The notes under the pieces: model-generated | Seen by the model: the letters and a program-made list of their open reading frames with translations, nothing else | Databases searched by the model: none | Told to the model about the DNA's origin: nothing | Made by a program: the position numbers and the translations under genes | Source of the DNA: Chloroflexota bacterium | GTDB taxonomy: Bacteria > Chloroflexota > Dormibacteria > CF-121 | Assembly: GCA_005889345.1 (NCBI GenBank) | Contig: VBFR01000185.1 | Location: 1-55,814, forward strand | Length of the DNA stretch: 55,814 nucleotides | Direction of reading: 5' to 3' | Shown: in pieces, positions 1-55,814 of the stretch | How the letters are laid out: each line of letters begins with the position of its first letter | Numbering within the stretch: position 1 is the stretch's first letter

Positions 1-2
1 AC

Positions 3-311
3 ATGACCGCGATCGCGCCCGAGCAGATCGAGTTTTTGAAGAAGGCGGGGATGCCGCTGACCACGCCGTCGCGCGTCACCTTCGTCGAGGTGGCGCCGAT
101 GAAGCGGCTGGCCTTCAACCAGGTTGCCGACTTCATCCCCGGCGTCAAGCCCTACGAGGTGAATCACTCGGTCGACTTCGAGACGAGCGGGCTGAGCGTG
201 CGGATGGTCCTGACCATGGACGCCATGCACGATGACTACTGGACGAAGATGGCGACGATGGGCTGGGAGAACGAGTTTGACCGGCTGGGGCGGCTTCTGC
301 AGAAGGCATGA
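3..311 (+). CDS. SRPBCC/AHSA1-like domain protein, 5'-truncated by window edge
   Basis: Beta-strand pattern (VTFVEVAPMKRLAF...VDFE...VRMVLT) followed by C-terminal helix with GWENEFDRLGRLL, typical of SRPBCC/AHSA1 C-termini. Confidence 0.6.
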   Translation: MTAIAPEQIEFLKKAGMPLTTPSRVTFVEVAPMKRLAFNQVADFIPGVKPYEVNHSVDFETSGLSVRMVLTMDAMHDDYWTKMATMGWENEFDRLGRLLQKA

Positions 312-612
312 GCAGAACCAGTGCGATTACCGCCACCGACTAGCCCAGGTGGACGATCCCGATGATCCCGGGGTTCTGGAACCACCATAGCGATACGCCG
401 GTACTGGTCTCGAGACGGTGCGCATAGTCGACCGCCCAGGGCTGCCACAAGACCACGACCGTTAGCAGCGTCGCCCATGGAATCGTCCATCGGGTCGCGA
501 GCAGGTCGAAGATGACGGCTGCCAGCGCCGCCCCACCAATGTAGTAGGGGTTGTCTTTCGGGTCCATCGCGAGGCGGATCGCGACCGCGACGAGAAAGAG
601 TCCAGGCCATCA
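312..612 (-). pseudogene. Decayed fragment of a polytopic membrane protein gene
   Basis: Hydrophobic frame WPGLFLVAVAIRLAMDPKDNPYY...GIVHLG*SVAVIALVLLMP is bounded by in-frame TGA (610-612) and interrupted by TAG (340-342); ORFs 340..567 and 145..336 share one frame. Confidence 0.45.
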
Positions 613-802
613 CGCTCGACGATTGGGGTTTTCCGATCATCAGTCGCGAGCCCATCGGCTCCGACCTCGGAGAGCTTGCACGGCGGGCCGTCGCGCAGTG
701 TCCGCTGCTTGCACTGAAGTTGGAACGGCTCTCAGATCGCTCGACGGAGCCTAATTTTGTGCTAACGTCTCGCCCCAGAGGCATATCCCTCCGGGGTAGT
801 TG

Positions 803-1333
803 ATGAGCACATCGGGTCCGCCGAGCACACCGCCGCCGAGTCCCACCGGACAGCCAGCTCCCATCAGCGACCTGGCGAAGCAAACGCGGCTCGTCCGATC
901 CGGGGCGAACTGGTTCATCTGGATCGCCGGCTTGTCGCTGGTGAACTCCGTCCTCTTTGTGGCCGGGAGCAACTGGGCTTTTTTTCTCGGTCTTGGCGCC
1001 ACGCAGTTTTCCGATGCCTTCGGCAAGGAGATCATCACCGGGACGACGGGCGAGGTGGTGGCGCTGGCCGTCGACGTCGTGATTGCGGCCATCTTCGTCG
1101 GCCTTGGGCTGATGTCCCGTAACGGGGCGCTGTGGAGCTTCATCGTCGGCATGGTGCTGATCGTGCTCGATGCCTTGCTGCTGGTCTGGGTGCAGGACTG
1201 GGCAGCCGTTGCCTTCCACGCGCTGGCACTCTTCTTCGTCTTCCGCGGCTTCCAGGCCGCCCGCCAGCTTGCCGCTCTGCGCAGCGGCGTGGCGTTGGCC
1301 ACCGGGATCGTTCCTCCGATCACGCCTCGGTGA
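803..1333 (+). CDS. Hypothetical multi-pass membrane protein
   Basis: About 4 hydrophobic segments; stop overlaps next start (GTGA). Confidence 0.8.
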   Translation: MSTSGPPSTPPPSPTGQPAPISDLAKQTRLVRSGANWFIWIAGLSLVNSVLFVAGSNWAFFLGLGATQFSDAFGKEIITGTTGEVVALAVDVVIAAIFVGLGLMSRNGALWSFIVGMVLIVLDALLLVWVQDWAAVAFHALALFFVFRGFQAARQLAALRSGVALATGIVPPITPR

Positions 1334-1851
1334 TCCCCGCGCGCGTCGTCCCCCATCGCCGGCTCGACGTTCCGTTTGCGGGCGATGAGAAAGCGATGCT
1401 CAGCGCCTTCCTCGACCGTTACCGGGAAACGATCCTCTGGAAGCTCGAGGGCCTGACGAAGGGGCAGGCCTCGGCACGCCTGGTGCCATCCGCCACCACC
1501 CTGCTGGGAATCGTCAAACATCTGGCTTATGTCGAGCGCGGGTGGTTTCCAATCTACTTTGCCGGCGGTCCGGTGAGCTACCCCTGGGCCGAAGACGAGC
1601 CTGACCAGGACATCGATTTTCGGGTCTTGGCGAGCGACACCATCGAGAGTGTCAGCGCCCTTTACCAGCAGGAGATCGCTCGATCACGAGAAATCGTCGC
1701 CGGCGCCACGCTCGATGATCTCAGCAAGGAGCAGGACCGGGGACCGCGGACCCTGCGCTGGATCATGGTGCATATGATCGAAGAGACCGCACGGCACGCC
1801 GGCCACGCCGACATCCTGCGCGAGCTGACCGACGGGGCGATCGGCCAGTAG
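1330..1851 (+). CDS. DinB-family protein (DUF664-like)
   Basis: TTLLGIVKHLAYVERGWF and LRWIMVHMIEETARHAGHADILRE motifs; GTG at 1330 overlaps upstream TGA. Confidence 0.9.
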   Translation: MIPARVVPHRRLDVPFAGDEKAMLSAFLDRYRETILWKLEGLTKGQASARLVPSATTLLGIVKHLAYVERGWFPIYFAGGPVSYPWAEDEPDQDIDFRVLASDTIESVSALYQQEIARSREIVAGATLDDLSKEQDRGPRTLRWIMVHMIEETARHAGHADILRELTDGAIGQ

Positions 1852-1854
1852 CGT

Positions 1855-3183
1855 CTAAGGACTCGGCTCGGACCGCGCCCCCGACGCTGCTCGAGCCTTC
1901 ATGTGCTGGTCGAGGTCACCGGCCATGGCACGCAGGTTGCCTTCTTGTTTCGTCATGACGTCAGGAACGACGTCCTTGGCGAGTCCGGCACAAATGCCCG
2001 CCAGCGTTTCGAGGCGCTCGCGCAGGATCTTCCAGGCGGCCTCGCGGTGGGGCAGGACGAAGAACGCAGGGCGCACGATCTCGAAAGCAGGGCCGGCGGT
2101 GTGACCCGGAAATGAGGGACCGACCGGCAGCGCCGTCAGGACCGGGCCCAGGCTGCGCATCACCCAGTTCATCAGGTGCTTGGCCGTTTTGGCCAGCGTC
2201 TCGAGCTCGTCGGGCGTCTCGCCATGATGGACGAAGTACCGGCTCTGGACCTGGAGGGTGACCTCGTACACGGCGTTGAACAGGTCGGCGACGCGTCGCG
2301 TCAACCGGTCCTCGATCAGTGTTACCTGGTCGACGTCGGGAGGCTGGCGCAGGTAGACGGGCAGTACCGGTCGCGCCGGCTCAAAGGCGGGGTCGAGCGT
2401 TCGCATCGCGAGAAAGTCCTCGAGGATGCCGACGAACTTGCCGAAGTGTGACTTCACCCAATCCCCACGCGCCCCCTCGCCCTGTTCGACGATCAGTTCG
2501 ATCGCCGCGCTCGCTGAGGCGAGGTCGGTGACGGCGGTCAACTCCGGCCACTCGAAGACCTGCGTCGTCGCCTGCGCCTTGGGCGGCCCGATGAAGACGG
2601 CGGCCTCGCCATGGCGATTGACCAGCTGGGTGAGCCCGGCCTCGATGCCGCGGTAGAGGTGGCCGACGGTGTGCCACTCCTCGGGTCCAGCGGTGATCTG
2701 CGGGTCGTCGACCGTCAGCGGCTGCATCGGTCCGACCGAGCTGAAGCCCTCGGCATCGTGGAGCGACATGCCCTCCGGACGTTCGAGGTACATGAAGTGG
2801 CGAAGGGCGCGCTCCCCGAAGGGGACGAGGGCGATCTGGACGTCCGGCGGGTACCACCGAGACAGGATCGGGAAGTTGGGTCGCTCGAAATGGGGCGCGG
2901 CGCCCAGCGCGCTCAAGATGTTGGTGGCCAGCGCCAGGTGCAGCATCTCCTGCTTGATCACATCGATGAGGGTCAGTTCCCAGGCCTGGACGCGGGCCAG
3001 TTGCTCCCTGGTCAGGCCCTCCTCGACGCCCCGCTTCAGCGAAAACTGCGCGTAGAGGTACTCGCAGAGCAGGCCGTGCTCGAGTTCGCAGGCCTCTCCC
3101 AGGAGGTAGACGAGCTCCTCACGGCTGTCAACCCTCAGGGGCGGTTCGGAGACGGGCCCGTTCGGTGGCCGGGATCCGACCAT
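1855..3183 (-). CDS. Ferritin-like domain protein (VioB C-terminal-like ferritin family)
   Basis: ELEHGLLCEYLYAQFSL, QEMLHLALATN, LIVEQGEG, SHFGKF motifs; ATG at 3183 chosen over the 4368 extension that overlaps the opposite gene. Confidence 0.85.
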   Translation of the reverse strand: MVGSRPPNGPVSEPPLRVDSREELVYLLGEACELEHGLLCEYLYAQFSLKRGVEEGLTREQLARVQAWELTLIDVIKQEMLHLALATNILSALGAAPHFERPNFPILSRWYPPDVQIALVPFGERALRHFMYLERPEGMSLHDAEGFSSVGPMQPLTVDDPQITAGPEEWHTVGHLYRGIEAGLTQLVNRHGEAAVFIGPPKAQATTQVFEWPELTAVTDLASASAAIELIVEQGEGARGDWVKSHFGKFVGILEDFLAMRTLDPAFEPARPVLPVYLRQPPDVDQVTLIEDRLTRRVADLFNAVYEVTLQVQSRYFVHHGETPDELETLAKTAKHLMNWVMRSLGPVLTALPVGPSFPGHTAGPAFEIVRPAFFVLPHREAAWKILRERLETLAGICAGLAKDVVPDVMTKQEGNLRAMAGDLDQHMKARAASGARSEPSP

Positions 3184-3234
3184 ACCCGCATTGTCGCTGG
3201 AAGGGGCCTGAAGACGCGTTGTATTTGGCGCGGT

Positions 3235-5361
3235 ATGCCTGAAAACGAGCGAATTCCGGCCGACTTCCACCAGGCCATGTTTCGCATCGCCGCGATCGCC
3301 TTTGTGACCGCGGCGACGGTCGATGTGGGCAGCAGCTACATCGGGGCGCCTCACCTCGACTTCGCCGGCATCTGGATCATCGGCATCCTCTCTTATGTCG
3401 GCGCCGTGGTGAGCTGGTTCTTCCCCTGGCACCGGCTGCCGGTGGAGCGATTCCTGGTGGTCATCGTCATGCCGGGCCTCGTGCTGCTCGGGTTCATGCT
3501 GATGGCCACGGGCGGCGTTCACTCGCACATCCTGCCGATCTTCATCGCTCCCGCCGTCTTCATGGCGGCGGCGTACGGGTTCCGCGCGGGGGCCGCGATC
3601 GCGATCCTGACGGCCGCGACGGGAACGCTGCCGCTCTTCATCAACGGCTGGGACAGCAACTACGGCCGGACCCTGGTCGTGCTGGCGGTCGCGACCATGC
3701 TGTGCGCCTACATCTCGGCCCGCGTCCGACAATCGCTGCTCAACGAGTACGAAACGCGGCGCCGGCAACAGGAAGAGAGCTACGTGGCCACCATCGGCGC
3801 CCTGGCGGCTGCCCTGGACGCGAAAGACCGCTACACGGAGGCGCATTCGCGGGAGACCGCCGAGTTCGCCGTCAACGTCGGCAAGCGCCTCCACCTGCCG
3901 GCCGACCAGCTGCGCCTGCTCGAATACGGCGCTCTGCTTCACGACATCGGCAAGATCGGCATTCCCGGCTACATCCTGCAGAAGCCCGGGGCGCTGACGC
4001 CCGAAGAATTTGCCATCATGCGCGAGCACCCGGTGATCGGCGAACGGATCCTCGCCTCGGTGCCGTTCCTTGCCCCGCTCGGCCCCATCGTTCGGGCTGA
4101 ACACGAGCGATGGAATGGCACGGGGTACCCCGATGGCCTCAAGGGAGAGGAGATTCCGATCGAGGCGCGCATCATCCACGCTTGCGACGCGTTCCACGCG
4201 ATGGCCTCGGACCGTGCCTACCGCAAGGCATTGCCGATGGCGTCGATCGTGGCGGAGTTTCAGAAGGAAACCGGCCAGCAGTTCGACCCCCGAGTGGTCG
4301 ACGTGCTGCTGGAGCTGATCGAGAGCGAACCGCCGCACATCTCGGCACCCGCCCAGGCGTCCGGCCAACCGATGCCGGACACGAGCGTGTCAGGTCCGCG
4401 CGGCTGGGCCCAGCACATGCAGACCGTGGAGGCGCTCGGACAACAGCTTGCCCGCGCGACCAGCATCGAGGATATCAGCAGCCGGATCGGGGCGACGATT
4501 TCTACGCTGGTGCCGCACGACCAGTGCCGAGTGCTGTTGATGAACGAAGACCGCACCCAGCTCAAGGTCGTCTACCTGAAGGGGACCGATCGCGAAGAAT
4601 ACCGCGCCGTGACGCGGGAAAACGCGGCGGTGGAAGTGGGGGAGGGCATTACCGGCTGGGTGGCGGAGTCGCGTCGCGGCGTCGTGCTGGGTGATACCGA
4701 GCACCATCCGAAGGCGAAGCACGTCCCTGGCACCGCGATGATCGATGAGTCGATGCTCGCCGTGCCGGTGGTCTTCGAGGACGAGATCCTCGCGGTCATC
4801 GTCGTCACCAAGCTGGGACTGAATCAGTACTCGCTCGACCAGCTCCGGTTGCTGACGATTCTCGCCAACCAGGCGGCGGTGGCGATGGCGAACGCCCGGC
4901 TGATCGAGCGACTCGCCTCGGCAGCGACGATCGATGCCTTGACCGGCTTGATGAACCGCGCCGCGTTTGAGGAGGCGGTCAACAAACTCATGCTGCGCCC
5001 GCAGTCGTGGGGGACGTTGCTGATGCTCGACGTGGAGAAGCTTCGCGACGTGAACGAGGCCTACGGTCACCGCGCCGGCGACGCCGTGCTCAAGCGGATC
5101 GCCCGGGCGATTCGCGCCTCGATCCGCAGCGACGACGTGGCGGCCCGCTGGATCGGCGACAACTTCGCCATCCTTGCCCCGGGCTTCTACGCCAGCCAGG
5201 CGGACGTCCTCGCCAAGCGGATCGAAACTGCGCTGCAATCCGACCGGGTTTCGATTCGGTGGGGGACCGCCGAATACCACGGGGATGCGCTGACCGCTCA
5301 GGACCTGCTGGCGGCGGCGCTCAAGTCGCTGGCCGGCAAGCGCGACGACGTCGCCGCCTGA
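3235..5361 (+). CDS. Membrane-bound HD-GYP + GAF + degenerate GGDEF c-di-GMP signalling protein
   Basis: About 5-6 N-terminal TM helices; LLHDIGKIG, EHERWNGTGYPDGL, CDAFHAM; GAF (VGEGITGWVAE...SMLAVPV); GGDEF-like DALTGLMNR...NEAYGHRAGD...RWIGDNF. Confidence 0.9.
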   Translation: MPENERIPADFHQAMFRIAAIAFVTAATVDVGSSYIGAPHLDFAGIWIIGILSYVGAVVSWFFPWHRLPVERFLVVIVMPGLVLLGFMLMATGGVHSHILPIFIAPAVFMAAAYGFRAGAAIAILTAATGTLPLFINGWDSNYGRTLVVLAVATMLCAYISARVRQSLLNEYETRRRQQEESYVATIGALAAALDAKDRYTEAHSRETAEFAVNVGKRLHLPADQLRLLEYGALLHDIGKIGIPGYILQKPGALTPEEFAIMREHPVIGERILASVPFLAPLGPIVRAEHERWNGTGYPDGLKGEEIPIEARIIHACDAFHAMASDRAYRKALPMASIVAEFQKETGQQFDPRVVDVLLELIESEPPHISAPAQASGQPMPDTSVSGPRGWAQHMQTVEALGQQLARATSIEDISSRIGATISTLVPHDQCRVLLMNEDRTQLKVVYLKGTDREEYRAVTRENAAVEVGEGITGWVAESRRGVVLGDTEHHPKAKHVPGTAMIDESMLAVPVVFEDEILAVIVVTKLGLNQYSLDQLRLLTILANQAAVAMANARLIERLASAATIDALTGLMNRAAFEEAVNKLMLRPQSWGTLLMLDVEKLRDVNEAYGHRAGDAVLKRIARAIRASIRSDDVAARWIGDNFAILAPGFYASQADVLAKRIETALQSDRVSIRWGTAEYHGDALTAQDLLAAALKSLAGKRDDVAA

Positions 5362-5421
5362 CGTTTGGGGCAAGGCGCTGCGCCCAAATGGGCAGGATGC
5401 TCGGAGTTTCGCGCAATTTGC

Positions 5422-5450
5422 TTGACGGTCCAAAACCCGTCGCCTAACGT
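5422..5450 (+). promoter_or_regulatory. Putative sigma70-type promoter for the giant protein gene
   Basis: TTGACG (5422-5427), 17-bp spacer, TAACGT (5445-5450). Confidence 0.45.
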
Positions 5451-5499
5451 CAAAACTCGCCGCTGAAACCGACCGTCCGCCTGCGGGCGGAATGATCCC

Positions 5500-8400
5500 G
5501 TGCCGAGGGAGGGTGTGAGGCTACACGTACGTCGCCGGCTCGAGCTGCCGGCTTGTACCCCGAGTTTTCTGCTGCGCGCCGCCTTGAAGTACGGGGTCGG
5601 CCTGGGCGTGGCTGCCGCCGTGCTCACGGCCGGCGGCGTCGACCGGGTTCAGCCGAACGGGCACGCGCTGGCGCTGAACGTCCTGCCCACCAACGTCCCC
5701 TGCGGTCCGATCGCCACCGATGCCGGTGACCCGCACACCGCCACCTGGACGGCCGTCAGCAGCCCCTATGGGACGGGTAGCACCTACAACTTGCCGGTGA
5801 ACGCCACGAACAATCCCGACCCCAACGTGGTCTCCTGCACGGCGATCATCGTGCCGGCGGACGTCACGCTCAAGATCGATGCCAGCCAGGGTCCTGTGCA
5901 CATCTCCTCGCATGGCGCAGCCATCAAGGTCGACGGGGGCCATCTTCTCGTGCTGGGCGCGAGTGAAACCAACTCGGTCCTTTTCGACGCGGAAGCCGAC
6001 GTTTCATCGTGGGACGGCATCGTCATCGACGCCAGCGACCCCAGCCATCGTGGCAATGCGTCGGTCGCCTATGCCAGCATCCAAAACGCGGTCAACTCGA
6101 TCACGATCAACAGCGGTGCGACCTCTACGCCTGACCCGACCAACCTGAGCTCGCAGCTGCCCTACGGTCTCGCGCTGGTCAATAGCGGCATTGGCCCTTC
6201 TTACTTCGACGGCATCGACGCCATCAACACGCCCGTGATCGTCAAGGGGCGGACTGACCTCTTAACGGGTCGGGCGGACGGCAAGTTTGGAACCGTGAAC
6301 AACATCGGCTCCCAGGGCATCAAGGTGACGTTCGACGCGGCCGCACCCGCCGTCACGGCAAATGCCCTCGACATCGAGAGCGTCACTTTCGGGAGTTCGG
6401 TGCCATTCGCCGCGACCGGCTGTTTGCCGTTACAGCTGCCGTGCTCGGCCGGCTTCATCGGGAATGACGCGATCCTCGCCGCCTTTACCACGTCGAATCC
6501 ACCGCCGGTGCTCATCAGCCAGAGCCGCTTCTATCGGGCCGGCTCTTTTGGCGTCGAGCTGAACGGCCCCCACGGCCCGGTCATCACCGACAACAACTTC
6601 GACTGCAACGGCACCGGTTCCCCCAAGCCGACACAAACCTGCGTGGGGGCCGGCCTCAAGTACTCGGCGATCTACCTCAACGGCGCAACCGTCGACCTGG
6701 AGAACAGCGTCACCAACAACGTTGGCCACGAGGACGGCCTCGATGCCATCGTCCTCAACGGCACCGTCGCGTTCGGCCCCAGCACGAGCCAGAAACTGAA
6801 CTGGAAAAACGCGACGAATGACGCAACGACCGATCACCTGCTCGGCTGCCTCTTGAACGGCGACCTCAACCTCAATAGCGGAACCTTGGTCGTGCCCGGT
6901 GGCAGTTTCGTGAAGTCGAAGGGGACGATCAATCTCACGGGAGCGGCGCTCAGTGCTGGTGATTCAGGCGCCAAGGTCTTTACCAGCCTTCGCGACAACG
7001 TCAACATCGCGAGCTGCCCATCCGTCTTCGTCCAGTCGTGTCCCGCGCCATTGCCGGCAGGCGAATGGGGCGGCATCAACCTCGTTGGTTCGCAGACCGA
7101 CGCGGCCATGCGGAACGCGACCACGGGCACTATCAACAACGCCTCCATCCTTTACGCGACCACCGGCGTCCATATCGTCAACGGCAATTCGCTGACCATC
7201 AGCGGCAGCAACAACCTCAGCGCCATCGGACCGACCTTCGCCGACGGTGTGCTCGCCGAGGGCACGCCGCTTGCCGTCACCGGTACGACGTTTGGCTGCC
7301 CGACGGGCGTCTGCAGTGGACCGAGCAGTGGCAACCACGGCATCCTCGCGGACTACCGCAATAGCGGACCCCCGACCACCGGACTGACGATCGGCGGGCC
7401 GAATGCCGCGACCGACCGGAACACCTTCCAGGGCAGCGTCAACGAAGCCATCCGCGGTGTGGGTCTTGCCGGCCAGCCGGTCGACATCGAGAACAATGCG
7501 ATCCAGAACGCGGGCGGGGCTGGGACGGCGGGCAGTGCCGGCGTCTACCTGCAGGGTGCCGACAACCTGACCCTCAAGAACAACGATGTCGTCGGGAGTG
7601 GCACGGGAAACCTGCATTACCCCGCCATCTGGCTGGACGGGGTCAGCCATGCCGACTTCAACGGCCCGATCGGCGGCAACACCGGCTTCGCCGACGGTCT
7701 CAACGCGATCGCGTTCCACGGCGACAGCAAGGCACTCGCCTGGCAAACGGTCGCCGCCGGCGGCCCGCTGGGTTACATCCTCGACGGCAACCTGCTGGTC
7801 GCGGGGAATCTGACGCTGGCCAATGGTGACTACGCCACGGTTCTGGCCGGCACGGTCACCGTCCAGGGCACCCTGACGTCGACCGGCGCCGTCTTGACCA
7901 GTCTCAAGGAGATGACCGTGCCGGCCCCGAGCTGCGGATCGGTCTTTGTCCAAAGAGCCTCCGGGGTCTGCCCGGCTACGACCGCGGGCGATTGGGGCGG
8001 CCTCGTCCTCAATCCCGGGAGCACCAACCGCATGACGAATTCCGGGATTCGGTACGCCGCGACCGGGATCTCGATGGGCATGCCAACCGGGACCCGCCTG
8101 GCACAAAACCTGACGCTGACCAACACCAGCATCAGCAACGCCGCGGCTGACGGGGTCAGCACGCGCTCCCCGGTGTCGATCACCGGCGGTGCCTTTACGA
8201 ATAACGCGTCCCACGGGATCAACATCGACCTGAGAAACGTCACCGCGAGCGCTTCCCAACCGGTCTCGATTTCGGGTACGACGATCGCCAGCAGCGGGCA
8301 GGACGGCATCATTGCCGTCGGGCTCACCGGCCAGACGGTGCAGATCGATCAGGCGAGTATCGACCACGCCGGCGCCTTCGGCATCAACCTGAAAGACGCG

Positions 8401-11400
8401 GATCATCTCACGCTGACGAACAACACCGTCACGAATTCTGCGGCCTCCTTCCCGGCGATCTACCTGAATGGATTCTCCGGGCTAATGGCCAACGTCGACG
8501 GCAACAAAGGCGCCTTCAATGGCGTTGACGCGATTGCCTTCCACGGCGCGGTCACCGGCGACCTGCCCTGGATCACGGCGCGCAAGACCAGCGACCCGGC
8601 GACGCCGCTCGGCTACATCCTCGACAACACGCTGACGATGCAGTCACCCCACACCCTGACGGTGAAGGCTGGTGACATCGTGAAGGTTGGCAACGGCGGC
8701 GTCCTCAACCTTGTGGGGGCCAACCTTCGTGCCGACGATACCGGTGGGAGCAGTCAGAAAGTCTTCACCAGCCTGACGGACGACAGCGTGGGTGTCGCCA
8801 CCTGCCACTCGGTCATCGTCAACACCTGTCCGGCCGCGGCCCAACCCGGCGACTGGGGCGGCATCACGCTGACGGGTGGTACGGCGAACGGGGCGCTCGT
8901 CAACGCCGCGGTTCGCTACGCCTCCACGGGCATTCTGATCACGAGCGGGGCGTCATCGACGTCGGGATCGTCGGTCTTCGGCCTCGTAGTGTCGGGGAGC
9001 AGCATCGGGCCCAGCGCCGTCGATGGCATCAATGCCGTGAAGACGGCCATCGCGGTCACGACCTCATCGATCAGCGGTGGCGCGCACGGCATCAGCGTCG
9101 ACTTCAGCGGCGGAGTGCCGAGCACGCCGGTGCGTCTCAGCGGCAACCGGTTCGCGTCCACGAGCGCCGAGGCCATCGTCGGCCGGGCGCTCGCTGGACA
9201 GCCGGTCTGGATCAGCGATAACCGGATTCGGGCCGCCGGTACCTACGGGATCCGGCTGCTCAATGCCGACCAGCTCGTCCTGCGAAACAACAACGTTACC
9301 GCCAGCGGCGGTGGCCCTGCCGCGGGAGCCGGCCGTTATCCCGCCATCTACCTGCCGGCGGTCTCAGCAGATTTCGCCACGAACATTCGAGGCAACATGG
9401 GGAGCGGAAACGGCCTGGATGCCCTCGTGTTTGACGGCAAGGTCAACCGCGACCTGGCCTGGATCACCGCGAGCAACACGGCATCGACGCATCCACTCGG
9501 ATACCTGTTGGACGGCGGCTTGACCCTCCAGGGAGGAAACCTGCTGGTCGGTGCAGGTGACGTCGTCAAGTCGCTCGGTGGACCGATCACGATCAATGGG
9601 GGCAAGCTGATCGCGAATGGCACGGTAACCGGCGGATCGCCGACCAGCCGCAGCGCCATCTTCACCAGCCTGAAAGACAATCCCATCGCGCCGGTCTTGC
9701 CGGTTGACACCTCGGATGCCGCTGCCGTCTCGTGTCCTTCCGTTCTGGTCGCCGTCTGCAATCCCGGACCCGGCGATTGGGGCGGGTTGGTGATCACCAG
9801 CAATGCCGCCGGCGATAAAGGGCGCGCCGACATCACCTACGGCGTCATCAATTACGCCAACACCGGGATCTCCCTGGATAGTGGGCCCATTCCCGCCAAT
9901 CCAGAGCAGGTGCCCGCCAACTTCAGGCTGTCCGTCGCCAATACGACGATCAGCAATGCGAGCAAGGACGGCATCAATAGTCTCGATACGCCGTTTTCGG
10001 TGACCAATTCCAGCCTGGTCCAAAACGTTGGCGCCAACGGGATCATCGCCAGCTTCTTTAGCCCGGCGAACTGTTCGTCGACGATAACCGTGGGCACGTG
10101 CATCCGGCTCAACGTCACGACGACCACGGTCACTGGCGCCGGCAAGGATGGCATCATCGCCAACGGCCTCTCCGGACAACCGACGGTCGTCACTGGCAAC
10201 ACGGTCACCGATGCCGGGACCTACGGCATTCGCCTCGTCGGCGCCGATAAGCTCACACTGACGACCAACCACGTGCGCAAATCGGCTCTACCGCCGTCGA
10301 CGGCATTGCGCTACCCGGCCATCTATCTGAGCAGTGTCAAGGCCGATTTCGAGGTCAGCGGCGCGGGAAGCGTCATTCAGGGCAACGACGGAAAGTGGAA
10401 CGGGCTCGACGCGATCGTGTTCCACGGCGAGGCGACGAACAACCTGACGTGGATCACCGCCGTCGCCTCGGCCGGGACCGACGTGGCGTTTGGGTATCTC
10501 CTGGACGGGCCGCTGACCGTGGATGGTGACCTGACGACCAATGAAGGCGACATCGTCAAGATCATGAACGGCGGAATCAAGATCAACGGCGGCAGCTTGC
10601 AAGCCCTGGGCACGTACCTGGGTACGACCTTTACCAGCCTGAAGGACAATCCGGGGCTGCCCGCCTGTCATTCCGTCTTCATCCCGGACCCGTGCCCAGT
10701 GCTGCCGGCAACGCTGGCGACGAACACCGACTGGAATGGGATCAACATCGACGCGTCGAATAGCGTGTTCAACAAGGGCAGGCTGCTCTACGCAACTGCC
10801 GGCCTGAGCATCACCAACGCGAAGCTCGATGTGAGTGGGGCAACGTTCTACAAGCTGAACGGAACGGCGCTTTCGAGCACAGGAATTCAGCCACTGACAG
10901 TCACGTGTTCGAGCATCCGGGGGAACGGCACGGGGGTCGCCGCTGACTACGGAACGATCAGCCAGAGCGATGTCTACGGCAATTCCGTCGCTGATCTCGC
11001 CGGAAATGCGAACCTTCACGCCGACGCCGACTGGCTTGCCGCCTCGCCGAAGATCACCGGAGCGGTTGCAGTAAGCGGCGCACTCGCCGCCCAACGCCCA
11101 GTGGCGACTTTGACCCTGACGGGTGACAACCAGCTGGCGAACGACCAGTTCGGAAACAAGGCCTTCGGCATCGGCCACATGACGCTGACAGCCGACATGA
11201 ACCGCCAGGCGAACACCTCGGTTGCGCCGCTCGTCGAGTTCACTCCTCCGCCTGGCCCGCCGACGACGCTGACGGGTTTGCTCAACAATGGCTGGACGAC
11301 GGGCCAGGAGTGGTCGCCCAACCCGTACGCGCTCGACCTCGCGCATGCGAGTGCCGGGCTGGACAGTGTCAAAGTGAGCGGAGCCCGCGGCTGTGTCCCG

Positions 11401-12747
11401 CCCGAGATCGACGATCCGGTTGCCAACCTCAACAACCCGGACAGCAACCTCGTGACGCCCGCAAGCAAGCCATTCAGCGCATCCATCCTGCCGACGACGC
11501 TGGTTCCGTCGGCGGCCAACGGCACCTATGGTGGCAAGGCGACGCTTGTGGCTCATCTCACCTCCAACGGCGTCGACCTGGCAAACCAAACCGTCAGCTT
11601 CAAGCTCAACGGATCGACGGCCGGCACCGCCACCACGGGAGGCAACGGTATCGCGACCGTGCTCGCCAGCCTCGGAACGATCAATGCCGGGTCGTACCCT
11701 GTCGGTTTCCAGGCGAGTTATGCCGGCGACCCCAACCTCTTCTACACACCCGCGCCCGCCGCTCTGGGGACCCCGATAGCCACGACGCTGACGGTAGCCC
11801 AAGCACCCACCGCAACCACGCAGGCCGCCACAACGGCGAGCTCGACCGTCTACGGCCAGTCGATCACCTTGAGTGCCAAGGTGACGACGACCGTCGCCGG
11901 CGGCATCGACCCCGGTGTCGCTGATGGGACGGTGGCGTTCACCGAGGGCGCCACCACGATCTGCTCGGCCGCGCTGGGGACGGGGACCACGACCAACGAG
12001 GCGGCCTGCACCCTGAAGACGGTGCCGGTTGGCGCGCACAGCATCACGGCCGTCTTCACCGCGACGCTCGCCGGCAATTTCCAGGGCAGCACCGCCGCCA
12101 GTACCCTGAGCCAGACCGTCAGCATTGCGCCCACAACGACATCGACCGCCGCCAGCGACCATAACGCGAGTACCTATGGCCAGTTGGTCACGCTCAGCGC
12201 CACGCTGACGTCGGCAAACCTGAACCCTGGAGCGGGTGAAGGGGCGGTGGCCTTCAAAGAAGGAGCTACGACCATCTGCAGCGCCGGCCTGGGGACCGGG
12301 GGTGCGCTGAACAAGGCGGCCTGCGCGGTGAGCACGCTAAATGTGGCGACCCACACGATCACCGCCGTCTATACGGCGACCGGCGGTAACTTCCAGGACA
12401 GCACCGCGGCGGCGACGCTGAGCCAGGTGGTCAACGCGGCGGCGACGCAAACAGCGACCGCCAGTAGCGACATCAACCCGAGCGCGTTCGGCCAGATGAT
12501 CACGCTCAGCACCACCGTGACGTCGGTATTCGCCGATCCGGGCGTTGGTGACGGCACGGTCACTTTCATGGAGGGCGCCACGACGCTCTGCACCGCTGGC
12601 CTTGGATCGGGAGCCGCAAGCAACCAGGCGGCCTGCGGCATCAACACCCTGAGCGCGGGGAGTCACACCATCAGTGCTGTCTTCACTGCTGCGGGTGCCA
12701 ACTACAACGGCAGCGCCGCCGGCAACCTGACCCAGACCGTGAACTAG
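5500..12747 (+). CDS. Giant secreted right-handed beta-helix repeat protein with C-terminal Ig-like repeats (putative adhesin/surface protein)
   Basis: 2415-aa ORF; N-terminal hydrophobic signal-like segment; five repeated modules (FTSLxD..CxSV..C..GDWGG; YPAIYL..NGLDAIVFHG..W..LGYLLD); C-terminal Ig-like repeats; start may be GTG 5515. Confidence 0.85.
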   Translation: MPREGVRLHVRRRLELPACTPSFLLRAALKYGVGLGVAAAVLTAGGVDRVQPNGHALALNVLPTNVPCGPIATDAGDPHTATWTAVSSPYGTGSTYNLPVNATNNPDPNVVSCTAIIVPADVTLKIDASQGPVHISSHGAAIKVDGGHLLVLGASETNSVLFDAEADVSSWDGIVIDASDPSHRGNASVAYASIQNAVNSITINSGATSTPDPTNLSSQLPYGLALVNSGIGPSYFDGIDAINTPVIVKGRTDLLTGRADGKFGTVNNIGSQGIKVTFDAAAPAVTANALDIESVTFGSSVPFAATGCLPLQLPCSAGFIGNDAILAAFTTSNPPPVLISQSRFYRAGSFGVELNGPHGPVITDNNFDCNGTGSPKPTQTCVGAGLKYSAIYLNGATVDLENSVTNNVGHEDGLDAIVLNGTVAFGPSTSQKLNWKNATNDATTDHLLGCLLNGDLNLNSGTLVVPGGSFVKSKGTINLTGAALSAGDSGAKVFTSLRDNVNIASCPSVFVQSCPAPLPAGEWGGINLVGSQTDAAMRNATTGTINNASILYATTGVHIVNGNSLTISGSNNLSAIGPTFADGVLAEGTPLAVTGTTFGCPTGVCSGPSSGNHGILADYRNSGPPTTGLTIGGPNAATDRNTFQGSVNEAIRGVGLAGQPVDIENNAIQNAGGAGTAGSAGVYLQGADNLTLKNNDVVGSGTGNLHYPAIWLDGVSHADFNGPIGGNTGFADGLNAIAFHGDSKALAWQTVAAGGPLGYILDGNLLVAGNLTLANGDYATVLAGTVTVQGTLTSTGAVLTSLKEMTVPAPSCGSVFVQRASGVCPATTAGDWGGLVLNPGSTNRMTNSGIRYAATGISMGMPTGTRLAQNLTLTNTSISNAAADGVSTRSPVSITGGAFTNNASHGINIDLRNVTASASQPVSISGTTIASSGQDGIIAVGLTGQTVQIDQASIDHAGAFGINLKDADHLTLTNNTVTNSAASFPAIYLNGFSGLMANVDGNKGAFNGVDAIAFHGAVTGDLPWITARKTSDPATPLGYILDNTLTMQSPHTLTVKAGDIVKVGNGGVLNLVGANLRADDTGGSSQKVFTSLTDDSVGVATCHSVIVNTCPAAAQPGDWGGITLTGGTANGALVNAAVRYASTGILITSGASSTSGSSVFGLVVSGSSIGPSAVDGINAVKTAIAVTTSSISGGAHGISVDFSGGVPSTPVRLSGNRFASTSAEAIVGRALAGQPVWISDNRIRAAGTYGIRLLNADQLVLRNNNVTASGGGPAAGAGRYPAIYLPAVSADFATNIRGNMGSGNGLDALVFDGKVNRDLAWITASNTASTHPLGYLLDGGLTLQGGNLLVGAGDVVKSLGGPITINGGKLIANGTVTGGSPTSRSAIFTSLKDNPIAPVLPVDTSDAAAVSCPSVLVAVCNPGPGDWGGLVITSNAAGDKGRADITYGVINYANTGISLDSGPIPANPEQVPANFRLSVANTTISNASKDGINSLDTPFSVTNSSLVQNVGANGIIASFFSPANCSSTITVGTCIRLNVTTTTVTGAGKDGIIANGLSGQPTVVTGNTVTDAGTYGIRLVGADKLTLTTNHVRKSALPPSTALRYPAIYLSSVKADFEVSGAGSVIQGNDGKWNGLDAIVFHGEATNNLTWITAVASAGTDVAFGYLLDGPLTVDGDLTTNEGDIVKIMNGGIKINGGSLQALGTYLGTTFTSLKDNPGLPACHSVFIPDPCPVLPATLATNTDWNGINIDASNSVFNKGRLLYATAGLSITNAKLDVSGATFYKLNGTALSSTGIQPLTVTCSSIRGNGTGVAADYGTISQSDVYGNSVADLAGNANLHADADWLAASPKITGAVAVSGALAAQRPVATLTLTGDNQLANDQFGNKAFGIGHMTLTADMNRQANTSVAPLVEFTPPPGPPTTLTGLLNNGWTTGQEWSPNPYALDLAHASAGLDSVKVSGARGCVPPEIDDPVANLNNPDSNLVTPASKPFSASILPTTLVPSAANGTYGGKATLVAHLTSNGVDLANQTVSFKLNGSTAGTATTGGNGIATVLASLGTINAGSYPVGFQASYAGDPNLFYTPAPAALGTPIATTLTVAQAPTATTQAATTASSTVYGQSITLSAKVTTTVAGGIDPGVADGTVAFTEGATTICSAALGTGTTTNEAACTLKTVPVGAHSITAVFTATLAGNFQGSTAASTLSQTVSIAPTTTSTAASDHNASTYGQLVTLSATLTSANLNPGAGEGAVAFKEGATTICSAGLGTGGALNKAACAVSTLNVATHTITAVYTATGGNFQDSTAAATLSQVVNAAATQTATASSDINPSAFGQMITLSTTVTSVFADPGVGDGTVTFMEGATTLCTAGLGSGAASNQAACGINTLSAGSHTISAVFTAAGANYNGSAAGNLTQTVN

Positions 12748-13244
12748 TCGATTTGCATCGGTCGCCACAACAGCGCGTAAACGCCCGGCGTCATCCAATC
12801 CCGAACGACGAGCGCGCCGGCGGCGACCATGCAGGCGTTCATCACGCGGCGCCAGGACTCCTCTTCATAGGCAGTCGACATCAGCCGGATGATGGCCTCG
12901 GCCTCGGCGTCAGGGGGCAGCCGGTCATCGACGACCGCGGAGCTCGCGGGTTCCGGCCGGGTCGACGGTTGAAAGGCGCTCGCGTCGGCGACCAGCTGGG
13001 CCGTGCGCATGGCATCGTAAAAGGCGGACTCCGATCCGGGGAAGACGTCGCTCTTGGCAATGCGGGTCGCGACCTCGAGTGCGCTGAAATATTCCGGCGA
13101 CTGCCTGACCTCCAGGTCAGGGACACTGCCGATTCCGGGGGCGGCCTTCGCCACTCGCTCCCACTCCTCGGGCGTCAGCCGGCGGAGGCGATCGAGCAGC
13201 GCCTCGACCTCGGAGGTGTTCGGCCCGAACCTCTGAACGGCCAC
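12744..13244 (-). CDS. Hypothetical protein
   Basis: 166-aa ORF with protein-like composition, convergent with the giant gene (4-bp overlap). Confidence 0.7.
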   Translation of the reverse strand: MAVQRFGPNTSEVEALLDRLRRLTPEEWERVAKAAPGIGSVPDLEVRQSPEYFSALEVATRIAKSDVFPGSESAFYDAMRTAQLVADASAFQPSTRPEPASSAVVDDRLPPDAEAEAIIRLMSTAYEEESWRRVMNACMVAAGALVVRDWMTPGVYALLWRPMQID

Positions 13245-13288
13245 CTCACTTACAATACGCGCGGTTCCATGACCGTGCGAGTTTCTCC

Positions 13289-13900
13289 ATGCCCGTAATC
13301 GAGTGGGTCGTCAGGATGGGCGACACGGTGGAAGCGCGCGATGGCGAGCTCGGTGTCGTGAAGGAGATCTTCGAGGGGCCGCCCCAGTCAGCCCAAAGTC
13401 TTTTCGTGTCGAGCGAGCCCTACATGCGGGTGGTCAATCCGGGCCAGCCCGACCTCTTCATCCCCTTCGAGGAGATCGTCGACGTCGGCGACGTCAAGCA
13501 GCGCGTCTATCTGAAGCGCTGGCTGCGGGAGGTCAATGCGCTGGGCTGGACGCGCGATCCCCGCAAACCGGGGACGGCGGCGTCGCCGTACTTTCCAAAA
13601 CCGCCAGCACCAGCCCGAGTCAAACCGGATGCCAACGGAGGCGTCCCCCCGCGACCCCTGGTGGGCAGCGGTGCCTGGTCACCGGGTGAGGCCGCGCCAC
13701 GGCCCGAGCCGGGCCGGCAGTATCGGATTGGCGACCGGTTCAAGCCCGGCGACCCGATCCCGGTGGAAGGCCAGTACACGTGCACCGTGTGCGGGTTTCG
13801 CAAGCACTCCAGCCAGTTTCGGGAAGAAAATCCCGATGGTCGCTTTCCGCCGCCACACCACCCGGGCGCACTCTGGGAACTCGAGGACCTGCGGCCATAG
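13289..13900 (+). CDS. PRC-barrel-like N-terminus, Pro-rich linker, YjzC-like/zinc-ribbon C-terminus
   Basis: GDTVEARDGELGVVKEI...LFIPFEEI..V..VYL; RFKPGDPIPVEGQYTCTVCG...FPPPHHPGALWEL. Confidence 0.65.
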   Translation: MPVIEWVVRMGDTVEARDGELGVVKEIFEGPPQSAQSLFVSSEPYMRVVNPGQPDLFIPFEEIVDVGDVKQRVYLKRWLREVNALGWTRDPRKPGTAASPYFPKPPAPARVKPDANGGVPPRPLVGSGAWSPGEAAPRPEPGRQYRIGDRFKPGDPIPVEGQYTCTVCGFRKHSSQFREENPDGRFPPPHHPGALWELEDLRP

Positions 13901-13979
13901 GGCGCTGACCTGATTCGAGCGCAAGCGCTCGATCGCTGGTCTGTATTCGGAAACCTCTTTGTTAGACTAGCCGCGTACC

Positions 13980-14339
13980 GTGCTGAGCGATTATTTTCCC
14001 TTGCTCATTTTCCTCGCCGCGGTCTTCGTTTTTGGCCTCATCGCTCTCTTTTTTCCGCCCTGGTTGGCGGGCCACCGGCATTCAGCCGCTAAGGACCTCC
14101 CCTATGAGTCGGGCATCGTGCCCCGCTCGGGCGCCCGGCGGAAGTTCGCAGTCAGCTTCTATCTGACCGCGATGCTCTTCATCATCTTCGACGTCGAGGC
14201 GATCTTCATCTACCCCTGGGCGGTCATCCTCAAGGGCCTGCGCTGGTTCGGCGTCGTCGAGATGGGCATCTTCGCCGCCATCCTGCTCGTCGCCCTCATC
14301 TACGTCTGGCGGAAGGGAGCGCTGGAATGGGGGAGCTGA
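13980..14339 (+). CDS. nuoA: NADH-quinone oxidoreductase subunit A
   Basis: [29 protein letters not shown]. Confidence 0.97.
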
Positions 14340-14863
14340 CGCTTCGCCCCGGCCCCATGCCGACGGGCCGCGCGGCCGGACCCACCCCGCTCAACGCCCT
14401 GGGCGACAACGTGCTCACCACCACGCTCGACAGGGTGATCAACTGGGGCCGATCGAGCGCGATCTGGCCGGCGCTCTTCGGGCTCGCCTGCTGCGCGATC
14501 GAGATGATGGGAACGGTCGGCCCGCGGCACGACCTGTCGCGCTTTGGTTCGGAGCTCTTCCGTGCCTCGCCGCGGCAGGCGGACCTGATGATCGTTTCGG
14601 GACGGGTGTCGATCAAGATGGCGCCGGTGCTCCGTCAGATCTACGACCAGATGCCCGAGCCCAAATGGGTGATCGCGATGGGCGCCTGCGCGTCCTCCGC
14701 CGGGATGTTCAACAACTACGCGATCGTCCAGAGCGTGGACAAGATCGTGCCGGTCGACATCTATCTCCCCGGCTGCCCGCCCCGGCCGGAGGCTCTGATC
14801 GATGCCGTCGTCAAGCTGCAGCGCAAGATCCGCGGTGAGCCGCTGGTCAAGCGCCCTGGCTGA
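14327..14863 (+). CDS. nuoB: NADH-quinone oxidoreductase subunit B
   Basis: [27 protein letters not shown]. Confidence 0.97.
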
Positions 14864-14871
14864 CTGCCGCT

Positions 14872-15369
14872 GTGCTCGTCGAGCGTTTGGGCAACCGCTT
14901 CAAGCAAGCGTTGCAAGAGAGCTCGGACTTTCGCGGCGACCTGAGCATCGTGGTCGAGCCCGACGCCGTCGTTGATGTCGCCCGCTACCTGCGGGATGAA
15001 GAGGGATTCGACTACTTCCTCTACGCGACGGCCGTCGACTGGCCCGCGCGCGAGCCGCGCTTCACGGTCGTGTGGGAGGTGCGGTCGCTTAAGAACAAGA
15101 CCCGCATCCGCATCAAGACCACGGCCGCCATGCCCGAGCCGCACGTGCCAACCTTGACCGATGTCTGGCCGGCTGCCAACTGGCACGAACGGGAGACCTG
15201 GGACCTGCTCGGGATCAAGTTCGACGGGCACCCCGACCTGCGCCGGCTGCTGATGCCGCAGAGCTGGGAAGGCCATCCGCTGCGCAAGGATTACGTCTCC
15301 TTCGGCGAGCCGGTCATCTTCAGCGACCAGAAGCTCGAAGGGCTGGAGCCCGACGCGATCCGTGGCTGA
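14872..15369 (+). CDS. nuoC: NADH-quinone oxidoreductase subunit C
   Basis: ANWHERETWDLLGIKFDGHPDLRRLL...GHPLRKDY. Confidence 0.97.
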   Translation: MLVERLGNRFKQALQESSDFRGDLSIVVEPDAVVDVARYLRDEEGFDYFLYATAVDWPAREPRFTVVWEVRSLKNKTRIRIKTTAAMPEPHVPTLTDVWPAANWHERETWDLLGIKFDGHPDLRRLLMPQSWEGHPLRKDYVSFGEPVIFSDQKLEGLEPDAIRG

Positions 15370-16633
15370 GACGCGCATCGCGCAGGAACCGTTTGGCCCG
15401 GGCCCCGCGCAGGAGCCGTTTGGCCCCGGCCCCACGCAGGAGCCGTTCGGCCCCGAGCACGAGTCGCCGACCGATTGGATCGAGCTCAACATGGGACCCC
15501 AGCATCCGAGCACGCACGGTGTTCTGCGGGTGCGGCTGAAGCTGGACGGCGAGCGCGTCCGCGATGCCGACCCGGACGTCGGCTATCTCCACACCGGGTT
15601 CGAGAAATCCTTCGAGGAGAAGACCTACACCCAGGGCATCACCTTCAGCGACCGGATGGATTACCTGGCGCCACCCATCAACAACGTGGGGTTTGTGATG
15701 TCGGTCGAAAAGTTGATCGGCGTCGACGTTCCGGCTCGGGCGCAGGCGATCCGGGTGATGATGATGGAGCTGGCGCGAATCGCCAGCCACGAGCTGTGGC
15801 TCGGCACCGCCGGCCTCGACCTCGGCGTCTATTCCGGCTTCTTCTATGCCTGGCGCGACCGCGAGTTGGTGCTCGACCTCAACGAGTCCTACTCGGGCGT
15901 TCGGATGATGACCTCCTTCACCCGGGTTGGCGGCGTCGCCTGGGATCTGCCCGAGGGCTGGATCGACCAGCTACAGCGCTTCATCGACGTCATGCCGGGG
16001 CGGATCGACGACTTCGAGGCGATGCTGACCGACAACCCGATCTGGCATCAGCGCCTCCAGGGGATTGGGGCCCTGTCGGCGCAGGAAGCGATCGAGACGG
16101 GCGTGACCGGTCCGATGCTGCGCGCCTCCGGCGTCGACTACGACGTCCGCAAGGCTTTCCCCTATGCCGGCTATGAGCAGTACGACTTCCAGGTCCCCCT
16201 GGGCACCAACGGCGATTGCTTTGACCGCTACCGTGTCCGCGTCCAGGAGATGCGCGAGAGCTTGAAGATCCTGCAGCAGGTTGTCGATACGCTCCCTGCC
16301 GGCCCGTGGATGACGACCGATCGCAAGGTCGCGCTGCCGCCGCGGAGCGAGCTCAGCACCAGCATGGAGTCGGTTATTCACCACTTCCGGCTCGTGAGCG
16401 AGGGTTTCAAGGGGCCGATCGGTGACGTCTATGCCTTCGTCGAGAGCCCGCGCGGCGAGCTCGGCTTCTACCTGGTCTCCGACGGGACGAACAAGCCGTA
16501 CCGGATGAAGGTCCGCCCGCCCTCCTTCTGCAATCTCCAGCCACTCAAGAAACTGGTGCAGGGCGTCCTGCTGGCGGATGTCATCGCCATCATGGGCAGC
16601 ATGGACTTCATCCTGGGCGACGTGGACCGCTGA
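15362..16633 (+). CDS. nuoD: NADH-quinone oxidoreductase subunit D
   Basis: NMGPQHPSTHGVLR, DRMDY, ESPRGELG, C-terminal GDVDR. Confidence 0.97.
   Translation: MAETRIAQEPFGPGPAQEPFGPGPTQEPFGPEHESPTDWIELNMGPQHPSTHGVLRVRLKLDGERVRDADPDVGYLHTGFEKSFEEKTYTQGITFSDRMDYLAPPINNVGFVMSVEKLIGVDVPARAQAIRVMMMELARIASHELWLGTAGLDLGVYSGFFYAWRDRELVLDLNESYSGVRMMTSFTRVGGVAWDLPEGWIDQLQRFIDVMPGRIDDFEAMLTDNPIWHQRLQGIGALSAQEAIETGVTGPMLRASGVDYDVRKAFPYAGYEQYDFQVPLGTNGDCFDRYRVRVQEMRESLKILQQVVDTLPAGPWMTTDRKVALPPRSELSTSMESVIHHFRLVSEGFKGPIGDVYAFVESPRGELGFYLVSDGTNKPYRMKVRPPSFCNLQPLKKLVQGVLLADVIAIMGSMDFILGDVDR
15380..15457 (+). repeat. 27-bp in-frame tandem repeat x3 at the nuoD 5' end
   Basis: gcgcaggaaccgtttggcccgggcccc-like units encoding (A/T)QEPFGPGP. 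Confidence 0.9.
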
Positions 16634-17181
16634 TGGCACTCGCCAAGCCCACCGTCGAGGAAATCAAAACCCGCGCAGCCCGCTACCCGTCGAGGCAATC
16701 GGCCATCATCCCGGCGCTCTGGGCGGTCCAGCACGAGCAGGGCTATGTCACCAAAGAGTCGATGGGGGAGATCGCGCAGATCCTCGGCCTGCCGCCCTCG
16801 CTGATCGAGGCGACCGCATCCTTCTACTCGATGTTCCTCGCCCGCCCGGAGGGGCGGCACGATGTCGTGATCTGCGTCAACGCGCCCTGCATGCTGCGCG
16901 GCGCCGACGAGATGGCCGCCTACCTCGGGCAGCAACTGGGCGTCCGCGATGGCGAGACCACGACGGATGGCGCCATCACCTGGCATTCGACGATCGAGTG
17001 CCTGGGCGCCTGCGGCGGCGCGCCGATGATGCAGGTCGATCATCACTTCGAGGAGAACCTGACGCCGGAGCGGATCGACTCGATCATCGAGCGGCTCCGA
17101 ACCGAGCCCGCGCCACACGGCCCGAAGCCGGAGAAGGCCGCAGCGGTCGCGCGGCCGAGAGCGAAGAGGACCCAGAACTGA
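16633..17181 (+). CDS. nuoE: NADH-quinone oxidoreductase subunit E
   Basis: ASFYSMF, CVNAPC...ECLGACGGAP 2Fe-2S ligands. Confidence 0.96.
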   Translation: MALAKPTVEEIKTRAARYPSRQSAIIPALWAVQHEQGYVTKESMGEIAQILGLPPSLIEATASFYSMFLARPEGRHDVVICVNAPCMLRGADEMAAYLGQQLGVRDGETTTDGAITWHSTIECLGACGGAPMMQVDHHFEENLTPERIDSIIERLRTEPAPHGPKPEKAAAVARPRAKRTQN

Positions 17182-18467
17182 TGGGACTCAAGCCGGTCCT
17201 GACTAAGGACTTTCACACGGAAAACCTCGAGCAGCTGTCGGTTTACGAGCGGACGGGCGGCTACGCCGGCTTCAAGAAAGCGCTCGAGATGCAACCCGAC
17301 GAGCTGGTGGAACTGGTGAAGAAGAGCGGGCTCCGCGGCCGCGGCGGGGCCGGTTTCCCCACCGGCAACAAGTGGAGCTTCCTGCCCAAGGGCGTCTACC
17401 CGCGCTACCTCGTTTGCAACGCCGACGAGAGCGAGCCCGGCTGCTTCAAGGACCGCTACCTGATCGAAAAGAGCCCACACCAGGTGTTGGAGGGGATTCT
17501 GATCGCCAGCTACGCGATCGGCTGCAACCTCGCCTTCATCTATATCCGCGGTGAGTACCTGCCTCAGCACGAGGCGCTGGAGTCTGCGATCGAGGAAGCG
17601 CGCCAGGCGGGATACCTGGGCAAGAACGTGCTCGGCAAGGGGTACGAGATCGACGTCATCCTGCACCGCGGCGCGGGTGCCTACATCTGCGGGGAGGAGA
17701 CCGCCCTGCTGACCTCGCTCGAGGGGTATCGCGGCGAGCCACGGCTCAAGCCGCCCTTTCCGGCGATCAAGGGCCTGTACGGGAAGCCGACGGTCGTCAA
17801 CAACGTCGAGACCGTGGCCAACCTGCCGCACATCGTGATCAACGGCGCCGACTGGTTCGGTGCGATGGGGACACCGACGGGGAAGGGGACCCGCGTCTGG
17901 TGCATGAGCGGGCACGTCAACCGGCCGGGTAATTACGAGCTGGAGAACGGCACCCCGATCCGCGAGCTGATCGAGGAGCACGGCGGCGGCGTCTGGAAGA
18001 ACCGCAAGCTCAAGGCGTTCCAGCCTGGAGGCGCCTCGATGATGGTGCTGCTGCCCGAGCATCTCGACGTCGGCCTGGACTTCGACGCGATCCAGAAGGC
18101 CGGCTCGCTCGCCGGCGCCGGCGCCATGGTCGTGATGGACGAGACGACCTGCATGGTCGACGCCGCGCGGCGCTACGTGAAGTTCTTCCACCACGAGAGT
18201 TGTGGCAAGTGCACGCCATGCCGCGAAGGCACCTTCTGGATGTCGAACCTCTTCGACCGCTTCGAAGCCGGTGAGGCCAAGGCCACGGACGTCGACCTGC
18301 TCCTCGACATCGGGTACAGCATCGACGGGCGCTCATTCTGTCCGCTCGGCGATGCCTCGACCTGGTTCCCGCGCAGCGTCATCAAGTTCTTCCGCGACGA
18401 GTTCCTGGAGCACGTCTCGGAAAAAGGCTGCCCGTTCAAGAAGATGGCGCAGGAGGCGGTCGCCTAG
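17181..18467 (+). CDS. nuoF: NADH-quinone oxidoreductase subunit F
   Basis: GLRGRGGAGFP, NADESEPG, GAGAYICGEETAL, ESCGKCTPCREG; ATG 17181 overlaps the nuoE stop. Confidence 0.97.
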   Translation: MGLKPVLTKDFHTENLEQLSVYERTGGYAGFKKALEMQPDELVELVKKSGLRGRGGAGFPTGNKWSFLPKGVYPRYLVCNADESEPGCFKDRYLIEKSPHQVLEGILIASYAIGCNLAFIYIRGEYLPQHEALESAIEEARQAGYLGKNVLGKGYEIDVILHRGAGAYICGEETALLTSLEGYRGEPRLKPPFPAIKGLYGKPTVVNNVETVANLPHIVINGADWFGAMGTPTGKGTRVWCMSGHVNRPGNYELENGTPIRELIEEHGGGVWKNRKLKAFQPGGASMMVLLPEHLDVGLDFDAIQKAGSLAGAGAMVVMDETTCMVDAARRYVKFFHHESCGKCTPCREGTFWMSNLFDRFEAGEAKATDVDLLLDIGYSIDGRSFCPLGDASTWFPRSVIKFFRDEFLEHVSEKGCPFKKMAQEAVA

Positions 18468-20344
18468 TGGCGACGGTGCAAACCGACCAGGTCACGCTGA
18501 CGATCGACGGGCAGTCCGTCACCGTGCCGAAGGGTACTCTGATCCTCGACGCCGCCAAGGCGATCAACATCGACATCCCGATCTTCTGCTCGCACCCGAA
18601 GATGGCGCCGGTCGCCGTCTGCCGCATGTGCCTCGTCGAGGTCGAGAAGATGCCGAAGCTGCAACCAGCCTGCGCCGTCTACGTGGCCGAGGGCATGGTC
18701 GTCAAGACCACGACCGAACAGGTCGCCAAGTACCAGAAGGGTGTGCTCGAGTTTCTGCTCATCAACCATCCCCTCGACTGCCCGATCTGCGACAAGGGCG
18801 GCGAGTGCCCGCTGCAGGACCAGACCTTTCAGTACGGCCCCGGCGCCAGCCGCTTCGAGTTTCAGAAGGCCCACTTCGACAAGGGGGTGCCCCTCTCCGA
18901 CAAGATTGTCCTGGACCGCGAGCGCTGCATCCTCTGCTGGCGCTGCACGCGCTTCAGCGAGGAGATCTCGGGGGAGCGAGAGCTCGCGCTGATCCAGCGC
19001 GGCGTCCACACCATCATTGGCACCTTCAATGACGAACCCGCCCAGTCGAACTACCAGGGCAACTGGACGGAGATCTGCCCGGTCGGCGCGCTGACCTCGC
19101 GGCAGTACCGCTTCGTCAGCCGCCCCTGGGACCTGGACCGCACCGCCAGCGTCTGCCCCGGCTGCAGCATGGGCTGCAACATCCAGCTCGATGCCCGCAG
19201 CAACAAGATCGGGCGCTTTCAATCGCGCGAAAACCTCGCGGTCGATGACGGCTGGCTCTGCGATACCGGCCGCTACAGCTTCCCCAACTTCCAGCGCTTA
19301 ACGCAGGACCGCCCGCAGATCCGGCGGGACGGCAGGCTCGAGCGCGTGACCTACGACGAGGTGATCGCATTCACGGCCGACGCCCTGAAAGCGTCGGGCC
19401 AGCTCGCGGGCTGGGTATCACCGGCCGCCAGCAACGAGGAGCTCTTCCTCTTCCAGCGCCTCTTCCGCGAGGTGCTCGCGTCGCCGAACCTCGATCACCG
19501 AAGCGCGGTCCTCGAGGACGCGGAGCCGGATGACATGACGCTGCCGATCGCCGACATCGAGCACTGCGACCAGGTCGTGGTGCTGGGCGGCCAGGACGTC
19601 ATCGACGCCGCGCCCGTGCTTCACCTCCGCCTCTTCAAGAGCCAGCGCAAGGGCGTCAATGTGCTGAAGGTCGGCGCCGCCGATGTCAAGAAGGCGCTCG
19701 ACGCCGTCCCGGCCGAGGCGCAGGGGGTTGGAATCCTCGCGACCGAGGCGAACAAGAAGGCGGCGGTCGAGCTCCAAGGGAAGCTGCAAAAGAAAGTCAA
19801 GGGCAGCGTCCGGCGGCTGATCGTGACCACCGGCCCCAACGGGCGCGGTGCCAAGGACCTCGGCATCCTGCCGCATCGCGGACCCGGCTACGTCTCCCTC
19901 AATGGGAAGTCGGGGAAGGGGAGAGTGGAGTGGCCGGGCGCCGGCGTCAAGGCGCTCTACGTGCACGAGTCCAGCCCGCTGCACGGCTTTGTTCCGACCG
20001 ATGCCGAGTCGATGTGGCTGTCCGCGCTGCCGCTGGTCGTATTCCACCGCTTCAAGCCGTCGCCCCTGGACGAGGTCGCCCACGTCATCATCCCGGGCCA
20101 CGCCTTCACCGAGAAGGACGGCACCGTGACCAGCATGGAGGGTCGGGTGCAGCGGATTCGCAAGGGCATCGACGCCGCCTGGGTCCGCGAGGACTGGCGC
20201 GTCTTCCAGGAGATCGCGAACCACCTGGGGGCCGACTGGGAATACGAGAGCGTGGAGGCGATCACGGGCGACCTGGTGCGGGCACTGCCACCGTATCGCG
20301 CCGTCAACGAGGGCGCGCGGGTGCTCTGGAGCGAGTCGCGATGA
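18467..20344 (+). CDS. nuoG: NADH-quinone oxidoreductase subunit G (compact, 625 aa)
   Basis: CRMCLVE, HPLDCPICDKGGECPLQ, RCILCWRC, CPGCSMGC...C, EKDGT..EGR. Confidence 0.95.
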   Translation: MATVQTDQVTLTIDGQSVTVPKGTLILDAAKAINIDIPIFCSHPKMAPVAVCRMCLVEVEKMPKLQPACAVYVAEGMVVKTTTEQVAKYQKGVLEFLLINHPLDCPICDKGGECPLQDQTFQYGPGASRFEFQKAHFDKGVPLSDKIVLDRERCILCWRCTRFSEEISGERELALIQRGVHTIIGTFNDEPAQSNYQGNWTEICPVGALTSRQYRFVSRPWDLDRTASVCPGCSMGCNIQLDARSNKIGRFQSRENLAVDDGWLCDTGRYSFPNFQRLTQDRPQIRRDGRLERVTYDEVIAFTADALKASGQLAGWVSPAASNEELFLFQRLFREVLASPNLDHRSAVLEDAEPDDMTLPIADIEHCDQVVVLGGQDVIDAAPVLHLRLFKSQRKGVNVLKVGAADVKKALDAVPAEAQGVGILATEANKKAAVELQGKLQKKVKGSVRRLIVTTGPNGRGAKDLGILPHRGPGYVSLNGKSGKGRVEWPGAGVKALYVHESSPLHGFVPTDAESMWLSALPLVVFHRFKPSPLDEVAHVIIPGHAFTEKDGTVTSMEGRVQRIRKGIDAAWVREDWRVFQEIANHLGADWEYESVEAITGDLVRALPPYRAVNEGARVLWSESR

Positions 20345-21348
20345 CCCTCGAGGTCGTCGTCGAGACGCTGATCAAGGCGGTGATCGTAATCGGCGCGCTG
20401 CTGACGGGCTTTGCCTACCTCACGCTGTTCGAGCGCAAAGTGCAGGCACGCATGCAGCAGCGGCCGGGGCCGAACCGCGTCGGCCCCTGGGGACTGCTGC
20501 AGCCGGCCGCCGACGGCTTGAAGCTGTTCTTCAAGTCGAGCAGCGCCCCATCGAGCCGCGATCGCTTTCTCTACCTGCTCGCGCCCATGATCTCGATCAT
20601 GGCGTCCCTCGCCAGCTTCGCCATCATTCCGATCAGTGGGCCCGGGACGCTGAACCTCTTCGGCCACTCGATCGGCTGGTACGTGATGAACGTCAACATC
20701 GGCGTCCTCTGGTACTTCGCGGTGACCTCGGTGGGCGTCTACGGCATCTTCCTGGCCGGGTACGCATCGAATAGCAAATACTCGATGCTGGGCGCGCTGC
20801 GCTCGTCCGCGCAGATGATCAGCTACGAGATGGCGCTCGGCCTCTCCCTGGTCCCCGTCTTCATCCTGGCGGGCTCGGTCAAGCTCGTCGATATCGTCAA
20901 TGCCCAGCACACCTGGTGGTTCGTGCTCCCGCTGCTTCCCGCCTTCTTCCTCTACCTGATTGCCGGCATTGCCGAGACGAACCGCGCGCCGTTCGACCTT
21001 CCCGAAGCGGAGACCGAGCTGGTCGCGGGTTATCACACGGAATACTCGGGCTTGCGGTTCGCGCTCTTCTTCATGGCCGAGTACATCAACATGATCATCG
21101 TCAGCTCGGTCGCCACCATCGTCTTCCTCGGCGGGTGGTGGGGCCCGTTCGGGATCCTTCCGGGCCCGTGGTGGTTCATCGTGAAAGTCGTGGCGCTCCT
21201 CTACATCTATGTGTGGTTGCGGGCCACGCTGCCACGCATGCGCTATGACCGCCTGATGGCGCTCAGCTGGAAATCGCTGTTCCCGCTGTCACTGGCGATG
21301 ATGATGGTGACGGCCATCGTGGTCGTGGCCGCCCAGGGAACGCTCTGA
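20341..21348 (+). CDS. nuoH: NADH-quinone oxidoreductase subunit H
   Basis: ERK..RPGPNRVGPWGLLQP.ADGLKL, ETNRAPFDLPEAETELVAGY. Confidence 0.97.
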   Translation: MTLEVVVETLIKAVIVIGALLTGFAYLTLFERKVQARMQQRPGPNRVGPWGLLQPAADGLKLFFKSSSAPSSRDRFLYLLAPMISIMASLASFAIIPISGPGTLNLFGHSIGWYVMNVNIGVLWYFAVTSVGVYGIFLAGYASNSKYSMLGALRSSAQMISYEMALGLSLVPVFILAGSVKLVDIVNAQHTWWFVLPLLPAFFLYLIAGIAETNRAPFDLPEAETELVAGYHTEYSGLRFALFFMAEYINMIIVSSVATIVFLGGWWGPFGILPGPWWFIVKVVALLYIYVWLRATLPRMRYDRLMALSWKSLFPLSLAMMMVTAIVVVAAQGTL

Positions 21349-21860
21349 TGGCGCTGCGCGAGATCCTGCTCGGCCCCATCTACATCGCCCGTGCCCTGGC
21401 GACGACCTTCAAGCACAACACCAAGCCGATCGTCACTATCGAATATCCGGAACGGCAGAAGCCCGTCCCCCCGCGCGAGCGCGGCCGCCACATCCTGCAC
21501 CGCTACGCCAACGGCCTCGAAAAATGCGTCGGCTGCGAGCTCTGCGCCATCGCCTGCCCGGTGGGCTGCATCGTGGTGGAAGCGGCCGAGAACACGCCCG
21601 AGCATCGCGTTTCACCCGGGGAGCGCTATGCGAAGCGCTACGAGATCAACCTGCTGCGCTGCATCTACTGCGGGATGTGCGAGGAAGCCTGCCCGTACGA
21701 CGCCATCACGATGGGCCCGCGCTACGACCTCGCGGACGACCACCCGGACAAGTTCATCGCCGTCAAGGAGGACATGCTGGAGCCGCTCTCGGCCAGCCTG
21801 CAGGACACGGCGCGGCCGTCCGGTGCGCCGTCCGCCCAAGCGGTGCCCCGCAAGTGGTAA
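21348..21860 (+). CDS. nuoI: NADH-quinone oxidoreductase subunit I
   Basis: Two CxxCxxCxxxCP 4Fe-4S motifs. Confidence 0.97.
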   Translation: MALREILLGPIYIARALATTFKHNTKPIVTIEYPERQKPVPPRERGRHILHRYANGLEKCVGCELCAIACPVGCIVVEAAENTPEHRVSPGERYAKRYEINLLRCIYCGMCEEACPYDAITMGPRYDLADDHPDKFIAVKEDMLEPLSASLQDTARPSGAPSAQAVPRKW

Positions 21861-22360
21861 TCGGGTTCGCCATCGTGGCGGCCTGGGAACTCGTGACGGC
21901 AATCGGCGTGGTGGCGTTTCGAAGGCCGATGTACAACGCCCTCTCGCTGGTCGCCAACATGCTCGGTCTGGCGGTGCTGTTCCTGATGTTGAACGCGCAG
22001 TTCCTCTTTGCGGCCCAGATCATCGTCTACGCCGGCGCGGTGATGGTGCTCTTCGTTTTCATCATCGCGCTGATGAACCCGCAGGCCGACATCAGCTTCC
22101 GGCCTCGTGGCACGGAGTGGATCTATGGCGTCGTGTTCGGGGTGATCTTCGCGGCACTGCTCGGCACGCTGCTCTTCAACCATGGGCTGACCGGCCGACT
22201 CGGGGCCTTCACCCCTGAGGTGATCGCCGCGGCGGGCAACGTGCAGACGATTGGCATCGCGCTCTACACGCGCTTCCTCTTCCCGGTCGAGGTGACGTCG
22301 GTGCTGCTGCTGGTGGCGGCAGTGGGGGCCGTCTACCTGGCGATGCGGAGAATCCGCTGA
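21854..22360 (+). CDS. nuoJ: NADH-quinone oxidoreductase subunit J
   Basis: [28 protein letters not shown]; GTG at 21854. Confidence 0.94.
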
Positions 22361-22665
22361 TGCCGGTTCCCGCCTATACCTTTCTGCTCCTGAGCGGCGC
22401 CGTCTTCACGCTCGGGGCGATCGGCTTCATGGTGCGGCGCAACCCGCTCGTCGTCTTCATGTGCATCGAGCTGATGCTCAATGCCGTCAACCTTGCCTTC
22501 GCCACCATGAGTCGCTACCTGAACTCGCTCGACGGCGTGGTGTTCGCCTTCCTCGTCATCACGGTCGCGGCGGCTGAGGTGGTGGTGGGGATCGCCATCA
22601 TCGTGCAGGTCTACCGGGCCGGCCGGCAGATGGATGTCGACGAGCTCGACCTCATGAAGGAGTAA
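22360..22665 (+). CDS. nuoK: NADH-quinone oxidoreductase subunit K
   Basis: [23 protein letters not shown]. Confidence 0.97.
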
Positions 22666-22672
22666 GGAAGCG

Positions 22673-24559
22673 ATGGACATCCTCGCGCCGCTGGTCCTCC
22701 TTACGCCGCTCGCGGGCTTCCTCGTCAACGCCCTCTTCGGCCGGCTGCTGCCCCGGCGGGTGGTGGGATGGGTTGGCGCGGGCAGCATCGGCTTGGCGTT
22801 CGTCTTTGCCCTCCTGACCCTGTCCCAGGTGCTCGGCGGTCAGAAGCTCGACCAGAGCTACTTCACCTGGTGGCAGAGCGCCGACTTCAACGTTCCCTTC
22901 AACCTCTACGTCGACGCCCTTTCGACGCTGATGATCCTCGTGATCACGGGCGTCGGTTTCTTGATCCACCTCTACTCGATCGGCTACATGCGAGAGGACG
23001 CCGGCTTCTCGCGCTTCTTCGCCTACATGAACCTCTTCGTGTTCTCGATGCTGCTCCTCGTCCTCTCCGGCAACCTCGTCTTTTTGATCATCGGCTGGGC
23101 CTTGGTCGGCCTCAGCTCCTATCTGTTGATCGGCTTCTGGTTCGAGCGACGCTCGGCCGTGCTGGCGGCGCGCAAGGCGTTCGTCATGAACACGATCGGC
23201 GACGTCGGTATGGTCTTCGCGGCCTTTTTGATCTTCCTCAACCTGCGCGTCCTCGATTTCCAGGGACTCTTCAGCCGGGTCCATGACCTGCCAAAAGGCG
23301 GAATGGTCATCACTTCCATCTGCCTCCTCCTGCTGGTCGGGGCGGTGGCGAAATCCGCGCAGCTCCCCCTCCATACCTGGCTTCCCGATGCGATGGAGGG
23401 CCCGACACCGGTCTCTGCCCTGATTCACGCTGCCACCATGGTGACGGCCGGCGTCTACCTCGTCGCCCGCATGCACCTGCTCTACGATTGGGCGCCGACC
23501 GCCGCCGCGACCGTCGCGGTCATCGGCGGCGTAACCGCGCTCTTCGCGGCCACCATCGGGACGGCGCAGGTCGACATCAAGCGGATCCTCGCCTACTCGA
23601 CGATGAGCCAGATCGGCTACATGTTCCTTGCGGTAGGCATCGGCGCCTACACCGCGGGCATGTTCCATTTCATGACTCACGCCTTCTTCAAAGCCCTCCT
23701 CTTCCTCGCGGCGGGCAACGTTATCCACGCCTTCCACGAGGACCAGGACATCCGGCACATGGGCAATCTCCGCGCCGGGTTGCCCGTGACCTTCTGGACG
23801 TTTCTGATCGGCACCCTTTCGATCAGCGGCTTCCCCATTGTGACCGCCGGCTTCTGGAGCAAAGACGAGATCATCCGCGCGGCGCTGACGGCGGCCGGCA
23901 GTGAGTACCTCCTCGGCATCCTGGCACTCCTCACGGCCGGGCTCACCGCCTTCTATATGTTCCGGCTCTTCATCATCGCCTTCGGTTGGGAGTGGATGGC
24001 GCACGACGACCGTCACCTCCACGAGGCGCCGCCTATCCAGACGATTCCGATCATCGTCCTGGCGGCCGGCGCCGTCGTCGCCGGCTACATTCCGGTCGCG
24101 AGCTTCCTCTCGCCGGTGTTCGGCCAACCGGTCGAGGTGGGCACGCTGGCGTTCTGGGGCCTGGCGGGATTGACGCTCGCCGCCTCGGCGGTCGGCTTCG
24201 CGATCGCCTACGTGATGTACGCGCGCCGTCCGCAACTGGCGGTCGCCTGGCGGACCCGGTTCGCGCCGATCCACGCGCTGGTCGAGCACAAGTACTACGT
24301 CGACGAGCTCTACGACCGGGTCTTCGTCCGGCCCGGGCTGGCGCTCGCCCGCTTCTTCAACGACGTGGTGGAACCGCGCGTGATCGATGGCGCGGTCAAC
24401 GGGGTCGCGGCTTTCTTCCTGGTGGAGGCGCGTGAGTTCCGCGGCATCCAGACTGGCCGGGTGCGCAGCTACGCGCTCGTGACCCTGGGCGGCGCGGTTG
24501 GCGTGCTCCTCATCGTCGCCCTGTATCTGGGGTATTTGCCCTGGAAGTTGGGCGCATGA
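22673..24559 (+). CDS. nuoL: NADH-quinone oxidoreductase subunit L
   Basis: KSAQLPLHTWLPDAMEGPTPVSALIHAATMV, HAFFKALLFL. Confidence 0.97.
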   Translation: MDILAPLVLLTPLAGFLVNALFGRLLPRRVVGWVGAGSIGLAFVFALLTLSQVLGGQKLDQSYFTWWQSADFNVPFNLYVDALSTLMILVITGVGFLIHLYSIGYMREDAGFSRFFAYMNLFVFSMLLLVLSGNLVFLIIGWALVGLSSYLLIGFWFERRSAVLAARKAFVMNTIGDVGMVFAAFLIFLNLRVLDFQGLFSRVHDLPKGGMVITSICLLLLVGAVAKSAQLPLHTWLPDAMEGPTPVSALIHAATMVTAGVYLVARMHLLYDWAPTAAATVAVIGGVTALFAATIGTAQVDIKRILAYSTMSQIGYMFLAVGIGAYTAGMFHFMTHAFFKALLFLAAGNVIHAFHEDQDIRHMGNLRAGLPVTFWTFLIGTLSISGFPIVTAGFWSKDEIIRAALTAAGSEYLLGILALLTAGLTAFYMFRLFIIAFGWEWMAHDDRHLHEAPPIQTIPIIVLAAGAVVAGYIPVASFLSPVFGQPVEVGTLAFWGLAGLTLAASAVGFAIAYVMYARRPQLAVAWRTRFAPIHALVEHKYYVDELYDRVFVRPGLALARFFNDVVEPRVIDGAVNGVAAFFLVEAREFRGIQTGRVRSYALVTLGGAVGVLLIVALYLGYLPWKLGA

Positions 24560-26085
24560 GCTGGTACACGCTGCCCACCAACGTGCCGTGGTTGTCCCTG
24601 GTCCTGGTGGTTCCCCTGGTTGGTGCCCTCCTCGTCGTGCTGACGCCCTCGGTCGCCGGCCGCGTCATCAAACAGCTGGGGATCCTGACCGCGGTGATCA
24701 CGCTCGCCCTGGTGCTGGCGATCATCGGGGGATTCCAGCAGGGCGTCGGCGGCCTCCACCTCCAGTTCGAGGAGGTGCTTCGGTGGATCCCCTCGCTCGG
24801 GATCAGCTATCACCTCGGCATCGATGGCTTGAGTCTCTTCCTACTCGGCCTCAACGCGCTGCTCTTCCTGATCGCGATCATCGTGACCGACTCGGCGACC
24901 CCCCGCCTCAAGGAATTCATCCTCCTGCTTCTGATCCTGGAAGCCGCCACCGCGGGCATTCTCCTGGCGCTCGACCTCATCCTCTTCTATGTCTTCTGGG
25001 AGGCGATGCTGGTTCCGCTCTACTTCCTGATCGGGGTCTGGGGCGAGGGCCGCCGCATCTACGCCGCCTTCAAATTCCTGATCTACACGGTCATCGGCAG
25101 CTTCGCGATGCTGATCGCGATCCTCGCCGTCGCCGGGATCAACTTCTCGCAGACGGGGCAGTTGAGCTTCGACTGGACCGTCCTGGTGCAGCATCCCGCG
25201 GCCGGGGTGTGGCATCTCCCGGGCAGCCTGGGAAGCGTTGGCATCCCCCAACTGCTCTTTGTCGGCTTCGCCCTGGCCTTCGCCATCAAGATGCCGATCT
25301 GGCCGCTGCACACCTGGCTGCCGCCTGCCTACACCGCCTCACCGGTTCCCGTGGTCATCGTCTTCGCCGGCCTGGTCTCGAAGCTTGGCGCTTACGGGTT
25401 CATTCGCTTCAACCTGTCGCTCTTCCCGGATGCGGCGCATAGCCTTGGTGGCCCGCTGGCGGTGCTGGCGACGATCGGCATCCTCTACGGCGCCGTCATG
25501 GCGCTCGCCCAGACCGATCTCAAGCGGCTGGTCGCCTACGCGTCGATGAGCCACCTCGGCTTCATCGGGCTGGGCATCTTCGCCGGCAACTTGCTGGGCA
25601 TCGAGGGCGCCTTGGTGCAAATGATCAACCACGGCGTGATCATTGCCGCGCTCTTCCTGGTGGTCGGCATGATCGAGCGGCGCGCCGGCACGCGCCTGCG
25701 TGGCGAGCTTCGCGGGCTGGGCGCGACCGCGCCCCTCTTTGCGGCGCTCTTCCTGGTCGTGTCGCTGGCCGCGCTCGGCCTGCCCGGGCTCAACGGATTC
25801 GTCGGCGAGTTCCTCATCATGCTCGGTGCCTGGTCGTCGTTCCTGCCCCTGGCGGTCGGCGCGGGCATCGGCGTCGTGCTGGCGGCATGGTACGTGCTCC
25901 GCTTCTACCAGGGGAGTACGCAGGACGCGCCGCCCCATCCGGCGAGCTTTCCTGAGTTGCGCATTCTCGACGTGGGCGTCCTGGCGCCGCTGCTCGCCCT
26001 GATGGTGGTGATCGGGATCAGCCCCGGCTTCTTCCCGGCCGCGGTCGATGCGACGGTCAAGGCCCTGCCGGTGATCCTGCGATGA
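24556..26085 (+). CDS. nuoM: NADH-quinone oxidoreductase subunit M
   Basis: FYVFWEAMLVP, KMPIWPLHTWLP, LGLPGLNGFVGEF. Confidence 0.97.
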   Translation: MSWYTLPTNVPWLSLVLVVPLVGALLVVLTPSVAGRVIKQLGILTAVITLALVLAIIGGFQQGVGGLHLQFEEVLRWIPSLGISYHLGIDGLSLFLLGLNALLFLIAIIVTDSATPRLKEFILLLLILEAATAGILLALDLILFYVFWEAMLVPLYFLIGVWGEGRRIYAAFKFLIYTVIGSFAMLIAILAVAGINFSQTGQLSFDWTVLVQHPAAGVWHLPGSLGSVGIPQLLFVGFALAFAIKMPIWPLHTWLPPAYTASPVPVVIVFAGLVSKLGAYGFIRFNLSLFPDAAHSLGGPLAVLATIGILYGAVMALAQTDLKRLVAYASMSHLGFIGLGIFAGNLLGIEGALVQMINHGVIIAALFLVVGMIERRAGTRLRGELRGLGATAPLFAALFLVVSLAALGLPGLNGFVGEFLIMLGAWSSFLPLAVGAGIGVVLAAWYVLRFYQGSTQDAPPHPASFPELRILDVGVLAPLLALMVVIGISPGFFPAAVDATVKALPVILR

Positions 26086-27536
26086 CGATCAACCTGAGCG
26101 GCCTCGGCATCGACTACGGGGCGATCCTGCCCGAGCTGATCGTGGTCGGCACGGCGATCGTCGTCCTCTTTTTGGACCTGGTCGTGCCCGCCGACCGGCG
26201 CGGATGGCTCGCGGGCGTGACCGTGGTCGGGCTGCTCGCCGCGCTCGCCGCCAGCTTTCCGCTCTGGGGGCAGGACCGTGCCGCCTTCGGCGACACCGTG
26301 ATTGCCGACAGCCTGGCCGCGTTCTTCAACGTGCTGCTGATCGCGATCACGATTCTCACCGCCCTGATCTCGCCGCGCTTCCTGCGCGCGCTCGATCTCG
26401 ACTACGGCGAGTACTACATCCTTCTATTGGGAGCGACCGCCGGCATGATGCTGCTGGCCGCCGCCACCAGCCTGATGACGATCTTCCTCGGCATCGAGCT
26501 GCTCTCGGTCTGCCTCTATGTGCTCTCCGGGTTCGCGCGGACCGCGTTGCGCTCGCAGGAGGCGGCCCTCAAGTACCTGCTGCTGGGCGGCTTCGCCACC
26601 GGCTTCCTGCTCTACGGCATGGCCCTCATCTACGGCGCCACCGGCAGCACGACGCTGCGGGCGATCGCAGCGGCCACCACCACGGCAGCCGCCAGCAACG
26701 TCTTGCTCCTGGTCGGCATCGCCTTGCTCTCGGTCGGGCTCGCCTTCAAAGTGTCGGCGGCGCCCTTCCACATGTGGACGCCGGACGTCTACGAGGGCGC
26801 GCCCACCGTCGTCACGACCTTCATGTCAGTGGCAACCAAGGCGGCAGCCTTTGCCGCCATCGGTCGCATCTTCATCGCGACATTCCCCTCGATCTCGAGC
26901 CGCTGGTACTTCCCGCTGGCGCTGATCGCCATCTTCTCGCTCTTCATTGGCAACCTGGTCGCAATCACCCAGGACAACATCAAGCGCATGCTCGCTTACT
27001 CGGGAATCGCGCATGCTGGGTACATCCTGCTCGGGATCCTTCCGGGCACGACCCAGGGTTTCACGGCAACGCTGTTCTACATTGCCGCCTACGCCGTCAT
27101 GAACTTCGGCGCCTTCGCGGTCGTCACCGCGATCGGCGCCGGCGGCGAGCAGACCGCCGACCTCAGCTACTGGCGCGGTCTGTTCTACCGACGTCCCTTC
27201 CTGGCGACGGTGATGACGATCTTCATGCTCTCCCTGGCGGGCATCCCGCCGACCGTGGGGTTCTTCGCCAAGCTCTTCGTCTTCCAGTCGCTGGTAACGG
27301 CGCAGATCTGGGCGCCCCTCGTGGTGGCGGTGATCATGACGATCGTATCCTTCTATTACTACTTGCGGGTGATCGTGGTCATGCTCGCCCAACCCGATGG
27401 GGCGGTCGCCGAGAACCGCGTCGGGTTCTCGACCAGCACCGTGCTGGGCGCCGTGGCGGTCGCCACCGTCTTCCTCGGCCTCTTTCCGTCGGTGGTCCTC
27501 GACTGGGCAAGCCACGCGGCGTCTCTACACTTTTAG
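26082..27536 (+). CDS. nuoN: NADH-quinone oxidoreductase subunit N
   Basis: EAALKY, FKVSAAPFHMWTPDVYEGAP, SLAGIPPTVGFFAK. Confidence 0.97.
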   Translation: MTINLSGLGIDYGAILPELIVVGTAIVVLFLDLVVPADRRGWLAGVTVVGLLAALAASFPLWGQDRAAFGDTVIADSLAAFFNVLLIAITILTALISPRFLRALDLDYGEYYILLLGATAGMMLLAAATSLMTIFLGIELLSVCLYVLSGFARTALRSQEAALKYLLLGGFATGFLLYGMALIYGATGSTTLRAIAAATTTAAASNVLLLVGIALLSVGLAFKVSAAPFHMWTPDVYEGAPTVVTTFMSVATKAAAFAAIGRIFIATFPSISSRWYFPLALIAIFSLFIGNLVAITQDNIKRMLAYSGIAHAGYILLGILPGTTQGFTATLFYIAAYAVMNFGAFAVVTAIGAGGEQTADLSYWRGLFYRRPFLATVMTIFMLSLAGIPPTVGFFAKLFVFQSLVTAQIWAPLVVAVIMTIVSFYYYLRVIVVMLAQPDGAVAENRVGFSTSTVLGAVAVATVFLGLFPSVVLDWASHAASLHF

Positions 27537-27569
27537 GAATCCCATGAAGCTCGGTTGCACGGTGCACCC

Positions 27570-28847
27570 ATGATCGCTCCGTCGCCGGTGCGTCAGGCGA
27601 TCCGGCCGGCGGCCCGCCGCCCGATCACGCCGGTGCGCTGGCTCGGTCGAGCATGGCGCGAGCTGCGGAAGATGCGGACCGCGATCATCCTGCTCGCCAT
27701 CCTGGCGCTGTTGGCGGTCATCGGCACGCTCCTCCCGCAGCTGCCGCAGAACCCGCGCGGCGTGATGGGCTACGTCCTGCGCCATCCGGCGAGTGCTCCC
27801 TGGTTCGCCCGGCTTGGTCTCTTCGACATCTTCAGCTCCTGGCCGTTCATCATCACCGCGGTTCTCATGTACACCTCGATTGGGGCGAGCATGTTCATCC
27901 GCGTGCCCGCCGCCTGGCGGCGCGTGATGGACCCGGCGCAGCGCAACCGGGGGCTTTTTGCCGAGATCGCGAGCATCGTTTTCCACGCGAGCTTCTTCAT
28001 CCTGCTGGTGGGCGTCATCTACGGCAAGGCGGCCGGGTTCGTCGGCAATGCCGCGGTGGTGGAGGGGGACAGCTTCGTCGAAGCCCGCGCGAACTATGAC
28101 AACCTGAGTGAGGGGAAGCTGGCCAGCAAGCACGCGGGCTTTCAAGTCAAGGTCGATCGCTTCAGCGCCAGCTTCTGGCCCACGGGCGCGCCAAAGGACT
28201 TCACCTCCCAGGTCCGTATCTACGACGGCGGTCGGCTGGTCGACACGAAGAGCATCCAGGTCAACCACTACGTCGAGTACCGGGGCGTGAAGATCTACCA
28301 GGCGGGCTACGGCTGGGCGCCGACACTGCGCATCGAATCCCCCGACGGCCGGGTCCTCGAAGACGTGGCGACCATCTTCGTCGGCGATCCCCAGTTCGCG
28401 AACGGCGTGATCAAGGTCCCCTCCGCCGGACCACCCCCGGAGCAGCTGGGCGCGACGGCGATCTTCATGCCCGATCCGCAGATCGTCAACCAGTCGATCG
28501 CGCCGGGCACGCCCCAGCTCAAAAACCCGATCCTGCTGGTCCGGCTCTTCCGGGGTGACCTGCACCTGACCCAGCCCCAGAACGTCTTCGCGCTGGACAC
28601 CAGCAACATGGACCTCCGCTGGCGGGGGGCGCTCCGGGTCGGGGACAGCGTCGTCACCCCCGACGGCTACAAGCTGAGCTTCACCGGGTTGAAGGCCTAC
28701 ACCGATCTGACCCTCAACAAGGATCCGGGGATTCCCATCGTGCTGGCGGCCTTCGTGATCGGGCTCGGCGCCCTGCTTATCAGCCTCTACCTGCCCCTGA
28801 TGGGCCCGGAACAGCGGCTGTCGCCACCCCGGGAGCTCACCGGCTAA
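27570..28847 (+). CDS. ResB/Ccs1-like cytochrome c biogenesis protein
   Basis: LRKMRTAIILLAILALLAVIGTLLPQ, LGLFDIFSSWPF, FHASFFILLVG, IQVNH...IYQAGYG, KDPGIP C-terminal TM. Confidence 0.85.
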   Translation: MIAPSPVRQAIRPAARRPITPVRWLGRAWRELRKMRTAIILLAILALLAVIGTLLPQLPQNPRGVMGYVLRHPASAPWFARLGLFDIFSSWPFIITAVLMYTSIGASMFIRVPAAWRRVMDPAQRNRGLFAEIASIVFHASFFILLVGVIYGKAAGFVGNAAVVEGDSFVEARANYDNLSEGKLASKHAGFQVKVDRFSASFWPTGAPKDFTSQVRIYDGGRLVDTKSIQVNHYVEYRGVKIYQAGYGWAPTLRIESPDGRVLEDVATIFVGDPQFANGVIKVPSAGPPPEQLGATAIFMPDPQIVNQSIAPGTPQLKNPILLVRLFRGDLHLTQPQNVFALDTSNMDLRWRGALRVGDSVVTPDGYKLSFTGLKAYTDLTLNKDPGIPIVLAAFVIGLGALLISLYLPLMGPEQRLSPPRELTG

Positions 28848-28886
28848 GTCTCAAGGTAACGGCCCCCGCAACGTTTCTGTCGTCGT

Positions 28887-29474
28887 ATGACCAGAGTGAA
28901 TGGTCCCAACGGCAGGGATCGGAAGCGCTGGCGCGGCCCCATGCTGGAAGGCGTGCCGGGCCACCGTTTTTCCTATTCCAAAGGGCAGGCGATCGTCGAA
29001 ACGGCGCTGCTGCTGCCGATCCTGATGTTGCTGGTTATGGGCAGCGCCGATTTGGGCCGGGTCTTCTACTACGCCATCGCCGTCACCAACTCCGCCCGCG
29101 AGGCGGCCCGGCAGGGGACGTATTGGGATCCGACTTCCAGCAGCAACGCCTACGATAGCTACGCTCAGGTTCTGGCCGCGGCACAGGAGGAGGTGCCGAG
29201 CGACGTGACGCTTAGCCTCCCCACGAGCACCCCCTCGCACTGCCTGACCGGCGCACCCGCGAGCTGGTCGATCTACTACCCCACGCAGCCAAACACCGGC
29301 TACGTGTTCATTTGCTTCGACGGCAACGACAGCCAGTCGACGGCCGCGACGCAGACGATTCAGGTGATCATCCTCTACAACTTCTCGCCGGTGACCCCGC
29401 TGGCACAGGTCGTCGGCGCCAGCCTCATCCAGGTCGAAGCGGCCACGACGATGCAGGTGCAAAAGCAACAATGA
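28887..29474 (+). CDS. TadE-like minor pilin (triad 1, member a)
   Basis: KG|QAIVETALLLP...AREAAR prepilin motif; true start may be ATG 28941. Confidence 0.88.
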   Translation: MTRVNGPNGRDRKRWRGPMLEGVPGHRFSYSKGQAIVETALLLPILMLLVMGSADLGRVFYYAIAVTNSAREAARQGTYWDPTSSSNAYDSYAQVLAAAQEEVPSDVTLSLPTSTPSHCLTGAPASWSIYYPTQPNTGYVFICFDGNDSQSTAATQTIQVIILYNFSPVTPLAQVVGASLIQVEAATTMQVQKQQ

Positions 29475-29995
29475 AGCGCAGGCAGCGGGGTCAGACGCTG
29501 GTCGAGATGGCGATGATCGCGCCCTTCCTGATCATGATCCTGCTGGTGATGATCGACTGCGGCCGCGCCGCCTACGCCTATTCCACGCTGGCCGGCGCGA
29601 CGCGCGATGGCGCCCGGGCCGCGGTCACCACCGGCAGCAACCGGCCCGACAATTCCTGGGTCGTTGGGGCCGTCAAGCAGAATGCCTTCGGCGTTCAGCT
29701 CAGCCCGGCGACCTGTATCAATGACGCGCCGCCGGCGAGTCCCAGCATGGCGCCCAACACGGGGCTCGTCTACGTCGGGGCGGGGAGCGGCAACACGACC
29801 ACCAACGCCCCTGCCGGCCAGCCGCCGGCCGCTGCCCTGGGAAGCTGTGAGGCGGTGATTCCCAGCTACGCCGGTCACCACGCGCTGGCGGTCACCATCA
29901 AATACAATTTCCAGCCGCTGACGCCATTCGGCTCGCAGTTTTTCCCGGGTGGGATCGTCATGACTGTTACCAGCACCATGAGCACCGAGTATTGA
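29471..29995 (+). CDS. TadE-like minor pilin (triad 1, member b)
   Basis: MKRRQRG|QTLVEMAMIAP...TRDGAR; ATGA overlap. Confidence 0.88.
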   Translation: MKRRQRGQTLVEMAMIAPFLIMILLVMIDCGRAAYAYSTLAGATRDGARAAVTTGSNRPDNSWVVGAVKQNAFGVQLSPATCINDAPPASPSMAPNTGLVYVGAGSGNTTTNAPAGQPPAAALGSCEAVIPSYAGHHALAVTIKYNFQPLTPFGSQFFPGGIVMTVTSTMSTEY

Positions 29996-31455
29996 TGCAC
30001 GCATCCTGGTTGCGAAAGCAGTCAGGGCAGGCGGTTGTCCTCGTCGCCGTCGCGGTGGTGGTGCTGACCGCGATCCTGGCGCTCGCGTTGGACGGTGGGG
30101 GGATCTATCTCGATCGGCGACAGATCCAGAACGCCGCGGACTCGGCCGCGCTGGCGGGGGCGGAGCTGCTGATGGCGATACCGCCCAGTTATCCGGGCAT
30201 CCACAACCAGGCGATCGGGAACCTCGTCAAGAATCTCCCGGGCACGAGCACCGCGGGGACCGTGTGCAGCGCCTCGTGCCCGAACCAGCCGACGGTCGGC
30301 TTCCCGAGTGGCGGGCTCGGCACGCTCAATTTGGGCGCGGGCTACTACGCCGAGCTGTCCGTGACCAACTCATACACCTACCTCGCCGTCGTCTGGCACA
30401 TCCACCAGGTGGCGGTGGCCCCGATCCACGGCTTCCAGTCGACGATGACACTGCAGGCCCGCGCGGTGGCGCAGAACGCGAACCTGCCTTACGCGGTCGT
30501 GGCCTTGCAGGACAAGCCGGCGAATTCGCAATATCACAACCTCAACATCTCAGCATCGACCGCGGTCCTCGGGCTGCAGGGTGGTGGCGGCCCGAGCGCG
30601 CGCGGGGGTGTCTTTTCCAACGCGGGCATCGACCCGGGTAACGGCATCCCCGCGATCACCTTCAGTCCGGCGGGCAACGCCGGTGATCTCTGGGCGGTCA
30701 ACGAACCGAACGGCGACCAGTCCCTCTTGAACGCCGCCGGCCGGGTGACGGGGCAGCAGACAGCGGGAACCCTACCTCGGCTCGCATCGCACCTCGACTT
30801 GCCGAGCTATCCGGAGCCCGCACCGCCAGCGGCCAGCTTCAATGGCAGTACCGTGGTCAATGGAACGGCGTACCTGTGCCCCGGTCAATACACCAACCAG
30901 ATCAACGTGCAGAGCGCGGGGACGGCAATCCTGTTTCCCGGCGTCTACAAGGTGCAGGCAGGGGGGGTCAACGTCCAGGGGACGCTGCGGACGCTGACGA
31001 ACGCCGATCTGCCGATCTCCGGCTGCGGCCAGACGCTGACCTCGGGCGCGGACCTTGGCGCCATTGTCGAGATCAAACCGGACAACTTTGGCGGCAGCAC
31101 CCGCTGCGACAAGAACCCGTTCACGGTGGGGAGCAGCGCCACGTTCACGCTCACCCCGTCCCTCAACTACTTCAATATCAACGTCTACATCGAGACCTAC
31201 TCGGCAGCCTGGCAGACTGTTTGCACAACCCAGCCTCTCGGCACGAACGTCCTCCAATTTTCGTCGGGAGCCTGCTACAACATCAGCGGCGCAATCTATG
31301 GCCCGGCCGACAACATGATCATGGGCACGAGCAGCGCCTGCGGGACGACGGTCGGCCAGGTGATCGCCTGGACGCTGACGGTGAACGGCAGCGGCACGCT
31401 CAACGCCAACTTCAGCGCCAACCGGTTGCCCTACATCAAGGGCCTGACCCAGTAG
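29995..31455 (+). CDS. TadG-like pilus tip protein (triad 1)
   Basis: SG|QAVVLVA...ALDGG..YLDRRQIQNAADSAALAGA; Cys-containing C-terminal domain. Confidence 0.88.
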   Translation: MHASWLRKQSGQAVVLVAVAVVVLTAILALALDGGGIYLDRRQIQNAADSAALAGAELLMAIPPSYPGIHNQAIGNLVKNLPGTSTAGTVCSASCPNQPTVGFPSGGLGTLNLGAGYYAELSVTNSYTYLAVVWHIHQVAVAPIHGFQSTMTLQARAVAQNANLPYAVVALQDKPANSQYHNLNISASTAVLGLQGGGGPSARGGVFSNAGIDPGNGIPAITFSPAGNAGDLWAVNEPNGDQSLLNAAGRVTGQQTAGTLPRLASHLDLPSYPEPAPPAASFNGSTVVNGTAYLCPGQYTNQINVQSAGTAILFPGVYKVQAGGVNVQGTLRTLTNADLPISGCGQTLTSGADLGAIVEIKPDNFGGSTRCDKNPFTVGSSATFTLTPSLNYFNINVYIETYSAAWQTVCTTQPLGTNVLQFSSGACYNISGAIYGPADNMIMGTSSACGTTVGQVIAWTLTVNGSGTLNANFSANRLPYIKGLTQ

Positions 31456-31559
31456 CAGTCACGGTCCCGTCACCCGTACAACGATCGCGTAACAAACGGG
31501 CGCGCCGCTTGAGGACGAGCCCGGCGTAAGAGTCGGCGTAGGAACCCGTCACTAAGGTT

Positions 31560-32099
31560 GTGACCGTGCGTCGTATCCTGCCAACCAAGCGTGCCCAGGC
31601 GATGGTCGAAATGGCGCTCATGGCACCGGTCCTGTTCTTGATGGTGCTTGGCGCCACCGACCTTTCGCAACTCTTTTACTACTCAACGTCGATCACGAAT
31701 GCGGCTCGAGAAGGCGCGCGCCAGGGTGCCTACTACGACCCGATGACCTTCCCCGGGGGAAACACGTACGCCACGGACGCAGCCGTCTACTCGGCCGTGA
31801 ACGCGGAAGCCTCCTACCTGAACTTGTCCGAGCCGTGCCATCCGAACACGATCTGCAGCGGAAGTCTGACGAACTGCCCCAGTTATCCCTATGCGAACGC
31901 GCTGTATCCGCCGACATCGGCGCCGAACACCGGCTACGTGTTCGTTTGCTTCAACAACTCGACGACCGCGACCACCGCGACGGTGGGCCAGCCGATTCGG
32001 ATCACGATCCTCTATAGCTTTCAGCCGGTGACACCGCTGATCGGCAGCATGGTCCACTCCGCCGCCAGCACTGAGATCCTGACCCAGGGGAACGGCTGA
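31560..32099 (+). CDS. TadE-like minor pilin (triad 2, member a)
   Basis: RA|QAMVEMALMAP...AAREGAR; paralog of 28887..29474; start may be GTG 31566. Confidence 0.88.
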   Translation: MTVRRILPTKRAQAMVEMALMAPVLFLMVLGATDLSQLFYYSTSITNAAREGARQGAYYDPMTFPGGNTYATDAAVYSAVNAEASYLNLSEPCHPNTICSGSLTNCPSYPYANALYPPTSAPNTGYVFVCFNNSTTATTATVGQPIRITILYSFQPVTPLIGSMVHSAASTEILTQGNG

Positions 32100-32644
32100 T
32101 GCGCCGGCCGAAGAAGCGGGCCCAGGCGATGATCGAGCTGGCGATGCTGGCGCCGATGATCTTCATGCTGCTGATCTTTGTCTTCGATCTCGCTCGAGCC
32201 GCAGCCACCTGGGCCGCGATTTCCGAAGCGGTACGAGAAGGATCGCGCACGTCCGTGACCATCGGCCAGACGACGGCAGCCACCGACTACGCCATCATCG
32301 GCAACACGCAGGCATTCGGCGTCAATCTGAGCATCAGCCCGGTGACCGGTTGTGTCCATGGCCACACTGCCGGCATGGTCACGCCGCCGCCGGCGATCGG
32401 AAACACCGGCTACATCTACATCCTGTCCACCGTGGCCGGGCAACCGAACGCGCCCTCGGGCGGGGCGGGCTACGCCGAGACCGTCAACGCCGGCTGCAAC
32501 GCGATCACGGCTGCCGGGCTCGGCCGATACCCGCTCAAAGTCGTGATCGCCTATAACTATCAGCCCTTTACGCCGTTTGCCTCGCAATTCATGCCGGGTG
32601 GCATCACGATGATCGCAAGCAGCACGATGAGCACGGAGTTCTAA
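32099..32644 (+). CDS. TadE-like minor pilin (triad 2, member b)
   Basis: RA|QAMIELAMLAP...VREGSR; paralog of 29471..29995. Confidence 0.88.
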   Translation: MRRPKKRAQAMIELAMLAPMIFMLLIFVFDLARAAATWAAISEAVREGSRTSVTIGQTTAATDYAIIGNTQAFGVNLSISPVTGCVHGHTAGMVTPPPAIGNTGYIYILSTVAGQPNAPSGGAGYAETVNAGCNAITAAGLGRYPLKVVIAYNYQPFTPFASQFMPGGITMIASSTMSTEF

Positions 32645-32646
32645 CC

Positions 32647-34167
32647 ATGATCATGTCCAGCTATCGCCGTCGCAAGCTCGCTGGTCAGGCGCTGGTCATC
32701 TTCGCCCTGGCGATCATGGCCATCACGGGCCTGCTCGTGATCGCGGTTGATGGCGGCTCGATCTACCTCGACAAGCGGCGGATGCAGAATGCCGCGGATG
32801 CCGGGGCGCTCGCCGGGGGCGACGCCGCCGAGGCGCTGCCCTTGCGGAGCTACTCCGTCCCGCACCAGGCGGCGCTCAACGAGATCTATCACAACCTGTT
32901 CCCGGGAACCACCGTGCCCACCGTGCCCGGCGCGGCCGGCGCGACCTACACGACCACGGCGTTCTCCGGCACCTATCAATTCATCCTGACGGCGGACGTG
33001 GCCAATGTCCAGCAGGACACCTACCTGGTGGTCATCAACCATGCCTACAACTTCTTTGCCGCCCAGGCGATTGGCTTCGGGTCGTCAACCTGCATTCTGG
33101 GTGGCACGACGACCACCAACGCCGTCTGCCTGCAGGCCCACGCCAAGGCGCTCGCCGCCACCTACCCGTTCGCGTTGATCCTGCTTAACGACGAAATCCT
33201 GAACTACGAAAACCTCTCGATGAACGGCTCGAACGCCAAGCTGGTGCTCCACGACGGCGGGAGCAAGGGTGGCGCCTTCTCCAACGAGAGCATGAACGCC
33301 GGTAACGGCAGCATTTACTTCAACCCCTGCGGCACGTCGGGCGACCTCTGGGCCGCCAACGAGAGTGTCGCTGGCACCGGCAATATCCCCGGCCACAGCT
33401 GGGGACACTACGGGGACGGCGCCACCTATCCGACGTGCACTGCAAACACTCTGTACACGCCCTATCCGAAGAACACCGTCAAGATCCCGTTCCCCAGCTA
33501 CCCCGAACCGGCCGTAACCGGCCCCACCTATTCGCCTGCCTTGACGGCGTCGGGTGGCACCTACTATCTCTGTCCGGGCACCTACCAGGGAACGCTGAGC
33601 GAGAGCAGCCCCGGATCGACGGTCATCATGTATCCCGGGGTCTATCGCTTCACGGCCCCGATCGCCATGACCCTGACGGGTGGGACCATTCGCGGGGCCG
33701 TCGCCACGGACTACCCGATCCCGGGAGCGGCGGTCGCGATCAACTGCACCGGTTACAACACCAGCAGCGCGCCGGCGGACCTGGGCTTGATCATCGAACT
33801 CAAGGCCGCGGACTGTACCACGAACACCTTCAAGGTGGCCGGCGGGTCGACCACCATCACCTTCCGGCCGTCGCCGAGATACAACAACATCAGCTTCTAC
33901 ATCGAGTTGCTCGCCCCCTACCCAGGGCTGGGATGCTCATCGTCCACGCCCAACGGAACCCACGTCGTCAACATCTCCGGCTCGGCCTCGCTCAATATCT
34001 ACGGCGCCTTCTACGGCCCGGGCGACAACATGTTCTTCTGCGGCAACGGCGCCGGATACGGAGTCGGCCAGATCGTCGCCTGGACGATGATCCTGTGTGG
34101 TAACGGCACCGTGGACGAGCATTACAACCCGGCCTACCTGCCCTACTTCCGTGGCCTGATCCAGTAG
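32647..34167 (+). CDS. TadG-like pilus tip protein (triad 2)
   Basis: AG|QALVIFAL...AVDGG..YLDKRRMQNAADAGALAG; paralog of 29995..31455. Confidence 0.88.
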   Translation: MIMSSYRRRKLAGQALVIFALAIMAITGLLVIAVDGGSIYLDKRRMQNAADAGALAGGDAAEALPLRSYSVPHQAALNEIYHNLFPGTTVPTVPGAAGATYTTTAFSGTYQFILTADVANVQQDTYLVVINHAYNFFAAQAIGFGSSTCILGGTTTTNAVCLQAHAKALAATYPFALILLNDEILNYENLSMNGSNAKLVLHDGGSKGGAFSNESMNAGNGSIYFNPCGTSGDLWAANESVAGTGNIPGHSWGHYGDGATYPTCTANTLYTPYPKNTVKIPFPSYPEPAVTGPTYSPALTASGGTYYLCPGTYQGTLSESSPGSTVIMYPGVYRFTAPIAMTLTGGTIRGAVATDYPIPGAAVAINCTGYNTSSAPADLGLIIELKAADCTTNTFKVAGGSTTITFRPSPRYNNISFYIELLAPYPGLGCSSSTPNGTHVVNISGSASLNIYGAFYGPGDNMFFCGNGAGYGVGQIVAWTMILCGNGTVDEHYNPAYLPYFRGLIQ

Positions 34168-34182
34168 CGGTCCATCCTTAGA

Positions 34183-35100
34183 ATGGCGGGCGTGCCCGCC
34201 AGTAATCGAAGTGCGGCGGGCGTGGCGCTCGTCATCGGCTCGGCATGTTGCTTCGGATCACTCGGCGTCTTCGGCAAGCTCGCCTACCGGCTCGGGCTGA
34301 CCACGCCGCAGCTGCTCAGTTATCGGTTCGCGCTGGCCGCGCTGATGCTCTGGTTGGCCACCGCGGTCACGCGACAGGGCTTGCCGCCGCGACGTAGTCT
34401 CGTCGGTCTCGCGATCATGGGCGGTGCCGGCTACGTCGGCCAGTCGGCGGCCTATTTCAGCGCCCTGCACTTCATCCCGGTGTCGACCACGGCCCTGCTG
34501 CTCTACACCTTTCCCGTGGTCGTCACCTTGCTGGCGACGCTTCTTTTCCAGGAGCCGCTCGGCTGGACAAGGATCGTAGCCGTGGCCCTGGCGTTCATCG
34601 GCACGATGCTCGTGGTGCAGGCGCAACTGACGGCTGCGCCGCCGATCGGCATCATCCTGGGACTGACGTCCGCGGCCGTCTACTCGGGCTACATCCTTCT
34701 TGGAAGCCGGCTGCTCCCCGGGATCCCGCCTGTTTCAGCGACCGCCACTATCGCGACCGCCGCCGCGATCGTGTGGAGCGGATTCGCGGCCGCAACCGGC
34801 CAGCTGATGGTGAATTGGACGCCCTCACGAGCGGCGCTCCTCATTGCCTTTGCGGTGATCGCGAGCACCATCCCGATCCTGGCATTCATCCTGGGTCTCC
34901 GGCTGATCGGGGCATCCCGCGCTGCCATTCTCAGCACCTTCGAGCCGGCGAGCAGCGTGCTGCTCGCGGTCCTCGTCCTGGGTGAAGCAGCCAATCCCAT
35001 CCAATATCTCGGCGGCGCATTCATCCTGGCATCCGTTGTGGTGCTCGAAGGCCAGGGCTGGCTCGCTTCGCGGGCGCTTGCGCAGGCGACGCGGGAGTAG
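34183..35100 (+). CDS. EamA/DMT family transporter
   Basis: About 10 TM helices, YRFALAA, LLYTFP, ILSTFEP, LGE motifs; start may be GTG 34192. Confidence 0.92.
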   Translation: MAGVPASNRSAAGVALVIGSACCFGSLGVFGKLAYRLGLTTPQLLSYRFALAALMLWLATAVTRQGLPPRRSLVGLAIMGGAGYVGQSAAYFSALHFIPVSTTALLLYTFPVVVTLLATLLFQEPLGWTRIVAVALAFIGTMLVVQAQLTAAPPIGIILGLTSAAVYSGYILLGSRLLPGIPPVSATATIATAAAIVWSGFAAATGQLMVNWTPSRAALLIAFAVIASTIPILAFILGLRLIGASRAAILSTFEPASSVLLAVLVLGEAANPIQYLGGAFILASVVVLEGQGWLASRALAQATRE

Positions 35101-35149
35101 GCCGGGTCCGGCAGAAATCCCGGGCCGCACCGTTACTCCTGAGTCGGTG

Positions 35150-35713
35150 ATGGCTACCTCACACAAAGACGACACACTCTGGGGCGCGGTCGCCGAAGCG
35201 CTGGTCTCAGCCTATGCGTTGATCGGTGCCGCGGGAAAACTCACGGCCTACCGCCCGTTTAGCGATGTCGATGGAAAGGACATCATCATCGACCTTGCCG
35301 GAGGGTTCAAGGACATCTACCTCCAGGTCAAATGCGCCCTTGGCGTGAATCGCAACCGCTGCATCGGCGGGACCGTGCGGATGCGGCATGGTTACATTCC
35401 CTCTGATCCCAAACTCGTATACGTCTTCTGTCTCCTGAACAAACAGAAAATGGAGCTGACCAGACTCTGGGTAGTGCCGGCCGCCGCGTTCTACAAGCGG
35501 GCGTATCGGACCGCTCTCCCGAAGGGCATGATCCAGTTCAATTTCGATTGCCGACTCGCCGGGGATAAACGATGGGACGAATTCGAAGTCACGCGGGCCG
35601 AGCTCGGTCCGAGACTCGTCAAACTCATCAGGGCGGCCGCTAAAAGAGAACGTCGCGCCCGCATGAACAAACTAGAGCAGCTCGACGGCCGCTGGCTTCA
35701 GTTCGTCGCCTAG
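35150..35713 (+). CDS. PD-(D/E)XK restriction-endonuclease-fold protein (DUF4365-like)
   Basis: GAVAE...PFSDVDGKDIII...IYLQVK, matching the E...D...QxK catalytic pattern. Confidence 0.65.
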   Translation: MATSHKDDTLWGAVAEALVSAYALIGAAGKLTAYRPFSDVDGKDIIIDLAGGFKDIYLQVKCALGVNRNRCIGGTVRMRHGYIPSDPKLVYVFCLLNKQKMELTRLWVVPAAAFYKRAYRTALPKGMIQFNFDCRLAGDKRWDEFEVTRAELGPRLVKLIRAAAKRERRARMNKLEQLDGRWLQFVA

Positions 35714-35763
35714 CGCTTCCGACGTGCGTAGGGGCGGTTCATCCTTATAATCCGCGGTGCCGC

Positions 35764-35840
35764 GCCCCCTTAGCTCAGTGGACCAGAGCGGGTGCCTTCT
35801 AAGCACTAGGCCGCAGGTTCGAATCCTGCAGGGGGCACCA
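35764..35840 (+). tRNA. tRNA-Arg (anticodon TCT)
   Basis: Acceptor GCCCCCT/AGGGGGC, D arm TAGCTCAGTGGACCAGAGC, anticodon arm GGTGC-CTTCTAA-GCACT, GGTTCGAATCC T loop, encoded CCA; TATAAT at 35746-35751. Confidence 0.97.
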
Positions 35841-35854
35841 ACCCAGTGTACAAG

Positions 35855-35942
35855 TTCGGCTGACGTGTCCCATTGGGCCTTCGGCTGATGTGTCGCACGC
35901 CTTCGGCTGATGTGTCGCATCTACTTCGGCTGATGTGTCGCA
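35855..35942 (+). repeat. Four 18-bp direct repeats TTCGGCTGATGTGTCGCA (putative transposase-binding sites, left end)
   Basis: Copies at 35855, 35880, 35902, 35925; gaps of 7, 4 and 5 bp. Confidence 0.92.
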
Positions 35943-35963
35943 CCTTGGCCCATGCTGGCCGGC

Positions 35964-37151
35964 ATGAGGGACATGAGCGTGACTGAGCAGCGGTATCAGG
36001 CCGTGTTGGACGTGATCGGGCAGGGCCGGGCGGTGATGGAAGTGGCCAGCCAGTGGGGGGTGAGCCGGCGGACGGTGGAGCGCTGGTTGGCTCGCTACGA
36101 GGCCCAGGGACTGGAGGGCTTGCCCGACCGTTCGCATCGGCCGGAGCGGTGTCCGCACCAGATGCCCGCCGAAATGGAAGTCATGGTGCTCGAACTACGC
36201 CGGGCGCATCGCTACTGGGGCGCTCGGCGCCTGGTCCTGGAGCTGGTTCGCAAAGGGATCATGCCGACACCTTCGGAATCGGCAGTGTACCGGTGCCTGG
36301 TGCGCGCCGGCGTCATCGACCCGGTGAAACGTCACCGACGGAGGGAGATGTGGAAGCGGTGGGAGCGCGGTGGACCAATGGAGCTCTGGCAGCTGGACGT
36401 GGTGGGCGGCTTCCTGCTGGCGAACGGCACCTCGGCAAAGGCCCTGACCGGGGTCGACGACCATTCCCGGTTCTGCGTGTCGGCCCGCCTCATGCCGCGC
36501 GAAGGAACCCAGCTGGTTTGTGATGGTTTGCTGAGCGCACTACGTACCCATGGCGTGCCACAGCAGGTTCTCACTGACAACGGCAAGGTCTTCACCGGCA
36601 AATACTCGAAGCCGCCCGTCGACGTGCTCTTTGACCGGATCTGTCGCGAAAACGGCATCGACCATCTCCTCACCCAGCCGGCCTGTCCCACCACCACTGG
36701 CAAGATTGAGCGCTTTCACCGTACCCTGCGTCTCGAGTTCGACACACGGCGGGCATTCGCCAGCCTGGCGGTGGCCCAGCAGGCGCTCGACGAGTGGGTG
36801 ACGTACTACAACACCGAGCGGCCCCATCAGGCCTGCGGTGACAAGGCCCCCGTCAGCCGTTTTCATGTCGCGGCACGCACCCCGACGGAACCGGAGCCTC
36901 GGCCGGACCGCACCGGTGAGCACTGGGTCACGCGCAAGGTCAGTACCGTCGGCGTGGTCTGCGTCGGCTACCAGCAGGTTTGTATCGGCCAGAGCTATGC
37001 CGGCAGCGCCTGCGATGTCCTGCTCACTGATGGGACGCTGCAGTACTGGGTTGGCAATGAGCTGGTGAAGACGGTGGCCCGGGAAACGAAAGGCGAGATC
37101 CGCAAGAAGTACGCCGACGGAACCGCGCCCACCAGGGGAAGATCGCTTTGA
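35964..37151 (+). CDS. IS481-family DDE transposase
   Basis: HTH (WGVSRRTVERWLARY), LWQLD, VDDHSR, LTDNG, TTGKIERFHRT, YNTERPHQ; C-terminal beta domain. Confidence 0.95.
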   Translation: MRDMSVTEQRYQAVLDVIGQGRAVMEVASQWGVSRRTVERWLARYEAQGLEGLPDRSHRPERCPHQMPAEMEVMVLELRRAHRYWGARRLVLELVRKGIMPTPSESAVYRCLVRAGVIDPVKRHRRREMWKRWERGGPMELWQLDVVGGFLLANGTSAKALTGVDDHSRFCVSARLMPREGTQLVCDGLLSALRTHGVPQQVLTDNGKVFTGKYSKPPVDVLFDRICRENGIDHLLTQPACPTTTGKIERFHRTLRLEFDTRRAFASLAVAQQALDEWVTYYNTERPHQACGDKAPVSRFHVAARTPTEPEPRPDRTGEHWVTRKVSTVGVVCVGYQQVCIGQSYAGSACDVLLTDGTLQYWVGNELVKTVARETKGEIRKKYADGTAPTRGRSL

Positions 37152-37154
37152 GGG

Positions 37155-37197
37155 TGCGACAGATCAACCGAACTAGACTTGCGACAGATCAACCGAA
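37155..37197 (-). repeat. Two inverted copies of the 18-bp end repeat (right end)
   Basis: TGCGACAGATCAACCGAA at 37155-37172 and 37180-37197; reverse complement TTCGGTTGATCTGTCGCA matches the left repeat at 16/18. Confidence 0.92.
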
Positions 37198-37222
37198 GGT
37201 GCTCAGGGGGCACCAACCCAGT

Positions 37223-37318
37223 TGTAGGGATTCGGCTGAGGTGTCCCATTGGAGCTTCGGCTGATGTGTCTCACAGCTTCGGGTGATGTGTCCCAGCTGG
37301 TTCGGCTGACGCGTCGCA
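37223..37318 (+). mobile_element. Second, transposase-less left end of a related element
   Basis: TGTAGGGA + four diverged 18-bp repeats at 37231, 37256, 37278, 37301 with the same 7/4/5-bp gaps; no transposase follows. Confidence 0.85.
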
Positions 37319-37394
37319 CTTTCCGGGGGGCTGATCGTTGGCGAACAGACGTGTGTGTCCGATGCTGTGGACTGGACTATTAGCGACAACCATA

Positions 37395-37422
37395 TTGACA
37401 AATGCGAACGTGCGAGTAGTGT
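37395..37422 (+). promoter_or_regulatory. Putative sigma70-type promoter of the regulator gene
   Basis: TTGACA (37395-37400), 16 bp, TAGTGT (37417-37422). Confidence 0.45.
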
Positions 37423-37538
37423 GGCGAAGTACCGAGCGAGGCGGCGAAGGGTGCAGGCAGGACGTTGAAGGGATAAGCGCAGGCATCGCGCTCGCGAAGC
37501 ATGCGCGGGGCGGCCCGATGGGGTGAGGGGAAGCCAGG

Positions 37539-40436
37539 GTGAGGGAAGCGTCGACGGCGGTCGTGTCAGCAAAGGTGCTGATTCCCCAGGTGCATTCCCT
37601 TGCCCGCGAGCGCGTCGATGCCGTCCTCGCCCGAATCTGGCAGCATCGCGTCGGGCTCGTCGTCGCACCGGCGGGATCGGGCAAGAGCACGCTGCTGGCC
37701 GGCTTCGCCGCCTCGGCCAACGTGCCCGTCGCCTGGTACCGAGCCGAGAGCTGGGACGCGAAGACCACCACCCTGCTGAGCCATTTGCATTCCGCGTTCA
37801 CCGCGGCCCTGGGCTCCATCCCGGATGGCTGGGACTCCGTCGAGGCGGCGGCCCGAGCGCTCGAGTCCTGGTCGGGACGGCGCGCCGTGCTGATCATCGA
37901 TGACCTTCACACGCTCGAGGACAGCCCGGCCGAGCGCACGCTCGAACGCCTCATCGACTACGCCCCGCCAAGCATCGCCTTCTTGATCGGTTCGCGCGCG
38001 CTGCCCGGCTTCAATCTGTCGCGTCTGCGCGTCTCGGGATCGCTGCTCGAAATCGGCAGCGAGGACCTGCGCTTTCGTTCGTGGGAGGTCGAGCGCCTCT
38101 TCCGCGATTTCTATCGCGCTCCGTTGCCCCCCGAAGAGCTCGCTGAGCTCGCGCGCCGCACCGAGGGCTGGGCGGCCGGCCTGCAGCTGTTCCACCTCGC
38201 GACCCGCGGCAAGTCGCCCCAAGAGCGACGGCGCATTCTCACCGCCCTCGGCAGCCGGTCGCGGCTGACCCGCGAGTATCTGACCCGCAACGTCCTCGAC
38301 CAGCTGCCCGCCGAGCTGCGCTGGTTCCTGGTCCGGACCTGCGTCCTGACCCGGCTGACCGGGTCAATTTGTGACACATTCCTCGATCGCAGCAGCAGCC
38401 AGCAGGTGCTCGAGGAGCTCGAGCGTCGGCAGATCTTCACGACGGCGACCGACGATCGTGGCGGCTACCGCTATCACGAAGTGCTGCGCTCGCATCTCGA
38501 ACAAGTGCTCGTGGAAGAGCTCGGTGAGGTGCAGGCCCGGGCCGCCTACCGGAAGGCCGCGAGGCTGCTCGAGGCGAGCGGCGCCTTCCCCGATGCGGTG
38601 CAGGCGTATTCGCGCGGCGAAGACTGGGAGGCGGTGGACCGAATGCTCCATCACCAGGGGGGCGAGCTGCTCGAGGGACCGGACACCTGGATCGATGCGC
38701 TGCCGCCCGCGCTCCTCCGCCAGGATCCCTGGCTGATGCTCGGCAGCGCGCGGCGTCACCGGGCCGAGGGGCGCTGGCGTGAGGCGATCGACGCCTACCA
38801 CCGGGCCGAGCGCGTGTTCGGGTCGAGCGAGGCCGGGCTCATCTGCGCCGCCGAGCGCAAAGCGCTGGCCGGCTGGCTGGAGCCCGCCCCGATGCCGGGT
38901 AATGACTGGGCCGGTCTTTTGCGCAAGGCCGTGGCGCATGACCCGCTCGCCGCCAAGCAATTCGCTGGCCAGTTGCCCGAGGCGACCGGCAAGCTGAGCA
39001 TTGGGGTCATCTGCCTGTTGGCCGGACAAATGGATCAGGCGCGGCGCCACCTGAACGCGGCGGCCGACAGCCGCGACGCCACGGCGGCACTGGCGACGGC
39101 AGCCCGGCTCTGGGCCGGGGTCGCCGCGCTGCTCAGTGGTGACCTACAGGGGGTCTTCGACGTCGAGGAAGCGGCCGAGCGCGCCGAGGCGCTCGGGCTC
39201 GGCTGGGTGGCGCGGCTCGCGCGCGCCGCCCTGGTATTGAGTCAGCGGCCGGGGAGTGCGCGGGAGGCCGAGGGCCTGCGAGCCGCCAGCGATCGCGACG
39301 GCGATCGCTGGGGGAGTGCGCTGATCGGCTTGATGATCGGATGGGCGGCGATCTACGCCGGCGACAACGCGGTGGCGGCCCTCGAGCAGGCGACCGACAG
39401 CTTCCGGCAGTTGGGTGCTGGTGTCCTGGAGGCCTGGTCGCGCGCGCTGATCTCACTGGCCCTCGCCCGCATCGGTGCCCCCGAGGCGCGAGACGCGGCG
39501 CTGCAGGCGGAGAATCTCGCTCGCTATAGCGGCACGCCCGGCGCGCGCTACTTCCCCTACCTCGCCCTCGCCGAAATCGAGCCTGAGCGCGGGGCCGAGT
39601 ACCAGAGCCTCGCGGCCTCCGTGCAAGAGGAGTGCAGCCTCGCGCCCCTGGCCGCCCCCACGCCCGCGCCGGAGAACGTGATTCCCCTGGGTGTCGGTCG
39701 CTCGGTGCCGTCGCTGAGCATTCGGTGCTTCGGCGGCTTCAGCATCGCCATCAAGGGACGCCCGGTCGACCTGACCACCATCAAGCCGCGCGCGCGCGCG
39801 GTGCTGCGGCTGCTGGCCATCCACGCGGGCAATCCCGTGCACCGCGAGGTCCTGCAAACGGCGTTCTGGCCGGACGCCGATGCCGACACCGGCGCGCGCA
39901 ACCTTCATGTCGCTGTCTCCTCCCTGCGGTCGTGGCTCGAGCCGGGTGTCGGCCGGGGCGGGTCATCGCTCGTGCTGCGGGAGGGCGATGCGTATCGCCT
40001 CGCGATCCAGGCTGACGCCGAGGTTGATCTGGTGCAGTTTTCCAGGGCGCTCGCCGCCGCGAGGGTGGCGCGGCTACGCGGCGGGGTGGACGCGGTCATC
40101 ACGCACTTCCAGCAGGCGCTCGATCTTTATGCCGGCGAGCTGTTGCCCGAGGATGGGCCGGCCGAGTGGGCGATCGAACCGCGCGAACGGTTTCGCGCCG
40201 GCGCGCTCGAGGCCGCGCAGGGTCTCGCCGAATTGTTGCTCAAGCAGGGCGATCCCGCGGCGGCGGCCAACGCCTGCGCGACCGGGCTGTGGGTTGATCG
40301 GCTCCACGATCCGCTCTGGAAGCTCTTGATCCAGGCGCGCGAGCAGGCGGGCGATCCCGGCGCCGCCAGCCGAGCACGCCGCGATTACGCGCGCGTGCTC
40401 GAAGAGCTCGGCCTTACCGCCAGCTCGCGCGCTTAG
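37539..40436 (+). CDS. MalT-like STAND ATPase transcriptional regulator with C-terminal wHTH-BTAD (SARP) domain
   Basis: APAGSGKST, LIIDDLH, TEGWAAGL, YRYHEVLR; C-terminal IRCFGGFSI...FWPDAD...RNLHVAVSSLR...ALDLYAGELL. Confidence 0.9.
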   Translation: MREASTAVVSAKVLIPQVHSLARERVDAVLARIWQHRVGLVVAPAGSGKSTLLAGFAASANVPVAWYRAESWDAKTTTLLSHLHSAFTAALGSIPDGWDSVEAAARALESWSGRRAVLIIDDLHTLEDSPAERTLERLIDYAPPSIAFLIGSRALPGFNLSRLRVSGSLLEIGSEDLRFRSWEVERLFRDFYRAPLPPEELAELARRTEGWAAGLQLFHLATRGKSPQERRRILTALGSRSRLTREYLTRNVLDQLPAELRWFLVRTCVLTRLTGSICDTFLDRSSSQQVLEELERRQIFTTATDDRGGYRYHEVLRSHLEQVLVEELGEVQARAAYRKAARLLEASGAFPDAVQAYSRGEDWEAVDRMLHHQGGELLEGPDTWIDALPPALLRQDPWLMLGSARRHRAEGRWREAIDAYHRAERVFGSSEAGLICAAERKALAGWLEPAPMPGNDWAGLLRKAVAHDPLAAKQFAGQLPEATGKLSIGVICLLAGQMDQARRHLNAAADSRDATAALATAARLWAGVAALLSGDLQGVFDVEEAAERAEALGLGWVARLARAALVLSQRPGSAREAEGLRAASDRDGDRWGSALIGLMIGWAAIYAGDNAVAALEQATDSFRQLGAGVLEAWSRALISLALARIGAPEARDAALQAENLARYSGTPGARYFPYLALAEIEPERGAEYQSLAASVQEECSLAPLAAPTPAPENVIPLGVGRSVPSLSIRCFGGFSIAIKGRPVDLTTIKPRARAVLRLLAIHAGNPVHREVLQTAFWPDADADTGARNLHVAVSSLRSWLEPGVGRGGSSLVLREGDAYRLAIQADAEVDLVQFSRALAAARVARLRGGVDAVITHFQQALDLYAGELLPEDGPAEWAIEPRERFRAGALEAAQGLAELLLKQGDPAAAANACATGLWVDRLHDPLWKLLIQAREQAGDPGAASRARRDYARVLEELGLTASSRA

Positions 40437-41770
40437 TCCCGGACGCGAAACTCGACTTCGGCGAGTGCCACCGATGATGGCGATGCGCCGGCTGGCGCGT
40501 ATACCGACATGATGTGGATCTCGACGAAGGTCACCTGCTTGGCGTCGATCGCATAGAACTGCGCGTTCTTCGCGACCTTGGGATCCTCATCCTTCAGCGT
40601 CAGGTCGGTGGTGGTGCCGTTGGAGAAGACCAGGTGGACGTTGTGGGGCCGCGGCTGCGTGAGGAAATCGTCGGCTGCGGCGGTACCCGCGGCTCCCGCG
40701 TCGAAGCCGATCTGTGCCAGGTCGACCGGATCGTGAAAGGTCACCTTCAGGTACGGTCCGTGGTCGCTGGCCGCCGCCGCCCAGTAGGTATTGATGAACT
40801 TGTCGATCGCGAGGTTCGGGAGATGCCCGGCCGTCGAGGTGCTGGCCGAGGCGCCGGTCGCGTAGACGGCATCGTAATGCGGAAAGATCGCCTTGCGAAC
40901 CGTCGTGACGGCGCTCGTCACGCGATTGACGACCAGGTTGTGGAACGAGGGGACCAGGAGGAAGGCCAGCAGCCCGACGACGATGAGGGCGCCGAGCGCG
41001 AGGCGGACGATCCGCCAGACCATGCCCATGACGTTGGGCGGGCCCACCCGACGCGGCCGCCATCCGGCCTCGCGGGTGCGAACGCCGAAGAGCCTGCTGA
41101 AGAAGCGGCGGTACCACGGCAACCGGACCGCGATCGCCTCATCCAACGAGTTGCCGCAGCGTCGGCAGAAGTGCCGGACCGGATCGTTGCCCTCGCCGCA
41201 CTGGCCGCAGATGAGGTCGCCGGGATGCCGGCGGGTCGGCGGCTCCAGGGTGCGCGGCGCTTGACGTGGACGGGTCACCGACGGCGCCACGGACGTTGGA
41301 CGGCGTGAGATCGGCTCGTCCGCCTGGACGAGCGAAATGGGGGGCGGGTTCCCGGGAGAGACGGGGGCGGCAGGAGCCGCAACGCCGGCGAGGACGGGCG
41401 CCGGTGCGGGGGCGGCAGCAGGGGCCGGCGCGGCGGGTGCGGCAGAGGTCACCGGAACCGTCCACACGACCCGCGGTTCAGGGGCCGGGGCTCCCGCTGT
41501 GACGGGCGCTGGCGCGGCAACCGGGGCGGGCGCCGCATCGGCGTAGGCCGGCGGTGCCGTCTGTTGCGCCTCCTCGATCCCTACCGCGTGCTTGACCCTG
41601 TCGATCAGGCCGACATGGGCCGGCTCCGGTACCGGCTCGGGGGCGGGCGGTTCGGGCTCCGGCTGGGCGACCACGACGCGTTCCCCGGTCCATTCCAGGA
41701 ACTTCCCGCACGACCCGCAGAACGTGTCGCTGTCTTCGTTATGGTGCCCGCACTGCTTGCAGACGATCAC
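40433..41770 (-). CDS. CIS-associated double zinc-ribbon, single-TM protein with C-terminal beta-sandwich (discoidin/galactose-binding-like) domain
   Basis: CKQC..CGSC and CGQC..CRRC, Pro/Ala linker, TM IVRLALGALIVVGLLAFLLV, LAIDKFINTYW...VALAEVEF. Confidence 0.8.
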   Translation of the reverse strand: MIVCKQCGHHNEDSDTFCGSCGKFLEWTGERVVVAQPEPEPPAPEPVPEPAHVGLIDRVKHAVGIEEAQQTAPPAYADAAPAPVAAPAPVTAGAPAPEPRVVWTVPVTSAAPAAPAPAAAPAPAPVLAGVAAPAAPVSPGNPPPISLVQADEPISRRPTSVAPSVTRPRQAPRTLEPPTRRHPGDLICGQCGEGNDPVRHFCRRCGNSLDEAIAVRLPWYRRFFSRLFGVRTREAGWRPRRVGPPNVMGMVWRIVRLALGALIVVGLLAFLLVPSFHNLVVNRVTSAVTTVRKAIFPHYDAVYATGASASTSTAGHLPNLAIDKFINTYWAAAASDHGPYLKVTFHDPVDLAQIGFDAGAAGTAAADDFLTQPRPHNVHLVFSNGTTTDLTLKDEDPKVAKNAQFYAIDAKQVTFVEIHIMSVYAPAGASPSSVALAEVEFRVRD

Positions 41771-42372
41771 GCGCTAGTCACCTCCACAGCATCCGGTACT
41801 TTCGATCGTTTGACAAGCTGGACTTTGTGCGTCACGTGCGCCGGCTTCGCCGCCGCGACCAGCGCGTCGAGCCTCGTGGCGTTGATCGCGGCCGGATCGT
41901 CGACGGCGACCCGAACCATGAGGGCAAAATTCGGCGACCCGGGGAGCGCCTCGCCCGCGGTCGTCGAGGTTGCAATCCCACCGGTATCGATGATCTCGAC
42001 GGTGCCGCCGGTGAGGGTCTCGATCTGCGCCTTGAGTCCCTTGACGGTTCCGCGCATTCGATAAAACTCGAAAGCAGCCGCCAGCACCGCGCGACGGCGC
42101 TCGACCGACCACGAGTCGTCGAGGGCGAGCCCGAACCAGCTCCCCAGCCATTCCAGGAAGTCGGGCGGGGTCAGCCAGGGATCGAAGTAGGTGGGCAGGT
42201 TATCCATCGTGGCAAAGATCGGCGCCAGTGCCGCATCGAAGGCGGACATGAAGCGCTGGGTGAAGCCGTCTTCCTGGAAGAGGGCCGGCAGCGACTCGCC
42301 CAGCGGGTGCGGGCTGATCAGCGTCCGCACCAGGCCGCGCCGATGGTTGAGCGTCGGAGCCTCCGCGATCAT
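41767..42372 (-). CDS. CIS baseplate/phage tail protein (P2 gpI-like)
   Basis: LPALFQED.F..RF..AFD, YFDPWLTPPDFLEWLGSW, RGTVKGL, KPAH. Confidence 0.88.
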   Translation of the reverse strand: MIAEAPTLNHRRGLVRTLISPHPLGESLPALFQEDGFTQRFMSAFDAALAPIFATMDNLPTYFDPWLTPPDFLEWLGSWFGLALDDSWSVERRRAVLAAAFEFYRMRGTVKGLKAQIETLTGGTVEIIDTGGIATSTTAGEALPGSPNFALMVRVAVDDPAAINATRLDALVAAAKPAHVTHKVQLVKRSKVPDAVEVTSA

Positions 42373-44258
42373 GCGCCCTCCACCAGCACCTGGTGCTCGT
42401 ACGAGTAGACGAGGGCGTGTGGCTCGATGACGAGCCGCTGGACCGCCTGGCCCCGCTGGCCCGTCACCGGATCGGCCCCGAACAACCGGGCGTCCTCGAC
42501 GAGCTCGGTGCCGCGCAGGCCCTGCAGGACGGAGTAGACCTCGCCGACGTGGACCGGCCGGCCGAAGGGCCAGCCATTGCGGTCCGGTCCGCCGGTGACC
42601 GGATGAAAGTAGTGGAAGAGCGCGTCGAGCGCTTCCGCCTGCAACCGTGACGGGTTCGCACTCGCGCGCGGCCGCAGCTTGGCGACCACCGTCACGCCGC
42701 GGTAGACCGGCGGCTCGACGAGGACTCGCGTGCCGATCACGCGGGAGTCCTCGAGGCGGTGGGCGATGCGCTGCAGCGTCTCTTCGGCGGGCACGAGCTG
42801 CTCGAAGCGCAGCCGGCCGTCGGTGCTCCCCGCCGCCGGCACCACCAGAATGCGCACGCCACCGGCGTCTGCGCCGTCGCCCGCGGTGACACATCGGACG
42901 CGCGCCACTTCCGGCGCCGCCTCGCGCGCCAGGTGCTCGTAGTCTTCCATCGTCACGGCTCGATCGCGGGTGCGCAGCACGATGGGGCCGCGCACTTTGG
43001 CCCCCTCGATGTCTTCGCCGTCGACGCCGCCCTCCGCGGCCCGGCGATTTTGCACCCTGGACACGTACGGGATCGATGACTTGAGGACGGTGACGGTGTT
43101 GCGCGCGACGTTCCCTTTCTGGCCGCCCCCGATGAGGTAGGAGCGCAGGCGGAGGCGCGAACCCTTGGATGGCACCGCGCCGTAGTTCCGGAAGGCGCCG
43201 TCGGGCTCGCGGACGCCTGGGCCGAGCTGCACCTCGCCGCTGACAGCGTCGAGCACAAAGTGGCGATCCTCCGCGGTGCTGTCGACGAAATGCTGCGCCT
43301 GCTTCCACTCCTGCCAGCCATCGATGCCGCTCACCTCGAGGACGTTCGCGGCGCCCCCGGGGACGACCGGCCGGTGCTTGAGGGCGAATCGTTGGCCCGG
43401 GACTCCTTCCGACGCCCCAAGGAGTTCGTTCTCCACCAGCTCGGCGTTGACCGCCTCGGCCGTGCCGCCGATGGTGAACGCCGTGAGGCCTTTGATGATG
43501 GGCGAAGCACTGTAAGTCGGTTGATCGGGTTCCGGCTTCAGGACGCGCGCCCGCAGCCACCCGGCGCGTTGCTGCTGGATGACGGATACCGCGTGGCTCT
43601 TCGGGACGTGCAGCACGACGTCGCCATCCCGGTTGAGGCCGCCGGTGCCATCCCGATCGACTTCGCATGGTGACCAGGCGTAGCCATCCCAGGTTTCCCA
43701 GACCACGGCGCACGATGGTACGGCCTCCGAGAGGCCGACCAGGAGCACGTCATCCGGCTTTGGCACCTTGTCGAAGCAGAAGAACGACGTGCGGGCCTCG
43801 AGGGCCTCGGTGTGGTCGCTGACCTCTTTCTCGCCGGCTAGCGACGAGGCGAGACGCGAGAGGGTGCAGGGGACGATCGGCAGGTCACCGATCGTGGTGA
43901 AGACGATCGCCTCGTCGGTCTCGGTGCGAACCGTGGCGGCCTGCGTTCCGGGACGGATATGGATGGTCCCTGGTTGCGGGCCGGCCAGCCAGAAGGTGAT
44001 CGCCGCGCGCGCCGCGGTCGGCGGAAAGAGCCGCACGCCGATCAGTTCGAGAAATTTGATGTAGTTGCGCTCGGGGACACGATTCAGCCGGTACAGCACC
44101 TGGTCGGTCATCCAGGCGAAGGTCTCGATCAGCGTGACACCGGGGTCCGACACGTTGTGGTCGGTCCACTCCGGGCAGCGCTGCTGCACGAGGCGCTTGG
44201 CATCGTCGACGAGGTCCTGGAATCGCCGATCGTCGAGGTTCGGGACCGGAAGTGCCAT
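42369..44258 (-). CDS. CIS baseplate assembly protein (baseplate J/Afp11-like)
   Basis: LPVPNLDDRRFQDLVD, PEWTDHNVSDPGVTLIE, RAVTMEDYE, GWPFGR. Confidence 0.93.
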   Translation of the reverse strand: MALPVPNLDDRRFQDLVDDAKRLVQQRCPEWTDHNVSDPGVTLIETFAWMTDQVLYRLNRVPERNYIKFLELIGVRLFPPTAARAAITFWLAGPQPGTIHIRPGTQAATVRTETDEAIVFTTIGDLPIVPCTLSRLASSLAGEKEVSDHTEALEARTSFFCFDKVPKPDDVLLVGLSEAVPSCAVVWETWDGYAWSPCEVDRDGTGGLNRDGDVVLHVPKSHAVSVIQQQRAGWLRARVLKPEPDQPTYSASPIIKGLTAFTIGGTAEAVNAELVENELLGASEGVPGQRFALKHRPVVPGGAANVLEVSGIDGWQEWKQAQHFVDSTAEDRHFVLDAVSGEVQLGPGVREPDGAFRNYGAVPSKGSRLRLRSYLIGGGQKGNVARNTVTVLKSSIPYVSRVQNRRAAEGGVDGEDIEGAKVRGPIVLRTRDRAVTMEDYEHLAREAAPEVARVRCVTAGDGADAGGVRILVVPAAGSTDGRLRFEQLVPAEETLQRIAHRLEDSRVIGTRVLVEPPVYRGVTVVAKLRPRASANPSRLQAEALDALFHYFHPVTGGPDRNGWPFGRPVHVGEVYSVLQGLRGTELVEDARLFGADPVTGQRGQAVQRLVIEPHALVYSYEHQVLVEGA

Positions 44259-44290
44259 CGCTCAGCCTCCTCCTGCAGATTTGTTGTTCG

Positions 44291-44692
44291 TCATGCCGTC
44301 TCCGCCGGGATCACGTAAAAGGGGAATACGAGGTTGCGGGGATCGTTGGTCTCGCCGAGCGCGTAGCGGATGTCGATGTAGATGATGCTCGAGTCCTCGG
44401 TGTCGAAACTCACCAGGACGTCGCGAACCTCGATGCGAGGCTCCCAGCGACGAAGCGCGGCCCGGACGGCCGCGGCCACGCGGGCGGCGGTCTCCGTGTC
44501 GGCGCTGTCGAAGACGTAGTCATGAATGGCGCAGCCGAACTCGGGCCGCATCGGCCGCTCGCCGATGGCGGTGCCCAGGATCAGGCGGATGCTCTCCTCG
44601 ATTTCCTGCTCGCGTGACACCAGTGCGATCCGTCCGGTCGGGTCGGTCCGCAGGGGAAACGCCCAGCCGGAGCCGATGAATTCTTCGCTCAT
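44291..44692 (-). CDS. gp25/GPW-like baseplate protein (Afp9-like)
   Basis: GSGWAFP, IRLILGT..GERPMRPEFGC, RWEPRI, NLVFPFY. Confidence 0.93.
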   Translation of the reverse strand: MSEEFIGSGWAFPLRTDPTGRIALVSREQEIEESIRLILGTAIGERPMRPEFGCAIHDYVFDSADTETAARVAAAVRAALRRWEPRIEVRDVLVSFDTEDSSIIYIDIRYALGETNDPRNLVFPFYVIPAETA

Positions 44693-45021
44693 TGCGCGAT
44701 TACCTTCGTCTGGCCCGCCGACCCGATCATCATGGGCGTGCCGGTCGGCACGCAGGTCCCGGCCACCGGAGGCAAGGCGAGCAACACCGGCATCCCACCA
44801 ACGAGGACCTTCGTGCTGCCGGACGGGATGATGCCGCTGACGCACGGACCATTCGCAACCGGCGGTGGGGGAAAGGCGCAGCCGGCCACCACGTAAGACG
44901 CGGGGATGGTCACCACCGGCTGACTGCCGACCATCACCTTCGGACTGACGGTCGTGCACTGTCCCTGCCCGCCGTGCATGCAGGTCACCGTGCCGCCCAT
45001 GTTGACGATTGGTCCGGGCAT
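44689..45021 (-). CDS. PAAR-like spike tip protein
   Basis: TCMHGG, AGCAF...GPC, ..C...GQTKV metal-ligand pattern; located between VgrG and gp25. Confidence 0.8.
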   Translation of the reverse strand: MPGPIVNMGGTVTCMHGGQGQCTTVSPKVMVGSQPVVTIPASYVVAGCAFPPPPVANGPCVSGIIPSGSTKVLVGGMPVLLALPPVAGTCVPTGTPMMIGSAGQTKVIAQ

Positions 45022-46820
45022 CACATCACCTGCAGGGCGCCGCTGTTGACGTCAACCATTGCCCCGGTAATCTTGAGTTGTCCGCTGGCCTTGACCTCGA
45101 CCTGCGATCCACCTTCGAGCGAGGCTCCGGAGGACCCCTTCATCTTGAGGTCGGTCCCGGCCTCGAGCTTGAGCCCTTGCCCTGCCTTGAGGTTGATATT
45201 GGCCTGGGACTCGAGCGTCATGTCCTGCTGGCTCTCGACGTGAACTTTTCCTTGCGAGGAGATGTGAATCTCGGAGTTGGTCTCGTTGAGCGAGATCTTC
45301 AACTTGCCGTCGCTGCTGATGAAGGCCAGCCCGGCTTTGCTGGCGTCGTCGAAGAAGATGAATTGGTGGCCCTTGCGCGAGATGAAGCCGCGTCGCTTGA
45401 CCTTGCCGTTGTCGAAGAGTCCGTTGCCGAGTTTGGGTTTGTCCTGCCCGTTATGGAGGCTGCCGACGACGTAGGGCCGCCGGATGTCGCCGAACTCGAA
45501 GGCCACCAGGACTTCGTCGTTTACCTCGGGGATGAAATGCGCGCCGCTGTCCGGCCCGGCGCCCAGCTGGGTGATGCGAGCCCAATCCGACTCGTAGTCG
45601 TCGTCAAGCCAGGGAAACTTGAGCTTGACGCGCGCCGCGTTGTTGGGGTCGTTGTTGTCGGTGACGAGCGCCACCACCACGCCGTTGATGGGCGCGCCGC
45701 CGGCGGACGCGTGGCCGTTTGATGAGCCCAACGACGCGAGGCCAAGCAGCGACCGGTCCTGCCGGCCGCTGATCACGAACTGCGTGCGATAGCCCTGCTC
45801 GCCGAACACGTGGCGGGCGCTGGTGAGGGTGTACTTGCCCGAGAACGTATCGCCCACGACGCCCACGCTGACAGTCGTCCCGGCCTTGAGCTTGGGGTTA
45901 CCGTTCGCAAGGCCGTCGGCCTCGGCAAAGGCGCTGGAGATCAACTCGGCGATCGACCCCGCCGCCCCGTCGACCTGGGCCTGCTGGGTGAGCGGCCGGT
46001 TGACGGCGGTAAAGGTCGGACCGCCAAATTTGTTCGCCAGGCTCGAGGGGGTGTCCTGCAGCGAATCGGTCGCTACGGTGGCCGCGTTGGCCGAGCCGAT
46101 CACCGCCTGCTTCTGGACGGGGTCCCAGCCGCGCACCTTGACGTCGTTGACTTGCTCGGCCGACGTGACCCGCGGTCGGAACTCGATCAGGTCATCGCCG
46201 AAGACGAGTTGCAGGGGATCGCTGTGGTTCTGATAGGTCCCGTGCTGGGGCGCGCCCGATGCCTGGATCGGCTGGCGGAAGTTGAACTTTCCATTTTCCA
46301 TCGCGAGCTCAAAGCCGATCTCTCGCGCCCGCGACTTCAAGAAGTCCCAGTCGGACTGATTCGCCTGCGAGACATGATCGAAGGTTCCCGAGGTCGAATC
46401 GATCTGTCCGACACTGAGACCGGCGCGGTTGGCGACCTTTCGCGCGATGTCGGAATCGGTCACGTTCTTGTAGGTCTCGGTCCGGCGTCCGCGGTGCAGT
46501 CGGTGCGACATGTCGTAGCCACGCAGCACGGTGCGAAGGCGGGTCGCGCCATATTCCGCCTCGAAGCCGGTCACCTCACCCTTGATCAGGGTTTCCGGCG
46601 ATCCGCCCGGTGGGGTCACCTTGATGGTGACGGTGTCGCCGATCGTGGCGTTGAGCCTTCCCAGGACGTCGCGATCGGGATCGTGGAAGGTGATCGCAAA
46701 CATATCGGGAAGGTGCTGGTGATGATCGACGACAACCTGCTCCAACAGCCCCTCCATCTCATCGGATAGGGCCGATCCGTTGAGCTGGATATCCGGCCAG
46801 ACATGGAAGGACTGCGCCAC
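45021..46820 (-). CDS. VgrG-like spike protein (Afp8-like)
   Basis: QANQSDWDFL, ARVKLKFPWL, PEVNDEVLVAFEFGD...VVGSL, C-terminal beta-helix repeats; no effector extension. Confidence 0.94.
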   Translation of the reverse strand: MAQSFHVWPDIQLNGSALSDEMEGLLEQVVVDHHQHLPDMFAITFHDPDRDVLGRLNATIGDTVTIKVTPPGGSPETLIKGEVTGFEAEYGATRLRTVLRGYDMSHRLHRGRRTETYKNVTDSDIARKVANRAGLSVGQIDSTSGTFDHVSQANQSDWDFLKSRAREIGFELAMENGKFNFRQPIQASGAPQHGTYQNHSDPLQLVFGDDLIEFRPRVTSAEQVNDVKVRGWDPVQKQAVIGSANAATVATDSLQDTPSSLANKFGGPTFTAVNRPLTQQAQVDGAAGSIAELISSAFAEADGLANGNPKLKAGTTVSVGVVGDTFSGKYTLTSARHVFGEQGYRTQFVISGRQDRSLLGLASLGSSNGHASAGGAPINGVVVALVTDNNDPNNAARVKLKFPWLDDDYESDWARITQLGAGPDSGAHFIPEVNDEVLVAFEFGDIRRPYVVGSLHNGQDKPKLGNGLFDNGKVKRRGFISRKGHQFIFFDDASKAGLAFISSDGKLKISLNETNSEIHISSQGKVHVESQQDMTLESQANINLKAGQGLKLEAGTDLKMKGSSGASLEGGSQVEVKASGQLKITGAMVDVNSGALQVM

Positions 46821-46823
46821 CTG

Positions 46824-47507
46824 TCAGCTCTCCTTCTTCGTGCCGTCGGTGGCTTCGTCGCGGCTGGGGATCAGGATGCGGCTGCCGAGATCCAGGCGCA
46901 GCGGGTCATCGATGTCGTTGAAAATGGCTAGCCCGCGCCACAGCCCGGGGTTGCCGTACTCCTCGTTGGCGATCGACTGCAGCGTGTCACCTTCGGAGAT
47001 CAGGTGGGTTGCGCGCGCGTGGATCGACCCCGACGTCGGATTCTGGGCACCGGGCGGATCGGGCGACTCCTTCAGGCTGATGTCTGCGGTCGCTCGCAGC
47101 GGGTTGCCCGTGCGTCCGAACATCGTGTACTTCGCGTTCACCGAGGCCAGGTAGAACTTGCGCTCGGCGAGGTGGAGGTTGCTGCCCCAAACGAGTCGGA
47201 GCAGTGGGGGATGGGGGGTGTCCTGCCCGATCGATTTGCGGCTTGGCGTGCACCACTTGAAGAGTTTCTCGACATCTTTGGTCACGTCGCCGACGGCGGT
47301 TTCCCAGTCATCGAAGAAGATCTGCATGTTGACCGTCTGCGGACTGGTGCCGATGAACTCCGGCTTGGCACCGGCCTTGGTGCTCATGCTGCGTTTCGGC
47401 GCGTCCCATTGCGCGCTCTTCTGCACGGAGTACTCGCTCGGGTTGAATTTGAACTCGAGCTTTCCCGCGCCGTCGACTTCTTCGAGTTTCGCTTTGACCA
47501 TCTTCAT
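46824..47507 (-). CDS. CIS tube initiator with LysM-like C-terminus (Afp7-like)
   Basis: FKFNPSEY, PPLLRLVWG, GNPLRA, QNPTSG, GDTLQSIA..EYG..LWR.LA.FN. Confidence 0.92.
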   Translation of the reverse strand: MKMVKAKLEEVDGAGKLEFKFNPSEYSVQKSAQWDAPKRSMSTKAGAKPEFIGTSPQTVNMQIFFDDWETAVGDVTKDVEKLFKWCTPSRKSIGQDTPHPPLLRLVWGSNLHLAERKFYLASVNAKYTMFGRTGNPLRATADISLKESPDPPGAQNPTSGSIHARATHLISEGDTLQSIANEEYGNPGLWRGLAIFNDIDDPLRLDLGSRILIPSRDEATDGTKKES

Positions 47508-47522
47508 CGCTTGCCGTTGCTC

Positions 47523-47951
47523 CTATTCCGCGAGAAATCCGTTGTGGGCGAGCTCGAGGGTTTCCGTGGCCACCTGGTTGGCGCCAATGTCGAGCGAGGG
47601 TCCATTCCATTTGACCGGGAAGACGCCTTCGAGGTTCCAGGTCGCGACGGGATTGCCCTCGGTGTCGAGCGCGGCGATCTCCGCGGTCTGCCGCTTGACT
47701 TCGATCTTGAGCTTGGCCATCCAGTTGGCAACTTTCTTGGAATCCTTGTTGACCGGCCGTGTGAGCTTGATGTTCTGGTACTTGGCGCGCCCTGGGATGC
47801 GGTGGACGAAGGCGTTCTCGCCGCCCTCCTTGTACTCAAAGACGTCGTACTCGACCGCGAGCCCGTCGCACTTCGACCAGTTTCCAAGGTCGCCGTGGCC
47901 ATCGATCTTCACTCGGAACCGCAGGCTTTGGGCGTGGGGACTGTCAGCCAT
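47523..47951 (-). CDS. CIS tail tube protein (T4 gp19-like), copy 2
   Basis: GL.VEY..EYKEGGEN...PGR.KY.NIKLTR, FPVKWNGP, ETLELAH.GF. Confidence 0.93.
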   Translation of the reverse strand: MADSPHAQSLRFRVKIDGHGDLGNWSKCDGLAVEYDVFEYKEGGENAFVHRIPGRAKYQNIKLTRPVNKDSKKVANWMAKLKIEVKRQTAEIAALDTEGNPVATWNLEGVFPVKWNGPSLDIGANQVATETLELAHNGFLAE

Positions 47952-47961
47952 CGTCTCCTCC

Positions 47962-49944
47962 TCAGCGCAGGTCGGTCAGGAAGCCCGCGCGCTCCCGATC
48001 GACCAGTAGTTCTGTTTTCAGCCGGGTGCGGATCCGGTCGTAGAGCTTGCCGGCGAGCTCGTCCATGTCCGTCTCGGCGGAGGAGTGGCTGCCCAGGGGT
48101 GAGGCGACGCCGCTTATCGTGGAGCCGGCCGCGCTGGCGGCCGATGAGCCTGCGGACGAGGCCATGCTCCTCGCACCGGATGAAATCGAGTCGTACCAGG
48201 CGCCCTGGACGGTAGACGCCCCACCATCCGTGGGAGATTCGGTGGACTCCGACTCCGCTTCGCCAGCGGTCTGCGTTGTGCGCTGCACCGCGACGACGCG
48301 TGATGGCGCCAGCGGGAGCCTCGCTGATGTCCCTCGCTCCCCCTGCGGGGGTGAGTCGGCGTAGGGGGTGTCTTCGCTCGCTCTCATGACATGAAGCTCA
48401 CGCCCTCCTTGCTGCGGTTGGTCGAGGTCGGGAGCATCGCTCGTCCGCTGCACGAAGCCCGGGCTCGCCAACGGAAGCGCCATACCCTCGACCTGCGGCG
48501 GTTCCGCGAAGGCGCCGTCGCTCGCCCTCATCACCGGGACTGCCTGCGGGTGATAGGGCTGCTTGCTCTCCGTGGAAGGAACCGCCCGTTCCCCTTGCGC
48601 CGAAGGCTCGGCATAGGGCATAGAGGCACTGGTCGACGCCGCTCGTTGGGCCGTCACCGTCGGCCGTAGCGGCCGGGCGCCGACGAGCGGGGCGATCACA
48701 GTGTCTCGACTGGATGCTGGTGAGGCGGTGGCGACGCGGCCCGGTGATTCTGACACCAGCGGCCACGTCGACGGTGAGAGATTCGCAAGGGCGACCGGCG
48801 GCGAGGACGGCAAGGCCGGCGCAAGACGCTGCAGGGCCGACGGCTCGGACGGCGACGCATCATCGGCGGCCTCTGCCAGGGACGTCGCGCTCAGCTGGAC
48901 CGACGGTGCTCGCGCCGGGATCGATGGGCGGGCGAGCGGCAAGGCCAGGCGGGGACCATCAACGGCGTCAGTCGAGGGCGGGGGCGGCGCGCCCGGCAGC
49001 GACGCTCTCCATTCCGTGACGCCAGACGAGAGCTCCACCGGAGCCGTCGGAGCTGTCGGAGCCGTCGGAGCCGTCGGAGCCATCGGAGCCAGGGGTAGTC
49101 CGATTGCCACCCGCTGCGCCACCGCGTGCGTCGGCAGTGGTCCAACCGGGGATGCGTCGATCGGCGCCGGCGTCACGGAGGAGGCGTCGATCGAATCGCG
49201 GCTGCCGGCGGAGACGTCAATCGGGTCCTTCTCCCTCTGGGGTGCCGGAGCGAGGGGGAGTTCCGCGCGCTGCACGCTGTGGTCCGGAACCTGCCTGATG
49301 GGGGCTCCGAGGCCCATCCGTCGCGACTGACCCAGCGTGAGACGCTGGGCCGGCACCAGCGCCGGCGCGGCGTCGGATGGCTCATCGGTCGGGGTCGAGG
49401 TGGCAAGAGCAGCCGACACGGCTTTTGACCGCTGTGCCACGGGAGCGATCGGCGCCGGATCGGCGCCTGGGGGCAGGCTGGTCAGTCGCTGCGTCACGGG
49501 CTCCGGTGCAACTACCGGAAGCTCGACGGCGGCGGCCGGAGGTGCGCTCATGGGAACAGGGGTGGGCCGCGCCAGGTCGGGCGCGGCCTCATCCCCATCC
49601 CACTCCCCCGACTCCGTTACCGCGCCGGCCACGCTGCGCTGCAGGCGTGGGCGCGGGATCATGGCCGGGCCGTCGCTGCGTGTCGTCGGCCGGGCCAGGG
49701 CCAGGACCAGACCTGGTGGTGCGTCGGCGCTGACCTGATGGCCCATCGTGCCAGTCGTAACCGATGGATCCTGATGGGTCGCCAGGTCATCGCTGAACTC
49801 ATCACTCGGTGCGGTGAGCGGGTGCGCGCCAACGAACCGCTGGATGGGCGGCAATCCCGCCCAGTCCCGGCGGATGACGGGCGCCGGCACCGGGCGCGGT
49901 CCCTCCGCCGCCGGTGCCTCAACCTTCCGTCGAAACGGCCACAT
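47962..49944 (-). CDS. CIS-associated low-complexity Pro/Ala-rich protein with repeated QR motifs
   Basis: About 11 xQR motifs, LPLA repeats, ordered C-terminus DMDELAGKLYDRIRTRLKTELLVDRERAG; position between the two tube genes. Confidence 0.8.
   Translation of the reverse strand: MWPFRRKVEAPAAEGPRPVPAPVIRRDWAGLPPIQRFVGAHPLTAPSDEFSDDLATHQDPSVTTGTMGHQVSADAPPGLVLALARPTTRSDGPAMIPRPRLQRSVAGAVTESGEWDGDEAAPDLARPTPVPMSAPPAAAVELPVVAPEPVTQRLTSLPPGADPAPIAPVAQRSKAVSAALATSTPTDEPSDAAPALVPAQRLTLGQSRRMGLGAPIRQVPDHSVQRAELPLAPAPQREKDPIDVSAGSRDSIDASSVTPAPIDASPVGPLPTHAVAQRVAIGLPLAPMAPTAPTAPTAPTAPVELSSGVTEWRASLPGAPPPPSTDAVDGPRLALPLARPSIPARAPSVQLSATSLAEAADDASPSEPSALQRLAPALPSSPPVALANLSPSTWPLVSESPGRVATASPASSRDTVIAPLVGARPLRPTVTAQRAASTSASMPYAEPSAQGERAVPSTESKQPYHPQAVPVMRASDGAFAEPPQVEGMALPLASPGFVQRTSDAPDLDQPQQGGRELHVMRASEDTPYADSPPQGERGTSARLPLAPSRVVAVQRTTQTAGEAESESTESPTDGGASTVQGAWYDSISSGARSMASSAGSSAASAAGSTISGVASPLGSHSSAETDMDELAGKLYDRIRTRLKTELLVDRERAGFLTDLR
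49039..49090 (-). repeat. 9-bp tandem repeat (about 5.8 copies) encoding APT
   Basis: cggagccgt-type units. Confidence 0.9.
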
Positions 49945-49947
49945 ATC

Positions 49948-50112
49948 CTACGACTCCTGCTCTTCCGCGAGGCGCCGATTGATGCCGGCGATCTCTTCGA
50001 CGACGCGCTGGCGGACCGGATGCTCTAGATCGAGAATCTCTTCGAACGACCAGTGCAGGTGATACGCCACGTACGCGATCTCCTCGAAGAGGCGGTCGGT
50101 CGCGTACGTCAC
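49948..50112 (-). CDS. Small CIS-associated protein (DUF6760-like), 54 aa, absent from the ORF track
   Basis: Manual translation MTYATDRLFEEIAYVAYHLHWSFEEILDLEHPVRQRVVEEIAGINRRLAEEQES; GTGA overlap with the upstream gene. Confidence 0.88.
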   Translation of the reverse strand: MTYATDRLFEEIAYVAYHLHWSFEEILDLEHPVRQRVVEEIAGINRRLAEEQES

Positions 50113-50528
50113 AACCCCCCCAGGCGACCACCTGCCATGTCTACGGTGAACTGGTGCTTGCAGTCCGGACAGGTGACGGCCGCCTGCGTGTGCCCCTCCT
50201 GGTTGATCCTGCGATAGAGGTCCTGGAGGAACGCGAGGTCGGAGGCGAAGAGCCCTTCGATGGTCCCGGAGGTCACCTGCGGCACGGTGCCGAGCCTGGT
50301 GACCACCCGGGACAGCAGCAGGACCGTCAGGTAAGCCTCGTTGTCGCGCACCCGTGGGTCGCGCTGGGGGAGGATCTCGTCACGAGCGGTCGCCAGCCGC
50401 ATCACACCCTCGCGATGCACCGTCCCGGCCTCGTCGACGTAGCCGCGCGGCAGAGCGAAGGCGAATTCGGTGTGAAGTGGAGCGGAGGTCGAACGCTCGA
50501 CCTCCGCCATGCTGGATACCGGACTCAC
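50109..50528 (-). CDS. CIS tail assembly chaperone-like protein with C-terminal CxxC
   Basis: TEFAFALPRGYVD, MRLATARDE, LFASDLAFLQDLY..IN, CPDC. Confidence 0.85.
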   Translation of the reverse strand: MSPVSSMAEVERSTSAPLHTEFAFALPRGYVDEAGTVHREGVMRLATARDEILPQRDPRVRDNEAYLTVLLLSRVVTRLGTVPQVTSGTIEGLFASDLAFLQDLYRRINQEGHTQAAVTCPDCKHQFTVDMAGGRLGGL

Positions 50529-50986
50529 TTGACCCGCTCGAAGCCTTCCATGACGATCGTGGCTTCCTCAGTGACAACCTCGTTGGACCCCGCCTTGAGC
50601 GCCCCGGTCGTGAGCTTGGAGGGCCAGGCGTTGACGAAGTTCCAGCGTGCGATCTCGCCGGCTTCGTAGTCGTAGAGGATCACCGACCCGTTCTTGCGGG
50701 CTTCCTTGACCTTGCCGTCCAGCGCCGCCTTGTGCCACTTGTAGAGGTCCATCGAGACGTTCTTGGCTCGCTTCAGCGTCAGCGTCGGCGTCTTGTGCGC
50801 GCCCGGGATCTTCTTGATGATCAGCTTGCCGTCGGGGCCGTTCTCCTTCAGCTCGGTGACATCCATCTCGGAGGTCAAGCCGCCAACCTCGGTGAACTGT
50901 GCGATGGTGGTGCCGTCGATCTCGATCGCGAAGTTACGTGCGGCGATTGCGTCGTTGTTCGAAACATTCGGAACGCCTGCTGCCAT
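50525..50986 (-). CDS. CIS tail tube protein (T4 gp19-like), copy 1
   Basis: F.IEIDG, FTEVGGL, RKNGSVILYD, RWNFVNAWPSK. Confidence 0.94.
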   Translation of the reverse strand: MAAGVPNVSNNDAIAARNFAIEIDGTTIAQFTEVGGLTSEMDVTELKENGPDGKLIIKKIPGAHKTPTLTLKRAKNVSMDLYKWHKAALDGKVKEARKNGSVILYDYEAGEIARWNFVNAWPSKLTTGALKAGSNEVVTEEATIVMEGFERVK

Positions 50987-50996
50987 CTATCCCTCC

Positions 50997-52526
50997 TTAT
51001 TCGCTGAGCGATGTGCCGCCCGAGAACTGGGCGATCTTGAAGACGACGAACTCCGCGGGTTTGACCGGGGCGATCCCGATCTCGACGATGAGCTGGCCCG
51101 CGTCGATCGTCTCCGCGGTGTTCACCTCGCCGTCGCATTTGACGTAGAACGCTTCGCTGGGCGTGGCTCCGAAGAGCGCGCCGTCGCGCCAGACGCGGAC
51201 CAGGAAGGCGCTGATGGTGCGCTTGACCCGTTCCCAGAGCGCCATGTCGTTGGGCTCGAAGACCACCCACTGGGTGCCCAGCAGGATGGAACCCTCGATG
51301 TAGTTGAAGAGCCGGCGGACGTTGATGTACCGCCACGCCGGATCGCTGGAGAGGGTGCGCGCGCCCCAGACCCGGATGCCGCGACCGGGGAAGGCGCGAA
51401 TGACGTTGATCCCCTGCGGGTTCAGCAGGTCGTGCTCGCTCTTGGTGACCTGCAGCTCGAGGGAGATGGCGCCGCGGACGACTTCATTCGCCGGTGCCTT
51501 GTGCACGCCGCGGGTGTCGTCGCTGCGCGCCCAGATGCCGGCCATGTGGCCGCTCGGCGGAACGAAATTCGCCTGGCCCGCGAGCGGATCGAAGACCTTG
51601 ACCCACGGCCAGTAGAGGGTGGCGTACTTCGAGTCGTAGCCCGCCTTGTCGACCCGCCACTCGCGGATCTGCTGCGCGTTCAGCCCGGGCGGGGCATCGA
51701 GAATGGCGACCCGGTCGCCCATCAGCTCGCAGTGGGCGATCATCGCCAGCTGTACGGCCTTGACCTGGTCGGCGTCGATCATGCCGCGCTGGTACGCGGC
51801 CATCAGGTCGGGGACGCTGAGCATCGTGACGGTGTCGACGGCTTCGAGACCGGCAAATCCGGTGCGGTCGGCAGAGTTGCCCACGTACTCGTCCGGGGTG
51901 ACCCGGGCGGGCATCGTGGCGCCGCCGCCCTGAAGCGTAACCTTGCCCGGGGCGGGGACCTTCTCCAGTGCGCCGGCGGTCCCGATCTCCTCGAGCTGGA
52001 TTAGCTTCGACGCGGTCTTGACAGCAGTGACGACGTTGTTCTTGCCTTTGCGCGTCGTGACGTTGTCGTACTCTTCGCGATCCTTGCCGCGCGTGATGAT
52101 CAGCTTGAAGGTGTCTTCCGCGGCCTGCGAGGCCTCAGCGACCTCGACCTGGATGTCGTTGCCGGGCTGACCGCCCTCCAACGCCAGGACGCGATATCCG
52201 GCCAGCGACTTGTCCTTCGCGCTCGCCAGCTCCGCCTGGGCTGCGGGGGCGTGGCCGTCCGCGCCGATGCGAACGATGTACGCGGACCCACCGCCGTTCA
52301 GGAAGTAGCCATAGACGGAGTGCGCGAGGTACGACCCTTCAAGGAAGCCACCAAACGCCTGCGAGAACTGGCTCCAGTTGGTGACCAACGTTGGGCTGTT
52401 GACGGGACCCTTCTCGGCGAGACCGACGAAGGCCGCCGTTGCGGTCCCAACACCCTCGATCGGGCGTGAGCCGGCTTCGACCTCCTCTACGTATACACCG
52501 GGCGATAAGTAATTGGGCATGGGCAA
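50997..52526 (-). CDS. CIS contractile tail sheath protein
   Basis: YLSPGVYVEE, PPSGHMAGIWARSD..RGVHKAPAN, VWGARTL, YINVRRL, VFEPND, APVKPAEFV. Confidence 0.96.
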   Translation of the reverse strand: MPMPNYLSPGVYVEEVEAGSRPIEGVGTATAAFVGLAEKGPVNSPTLVTNWSQFSQAFGGFLEGSYLAHSVYGYFLNGGGSAYIVRIGADGHAPAAQAELASAKDKSLAGYRVLALEGGQPGNDIQVEVAEASQAAEDTFKLIITRGKDREEYDNVTTRKGKNNVVTAVKTASKLIQLEEIGTAGALEKVPAPGKVTLQGGGATMPARVTPDEYVGNSADRTGFAGLEAVDTVTMLSVPDLMAAYQRGMIDADQVKAVQLAMIAHCELMGDRVAILDAPPGLNAQQIREWRVDKAGYDSKYATLYWPWVKVFDPLAGQANFVPPSGHMAGIWARSDDTRGVHKAPANEVVRGAISLELQVTKSEHDLLNPQGINVIRAFPGRGIRVWGARTLSSDPAWRYINVRRLFNYIEGSILLGTQWVVFEPNDMALWERVKRTISAFLVRVWRDGALFGATPSEAFYVKCDGEVNTAETIDAGQLIVEIGIAPVKPAEFVVFKIAQFSGGTSLSE

Positions 52527-52740
52527 TCTCCTCCCTGTTGATGGCCGTCAGGTACGGTCCGAGCGTCGCATCGGCGCTCGTTCGCCACAAGGGACGAGCG
52601 GGCCAGTGAACGGGTAAGCAGCGATGCCCGAAGGGACGGCCGGCCGTGCTCGAGGCTGCCCGTTCAGGCAGGAACTTGACCCCAAGGGCTGCCCGCAGGC
52701 GACTTGTGAGGCGCCGCCGCAACCGCAAATCTAGAGGGCG

Positions 52741-53571
52741 ATGATCCAGGACGTGGATGAGTCCCTGCGCGCCCTCGTAAAACGAGATGCCCTCAATGGA
52801 TCAAAGGCCGACATCGCCTTCGATGCGCCCAATAAAGAGTGGTCGTCGCGGCGCAATACGCCCACAGTCGATCTGTATCTCTACGACATCCGCGAGGACC
52901 TCGAGCAGCGTGAGGTGATGTGGGAGGACATTCGCGGCGATAGCCGAGATTCCCGATTGATCACCGAGCGCCGGCCGCCGCCACGTCGCTTCAAGCTCTC
53001 CTACCTCGTCACGGCGTGGACGCAGCGGCCTGAGGACGAGCACCGGCTCCTCTCGTCGCTGCTCGCGTGCTTTTTGCGCAATCCCATCATTCCGGCCGAC
53101 GCGTTGAGCGGGGTACTCGCCCAGGCGCGGCAGCCGATCCTCCTCAACATCGCGCTCCCACCACCACAGGACCGGTCGATCTCCGACGTCTGGTCGGCAC
53201 TGGGCGGCGAGCTCAAGGCCTCCCTCGATCTAGTTGTGAATGCGCCGTTCGAGGTCAACCTGGCGATTCCCGCCGGTCCGCCGGTCCTGGAAGAGCCCCG
53301 TTTCAGCTTCGCGGGTCCCGATGGCGAGAGCGAGGACGCGACCACGCCGGCGGCGCGTGGCGGCAGAGCTCGTCGAGGCGCGGTTGCTGCCGGTGCCGCG
53401 AAGCCGGTGGGTGCCCCTGGACCCGGCGGGCCAAAAGCCTCCGGGCGGCTGCAGCCCGGCGAGCCGGCCAACAAGCCTGGTGTGCCGCCCGACCAGGAAG
53501 AGATGGTTCGCTCGGGGAAAGAGAAGCAGCCCGGCCGCATTCTGCGCATTCGCGGCGTCAACCGCTCGTAG
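52741..53571 (+). CDS. DUF4255/Pvc16 (Afp16-like) CIS cap protein
   Basis: MIQDVDESLRAL, FDAP..EW, LYLYDIRED, LSYLVTAW...DEHRLLS. Confidence 0.92.
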   Translation: MIQDVDESLRALVKRDALNGSKADIAFDAPNKEWSSRRNTPTVDLYLYDIREDLEQREVMWEDIRGDSRDSRLITERRPPPRRFKLSYLVTAWTQRPEDEHRLLSSLLACFLRNPIIPADALSGVLAQARQPILLNIALPPPQDRSISDVWSALGGELKASLDLVVNAPFEVNLAIPAGPPVLEEPRFSFAGPDGESEDATTPAARGGRARRGAVAAGAAKPVGAPGPGGPKASGRLQPGEPANKPGVPPDQEEMVRSGKEKQPGRILRIRGVNRS

Positions 53572-53575
53572 GCGA

Positions 53576-55726
53576 ATGAGCGTACATTCGGGCGTTCTCC
53601 CTCCACCGCTTGCGGGGGAGGGTCGGGCTGGGGGTCTCGATGAGTCACTGACCCATGTGCTTCGGCGTCTCGAGTTAATCGAGGCGCGCGTCCGGGCCGC
53701 CGTCGCTCGCCGCCGTGCGACCGATCCGGAGACCGACGATCGTTTCCGCGGGCTTTACATCTCGCAGGGTCATGTCGACCGACTACTCGCGGACAAATCG
53801 GTCCCGGCGCCACCCGACGCTGGCGCAGCGAAGGCGCGCGACGAGGCCGAGGCCGCGGCTGACGCCGCCGAGCAAAACGGTGCCGACCTTCGGCTGCGCC
53901 GCCTGGCCCGCACCTTCAATCTGGACGAAATCGACGTCGAGCTGCTCTTGATCGCGATGGCCCCGGACGTCGACGCGCGCTTCGAGCGCCTCTACGGCTA
54001 TCTGCAAGATGACGTCTCCCGGCGCCGCGCCAGCGTCGGACTCGGGCTCGAGTTGTGCGGTTTGCCATCGAGCAGCGCCTATGCACGGAGCCGTCTCGCG
54101 GCGGGCGCTCCCCTGGTGGACGAGTACCTGGTGCAGGTCGAAGAGAACGAACGGCCGGTGCTGACGCGGCCGCTGCGCGTCCCGGACCGCGTGGCGGCAC
54201 ATCTGCTCGGGAGCGATATTCCGGATCCTGTTGTCGCCGCCCTGGCGTACCAATGCGAACAAGCCAAGCCCGACCAGGCGGCAACCCTGGTTCGCTGGAT
54301 GACGGAAGAATCTCCCTCCCCCTCTGGGGGAGGGCAGGGTGGGGGCAGGCTTGCCTACATCCGTGAACGCCCCGGCGCATCCGGAGCGGCGCTCGCCTCG
54401 AGTGCTTTCGCACAGCTAGGCCGTCCGACGCTTGCGTTGGATCTCGAGCGCCTGCGGAGCGAAGATGACGTGCCGCTCGTGGCCGCCTTAGCGGCTCGCG
54501 AAGCCGGTCTCACGGGAGCCGGCATTGTGGCGGGTCCGGTTGAGGTCCTGATCGCCAGGGGACTCCCCGCAGTCCGCGCCTTTTCTGAGATGCCGGCGCT
54601 CGTGGTCCTGGTGGGCGCGCGAAGCTGGGACCCGGGCTGGGCGCGCGACGTCCCCTTCATCTGCGAGGCTCCCATCCCCGACGCCCTCCAGCGCGCCGAG
54701 CTCTGGCGCCGGAATCTCAACGGCGACACACCGCCTGACCTCGACCTGGCCGGCACGATGGCGCAGTTTCGCCTGACCGCTGAGCAGGTCCATCGCGCGG
54801 CGCGGGCGGCGCGGATGGACGCCCACGCTCGCGAGATCCCGCTCAACGAAGAGGAGCTCAAGGCCGGCGCCCGCGCCCAGAACGCCGCCGGCCTCGAGCG
54901 GTTGGCGCGCCGCATCCAGCCCGCAGTCGACTTTGCCGACCTGGTTCTGCCCCCCGATACGATGGCACAGCTCAAGGAGCTCCTGACGCGGGCGCGCTAT
55001 CGCGAGCAGGTGCTCGATGTCTGGAAGATGGGCGGCCCGTCCGCGCGGCGGCGTGGGCTAACGGCGTTGTTCGCCGGGCCCTCGGGCACTGGTAAGACGA
55101 TGGCGGCCGAGGTGCTCGCCAGCGAGCTCGGTCTTGACCTGTATACAGTCGACCTGGCGACCGTTGTCGACAAGTACGTCGGCGAGACCGAAAAGAACCT
55201 CGACCGCATCTTCGCCGAAGCGGAGCGTATCAACGGCGTGATCCTCTTCGACGAGGCCGATGCGCTGTTTGGCAAGCGTTCCGAGGTCAGCGACGCGCAT
55301 GACCGCTATGCCAACGTCGAAGTGGCCTACCTGTTGCAGCGGATGGAGCTGTTCGACGGCATCGCGATCCTGGCGACCAACCTTCGGGCCAATCTGGATG
55401 AGGCATTCACGCGCCGGTTGGATTCCCTGGTCGATTTTCCAGAGCCCGAAGCGGAATATCGTCGGCGGCTCTGGGAGCGCAGCCTGGGGAGCGACATGCC
55501 TCGGGCCGCCGAACTCGACCTGGATTTTCTCGCAGAATCGTTCAAGCTCTCTGGCGGCGCGATCCGCAACATCGCGGTGGCGGCCGCCTATGCAGCTGCC
55601 GAGGCCAAGCACCCGCTTGATATGGGCGACCTGGTGCGGGCTACCCAGCGCGAGTATCTGAAGCTTGGCCGGATGGTCGTCGAATCAGAGTTCGGGCCCT
55701 ACTACGGGTTCCTGATCCAGGCCTAA
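53576..55726 (+). CDS. CIS AAA+ ATPase (Afp15/Pvc15-like)
   Basis: YGYLQDDV, ALFAGPSGTGKTMAAE, VVDKYVGETEKNL, LFDEADALFGKR, DRYANVEVAYLLQRME. Confidence 0.94.
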   Translation: MSVHSGVLPPPLAGEGRAGGLDESLTHVLRRLELIEARVRAAVARRRATDPETDDRFRGLYISQGHVDRLLADKSVPAPPDAGAAKARDEAEAAADAAEQNGADLRLRRLARTFNLDEIDVELLLIAMAPDVDARFERLYGYLQDDVSRRRASVGLGLELCGLPSSSAYARSRLAAGAPLVDEYLVQVEENERPVLTRPLRVPDRVAAHLLGSDIPDPVVAALAYQCEQAKPDQAATLVRWMTEESPSPSGGGQGGGRLAYIRERPGASGAALASSAFAQLGRPTLALDLERLRSEDDVPLVAALAAREAGLTGAGIVAGPVEVLIARGLPAVRAFSEMPALVVLVGARSWDPGWARDVPFICEAPIPDALQRAELWRRNLNGDTPPDLDLAGTMAQFRLTAEQVHRAARAARMDAHAREIPLNEEELKAGARAQNAAGLERLARRIQPAVDFADLVLPPDTMAQLKELLTRARYREQVLDVWKMGGPSARRRGLTALFAGPSGTGKTMAAEVLASELGLDLYTVDLATVVDKYVGETEKNLDRIFAEAERINGVILFDEADALFGKRSEVSDAHDRYANVEVAYLLQRMELFDGIAILATNLRANLDEAFTRRLDSLVDFPEPEAEYRRRLWERSLGSDMPRAAELDLDFLAESFKLSGGAIRNIAVAAAYAAAEAKHPLDMGDLVRATQREYLKLGRMVVESEFGPYYGFLIQA
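53597..53634 (+). repeat. REP-like palindromic element, copy 1, in frame within the ATPase gene
   Basis: ccctccaccgc-tt-gcgggggaggg hairpin followed by tcgggctggggg. Confidence 0.7.
54312..54345 (+). repeat. REP-like palindromic element, copy 2, in frame within the ATPase gene
   Basis: ccctccccc-tct-gggggaggg perfect 9-bp stem followed by cagggtggggg. Confidence 0.75.
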
Positions 55727-55814
55727 GCCTCTTCGTCGGTCGGGGCCTCTTCCTCCTCGGAGGCACGCTGAACGAATGCGCCTTGGACTGACTCGTCCGC
55801 CTCGTCCTCCTCGG
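55723..55814 (-). CDS. C-terminus of an acidic QR-motif protein (possibly DUF4157/eCIS-core), truncated by window edge
   Basis: Manual translation ...EEDEADESVQGAFVQRASEEEEAPTDEEA*; stop overlaps the ATPase stop. Confidence 0.55.
   Translation of the reverse strand, partial: EEDEADESVQGAFVQRASEEEEAPTDEEA

What the first reader, a model, noticed from the sequence alone, without database searches (positions are those of the whole stretch)
35831..37222. IS481-family element with Tn7-like ends and a 16-bp duplication of the tRNA 3' end
Seen: each end has an 8-bp terminus followed by 18-bp sites, four on the left and two inverted on the right; the left starts TGT, the right ends TCA rather than ACA. 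The flanking direct repeat gggggcaccaacccag contains the tRNA acceptor strand and CCA, and the tRNA stays intact. Established: an 8-bp terminus plus asymmetric transposase sites is the Tn7/TnsB end design. Inference: a single-gene DDE element that targets tRNA 3' ends as a safe site without integrase or TnsC/TnsD, making an unusually long duplication.
Basis: partly seen in the sequence, partly recalled or inferred. Interest (0 to 1): 0.8.

Follow-up and report, generated by a model that had tools for sequence, protein, structure and literature searches.

The report
Insertion sequence that targets tRNA gene ends
A small one-gene jumping element sits just behind a tRNA gene without damaging it, and its relatives in many soil and freshwater bacteria land at the same spot behind tRNA genes, so this transposase family appears to home to tRNA gene ends on its own.

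Summary
Window 35847-37205 is an intact 1359-bp IS481-family insertion sequence. It has a TGT tip, four direct 18-bp sites on the left and two inverted on the right, and one 399-aa DDE transposase. It is flanked by an exact 16-bp duplication (35831-35846 and 37206-37221) that starts inside tRNA-Arg(TCT); the tRNA stays whole. A second, solo left end (37223-37322) follows, which is the remnant of an older insertion at the same site.

The tRNA-targeting reading is supported.
- All 4 flanked left ends in this genome lie behind tRNAs.
- 57 of 61 readable left ends among 80 related loci from other genomes lie 28-31 nt after the T-loop of a tRNA gene or tRNA 3' fragment, always in the same orientation. 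By chance 0.56% of positions pass this test.
- 19 elements have perfect 15- or 16-bp duplications that start at tRNA position 67/68.
- Five same-genus genomes have the site empty.
- Contigs from four soil runs bridge the left junction, and two of them bridge the right junction.

About 15-bp duplications are already recorded for some IS481 members, so the length is not new. Eight literature searches found no report of tRNA targeting by IS481 elements. This scan noted the same behaviour earlier on other DNA (e1-3558273). How the transposase recognises the target is inferred, not shown.

The parts
35764..35840 (+). tRNA-Arg(TCT), intact and encoding CCA; this is the target gene
   Evidence: ARAGORN; Rfam RF00005 72.5 bits
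35831..35846 (.). Target-site duplication, copy 1 (GGGGGCACCAACCCAG): tRNA positions 67-76 plus 6 nt of trailer
   Evidence: (family D5)
35847..37205 (+). Complete IS481-family insertion sequence, 1359 bp
35847..35854 (+). Left 8-bp tip TGTACAAG
   Evidence: the tip is conserved as TGTnnnnn in relatives
35855..35942 (+). Four direct 18-bp putative transposase-binding sites, starting at 35855, 35880, 35902 and 35925 (spacing 25, 22, 23)
   Evidence: the same spacing is seen in 43 of 58 relatives
35952..37151 (+). Transposase ORF, 399 aa, with HTH-HTH-DDE (D149, D209, E253)-beta-barrel architecture; homologs start at the fifth codon (M5)
37155..37197 (-). Two inverted 18-bp sites (37155-37172 and 37180-37197)
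   Evidence: (D8, I1-I8)
37198..37205 (+). Right 8-bp tip GGTGCTCA (TCA here; ACA in most relatives)
37206..37221 (.). Target-site duplication, copy 2
37223..37322 (+). Solo left end (tip TGTAGGGA plus four sites) of an older, related element. The rest is deleted, and no right end or third repeat copy lies downstream
   Evidence: (D1). It resembles the C204 copy. Intact copies of this type exist in soil contigs (loose ends at 37223 and 37324)

Best explanation
This is an intact and probably active insertion sequence of a distinct IS481-family clade. Its single DDE transposase inserts the element at a fixed place at the 3' end of tRNA genes, in one orientation.

The two strand transfers are staggered by 15-16 bp. 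One falls inside the 3' acceptor strand, after tRNA position 66/67. The other falls 15-16 bp downstream, 9-10 nt past the discriminator base. Gap repair duplicates positions 67/68 to 82/83, so the tRNA 3' end is rebuilt upstream of the element and the gene stays whole.

The rebuilt tRNA keeps the target, so later copies land at the same place and push older ones downstream. That produces tandem arrays and decaying remnants, as in this window.

Shown here: the anatomy, the duplication, the fixed position and orientation across many genomes, empty sites, and the tandem pile-up.

Inferred: the transposase itself reads double-stranded tRNA-gene DNA, meaning the T-arm box 2-3 bp upstream of the duplication and the C at position 74, without a helper protein or guide RNA. 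Also inferred: read-through from the tRNA promoter may express the transposase.
For: Anatomy and family.

This genome: every left end with a readable flank lies behind a tRNA in the same orientation, 4 of 4. These are Arg-TCT on C155, Ala-CGC on C260, Thr-TGT on C11 and Thr-GGT on C160. The fifth copy (C204) is cut by the contig start.

Other genomes: 80 loci were examined.
- 61 have an identifiable left tip with at least 32 nt upstream.
- 57 of these have a T-arm hairpin 28-31 nt before the tip: 44 in complete tRNAs and 13 in tRNA 3' parts.
- 1 more has a complete tRNA but a truncated tip.
- 3 have none.
- The same test passes at 590 of 106,154 control positions.

Distance from T54 to the tip in 60 sites: 29 nt in 34, 30 nt in 18, 28 nt in 6 and 31 nt in 2. 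This holds whether or not CCA is encoded (32 of 60 encode it).

Duplications: 19 elements have perfect ones, 9 of 15 bp and 10 of 16 bp. Each includes locus-specific trailer bases. Worked out by hand, they start at position 68 in 15 elements and at 67 in 4.

Position 74 is C in 58 of 60 targets against 19 of 35 non-target tRNAs of this genome.

Empty sites: five same-genus genomes carry tRNA-Arg(TCT) followed within 9-62 nt by the homolog of window position about 37371 onward.

Junctions: contigs of four soil runs bridge the left junction, and two of them bridge the right junction.

End architecture of four left and two right sites is conserved.

Fold: HTH-HTH-RNaseH-beta-barrel, nearest to IstA and TnsB. 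D149, D209 and E253 are invariant in 25 sequences.

No + strand terminator-like site lies between the tRNA and the transposase gene, and no sigma-70-like promoter was found in the region.
Against: No experiment exists; activity and direct DNA recognition are inferred.

About 20 of about 47 elements with both flanks readable lack a matching duplication. Their right flank is the 3' end of another tRNA, or of the same tRNA species with a different trailer. For one of them (L029) a second identical copy behind the matching tRNA was found at a contig end in the same genome. That fits flank exchange by recombination or misassembly. The others were not resolved.

Eight loci showed no recognisable left tip, and three tips have no T-arm.

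The C74 contrast uses background tRNAs from one genome only.

Insertions beside tRNA 3' fragments (9 loci) could predate the event that truncated the tRNA, so they do not prove that a fragment suffices as a target.

Most loci come from metagenome-assembled genomes.

Related genomes are not independent samples.
Confidence: 0.85

Rival explanations
1. The element does target tRNA gene ends, but recognition is indirect. The transposase would be recruited by something that marks active tRNA genes, such as a host protein, the transcription or processing machinery, an R-loop, or a hairpin extruded from the non-template strand. It would not read duplex DNA sequence.
For: The targeted tRNAs are of many species (Met, Lys, Arg, Thr, Asn, Gly, Phe, Ala) with different acceptor sequences. 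The 18-bp end sites differ between subfamilies while the target position stays the same, so the end-binding specificity is not what reads the target.
Against: The position is fixed to within 1 nt relative to the T-loop. C74 is nearly invariant even where CCA is not encoded (26 of 28). Nine insertions lie beside tRNA 3' fragments that Rfam does not call as tRNAs, and these are unlikely to be processed as tRNAs. The element occurs across phyla, which argues against reliance on one host's factor.
Confidence: 0.2
2. The 16-bp repeats are crossover (att) sites of a site-specific recombinase acting in trans, and the transposase gene is only cargo.
For: Direct repeats of a tRNA 3' end are the classic signature of integrase-mediated islands.
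Against: No integrase lies in or beside the element. The repeats abut TGT/CA tips of a DDE element with binding-site arrays. They include 6-9 locus-specific trailer bases that differ at every site, as expected for a target duplication and not for a carried att core. The same element type sits behind eight tRNA species.
Confidence: 0.03
3. Insertion is not targeted. Copies survive only in the harmless spot behind tRNA genes, or the adjacency is an assembly artefact.
For: Most data are from short-read metagenome bins, in which flank swaps do occur.
Against: Selection cannot give single-nucleotide precision and one orientation in 60 of 60 sites. Long-read contigs and a complete chromosome (L045, L046) show the same position with perfect duplications. 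Contigs of four independent runs bridge the window's left junction and two bridge its right junction.
Confidence: 0.03

Closest known systems
IS481 family insertion sequences (IS481, IS1002; the subset with about 15-bp duplications such as ISMac4 and ISA0963-1)
   Same: One DDE transposase made without a frameshift, TGT ends, and NCBIfam IS481 model above its cut-off. About 15-bp duplications are recorded for 'not a few' members (PMC10045372, passages seen).
   Different: A fixed target at tRNA gene 3' ends in one orientation was not found in print. The ends carry arrays of four and two sites, whereas IS481 has simple inverted repeats (this is recalled, not tested). At 1359 bp it is slightly above the family size range that I recall from ISfinder.
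IS1202 family, ISAjo2/ISAba32 group (dif/pdif-site hunters)
   Same: A single TnsB-like transposase (two HTH, RNaseH, beta-barrel), TGT/ACA ends with an extra internal binding site, orientation-specific insertion a fixed few bp from a conserved chromosomal site, and no TnsC/TnsD (PMC10132070, abstract seen). Subgroups have 15-17 bp duplications whose targets are unknown (10.1101/2022.12.17.520857, passages seen).
   Different: The target is different (tRNA, not dif). The NCBIfam ISNCY_2 model scores only 85.5 bits against a cut-off of 250. R260 stands seven residues after the catalytic E, where IS1202 members have Q (the signature is as quoted). The protein is shorter (399 aa against 441-457 aa).
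Casposons (Cas1 'casposase'), for example that of Aciduliprofundum boonei
   Same: The target logic is the same. A 15-bp duplication lies directly next to the part of a tRNA gene that encodes the T-psi-C loop, which is needed for recognition, and one protein suffices in vitro (PMC5137440, abstract seen).
   Different: The enzyme is unrelated (Cas1, not a DDE/RNaseH fold), and casposons are large self-replicating elements. This is convergence, not kinship.
Tn7-like transposons and CRISPR-associated transposons that use tRNA genes as attachment sites
   Same: 8-bp tips with TGT, asymmetric arrays of transposase sites, orientation-specific insertion downstream of a tRNA gene as a safe site, and a TnsB-like fold (listing, 59).
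   Different: There is no TnsA, TnsC, or TniQ/TnsD, and no guide RNA. The duplication is 15-16 bp, not 5 bp. No target immunity is apparent, since tandem copies are common.
IS21 IstA
   Same: The best match among solved structures by sequence (E 1.5e-4) and by fold, with multiple terminal binding sites.
   Different: There is no IstB helper ATPase gene. The NCBIfam IS21 model scores 81.3 bits against a cut-off of 160.

Membership tests
IS481 family | Transposase matches the curated IS481 model above its cut-off | tested here: met
   NF033577 285.7 bits against a cut-off of 224, covering residues 13-304; Pfam LZ_Tnp_IS481, rve, rve_3
IS481 family | Single transposase ORF without programmed frameshift; DDE triad with K/R seven residues after E | tested here: met
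   One 399-aa ORF; D149, D209, E253 and R260 invariant in 25 sequences
IS481 family | Ends 5'-TGT ... ACA-3' | tested here: inconclusive
   The left end is TGT. The right end is TCA in this copy and on C204, but ACA on C260 and in most relatives
IS481 family | Target duplication within the family range (2-15 bp according to ISfinder as quoted in PMC10045372) | tested here: inconclusive
   15 bp in 9 and 16 bp in 10 perfect cases, which is at or one above the quoted upper limit
Tn7-like transposons | TnsB-type transposase with 8-bp TGT tips and arrays of binding sites | tested here: met
   Foldseek matches to TnsB of V-K CAST and Tn7; end anatomy
Tn7-like transposons | TnsC-type AAA+ regulator and a TniQ/TnsD or CRISPR target selector encoded in the element | tested here: not met
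   The 1359-bp element holds only the transposase ORF
Tn7-like transposons | 5-bp target duplication | tested here: not met
   15-16 bp
IS1202 family | Transposase matches the ISNCY/IS1202-type model; Q seven residues after the catalytic E | tested here: not met
   NF033594 85.5 bits against a cut-off of 250; R260 at E+7. That NF033594 stands for the IS1202 group is my assumption
Integrase-borne tRNA islands | Tyrosine or serine recombinase in the element; repeats are a carried att core | tested here: not met
   No such ORF or Pfam hit; the repeats contain locus-specific trailer bases
Casposons | Cas1 casposase and family B polymerase | tested here: not met
   The only protein is a DDE transposase

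The most novel reading that the evidence does not exclude
A widespread clade of IS481 elements encodes a single, guide-free, helper-free DDE transposase that reads the T-arm box and C74 of tRNA gene DNA. It inserts at a fixed distance and orientation and rebuilds the tRNA end through a 15-16 bp duplication. This would be a target rule convergent with casposons and Tn7-like elements. It appears undescribed in print, and it is small enough (a 399-aa protein with about 105-bp and 55-bp ends) to serve as a compact safe-site insertion tool.
Probability: 0.55. Interest if true: 0.8.

Novelty: new variant of a known kind. Interest (0 to 1): 0.66.

Why it matters
If the transposase alone finds tRNA gene ends, it is the simplest known DDE system with a precise, orientation-specific and harmless chromosomal target. 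It consists of one 399-aa protein and short ends, against four or more proteins or a guide RNA for Tn7-like elements.

It would also explain 'integrase-less islands' bounded by repeats of tRNA 3' ends in Actinomycetota, Dormibacterota-type and related genomes. Island finders may now misread these as integrase attachment sites.

The finding shows that three unrelated enzyme types (Cas1 casposases, Tn7-like machines and this IS481 clade) converged on the same safe site. For casposases the geometry also agrees: T-loop region beside a 15-bp duplication.

The pile-up of copies behind one tRNA gives a natural record of repeated invasions, and it is a source of assembly breaks and flank swaps in metagenome bins.

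Tried and rejected
1. Carried flank. I asked whether the right-hand repeat travels with the element, because many right flanks carry another tRNA's 3' end. I rejected this as the general rule. 19 perfect duplications include locus-specific trailer bases. In the one genome tested, the 'foreign' flank matches a second copy's own target. A second genome showed only one copy and settled nothing.

2. Right end or third repeat copy for the solo left end, downstream in the window: none with 3 or fewer mismatches. The regulator gene after it is native, since it follows the tRNA in five genomes without any element.

3. Resemblance between the 18-bp end sites and the T-arm as the basis of targeting. Only TTCG is shared. 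Subfamilies with TCCGCC, CCCGGT or TCCACC sites use the same target position, so I dropped this idea.

4. Same-strain empty allele in sequencing runs. The IS-less joints found come from contigs with 17-18 differences over about 228 nt. They are therefore relatives, not the same strain.

5. In-genome control with other IS481 clades. This genome has only the three copies of this clade. Two outgroup elements on actinobacterial plasmids (49-54% identity, transposases of about 600 aa) have no tRNA within 1.5 kb. That is a control of only two.

6. Pfam on the C-terminal 99 residues: no hit.

7. Earlier-findings look-ups by sequence and by place gave nothing.

8. A simple scan found no sigma-70-like promoter in the region, so the expression route remains open.

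9. Automated right-end calling picked wrong sites for several loci (L016, L021, L041, L045, L046, L053, L060, L082). For L045 and L046 I used instead.
Full report
WHAT IS THERE

The window holds one tRNA gene, tRNA-Arg(TCT), at 35764-35840 on the + strand (Rfam tRNA 72.5 bits). Six bases after its CCA, at 35847, a 1359-bp element begins. Its parts, in order, are:
- the tip TGTACAAG;
- four direct 18-mers (TTCGGCTGAyGTGTCsCA) starting at 35855, 35880, 35902 and 35925;
- one ORF, 35952-37151, of 399 aa;
- two identical inverted 18-mers at 37155-37172 and 37180-37197;
- the tip GGTGCTCA, ending at 37205.

The 16-mer GGGGGCACCAACCCAG stands on both sides, at 35831-35846 and 37206-37221. The exact repeat runs for 19 nt only because CA of the right tip and T of the left tip match the flanks.

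Genome-wide, the 18-mer with at most two mismatches occurs at 15 places. All 15 lie in this element, in the remnant next to it, or in one related copy.

It has the tip TGTAGGGA and four sites, spans 37223-37322, and is 85% identical to the first over 92 nt. It follows the second repeat copy after a single T. Downstream there is no matching right end and no third copy of the repeat.

THE PROTEIN

- The ORF passes the curated IS481 model: NF033577 scores 285.7 bits against a cut-off of 224. The IS3, IS21 and ISNCY models stay below their cut-offs.
- Pfam finds rve, rve_3, HTH_32, HTH_28 and LZ_Tnp_IS481.
- In an alignment of 25 homologs at 47-85% identity, D149, D209, E253 and R260 are invariant.
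- An AlphaFold2 model has mean pLDDT 71.8 and pTM 0.42. The domains are confident but their mutual placement is not. It shows two helix-turn-helix domains, an RNaseH-like core and a C-terminal beta-barrel at residues 325-376.
- By fold it is nearest to IstA of IS21, then TnsB of V-K CAST and Tn7, retroviral integrases and MuA. By sequence the nearest solved chains are IstA and a deltaretroviral integrase.
- The last 99 residues have no Pfam match.

IS THE POSITION BEHIND THE tRNA CHANCE?

It is not. In the window's own genome (a 306-contig bin) there are three full copies, on C155, C204 (79% identical) and C260 (68% identical), plus truncated ones on C11 and C160. Each of the four left ends with a readable flank lies behind a tRNA in the same orientation, with TGT 6-7 nt after CCA. 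The tRNAs are Arg-TCT, Ala-CGC, Thr-TGT and Thr-GGT. The C204 copy is cut by the contig start.

A scan of one genome per species returned 80 related loci. They come mostly from bins labelled Dormiibacterota, Actinomycetota or Chloroflexi. I classified all 80:
- 44: complete tRNA whose T-arm lies 28-31 nt before the tip.
- 13: such a T-arm but no complete tRNA. In four the contig starts inside the tRNA. Nine are tRNA 3' fragments, where Rfam also finds no tRNA.
- 1: complete tRNA with a truncated tip.
- 3: a tip but no T-arm.
- 2: the tip lies at the contig start.
- 9: the left end lies outside the locus.
- 8: no recognisable tip.

So 57 of the 61 readable left ends pass. The same test passes at 590 of 106,154 control positions in the same loci. 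The orientation is the same in every case.

GEOMETRY

- In 60 sites (56 from other genomes plus 4 from this genome), the distance from the first T of the T-loop (T54) to the element tip is 29 nt in 34, 30 nt in 18, 28 nt in 6 and 31 nt in 2. Only 32 of the 60 encode CCA. The element therefore measures from the tRNA body, not from CCA.
- Nineteen elements have perfect duplications, 9 of 15 bp and 10 of 16 bp, each including trailer bases unique to the locus.
- Combining those lengths with the offsets by hand, the duplication starts at tRNA position 68 in 15 elements and at 67 in 4. The upstream joint is thus nearly fixed, 2-3 bp after the T-stem.
- Eight more elements have one to three mismatches or one indel.
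- Position 74 is C in 58 of 60 targets, including 26 of the 28 without CCA. In the non-target tRNAs of this genome it is C in 19 of 35. G46 is present in 59 of 60 targets. The background comes from a single genome, so this is suggestive only.
- Complete target tRNAs number 48: Met 12, Lys 10, Arg 10, Thr 9, Asn 4, and Gly, Phe and Ala one each.
- Four left sites at +8, +33, +55 and +78 from the tip recur in 43 of 58 elements. Two right sites 25 nt apart were detected in 25 of 58 at the threshold used.

RESULTS THAT DO NOT FIT AT FIRST SIGHT

In about 20 of about 47 elements with both flanks readable, the right flank does not repeat the left one. It begins with the 3' end of a different tRNA (for example L009, L029, L030, L041, L044, L055, L065 and this genome's C260). 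In other cases it is the same tRNA species with another trailer (L021, L025, L060, L072).

I tested whether the flank travels with the element. In the genome of L029, a second, identical copy sits at a contig end behind tRNA-Arg(CCT). That tRNA's 3' end and trailer match L029's right flank. The flanks of two copies have therefore been exchanged, either by recombination or by the assembler. Each such flank is a further trace of a tRNA insertion. A second genome gave no answer, and the remaining cases are unresolved.

THE LOCUS IN RELATIVES

- Five same-genus genomes (G003, G004, G015, G007, G017) have tRNA-Arg(TCT) followed after 9-62 nt by the homolog of window position about 37371 onward, with no element.
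- G005 has an internally deleted copy at the same place.
- G025 has nested remnants, cut by another element.
- L012 has an intact copy with 90% protein identity.
- The site is therefore a repeatedly used hot spot. The regulator gene at 37539-40436 is native and not cargo.

Tandem left ends directly after the duplication also occur on C260 and in L016, L051, L058 and L068. There is thus no sign of target immunity.

READS

Contigs of four soil metagenome runs from four studies were laid on the stretch. One of the runs may be the window's own source.
- With 0-1 differences they bridge the left junction in all four runs.
- They bridge the right junction in two runs (X1 and X2).
- Joints that skip from 35836 or 35844 to 37371-37386 come from relatives at about 92% identity, that is, from empty sites.
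- Loose ends show the remnant-type element behind a tRNA-Lys(TTT) end elsewhere in these samples.

HOW IT MOST LIKELY WORKS

Shown: a DDE element with a 15-16 bp target duplication at one position and in one orientation relative to tRNA genes.

Inferred:
- The transposase bound to the end arrays captures duplex tRNA-gene DNA by reading the T-arm box just upstream of the duplication and the C at position 74 near its centre.
- It then makes two strand transfers about one and a half helical turns apart.
- Repair rebuilds the tRNA end.

Because the target survives, new copies insert proximal to old ones.

No + strand terminator-like site lies between the tRNA and the ORF, and no sigma-70-like promoter was found. 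Read-through from the tRNA promoter is therefore a possible expression route, but it is untested.

COMPARISON WITH WHAT IS KNOWN

- By its transposase the element is an IS481-family member. About 15-bp duplications are already recorded in that family (PMC10045372, passages seen). That paper does not mention tRNA.
- The nearest functional parallels within the superfamily are the IS1202-family dif-site hunters. These have a single TnsB-like protein, TGT/ACA ends and a fixed distance and orientation (PMC10132070, abstract seen). Neither that paper nor the related preprint 10.1101/2022.12.17.520857 mentions tRNA.
- The A. boonei casposon uses the same target logic with an unrelated enzyme. It makes a 15-bp duplication next to the T-psi-C-loop part of tRNA-Pro (PMC5137440, abstract seen).
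- The tRNA-targeting transposons in print that my searches returned are Tn7-like (listing only).
- The statement that 8-bp TGT tips are shared by Tn7-like and IS481 elements is in PMC11406308 (passage seen).
- Eight full-text searches found no report of IS481-type elements targeting tRNA genes.
- ISfinder and TnPedia could not be consulted. Subscription journals are largely outside the searched library.

EARLIER NOTES OF THIS SCAN

Note e1-3558273 reached the same reading on another genome, and I tested that reading independently here. Note e1-5084080 reported transposase-less cassettes bounded by such ends at a tRNA-Thr. The solo left end in this window is not such a cassette.

VERDICT

This is a new target specificity within a known family, well documented by comparison but without experiment.

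Noticed in passing
window 37539-40436: A 965-aa regulator with AAA_22/AAA_16, Trans_reg_C and BTAD domains. It follows tRNA-Arg(TCT) in all five same-genus genomes with an empty site, so it is native and not cargo of the element.
   Followed up: partly
window 34982-35713: A 243-aa ORF just upstream of the tRNA has no Pfam match. In G017 and G007 the syntenic match jumps from about query 918 to the tRNA, so this ORF may itself be an insertion.
   Followed up: no
window 35837-35846 versus L096, L097, L100, L107, L108: The window's tRNA-Arg(TCT) encodes CCA, while its orthologs in seven same-genus genomes do not. I cannot tell whether this is ordinary variation or a trace of past element traffic.
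   Followed up: partly
G000 contig C260, about 4352-4400 (locus L003): The right flank of the C260 copy (behind tRNA-Ala) is a 15-nt stretch that matches the CCA-less tRNA-Gly(GCC) end seen in another genome (L015), not this genome's own tRNA-Gly. It is followed by another decayed left end. The origin is unresolved.
   Followed up: partly
G000 contig C204, 1-1330 (locus L002): A full copy of the remnant's subtype is cut by the contig start. Its right flank looks like a tRNA 3' end without CCA. The matching tRNA was not found in the bin.
   Followed up: no
L105 (G025:C6:7900-10100): At the same tRNA-Arg site, an old left end is split by an element of about 1.2 kb on the opposite strand. It is followed by a fused pair of left ends and a truncated transposase gene.
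   Followed up: no
L098 (G005:C57): An internally deleted copy of about 190 bp keeps the four left sites, about 40 nt of ORF and the right tip, with a 13/17 duplication. It is a MITE-like derivative at the same tRNA.
   Followed up: no
L063, L064: Transposases with 47% identity and 488-490 aa carry a second copy of the C-terminal beta-barrel motif. L064 has no tRNA within 2.5 kb upstream.
   Followed up: no
L040, just after the right-hand duplication: A third copy of 15 nt of the duplication follows the second one directly. It may be the footprint of a lost tandem copy.
   Followed up: no
L057 and L080: A complete tRNA lies 1.3-2 kb upstream of a 3' fragment of the same tRNA that borders the element. 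In L080 the fragment replaces the 3' end of another copy.
   Followed up: partly

Follow-up and report, generated by a model that had tools for sequence, protein, structure and literature searches.

The stretch at 37223-37324 on the plus strand is very probably what remains of a dead insertion sequence of the IS481 family, of the type that we call IS-B, and the regulator and contractile injection system (CIS) genes that follow it belong to the inherited chromosome rather than to the cargo of a transposon. The window analysed here, 55,814 nt long, is an entire contig of a metagenome-assembled genome (MAG; 88% complete, 306 contigs), and its sequence is readable only up to position 55814. A preliminary description of this DNA had left two readings side by side, a relic of an older IS or the left boundary of a transposon mobilising the regulator and the CIS. 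The relic reading is supported by homology to the ends of IS-B and of a neighbouring intact element, IS-A, and by the nesting of the two insertions; the boundary reading did not survive comparison with relatives, which carry the same locus at tRNA-Arg with no IS ends.

The target of the insertions is a tRNA-Arg(TCT) gene (35764-35840, plus strand), detected with ARAGORN and adjoining the same regulator in relatives. IS-A (35847-37205, plus strand), recognised by a transposase profile match and its repeats, is 1359 bp long with TGT...CA tips, and its TGT at 35847 lies 6 nt past the tRNA CCA. It is flanked by two copies, against 0.03 expected, of a 16-nt target duplication, GGGGGCACCAACCCAG, which equals the tRNA 3' end: the left copy occupies 35831-35846 and the right copy, a displaced tRNA tail, 37206-37221. 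The transposase gene (35952-37151, plus strand) encodes a protein matching the IS481 family transposase profile NF033577 of NCBIfam over aa 13-304 with 285.7 bits (cut-off 224), with the Pfam domains rve, rve_3, HTH_32 and LZ_Tnp_IS481. About 95 aa at its C-terminus match no Pfam model, the last 104 aa giving no family at E up to 10, and a PDB profile search returned only weak matches (E about 0.003) to the IS21-type IstA of IS5376 and to retroviral integrase cores, to which we give no weight. The profile match, the tips and the 16-nt duplication place IS-A in the IS481 family. When the 55.8-kb window was scanned for the pattern TTCGGNTGANNNGTCNCA with at most one mismatch, 10 sites were found against 0.07 expected; four of these form the left end of IS-A (35855-35942) and two, inverted, its right end (37155-37197).

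Directly after the right duplication copy at 37206-37221 comes one T and then, at 37223, the TGT of a second left end, organised as the preliminary description had it. A TGTAGGGA tip is followed by four diverged 18-nt repeats (37231-37248, 37256-37273, 37278-37295 and 37301-37318) and then by CTTTCC; the start-to-start spacing of 25/22/23 nt, that is gaps of 7/4/5, is identical in the two left ends. This solo left end is 85% identical to that of IS-A over 92 nt. Its likeness to IS-B, a sister element of IS-A with 86% protein identity, is greater still: 37223-37309 (87 nt) agrees letter for letter with the left end that IS-B has in soil contigs, and 37255-37309 is identical (55/55) to the start of contig C204, an intact IS-B of the same genome, with three differences in the fourth repeat. 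The solo left end stops 3 nt short of the position of the IS-B ATG. No tblastn match to a transposase was found downstream of it, and what stands behind it, as had been reported, is a 965-aa regulator and CIS genes.

Once IS-A and one duplicate are removed, the solo left end lies 7 nt past the tRNA CCA, against 6 nt for IS-A, confirming the two distances given earlier; this places it 10 nt past the discriminator, as in G003, G006, G023, C160 and C260. The proposal of two independent insertions at nearly the same position is borne out by the nested duplication and by the finding that the same tRNA-Arg site was hit independently in 7 of the 13 genomes with an assembled junction. Because the duplication is nested, IS-A must have arrived after the element that left the stump. 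The flank preceding the relic, CCAACCCAGT, is unlike the flanks in relatives. On the other side, 18 nt (GGGGGGCTGATCGTTGGC, 37325-37342, read from the sequence) separate the relic from native DNA and may be what decay has left of a tRNA-tail copy or of a fifth repeat. We rejected a clean tRNA-tail copy here, since only GGGGGC matches the tail, which makes any right end point for the deletion tentative. The sequence shared with G006 and G023 begins at TTGGCGAACAGACG, position 37338; native sequence resumes 14-18 nt past the relic. Together these features are those of a solo IS end: the stretch is homologous to an end of an intact element, lies at that element's usual target position, has no transposase behind it and no opposite end in the window, and gives way to native DNA. 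The relic is most likely functionless today.

The native upstream region of the regulator (37343-37538, plus strand) can be aligned with IS-free relatives, in which its TTGACA box at 37395-37400 is conserved. The promoter earlier placed after the second end was not recovered: a consensus promoter and terminator scan of 37150-37650 found nothing, and the TTGACA box is the native one. The regulator itself (37539-40436, plus strand) is a SARP-like protein with AAA, Trans_reg_C and BTAD domains, identified by domain search and found in 23 of the 61 genomes searched, G000 included. The CIS cluster occupies 40433-55726 on both strands and is syntenic in G001, G002, G006, G025 and G035. Its minus-strand genes encode a Zn-ribbon protein, Tail_P2_I, baseplate J, gp25, a VgrG-like spike, tube and sheath, and its plus-strand genes Pvc16_N and an AAA ATPase. 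This clustering of sheath, tube, baseplate, spike, Pvc16_N and AAA ATPase corresponds to an extracellular, Streptomyces-type CIS, an assignment made from Pfam at the level of type. An integrase-type tRNA genomic island was considered and rejected: no integrase family was found among the 15 ORFs scanned in 37539-55726, and the only two tail copies both flank IS-A.

The origin of the regulator and CIS was examined by comparison with relatives. The tRNA-Arg(TCT) gene lies directly beside the same SARP-type regulator in six genomes with no IS ends (G001, G002, G013, G025, G028 and G036). In the first five, the conserved upstream box of the regulator follows the tRNA by ~10-130 nt, and neither a repeat at up to 4 mismatches nor an end array was found there; in G036, from a second genus, the tRNA is inverted but adjoins the regulator, again with no array. 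CIS genes follow the regulator in G001, G002, G013 and G025. Where contigs reach, the order is EamA, (hyp243), tRNA-Arg, regulator and CIS through the AAA ATPase, and identity ranks are concordant on either side of the tRNA, with G006 ranking first for EamA (86%) as well as for the regulator (93%). Contigs assembled from soil runs add empty-site alleles in which the tRNA tail is joined to the regulator upstream region. Judged from these sequences, the regulator and CIS already stood at tRNA-Arg in the ancestor of the genus. The occupied sites are varied. G024 has an IS, and in G006 the IS has suffered an internal deletion and has a matching tail of 14 nt. In G003 the left end, 31 nt of the gene and a right tip of 12 nt form a mini-IS, after which comes a tail copy. 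The left-end array of G023 is fused, and G022 and G032 have solo left ends. We also considered the Tad-like genes of G022 as cargo behind its left end and rejected this, as a tail-like copy follows the left end and the genes lie outside the former IS.

It is against these observations that a large non-autonomous transposon has to be weighed, in which the second left end would be the left boundary, the regulator and CIS the cargo mobilised in trans by the IS-A or IS-B transposase, and the right end would lie beyond the contig. The left end is indeed complete, with its tip and four repeats, non-IS genes follow it, and the contig stops before any far boundary would be visible; a search that covers the window to 55814 and a fragmentary MAG leaves, taken by itself, some room for a far-off right end. 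The preliminary description, which had noted no matching right end in the window, was right on this point, the pattern scan giving only the right-end pair of IS-A. The right-end pair with a tail copy that the cargo reading predicts did not turn up on a wider search either: no right-end-like site or third tRNA-tail copy was found in 37325-55814 or elsewhere in the window besides those of IS-A itself, and the rest of the MAG has no right end that is unassigned. The right-end pairs in G000 are those of IS-A, IS-B and IS-C and one at the start of C226, which is followed by a tRNA-Ala tail copy; C69, a contig sharing synteny with what lies past the CIS in G006, has no right-end pair, and no end arrays lie beyond the CIS in the fetched stretches of G001, G002, G006 and G035. 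Nor is there a clear step in G+C at the relic (0.63-0.71 over the CIS region against 0.63-0.67 upstream), and the native sequence shared with G006 and G023 reaches back to within 14-18 nt of the relic. The search to the contig end thus yielded no far right end with a duplication, and the supposed cargo is not confined to end-bearing sites. A CIS locus shared with end-free relatives had itself been named in advance as speaking against mobilisation, and because such relatives carry the regulator and CIS at tRNA-Arg, the cargo reading fails; we regard it as extremely improbable.

An assembly artefact, in which 37223-37309 belongs to an IS-B at another tRNA and was threaded in at the 87-nt repeat, so that no second end stands beside IS-A, is improbable as well, if somewhat less so. 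The identity of 37255-37309 with the start of C204 implies a repeat fork in the assembly inside the second left end. In soil contigs the same IS-B left end stands between a tRNA-Lys-like tail and the beginning of the IS-B gene, which together with the 87-nt identity makes a two-in, two-out repeat. Judged by their shown pieces and by the X1 depth, none of the soil-run contigs holds the fourth repeat peculiar to the relic, nor does any cross the 37324/37325 junction; stretches that lack cover are given no weight here. Another IS in the MAG (C260, C226) has flanks suggesting a chimeric path or recombination. The pairing of tRNA-Arg and IS-A with the relic and regulator is read from the MAG contig and from synteny, and no single read or contig was found to span it. 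Against an artefact, the relic's fourth repeat and CTTTCC continue unbroken into the native upstream sequence of the regulator, so that the left-end fragment beside the regulator is real; in soil-run contigs of three runs, the IS-A right end and its duplication continue into a left end, of which the first 30 nt are present; and under the other pairing the regulator and CIS would stand at tRNA-Lys, contrary to 12/12 relatives examined.

The relic belongs to a wider group of tRNA-targeting IS481 elements, with four left and two right repeats at their ends. These insert 9-10 nt past the discriminator and make a 15-16-nt duplication that starts inside the acceptor stem, which restores the 3' end of the tRNA on the left side; perfect duplications of 15-16 nt were found at L027, L028, L030, L032 and L033. 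At 39 of 50 assessable loci (56 in total), from several phyla, the transposase gene is closely preceded by a tRNA on the same strand. Left-end arrays were counted in 43 Dormibacterota family genomes, including the unpublished G062 and G063, and 14 of the 42 arrays have no transposase at all behind them, a count in which kin genomes are not independent. Among the decayed left-end arrays with enough downstream sequence, 15/23 are broken within about -9 to +60 nt of the transposase start, a stretch that makes up about 5% of the element, and the breaks thus gather where the repeat array ends on its inner side. Only 2 right-end relics were found, besides 3 right-end pairs truncated where contigs end; decayed left-end arrays number 23.

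Such regularity raises the question of whether solo left ends are random decay at all. They might instead be a regular product of the transposase, or be retained for some use of the array near the tRNA or the regulator promoter, an idea that we hold to be unlikely, though it fits the narrow span of the breaks, the excess of left over right relics and the tail-like copy after the break in G022 and G003. In its transposase-driven variants, which share in that low likelihood, the right end would attack just inside the left array, or ends would be joined after cleavage with the protein-bound array as a barrier. It is conceivable, if unlikely, that the transposase itself makes solo left ends, the right end or a break there being joined immediately inward of the four repeats, so that an element deletes its own body and leaves a standard footprint behind the tRNA; if true, such self-deletion would explain both the clustered breaks and the 23 to 2 relic excess. 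Yet the break points do not fall at one fixed nucleotide, selection against deletions reaching the tRNA would likewise favour survival of the left end, and the counts draw on related genomes that are not independent, while short fragments of the gene may have escaped the tblastn threshold. Nor does the relic confer target immunity, IS-A having inserted 1 nt away from it, a further point against the idea.

A relic of an older IS-B-type element remains our preferred reading, and the following order of events would account for the locus. An IS-B-type element would have inserted 10 nt past the tRNA-Arg(TCT) discriminator and come to lie between the tRNA and the regulator's native promoter region. 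A deletion running from 3 nt before the start codon to about the right tip would have removed the element's transposase gene and right end. We infer this deletion and its end points; the repeats, the nested insertions, the target rule and, in relatives, the empty sites are directly observed. IS-A would have inserted 1 nt closer to the tRNA, duplicating 16 nt, and the deletion could have occurred either before or after its arrival.

Several known systems resemble parts of this picture. For the IS481 family (an ISfinder family), Kojima 2023 (PMC10045372) gives target duplications of about 15-16 bp and TGT...ACA tips; IS-A agrees in its TGT...CA tips and 15-16-nt duplication, and has one ORF in a length of about 1.36 kb. 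The words "tRNA" and "subterminal" occur 0 times in that paper, whereas the elements here insert strictly behind tRNA genes and carry 4+2 subterminal repeat arrays, and the feature under study is a dead left end only. A limited search of full-text literature found no paper describing tRNA targeting by IS481-family elements, and passages of PMC12584985 and PMC9569102 contain nothing on it. Like ordinary IS relics, the feature has one end only, lacks a transposase and is flanked by native DNA; unlike them, the relics of this group are strongly one-sided (23 against 2), lie at a fixed distance from the tRNA and break at the inner edge of the array. Tn7-like elements carry several transposase-binding repeats per end, with more on one side, and insert site-specifically just downstream of a conserved gene that stays intact, with pile-ups at the attachment site. 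The IS481 elements here may be analogous in their asymmetric multi-repeat ends, their insertion behind an intact gene and their pile-ups, but they have no TnsC/TniQ-type partners, only a single 399-aa IS481-type transposase, and they make a 15-16-bp rather than a 5-bp duplication with no sign of target immunity. The islands formed by tyrosine integrases at tRNA genes share with this locus a direct repeat of the tRNA 3' end beside accessory-looking genes; here, in contrast, an integrase is lacking, the repeat arose as the target duplication of an IS of 1.36 kb, and the CIS stands at the same tRNA in repeat-free relatives.

A single-gene IS481-type element with Tn7/Mu-like multi-repeat ends and fixed-distance tRNA targeting in several soil phyla would be of moderate interest for the mobile-DNA field. 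These elements stack at the same sites with no target immunity, and what remains of them is mostly left-end stumps that break at the same place. For the organism, the repeated tRNA end at this locus should not be taken as an island boundary, and the CIS of these soil Dormibacterota is an old, vertically inherited chromosomal locus rather than a mobilisable payload.

The source MAG (306 contigs, 88% complete, G+C 65.8%), of which the window forms one entire contig (C155), has close relatives whose record titles name them as soil MAGs of Candidatus Dormibacterota. Its tRNA-Arg(TCT) gene lies at 35764-35840, and 6 nt past the CCA begins IS-A (35847-37205), an element of 1359 bp with TGT...CA tips. 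The left end holds four 18-nt repeats (starts 35855, 35880, 35902, 35925) and the right end two inverted copies (starts 37155, 37180); a single ORF (35952-37151) encodes a transposase of 399 aa. This protein scores 285.7 bits against the NCBIfam model "IS481 family transposase" (cut-off 224) and matches the Pfam families rve, rve_3, HTH_32, and LZ_Tnp_IS481, profile matches by which IS-A is assigned to the IS481 family. The element is bordered by a perfect 16-nt target duplication, GGGGGCACCAACCCAG (35831-35846 and 37206-37221), and the window contains two copies of this tRNA tail where 0.03 are expected. The C-terminal ~95-100 aa of the transposase (window 36837-37148) lie outside the IS481 model and are strongly conserved in six aligned copies; no Pfam family matched them, and they could be the part responsible for target recognition or for assembly of a multi-site complex.

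One T after the IS-A duplication lies a second TGT-initiated left end (37223-37324), the stump, which terminates at CTTTCC. Its four repeats (starts 37231, 37256, 37278, 37301) follow each other at 25/22/23 nt from start to start, exactly as in IS-A, and it is 85% identical to the IS-A left end over 92 nt, which bears out the preliminary description of a second left end with four repeats and IS-like spacing. The promoter placed behind it was not recovered by a consensus scan, which left a TTGACA box only (37395-37400). The same MAG carries two sister elements, IS-B (contig C204) and IS-C (contig C260), with 86 and 65% protein identity to IS-A, respectively. Because the first 55 nt of C204 are identical to 37255-37309 and the two paths then part, C204 continuing through CTTTCCCCC-ATG into the transposase gene and the window running on as CTTTCC-GGGGGG, the stump is a left end of the IS-B type, severed 3 nt ahead of the start codon. 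It is an ordinary, though neatly preserved, IS relic. The 18 nt that follow it (37325-37342) agree with the tRNA tail in GGGGGC only and, read by eye, share 11 of 17 positions with the repeat when offset by 25 nt.

Downstream of the stump are a regulator of 965 aa with AAA, Trans_reg_C, and BTAD domains and a cluster for a contractile injection system (CIS) encoding sheath, tube, VgrG-like spike, gp25, baseplate J, Tail_P2_I, Pvc16_N, and an AAA ATPase, and it had been proposed that the stump bounds a transposon carrying both as cargo. This idea is refuted by the two findings that the preliminary description had named as speaking against it: relatives without such ends have the same locus at tRNA-Arg, and no matching right end was found in the window, the rest of the MAG, or the stretches beyond the CIS in relatives. 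A protein search of 61 genomes (the source MAG and 60 relatives) detected the regulator in 23, comprising the source MAG itself and, among others, 18 of its 29 congeners. The relatives compared here are kin rather than independent samples, and the unpublished G062 and G063 enter the counts. Wherever the junction is assembled the gene order is EamA, (243-aa protein), tRNA-Arg(TCT), regulator, CIS. In five genomes (G001, G002, G013, G025, G028), the regulator's conserved upstream box lies ~10-130 nt after tRNA-Arg, and the junction shows no end array and no repeat even with 4 mismatches allowed; in G036, from a second genus, the tRNA-Arg is inverted and adjoins the regulator without an array. 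Contigs from soil runs likewise connect the tRNA tail with the sequence upstream of the regulator gene, representing empty-site alleles. The identity ranking of relatives agrees on both sides of tRNA-Arg, with G006 closest on each (EamA 86%, regulator 93%; in G001, 77 and 84%), and the sequence common to the window and its two nearest relatives restarts at TTGGCGAACAGACG (37338), 14 nt past the stump. The window holds no right-end-like site and no third tRNA-tail copy beyond those of IS-A. Right-end pairs across the whole MAG are confined to IS-A, IS-B, IS-C, and one that opens C226 ahead of a tRNA-Ala tail copy; none occurs on C69, the counterpart by synteny of the G006 sequence past the CIS, and in relatives whose CIS is complete the fetched stretches show no end arrays behind it. 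No cassette flanked by both ends of an element of this kind was found in the source MAG. The G+C profile shows no clear step. The regulator and CIS have long been neighbours of tRNA-Arg in the chromosome and are not cargo.

The locus varies in other ways. In G006 (locus L019 from C23, 2100-3500), the tRNA-Arg, an internally deleted IS, and a tail copy form a unit whose orientation is opposite to that in which EamA and the regulator would place it. In G022 (locus L025 from C85, 4130-6620), a solo left end at tRNA-Arg is followed by a tail-like copy, three genes of TadE/TadE/TadG-like type (2.1 kb), and then the regulator's native promoter; among the 30 genomes searched within the genus, only one has the TadG-like gene. 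The CCA is encoded in the tRNA-Arg gene of the source MAG (GGGGGCACCA; window 35836-35846, compared with L004-L008), and the five same-genus empty-site genomes lack it (e.g., GGGGGCGCTTC). Among genomes with IS ends at this gene, it is encoded in G000 (the source MAG) and G032 and absent in G003, G006, G022, and G023, and soil contigs hold an empty-site allele with CCAACCC.

The first 87 nt of the stump (37223-37309) are identical to the IS-B left end, which in soil contigs lies between a tRNA-Lys-like tail and the start of the IS-B gene. In three soil runs, contigs lead from the IS-A right end through the duplication into the initial 30 nt of a left end, these runs possibly including the source sample of the MAG itself and so not being independent; judged from the contig pieces and the X1 depth, no soil-run contig has the stump's own fourth repeat or its junction. 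The pairing across the 87-nt repeat rests on the MAG contig, the unbroken unique sequence from the stump's fourth repeat into native DNA, and synteny in all 12 relatives. Bubble-popping during assembly may have wiped out differences between the stump and IS-B; therefore, their identity says nothing about the age of the stump.

The IS-A duplication stops 1 nt ahead of the TGT of the stump, and IS-A therefore entered a site where an IS-B-type left end was already resident; as that end did not block insertion 1 nt away, there is no sign of target immunity. The layout of IS, duplication, and older left end is seen again in G016 and on C260, where behind IS-C come CCCGCTCTCTAGACC, a sequence similar to the tRNA-Gly(gcc) tail of G023, and a further solo left end; C226:1-60 carries an IS-C right end and then the tRNA-Ala tail copy. 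The flanks of IS-B and IS-C do not match, which may reflect recombination between copies or chimeric or swapped assembly paths. G023 (locus L020 from C6, 7840-9930) has a fused array of six repeats, composed of B-type repeats 2-3, a hybrid, and A-type repeats 2-4, with a truncated gene on the A-type part and repeat 1 split by a different IS of ~1.2 kb; its composition shows recombination between tandem left ends.

A pattern of repeats 2-4 retrieved 44 arrays in 24 of 43 family genomes (reversed control, 0), and 42 of them were re-found and classed. Eleven have a full-length transposase frame behind them, two are internally deleted (G006, G004), and eight are cut by contig ends; 14, including the stump, lack any transposase over at least 1000 nt downstream, one keeps codons 3-21, and six (at five loci) retain N-terminal pieces ending between codons 55 and 165. 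Solo left ends are the rule in this family. Of 17 right-end pairs in 12 genomes (control, 0), 12 belong to elements with a gene, three lie at contig ends, and only two are relics. We infer that this asymmetry arises because a deletion of the left end must halt within 9-10 nt or damage the tRNA gene. Such a limit does not explain why break points cluster at the inner array edge, the 15 shortest relics all breaking at about -9 to +60 nt relative to the start codon; self-deletion driven by the transposase would account for them but seems an improbable source.

All copies lie behind tRNA genes, four of which are occupied in the source MAG: tRNA-Arg(tct), with IS-A and the stump; tRNA-Thr(tgt) (C11:3910-4240), with a left end and ~50 codons, and tRNA-Thr(ggt) (C160:3130-3310), with a solo left end, both of IS-C type; and tRNA-Ala(cgc) (C260:4350-5860, minus strand), with IS-C and the further solo left end. 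Across the bacterial family, ARAGORN placed a tRNA directly ahead of the left end at 8 of the 11 transposase loci examined, and a tRNA 3' half was seen by eye at two more. The species-representative genome collection yielded 56 loci, labeled as MAGs of Dormibacterota, Chloroflexi, Acidobacteria, Acidimicrobiia, Actinomycetes, and others; setting aside six with <200 nt upstream and no tRNA called, a same-strand tRNA ends 53-283 nt before the transposase start at 39 of 50, mostly at 100-102 nt, and 11 have no tRNA upstream. A more distant branch (45-55% identity; L083-L089, L095, L096, L106, from Acidimicrobiia/Actinomycetota MAGs) is also found behind tRNA genes, its gene starting 267-283 nt after the tRNA versus ~100 nt elsewhere, which suggests a longer left end. 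Intact copies have perfect duplications beginning in the acceptor stem, of 16 nt (L027, L030) or 15 nt (L028, L032, and L033, the last from an unpublished genome). The insertion point in this family is 9-10 nt past the discriminator, with an exception at 7 in G022. Insertions at the tRNA-Arg site, with differing flanks and structures, are present in G000 (two), G003, G006, G022, G023, G024, and G032, making 7 of the 13 genomes for which the junction is assembled.

Tn7-like elements have multi-repeat ends and insert at a safe site, features that the IS-A family appears to share, although it lacks partner genes and its duplication is three times longer. IS481 members with 15-16-bp duplications and TGT...ACA tips have been described (PMC10045372), in an article that mentions neither tRNA nor subterminal repeats. 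A limited full-text search of the literature turned up no account of IS481-family elements that target tRNA genes, and this tRNA-targeting IS family is a more interesting object than the stump itself.

Follow-up and report, generated by a model that had tools for sequence, protein, structure and literature searches.

The closest described systems

The closest characterized relatives of the locus described here are the contractile injection systems (CIS) of Streptomyces. CIS-Sc of Streptomyces coelicolor is encoded by sco4242–sco4260, belongs to dbeCIS class IId and is represented by PDB entries 8BKY, 9GTP and 9GTS, the last two being the CIS-Sc models of PMC12237407; the systems of S. venezuelae and S. 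lividans (SLP) are orthologous. Class IId systems are also reported in the non-actinomycete phyla Chloroflexota and Deinococcota (Roseiflexus, Thermus relatives and Deinococcus), with particles imaged free in the cytoplasm (PMC12998442). The imaging reported in these sources covers class IId members of Streptomyces, Roseiflexus and Deinococcota, and it places every one of them in the cytoplasm (PMC10066040, PMC12998442). In S. coelicolor, SCO4243 is Cis12 and SCO4242 is CisA (PMC12237407 supplement). CisA is needed for CIS-Sc to contract and function (PMC12237407) and is reported to combine a transmembrane segment with a conserved sugar-binding domain (Casu 2023). Contact with Cis11 is counted as a further trait of the CisA family. 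Sle2 and Sle1 of S. lividans are reported as a precedent for an eCIS_core adaptor with its cargo (PMC13277306).

The window analyzed here, 55,814 nucleotides long, is one whole contig of a genome that is 88% complete, and the contig ends 88 bp beyond the ATPase gene of the CIS. A preliminary description of this DNA had judged the other genes of the host unlike those of Streptomyces, and a placement check agreed, identifying the host as an uncultured soil member of the Dormibacteria. Dormibacteria are a soil lineage, abundant though uncultured, and we know of no sign that they grow as hyphae. The role of the Streptomyces CIS is tied to hyphal development and may not apply to them. A literature search for words beginning with Dormibacter or Dormiibacter together with 'contractile injection' returned no publication.

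A complete contractile injection system in Dormibacteria

Positions 40433–55726 hold a complete CIS on two divergent strands (Table 1). Every part listed in the preliminary description was recovered where it had been placed, the PAAR-like protein on weak signals only, and three genes inside the same range that it had not named can be added: the CisA-like gene, the DUF6760 gene and the gene for a 660-aa protein. Each of the 15 cluster genes is intact, and their starts and stops are coupled, with ATGA-type overlaps between genes. Long ORFs overlap in this high-GC DNA, and the true starts of the gpI, gp25 and ATPase genes lie inside longer ORFs. The sheath gene has a probable ATG start at 52520, and the ATPase start is uncertain, being either the ATG at 53576 or a GTG near 53657. 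Promoters are presumed to lie in the 220-bp region between the divergent operons. Synteny of the cluster is kept in related loci across phyla (tblastn), and dN/dS was 0.03–0.26 in 12 of 13 genes compared with the related locus L019 (a comparison covering all but the ATPase and Pvc16 genes), which at the sequence level indicates purifying selection on the cluster genes.

Table 1. Features of the CIS locus, in window positions, with the family or structure matches (E values) that support them.
Feature	Position	Strand	Evidence
STAND-type regulator, 965 aa	37539..40436	+	Pfam AAA_22, Trans_reg_C, BTAD
Predicted CisA-family bitopic membrane adaptor, 445 aa	40433..41770	-	Tail-fibre slot; Pfam Zn_Ribbon_1, DZR
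gpI baseplate wedge (Cis12-like), 201 aa	41767..42372	-	Tail_P2_I 2e-15; TIGR02242 1.9e-29
Baseplate J (Cis11-like), 629 aa	42369..44258	-	Baseplate_J 1.4e-14; TIGR02243 1.2e-147
gp25-like sheath initiator (Cis9-like), 133 aa	44291..44692	-	GPW_gp25 8.2e-26
Small conserved spike-slot protein (Cis10-like), 111 aa	44689..45024	-	PAAR_motif below cut-off
VgrG-like spike (Cis8-like), 599 aa	45021..46820	-	Phage_base_V 9.6e-25, Phage_GPD; NCBIfam VgrG_rel 1.3e-184
Tube initiator, LysM-like C-terminus (Cis7-like), 227 aa	46824..47507	-	CIS_tube 1.6e-24
Second tube homologue or tube adaptor (Cis1b-like), 142 aa	47523..47951	-	T4_gp19 4.6e-35
Pro/Ala/Ser-rich protein, 660 aa, tape-measure slot	47962..49944	-	No family match
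DUF6760 small protein, 54 aa	49948..50112	-	PF20546 1.2e-13
Tail-assembly-chaperone-like, C-terminal CxxC, 139 aa	50109..50528	-	phrog_508 'tail assembly chaperone' 5.4e-6
Main inner tube (Cis1a-like), 153 aa	50525..50986	-	T4_gp19 1.4e-34
Contractile sheath (Cis2-like)	50997..52520	-	Phage_sheath_1 1.4e-25, Phage_sheath_1C 1.6e-20
Divergent intergenic region, 220 bp	52521..52740	.	Between structural operon and cap/ATPase operon; gene layout only
Cap/tail terminator (Pvc16/Cis16-like), 276 aa	52741..53571	+	Pvc16_N 3.7e-41; PDB 9gts_0A 4e-53
AAA+ ATPase, N-terminal winged helix (Cis15-like), 716 aa	53576..55726	+	WHD 9.2e-31, AAA 5.7e-25
3' end of convergent eCIS_core (DUF4157) gene, last 29 codons and stop	55723..55812	-	Cut by contig end

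The nearest structures to the main parts are those of Streptomyces. Sheath residues 3–505 matched 8bky_A (6.4e-199) and 8bl4_V (7.1e-196), followed by 9ezm (5.4e-114) and by the PVC and Afp sheaths at 1e-48 to 1e-53 (Pvc2 2.5e-53, Afp2 3.5e-48). The best matches of the two tube proteins were the 149-aa tube chain of 8bl4/9gtp/9gts (8bl4_v, 3.7e-24) and the 140-aa chain 9gtp_a (9.4e-36). Baseplate J, which is 53–58% identical to the J proteins of Streptomyces loci, matched 9gtp_1K at 4.8e-217. The initiator reached only 0.17 against Pfam LysM, yet it matched the 'LysM domain-containing protein' chain 9gtp_P at 2e-43. All six of the parts searched that CIS-Sc models contain had 8bky, 8bl4, 9gtp or 9gts as their best PDB match, which bears out the Streptomyces-type label of the preliminary description. 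The ATPase aligned to four genus orthologues at 82–93% identity.

The sheath phylogeny proposed with that label was run on 48 relatives, Streptomyces rows included, and it placed the window in a clade labeled mostly Chloroflexota or Dormibacterota, apart from the Actinomycetes rows. Class IId is used here as a placement from nearest structures and the sheath tree, not as a formal dbeCIS subtype call. Roseiflexus and Deinococcus loci were absent from the best 80 relatives of baseplate J, which argues that the window system forms a separate branch nearer to Actinomycetota.

The locus shares with CIS-Sc the sheath, Cis1a and Cis1b tubes, LysM initiator, VgrG, gp25, J, gpI and CisA, in largely the same order, with cap and AAA ATPase alongside. 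Neither system has an Afp13 fibre or a typical Afp14 tape measure, and both have a DUF4157 protein beside the cluster. The window system differs in its phylum-level host and in its regulator, which carries a C-terminal BTAD domain on a MalT-like NTPase. With canonical eCIS (Serratia Afp, Photorhabdus PVC and AlgoCIS) it shares homologous sheath, tube, baseplate, cap and ATPase and the association with DUF4157/eCIS_core; in contrast to them, it has one sheath gene rather than three, lacks both an Afp13 fibre and an Afp14-type tape measure, and carries a membrane adaptor in the fibre slot. By its Afp13 slot, which encodes a membrane protein, the locus falls outside the canonical released eCIS of the Afp/PVC type. 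Nor does the locus fit a type VI secretion system (T6SS), with its split TssB/TssC sheath, ClpV recycling ATPase and TssJLM-type membrane complex: it has a single phage-type sheath and an ATPase of WHD and AAA domains without a Clp-family match above cut-off, and no match in the window named a T6SS membrane-complex family.

Some of the smaller proteins are less readily classified. The preliminary description called the 111-aa product in the spike slot PAAR-like. Its position and a dN/dS of 0.03 argue for a real gene; its PAAR identity draws on weaker signals, namely a Pfam PAAR_motif match below the cut-off (E 0.0019), ESM Atlas neighbors with DUF4280/PAAR (0.92–0.95), and a profile that matched five of 80 related loci and, weakly, one more. 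A PDB search gave no match, and the AF2 model was unusable (pLDDT 47). From these sequence signals the protein is probably PAAR/DUF4280-like. In the accessible text of PMC10066040, a PAAR-type Cis10 is reported only for S. venezuelae.

The 660-aa protein in the tape-measure slot had no Pfam, NCBIfam, PHROG or PDB match. It repeats a hydrophobic-Q-R/K motif ten times, against 0.8 in shuffled sequences, and none of 2000 shuffles reached ten. Its C-terminus is conserved, only the C-terminal part can be aligned to distant loci, and its dN/dS against L019 is 0.45. The DUF6760 protein is 54–94% identical across related loci, and the chaperone-like protein is 49–92% identical, with a dN/dS of 0.08.

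A CisA-family membrane adaptor in the fibre slot

By sequence comparison, the gene in the fibre slot encodes a CisA-family membrane adaptor. The gpI stop codon and the start codon of this gene overlap, and the 445-aa product has a zinc ribbon (residues 4–21), a disordered Pro/Ala linker, another zinc ribbon (188–205), a membrane helix (about 247–272) and a C-terminal domain (about 300–445). The protein has one hydrophobic segment, at about 247–282. In the AF2 model, residues 35–180 are disordered, 247–272 form a helix and 300–445 fold as a beta-sandwich (pLDDT 70–93). Foldseek matched the modeled C-terminal domain to CBM32 and F5/8 type C domains (top match 7blg, E 5.9e-6), and the protein matched NCBIfam NADase_discoid at 2.2e-13 (50.5 bits against a cut-off of 38), a family common to it and 11 of 11 actinomycete proteins. 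The domain is thus predicted to be an extracytoplasmic discoidin/CBM32-like glycan-binding domain. An Arg-rich stretch precedes the membrane helix, from which we infer an N-in orientation.

Alignment of the protein (hhalign) with the actinomycete proteins that follow cis12 gave a probability of 100% and E 3.9e-49 over 223 columns. Identity to the proteins of Streptomyces loci is 25–31%, with a BLASTP E of 9e-15 for one of them; in tblastn, four Streptomyces matches were full-length (1e-10 to 8e-23) and the locus L092 matched in two pieces (1.5e-11 and 6e-06). The Streptomyces proteins in these comparisons are CisA by position and architecture, and SCO4242 itself is not among them. A CisA profile matched 49 of 60 related loci with at least 2.5 kb of sequence downstream of gpI, in 46 of the 60 starting less than 1.2 kb after gpI, and it matched all 24 loci labeled Chloroflexota or Dormibacterota with enough downstream sequence. 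The two zinc ribbons are conserved across the family.

Like SCO4242, the protein is encoded directly after cis12, and its predicted layout agrees as well: a long, disordered N-terminal arm in the cytoplasm, a single membrane helix and, on the outside, a conserved C-terminal domain. The eLife paper saw a likeness between the C-terminal domain of CisA and periplasmic substrate-binding domains; the model here has a discoidin/CBM32 fold instead. Conserved zinc ribbons were found here, whereas the word 'zinc' does not occur in the main text of PMC12237407. The reciprocal BLAST matches for CisA in that paper include no Chloroflexota row, whereas the homologue in the window is from Dormibacteria. The Roseiflexus and Deinococcota-lineage systems, in contrast to the window, are described in the accessible text of PMC12998442 as being without close cisA homologues.

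Scans of window ORFs (44 with Pfam, 21 with PHROGs) found no fibre, capsid, terminase, holin or endolysin, as the preliminary description had stated for tail fibre, lysis and capsid genes. It had also said that fibre and lysis genes just past the window would refute its reading; same-genus loci that extend past both contig ends, including the whole span from the LuxR gene to the regulator, have no fibre, capsid or lysis family.

Cargo end and regulators

The contig ends inside a gene for an eCIS_core protein. The stub aligns at the DNA level with the same-genus genome G007, and its translated tail corresponds to the C-terminus of a 260-aa eCIS_core protein there (PF13699, 2.6e-34). Genes for eCIS_core are present in five of the seven genus loci that extend past the ATPase, and in longer same-genus genomes the ATPase gene is followed by a gene for eCIS_core, genes for large proteins that vary, and one for a LuxR regulator. 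Some of the large proteins have VanY/M15 peptidoglycan-peptidase domains; in G003, a 1035-aa protein with four hydrophobic segments is encoded near the eCIS_core adaptor. PF13699 was not found elsewhere in the host genome, at its 88% completeness, by a search that also matched 0 of 14 control genomes. The observation that the locus has no recognizable toxin therefore stands for the window, but it is an assembly artefact rather than a property of the system, because the contig ends inside the eCIS_core gene and same-genus genomes carry the variable large proteins at that place.

At the other flank, the regulator combines a MalT-like NTPase (NCBIfam MalT N-terminal part, 4.1e-51), TPR, an OmpR-type DNA-binding domain and BTAD, in that order. 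Its gene is convergent with the CisA gene and overlaps the CisA stop by 4 nt. In most related loci, tblastn places a convergent homologue a short way downstream of the CisA-like gene, with 66–79% nucleotide identity in loci labeled Chloroflexota or Dormibacterota and a dN/dS of 0.10 against L019.

Proposed mechanism and alternatives

We consider it probable, by analogy with the described systems, that this chromosomal region encodes a class IId (Streptomyces-type) CIS that is cytoplasmic and docks and fires at the cell's own membrane through CisA. The preliminary reading 'probably intracellular' is a fair one, since the locus has a CisA homologue and belongs to a class whose imaged members are cytoplasmic. 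Particles would assemble in the cytoplasm on a baseplate of VgrG, a PAAR-like tip, Cis7, Cis1b, gp25, J and I. The tube would be built around the 660-aa repeat protein, aided by the 139-aa and DUF6760 proteins, the sheath would form around the tube, and Pvc16 would serve as the cap. The eCIS_core protein may load a strain-variable large effector encoded in the unassembled gap. Under stress, CisA would engage the baseplate with its cytoplasmic zinc-ribbon arm at the cell's own membrane and, on the outer side, touch cell-wall glycan with its discoidin domain. The sheath would then contract and push tube and cargo into this membrane or across it, to the harm of the producer. The conserved, convergent BTAD/MalT-like regulator and the LuxR-type regulator of the other flank probably control expression.

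The membrane adaptor could instead dock the baseplate permanently and turn the machine into an outward weapon that delivers cargo to neighbors on contact, like a T6SS or the thylakoid-anchored CIS of cyanobacteria. The conserved adaptor with its outward glycan-binding domain, the AAA+ ATPase and the variable, possibly wall-active cargo of relatives would suit such a role, but Pfam scans of window ORFs, read by family name rather than searched by accession, named no T6SS membrane-complex or ClpV family, and we consider it unlikely. Release is rather improbable too: particles would escape when the producer lyses and attack other cells through an unrecognized receptor-binding part in the assembly gap or the baseplate. 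Membership of the eCIS superfamily with its eCIS_core marker, the unassembled region past the ATPase and the VanY/M15 proteins of some genus relatives, which could act on the walls of other cells, are consistent with release. However, neither an Afp13-like fibre nor a lysis cassette was found in the window or in the genus loci spanning LuxR to regulator, the protein in the fibre slot is anchored in the membrane and unable to travel with a free particle, and the closest characterized relatives are reported not to be released (PMC10066040, PMC12998442).

The same machine might also serve a non-lethal role, its cargo tuning the membrane proteome or metabolism of the producer under competition, as for Sle1 in the orthologous S. 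lividans system (PMC13277306). The eCIS_core adaptor and the adjacent large non-enzymatic proteins of relatives, such as that of G003, fit this idea; the peptidoglycan-peptidase domains of other relatives point to envelope damage instead, and we consider it very unlikely. Finally, the cluster is patchily distributed: the sheath gene, single-copy in the host genome, was found in 13 of 24 other same-genus genomes searched and in 1 of 16 from other families of the class, and an IS481 transposase adjoins the cluster. A cluster that was acquired horizontally and is now decaying into a non-functional remnant would look similar in these respects, but the intact and coupled genes, the low dN/dS and the conserved synteny across phyla leave this hardly credible.

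Implications for the class IId lineage

Here a known system, not a new one, is found in a new host; class IId systems in Chloroflexota and CisA itself have already been published, and the presumed working of the machine is unchanged by our findings. What they add is the placement of a CisA-dependent, fibre-less class IId CIS in Dormibacteria. CisA-family adaptors accompany such systems well beyond the actinomycetes, which supports the view that one branch of the lineage generally docks to the membrane through CisA. The two conserved zinc ribbons and the discoidin domain are the parts of CisA that the comparison points to as worth testing. We also put forward, tentatively, the doubtful but possible idea that the Dormibacteria CIS mediates self-destruction triggered by stress or phage, with the CisA discoidin domain sensing damage to the cell's own wall glycan and the cargo, a peptidoglycan peptidase in some relatives, swapped between strains. 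If so, CisA-dependent firing would be ancestral in the lineage common to the Chloroflexota-related phyla and Actinomycetota rather than an adaptation to Streptomyces development.

Gene content and organization of the CIS locus

The contractile injection system (CIS) locus of this contig is real, intact and well supported. The minus-strand operon encodes, in order, the sheath, tube 1, a 139-aa chaperone-like protein, a DUF6760 protein, a 660-aa Pro/Ala/Ser-rich protein, tube 2, a LysM-type initiator, VgrG, a 111-aa PAAR-like protein, gp25, baseplate J, gpI and a 445-aa protein that the preliminary description had not named. The plus-strand operon encodes the Pvc16 cap and then the AAA ATPase. 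Scans with Pfam, NCBIfam and PHROG confirmed the parts listed in that description, the PAAR assignment being the weakest. Inspection of the translations revealed that the longest ORFs overlap one another in this high-GC DNA and that the true starts of gpI, gp25 and, probably, the ATPase lie inside longer frames (Table). Stop/start overlaps of the ATGA type, typical of coupled genes, occur between the CIS genes.

Table. Coordinates of the features discussed (window positions unless a contig or locus handle is given).
Feature	Position (strand)	Description
Signalling protein	2611–5361 (+)	916 aa; HD_5 (HD-GYP-like), GAF and GGDEF domains together
Beta-helix/Ig protein	5500–12747 (+)	2415 aa; right-handed beta-helix, NosD-like, four Big_3_5 Ig-like domains
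IS481-family transposase	35952–37151 (+)	Between EamA gene and CIS regulator
CIS-linked conserved regulator	37539–40436 (+)	MalT-like NTPase and TPR first, OmpR-type DNA-binding domain and BTAD C-terminal
CIS locus	40433–55726	
Stretch compared with L019	40433–52526	
CisA homologue	40433–41770 (-)	445 aa
gpI start	42372 (-)	
gp25 start	44692 (-)	
Protein in tape-measure slot	47962–49944 (-)	660 aa
Divergent intergenic region	52521–52740	220 bp
Cap	52741–53571 (+)	Gly/Pro-rich tail, residues 243–274
ATPase start (probable)	53576 (+)	
Hairpin repeat copies	53597–53636; 54311–54346	
Open frame at contig end	55641–55814	57 aa
eCIS_core gene stub	55723–55812 (-)	
Hairpin repeat copies, cargo-gene fragment	C69:26936; C69:27146	Contig C69, same genome
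G005, past ATPase	L100:3–2147	>715-aa protein, VanY domain (4.6e-12), before contig end
G003, ATPase to LuxR	L015:9662–15961	1035-aa (four hydrophobic segments) and 673-aa proteins, no known family
G006, ATPase to LuxR	L013:11576–14183	Five small ORFs
G021, ATPase to LuxR	L097:3112–6510	1132-aa protein, weak M15 peptidoglycan-peptidase match

The PAAR-like gene is real and constrained, because its dN/dS is 0.03, but its family assignment comes from a PAAR_motif match below the cut-off (E 0.0019) and from ESM Atlas neighbours with DUF4280/PAAR. A PDB search with the protein gave no match, and its AF2 model, built from a 6-row alignment, was unusable (mean pLDDT 47). PDB searches with the CisA homologue and the 139-aa and 660-aa proteins likewise returned nothing useful. 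Whole-sequence PDB matches of the cap to polyubiquitin chains are spurious and arise from its tail; no single stretch passes, so they are a short-motif artefact multiplied by repeats. The domain order of the regulator is unusual for a SARP, and its stop overlaps that of the convergent CisA gene by 4 nt.

In the tape-measure slot, the 660-aa protein contains 10 [VILFMA]-Q-[RK] motifs where 0.8 are expected, a count reached by 0 of 2000 shuffles. Of 52 related loci, Streptomyces among them, 38 show the same excess in the orthologous slot (observed count reached by 0 of 300 shuffles). The motif may be a tube-lumen or packaging contact.

Could the system have a fibre or lysis genes that escaped notice? 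Among the window ORFs scanned (44 with Pfam, 21 with PHROGs), none matched a family of fibre, capsid, terminase, portal, holin or endolysin proteins. The window is the whole 55,814-bp contig (C155), so anything just beyond it was not assembled with it. Where contigs of two genus genomes span the whole region, neither fibre nor lysis genes are present. Two kinds of fibre candidate were rejected. The 2415-aa protein lies 28 kb away, beyond the nuo operon, has no phage-family match and probably sits at the cell surface without any relation to the CIS. The NHL/Ig-repeat proteins encoded beyond the LuxR gene, both in relatives and on C69, are ordinary surface proteins by type, and their genes lie outside the regulator on the opposite strand.

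Relationship to the Streptomyces systems

The Streptomyces-type assignment was borne out by the structural searches, as all six searched parts found in the CIS models of S. coelicolor and S. venezuelae matched those models best. The best PDB matches were 8bky/9gtp (6.4e-199) and 8bl4/9gts (7.1e-196) for the sheath, 9gtp_1K (4.8e-217) for baseplate J, 9gts_0A (4e-53) for the cap, 9gtp_P (2e-43) for the LysM initiator, 9gtp_a (9.4e-36) for tube 2 and 8bl4_v/9gtp/9gts (3.7e-24) for tube 1; 9GTP and 9GTS are the models of the S. coelicolor system, CIS-Sc (Casu et al., 2025; PMC12237407). In contrast, the sheath matches those of Afp, PVC, AlgoCIS and the Anabaena system at just 1e-44 to 1e-53. The gene content also fits the published description of the Streptomyces clusters as class IId systems with two tube homologues, with Cis10/PAAR only in S. 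venezuelae, and without an Afp13 fibre, a typical Afp14 tape measure or ClpV (Casu et al., 2023; PMC10066040).

A 48-row sheath tree, built by a quick maximum-likelihood run from the window and all loci with a full sheath and midpoint-rooted without an outgroup, grouped the window with the related loci L019 and L020 (support 100). The tree gives no direction of transfer. By submitters' labels, the 26-row clade holding this group (support 99) comprises 18 Chloroflexota, 5 Dormiibacterota and 2 Actinomycetota in addition to the window row. The next branches are Acidimicrobiia rows, with Streptomyces and the other Actinomycetes on the opposite side of the tree.

A CisA-family protein in the fibre slot

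The N-terminal side of the 445-aa protein has a zinc ribbon, a Pro/Ala-rich stretch of about 150 residues (disordered in AF2) and a second zinc ribbon. An Arg-rich stretch, one membrane helix (about residues 247–272) and a C-terminal beta-sandwich (AF2 pLDDT 70–93) follow. Foldseek placed the C-terminal domain among the CBM32 / F5-F8 type C (discoidin) carbohydrate-binding modules (119 matches at E <= 0.001; best 7blg, 5.9e-6), and NCBIfam identified it above the cut-off as an NADase-type glycan-binding discoidin domain (2.2e-13). The corresponding CisA domain has been termed sugar-binding (Casu et al., 2023; PMC10066040), and the gene for CisA (SCO4242) directly follows cis12 (SCO4243) in S. 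coelicolor (supplement of PMC12237407).

We examined the gene after gpI in 80 named loci around relatives of baseplate J, using a 9-row J alignment as the query. With tblastn, the window protein matched the post-gpI gene of three Streptomyces loci at full length (L079, 7.6e-23; L070, 1e-17; L087, 1.8e-10) and that of a fourth, L092, in two pieces (1.5e-11 and 6e-06; BLASTP against the L092 protein, 9e-15). Eleven aligned actinomycete post-gpI proteins have in common both zinc ribbons, a PWWRR stretch, the helix and the C-terminal-domain motifs, and NADase_discoid was found in all 11. Alignment of the Dormibacteria and actinomycete profiles with hhalign gave a probability of 100% (E 3.9e-49, 223 columns). 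Position, architecture and homology to Streptomyces-locus proteins, rather than to SCO4242 itself, thus point to a member of the CisA family.

A gpI match is present in 75 of the 80 loci, and 60 of these 75 have at least 2.5 kb after gpI. A profile of the conserved part of CisA matched 49 of the 60: 19/19 labelled Chloroflexota, 5/5 Dormiibacterota and 25/36 Actinomycetota (11 of these 25 being in the profile's own seed). Zinc is absent from the main text of the eLife paper on CisA (PMC12237407), and a term search of the reciprocal-BLAST sheet in its supplement file 1 found no Chloroflexota row. Roseiflexus is described as having no close cisA homologues (ISME J, 2026; PMC12998442). A complex prediction with alignments for baseplate J and the cytoplasmic arm of the CisA homologue (residues 1–246), run without controls, gave no verdict (score 0.00).

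A strain-variable cargo region past the ATPase

In G007, a genome of the same genus with a 99% identical sheath, a gene for a 260-aa protein with the eCIS_core domain (PF13699, formerly DUF4157) converges on the ATPase gene. The last 88 bases of the window align with this gene, one frame giving its last 29 codons. The 57-aa open frame at the contig end had no match to the eCIS_core protein of another genus genome, G006 (E 1.4); the true frame of the stub differs. Five of the seven genus loci with DNA past the ATPase carry an eCIS_core gene (G003, G006, G007, G021 and G023). The contig of G018 has a gene for a DUF222 protein past the ATPase before it ends, and those of G003, G005, G006 and G021 hold other genes (Table). 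In this genus, the stretch from the CIS ATPase to the LuxR regulator is a cargo region that varies between strains. Three VQR copies of the motif seen in the 660-aa protein lie in the C-terminal tail of the eCIS_core protein of G007.

Contig C69 of the window's own genome ends in an orthologue of the LuxR gene (88–96% identical) and a 5' fragment, 215 codons long, of a gene whose product is homologous to the 1035-aa protein of G003 (48% identity over 252 aligned residues). Hence, the cargo module of this genome falls in an assembly gap. The earlier statement that no toxin is recognisable holds for the window but does not extend to this module, which lies past the contig end. A PF13699 search of the window's genome found no match, which is not proof of absence, as none was found in 14 control genomes either. 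DUF4157 is a marker of eCIS toxins and of their neighbours, and eCIS operons come with GerE and BTAD regulators (Geller et al., 2021). Sle2, a DUF4157 protein of S. lividans, binds the tube initiator of Cis1b type and acts as the partner of Sle1, a large effector that is packaged (Nagakubo et al., 2026; PMC13277306).

We also identified a G+C-rich hairpin repeat of 36–40 nt (consensus near TCCCTCCCCCGCTTGCGGGGGAGGGCAGGGTGGGGGC) with at least 97 copies on 65 contigs of the genome (21-nt core, up to 4 mismatches). One copy lies at or just after the ATPase start, another is an in-frame insert in the ATPase linker that is missing from four genus orthologues, and the cargo-gene fragment that ends C69 has two more. 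The repeat may cause assembly breaks, because many copies are near contig ends and contigs from soil metagenomes accumulate on the two window copies.

Host, distribution and selection

The assembly comprises 3.23 Mb in 306 contigs (65.8% G+C, 88% complete, 3% contaminated). Ordinary chromosomal genes occupy the first 37 kb of the window, including those for the HD/GAF/GGDEF and beta-helix/Ig proteins, the nuo operon, ResB, Tad pilins, an EamA transporter and the IS481 transposase. The regulator, EamA and Tad genes flanking the CIS are common to the window and the related loci L019 and L017 (69–79% nucleotide identity); the IS481 copy is missing from both, and EamA there lies directly next to the regulator. 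The five nearest J loci (83–87% identity) have titles naming Candidatus Dormiibacterota, Chloroflexota or Chloroflexi MAGs, and, together with the flank-sharing loci, they agree with the earlier remark that the host genes do not resemble those of Streptomyces. Homologues of the CisA-like protein come from sources named as Candidatus Dormibacteraeota, Chloroflexi or Actinobacteria MAGs. The sheath is single-copy in the window's genome and was found in 13 of 24 other searched genomes of the genus and, at 38% identity, in 1 of 16 genomes from three other families of the class.

Selection maintains the cluster, as indicated by dN/dS against the L019 orthologues: 11 of its genes have values of 0.03–0.21, while the CisA homologue has 0.26 and the 660-aa protein 0.45. 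When the CisA homologue is divided into its parts, the first zinc ribbon has a dN/dS of 0.03, the second ribbon together with the helix 0.15 and the outer domain 0.39. Synonymous divergence from L019 is a mosaic, with dS of 0.41–0.54 for the sheath, tube 1, 139-aa and DUF6760 genes, 0.69 for the PAAR-like gene, and 0.88–1.14 for the baseplate genes, VgrG and the regulator. This pattern suggests that, within the genus, a sheath-tube module and a baseplate module have recombined.

The locus is present in soil metagenomes (at least half of the sampled words in 10 runs), and none of the listed runs holding it is recorded as RNA. Contigs of three runs tentatively labelled RNA-Seq (possibly DNA) are uninformative on transcription because, at 90% likeness, they come mostly from relatives and one contig spans the divergent intergenic region.

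Implications for CIS function in Dormibacteria

Catalogues of class IId systems in Chloroflexota go back to dbeCIS, and images exist for some of these systems (PMC12998442). CisA was published in 2025 (PMC12237407), and our literature search found no paper pairing Dormibacter* or Dormiibacter* with contractile injection. By analogy with Streptomyces, the particles would assemble in the cytoplasm and the eCIS_core protein would load their cargo. Docking and firing would then depend on CisA and take place at the producer's own membrane, damaging the producer. Throughout this branch, CisA adaptors bearing two zinc ribbons and a discoidin domain are the rule, a modest extension of what is known.
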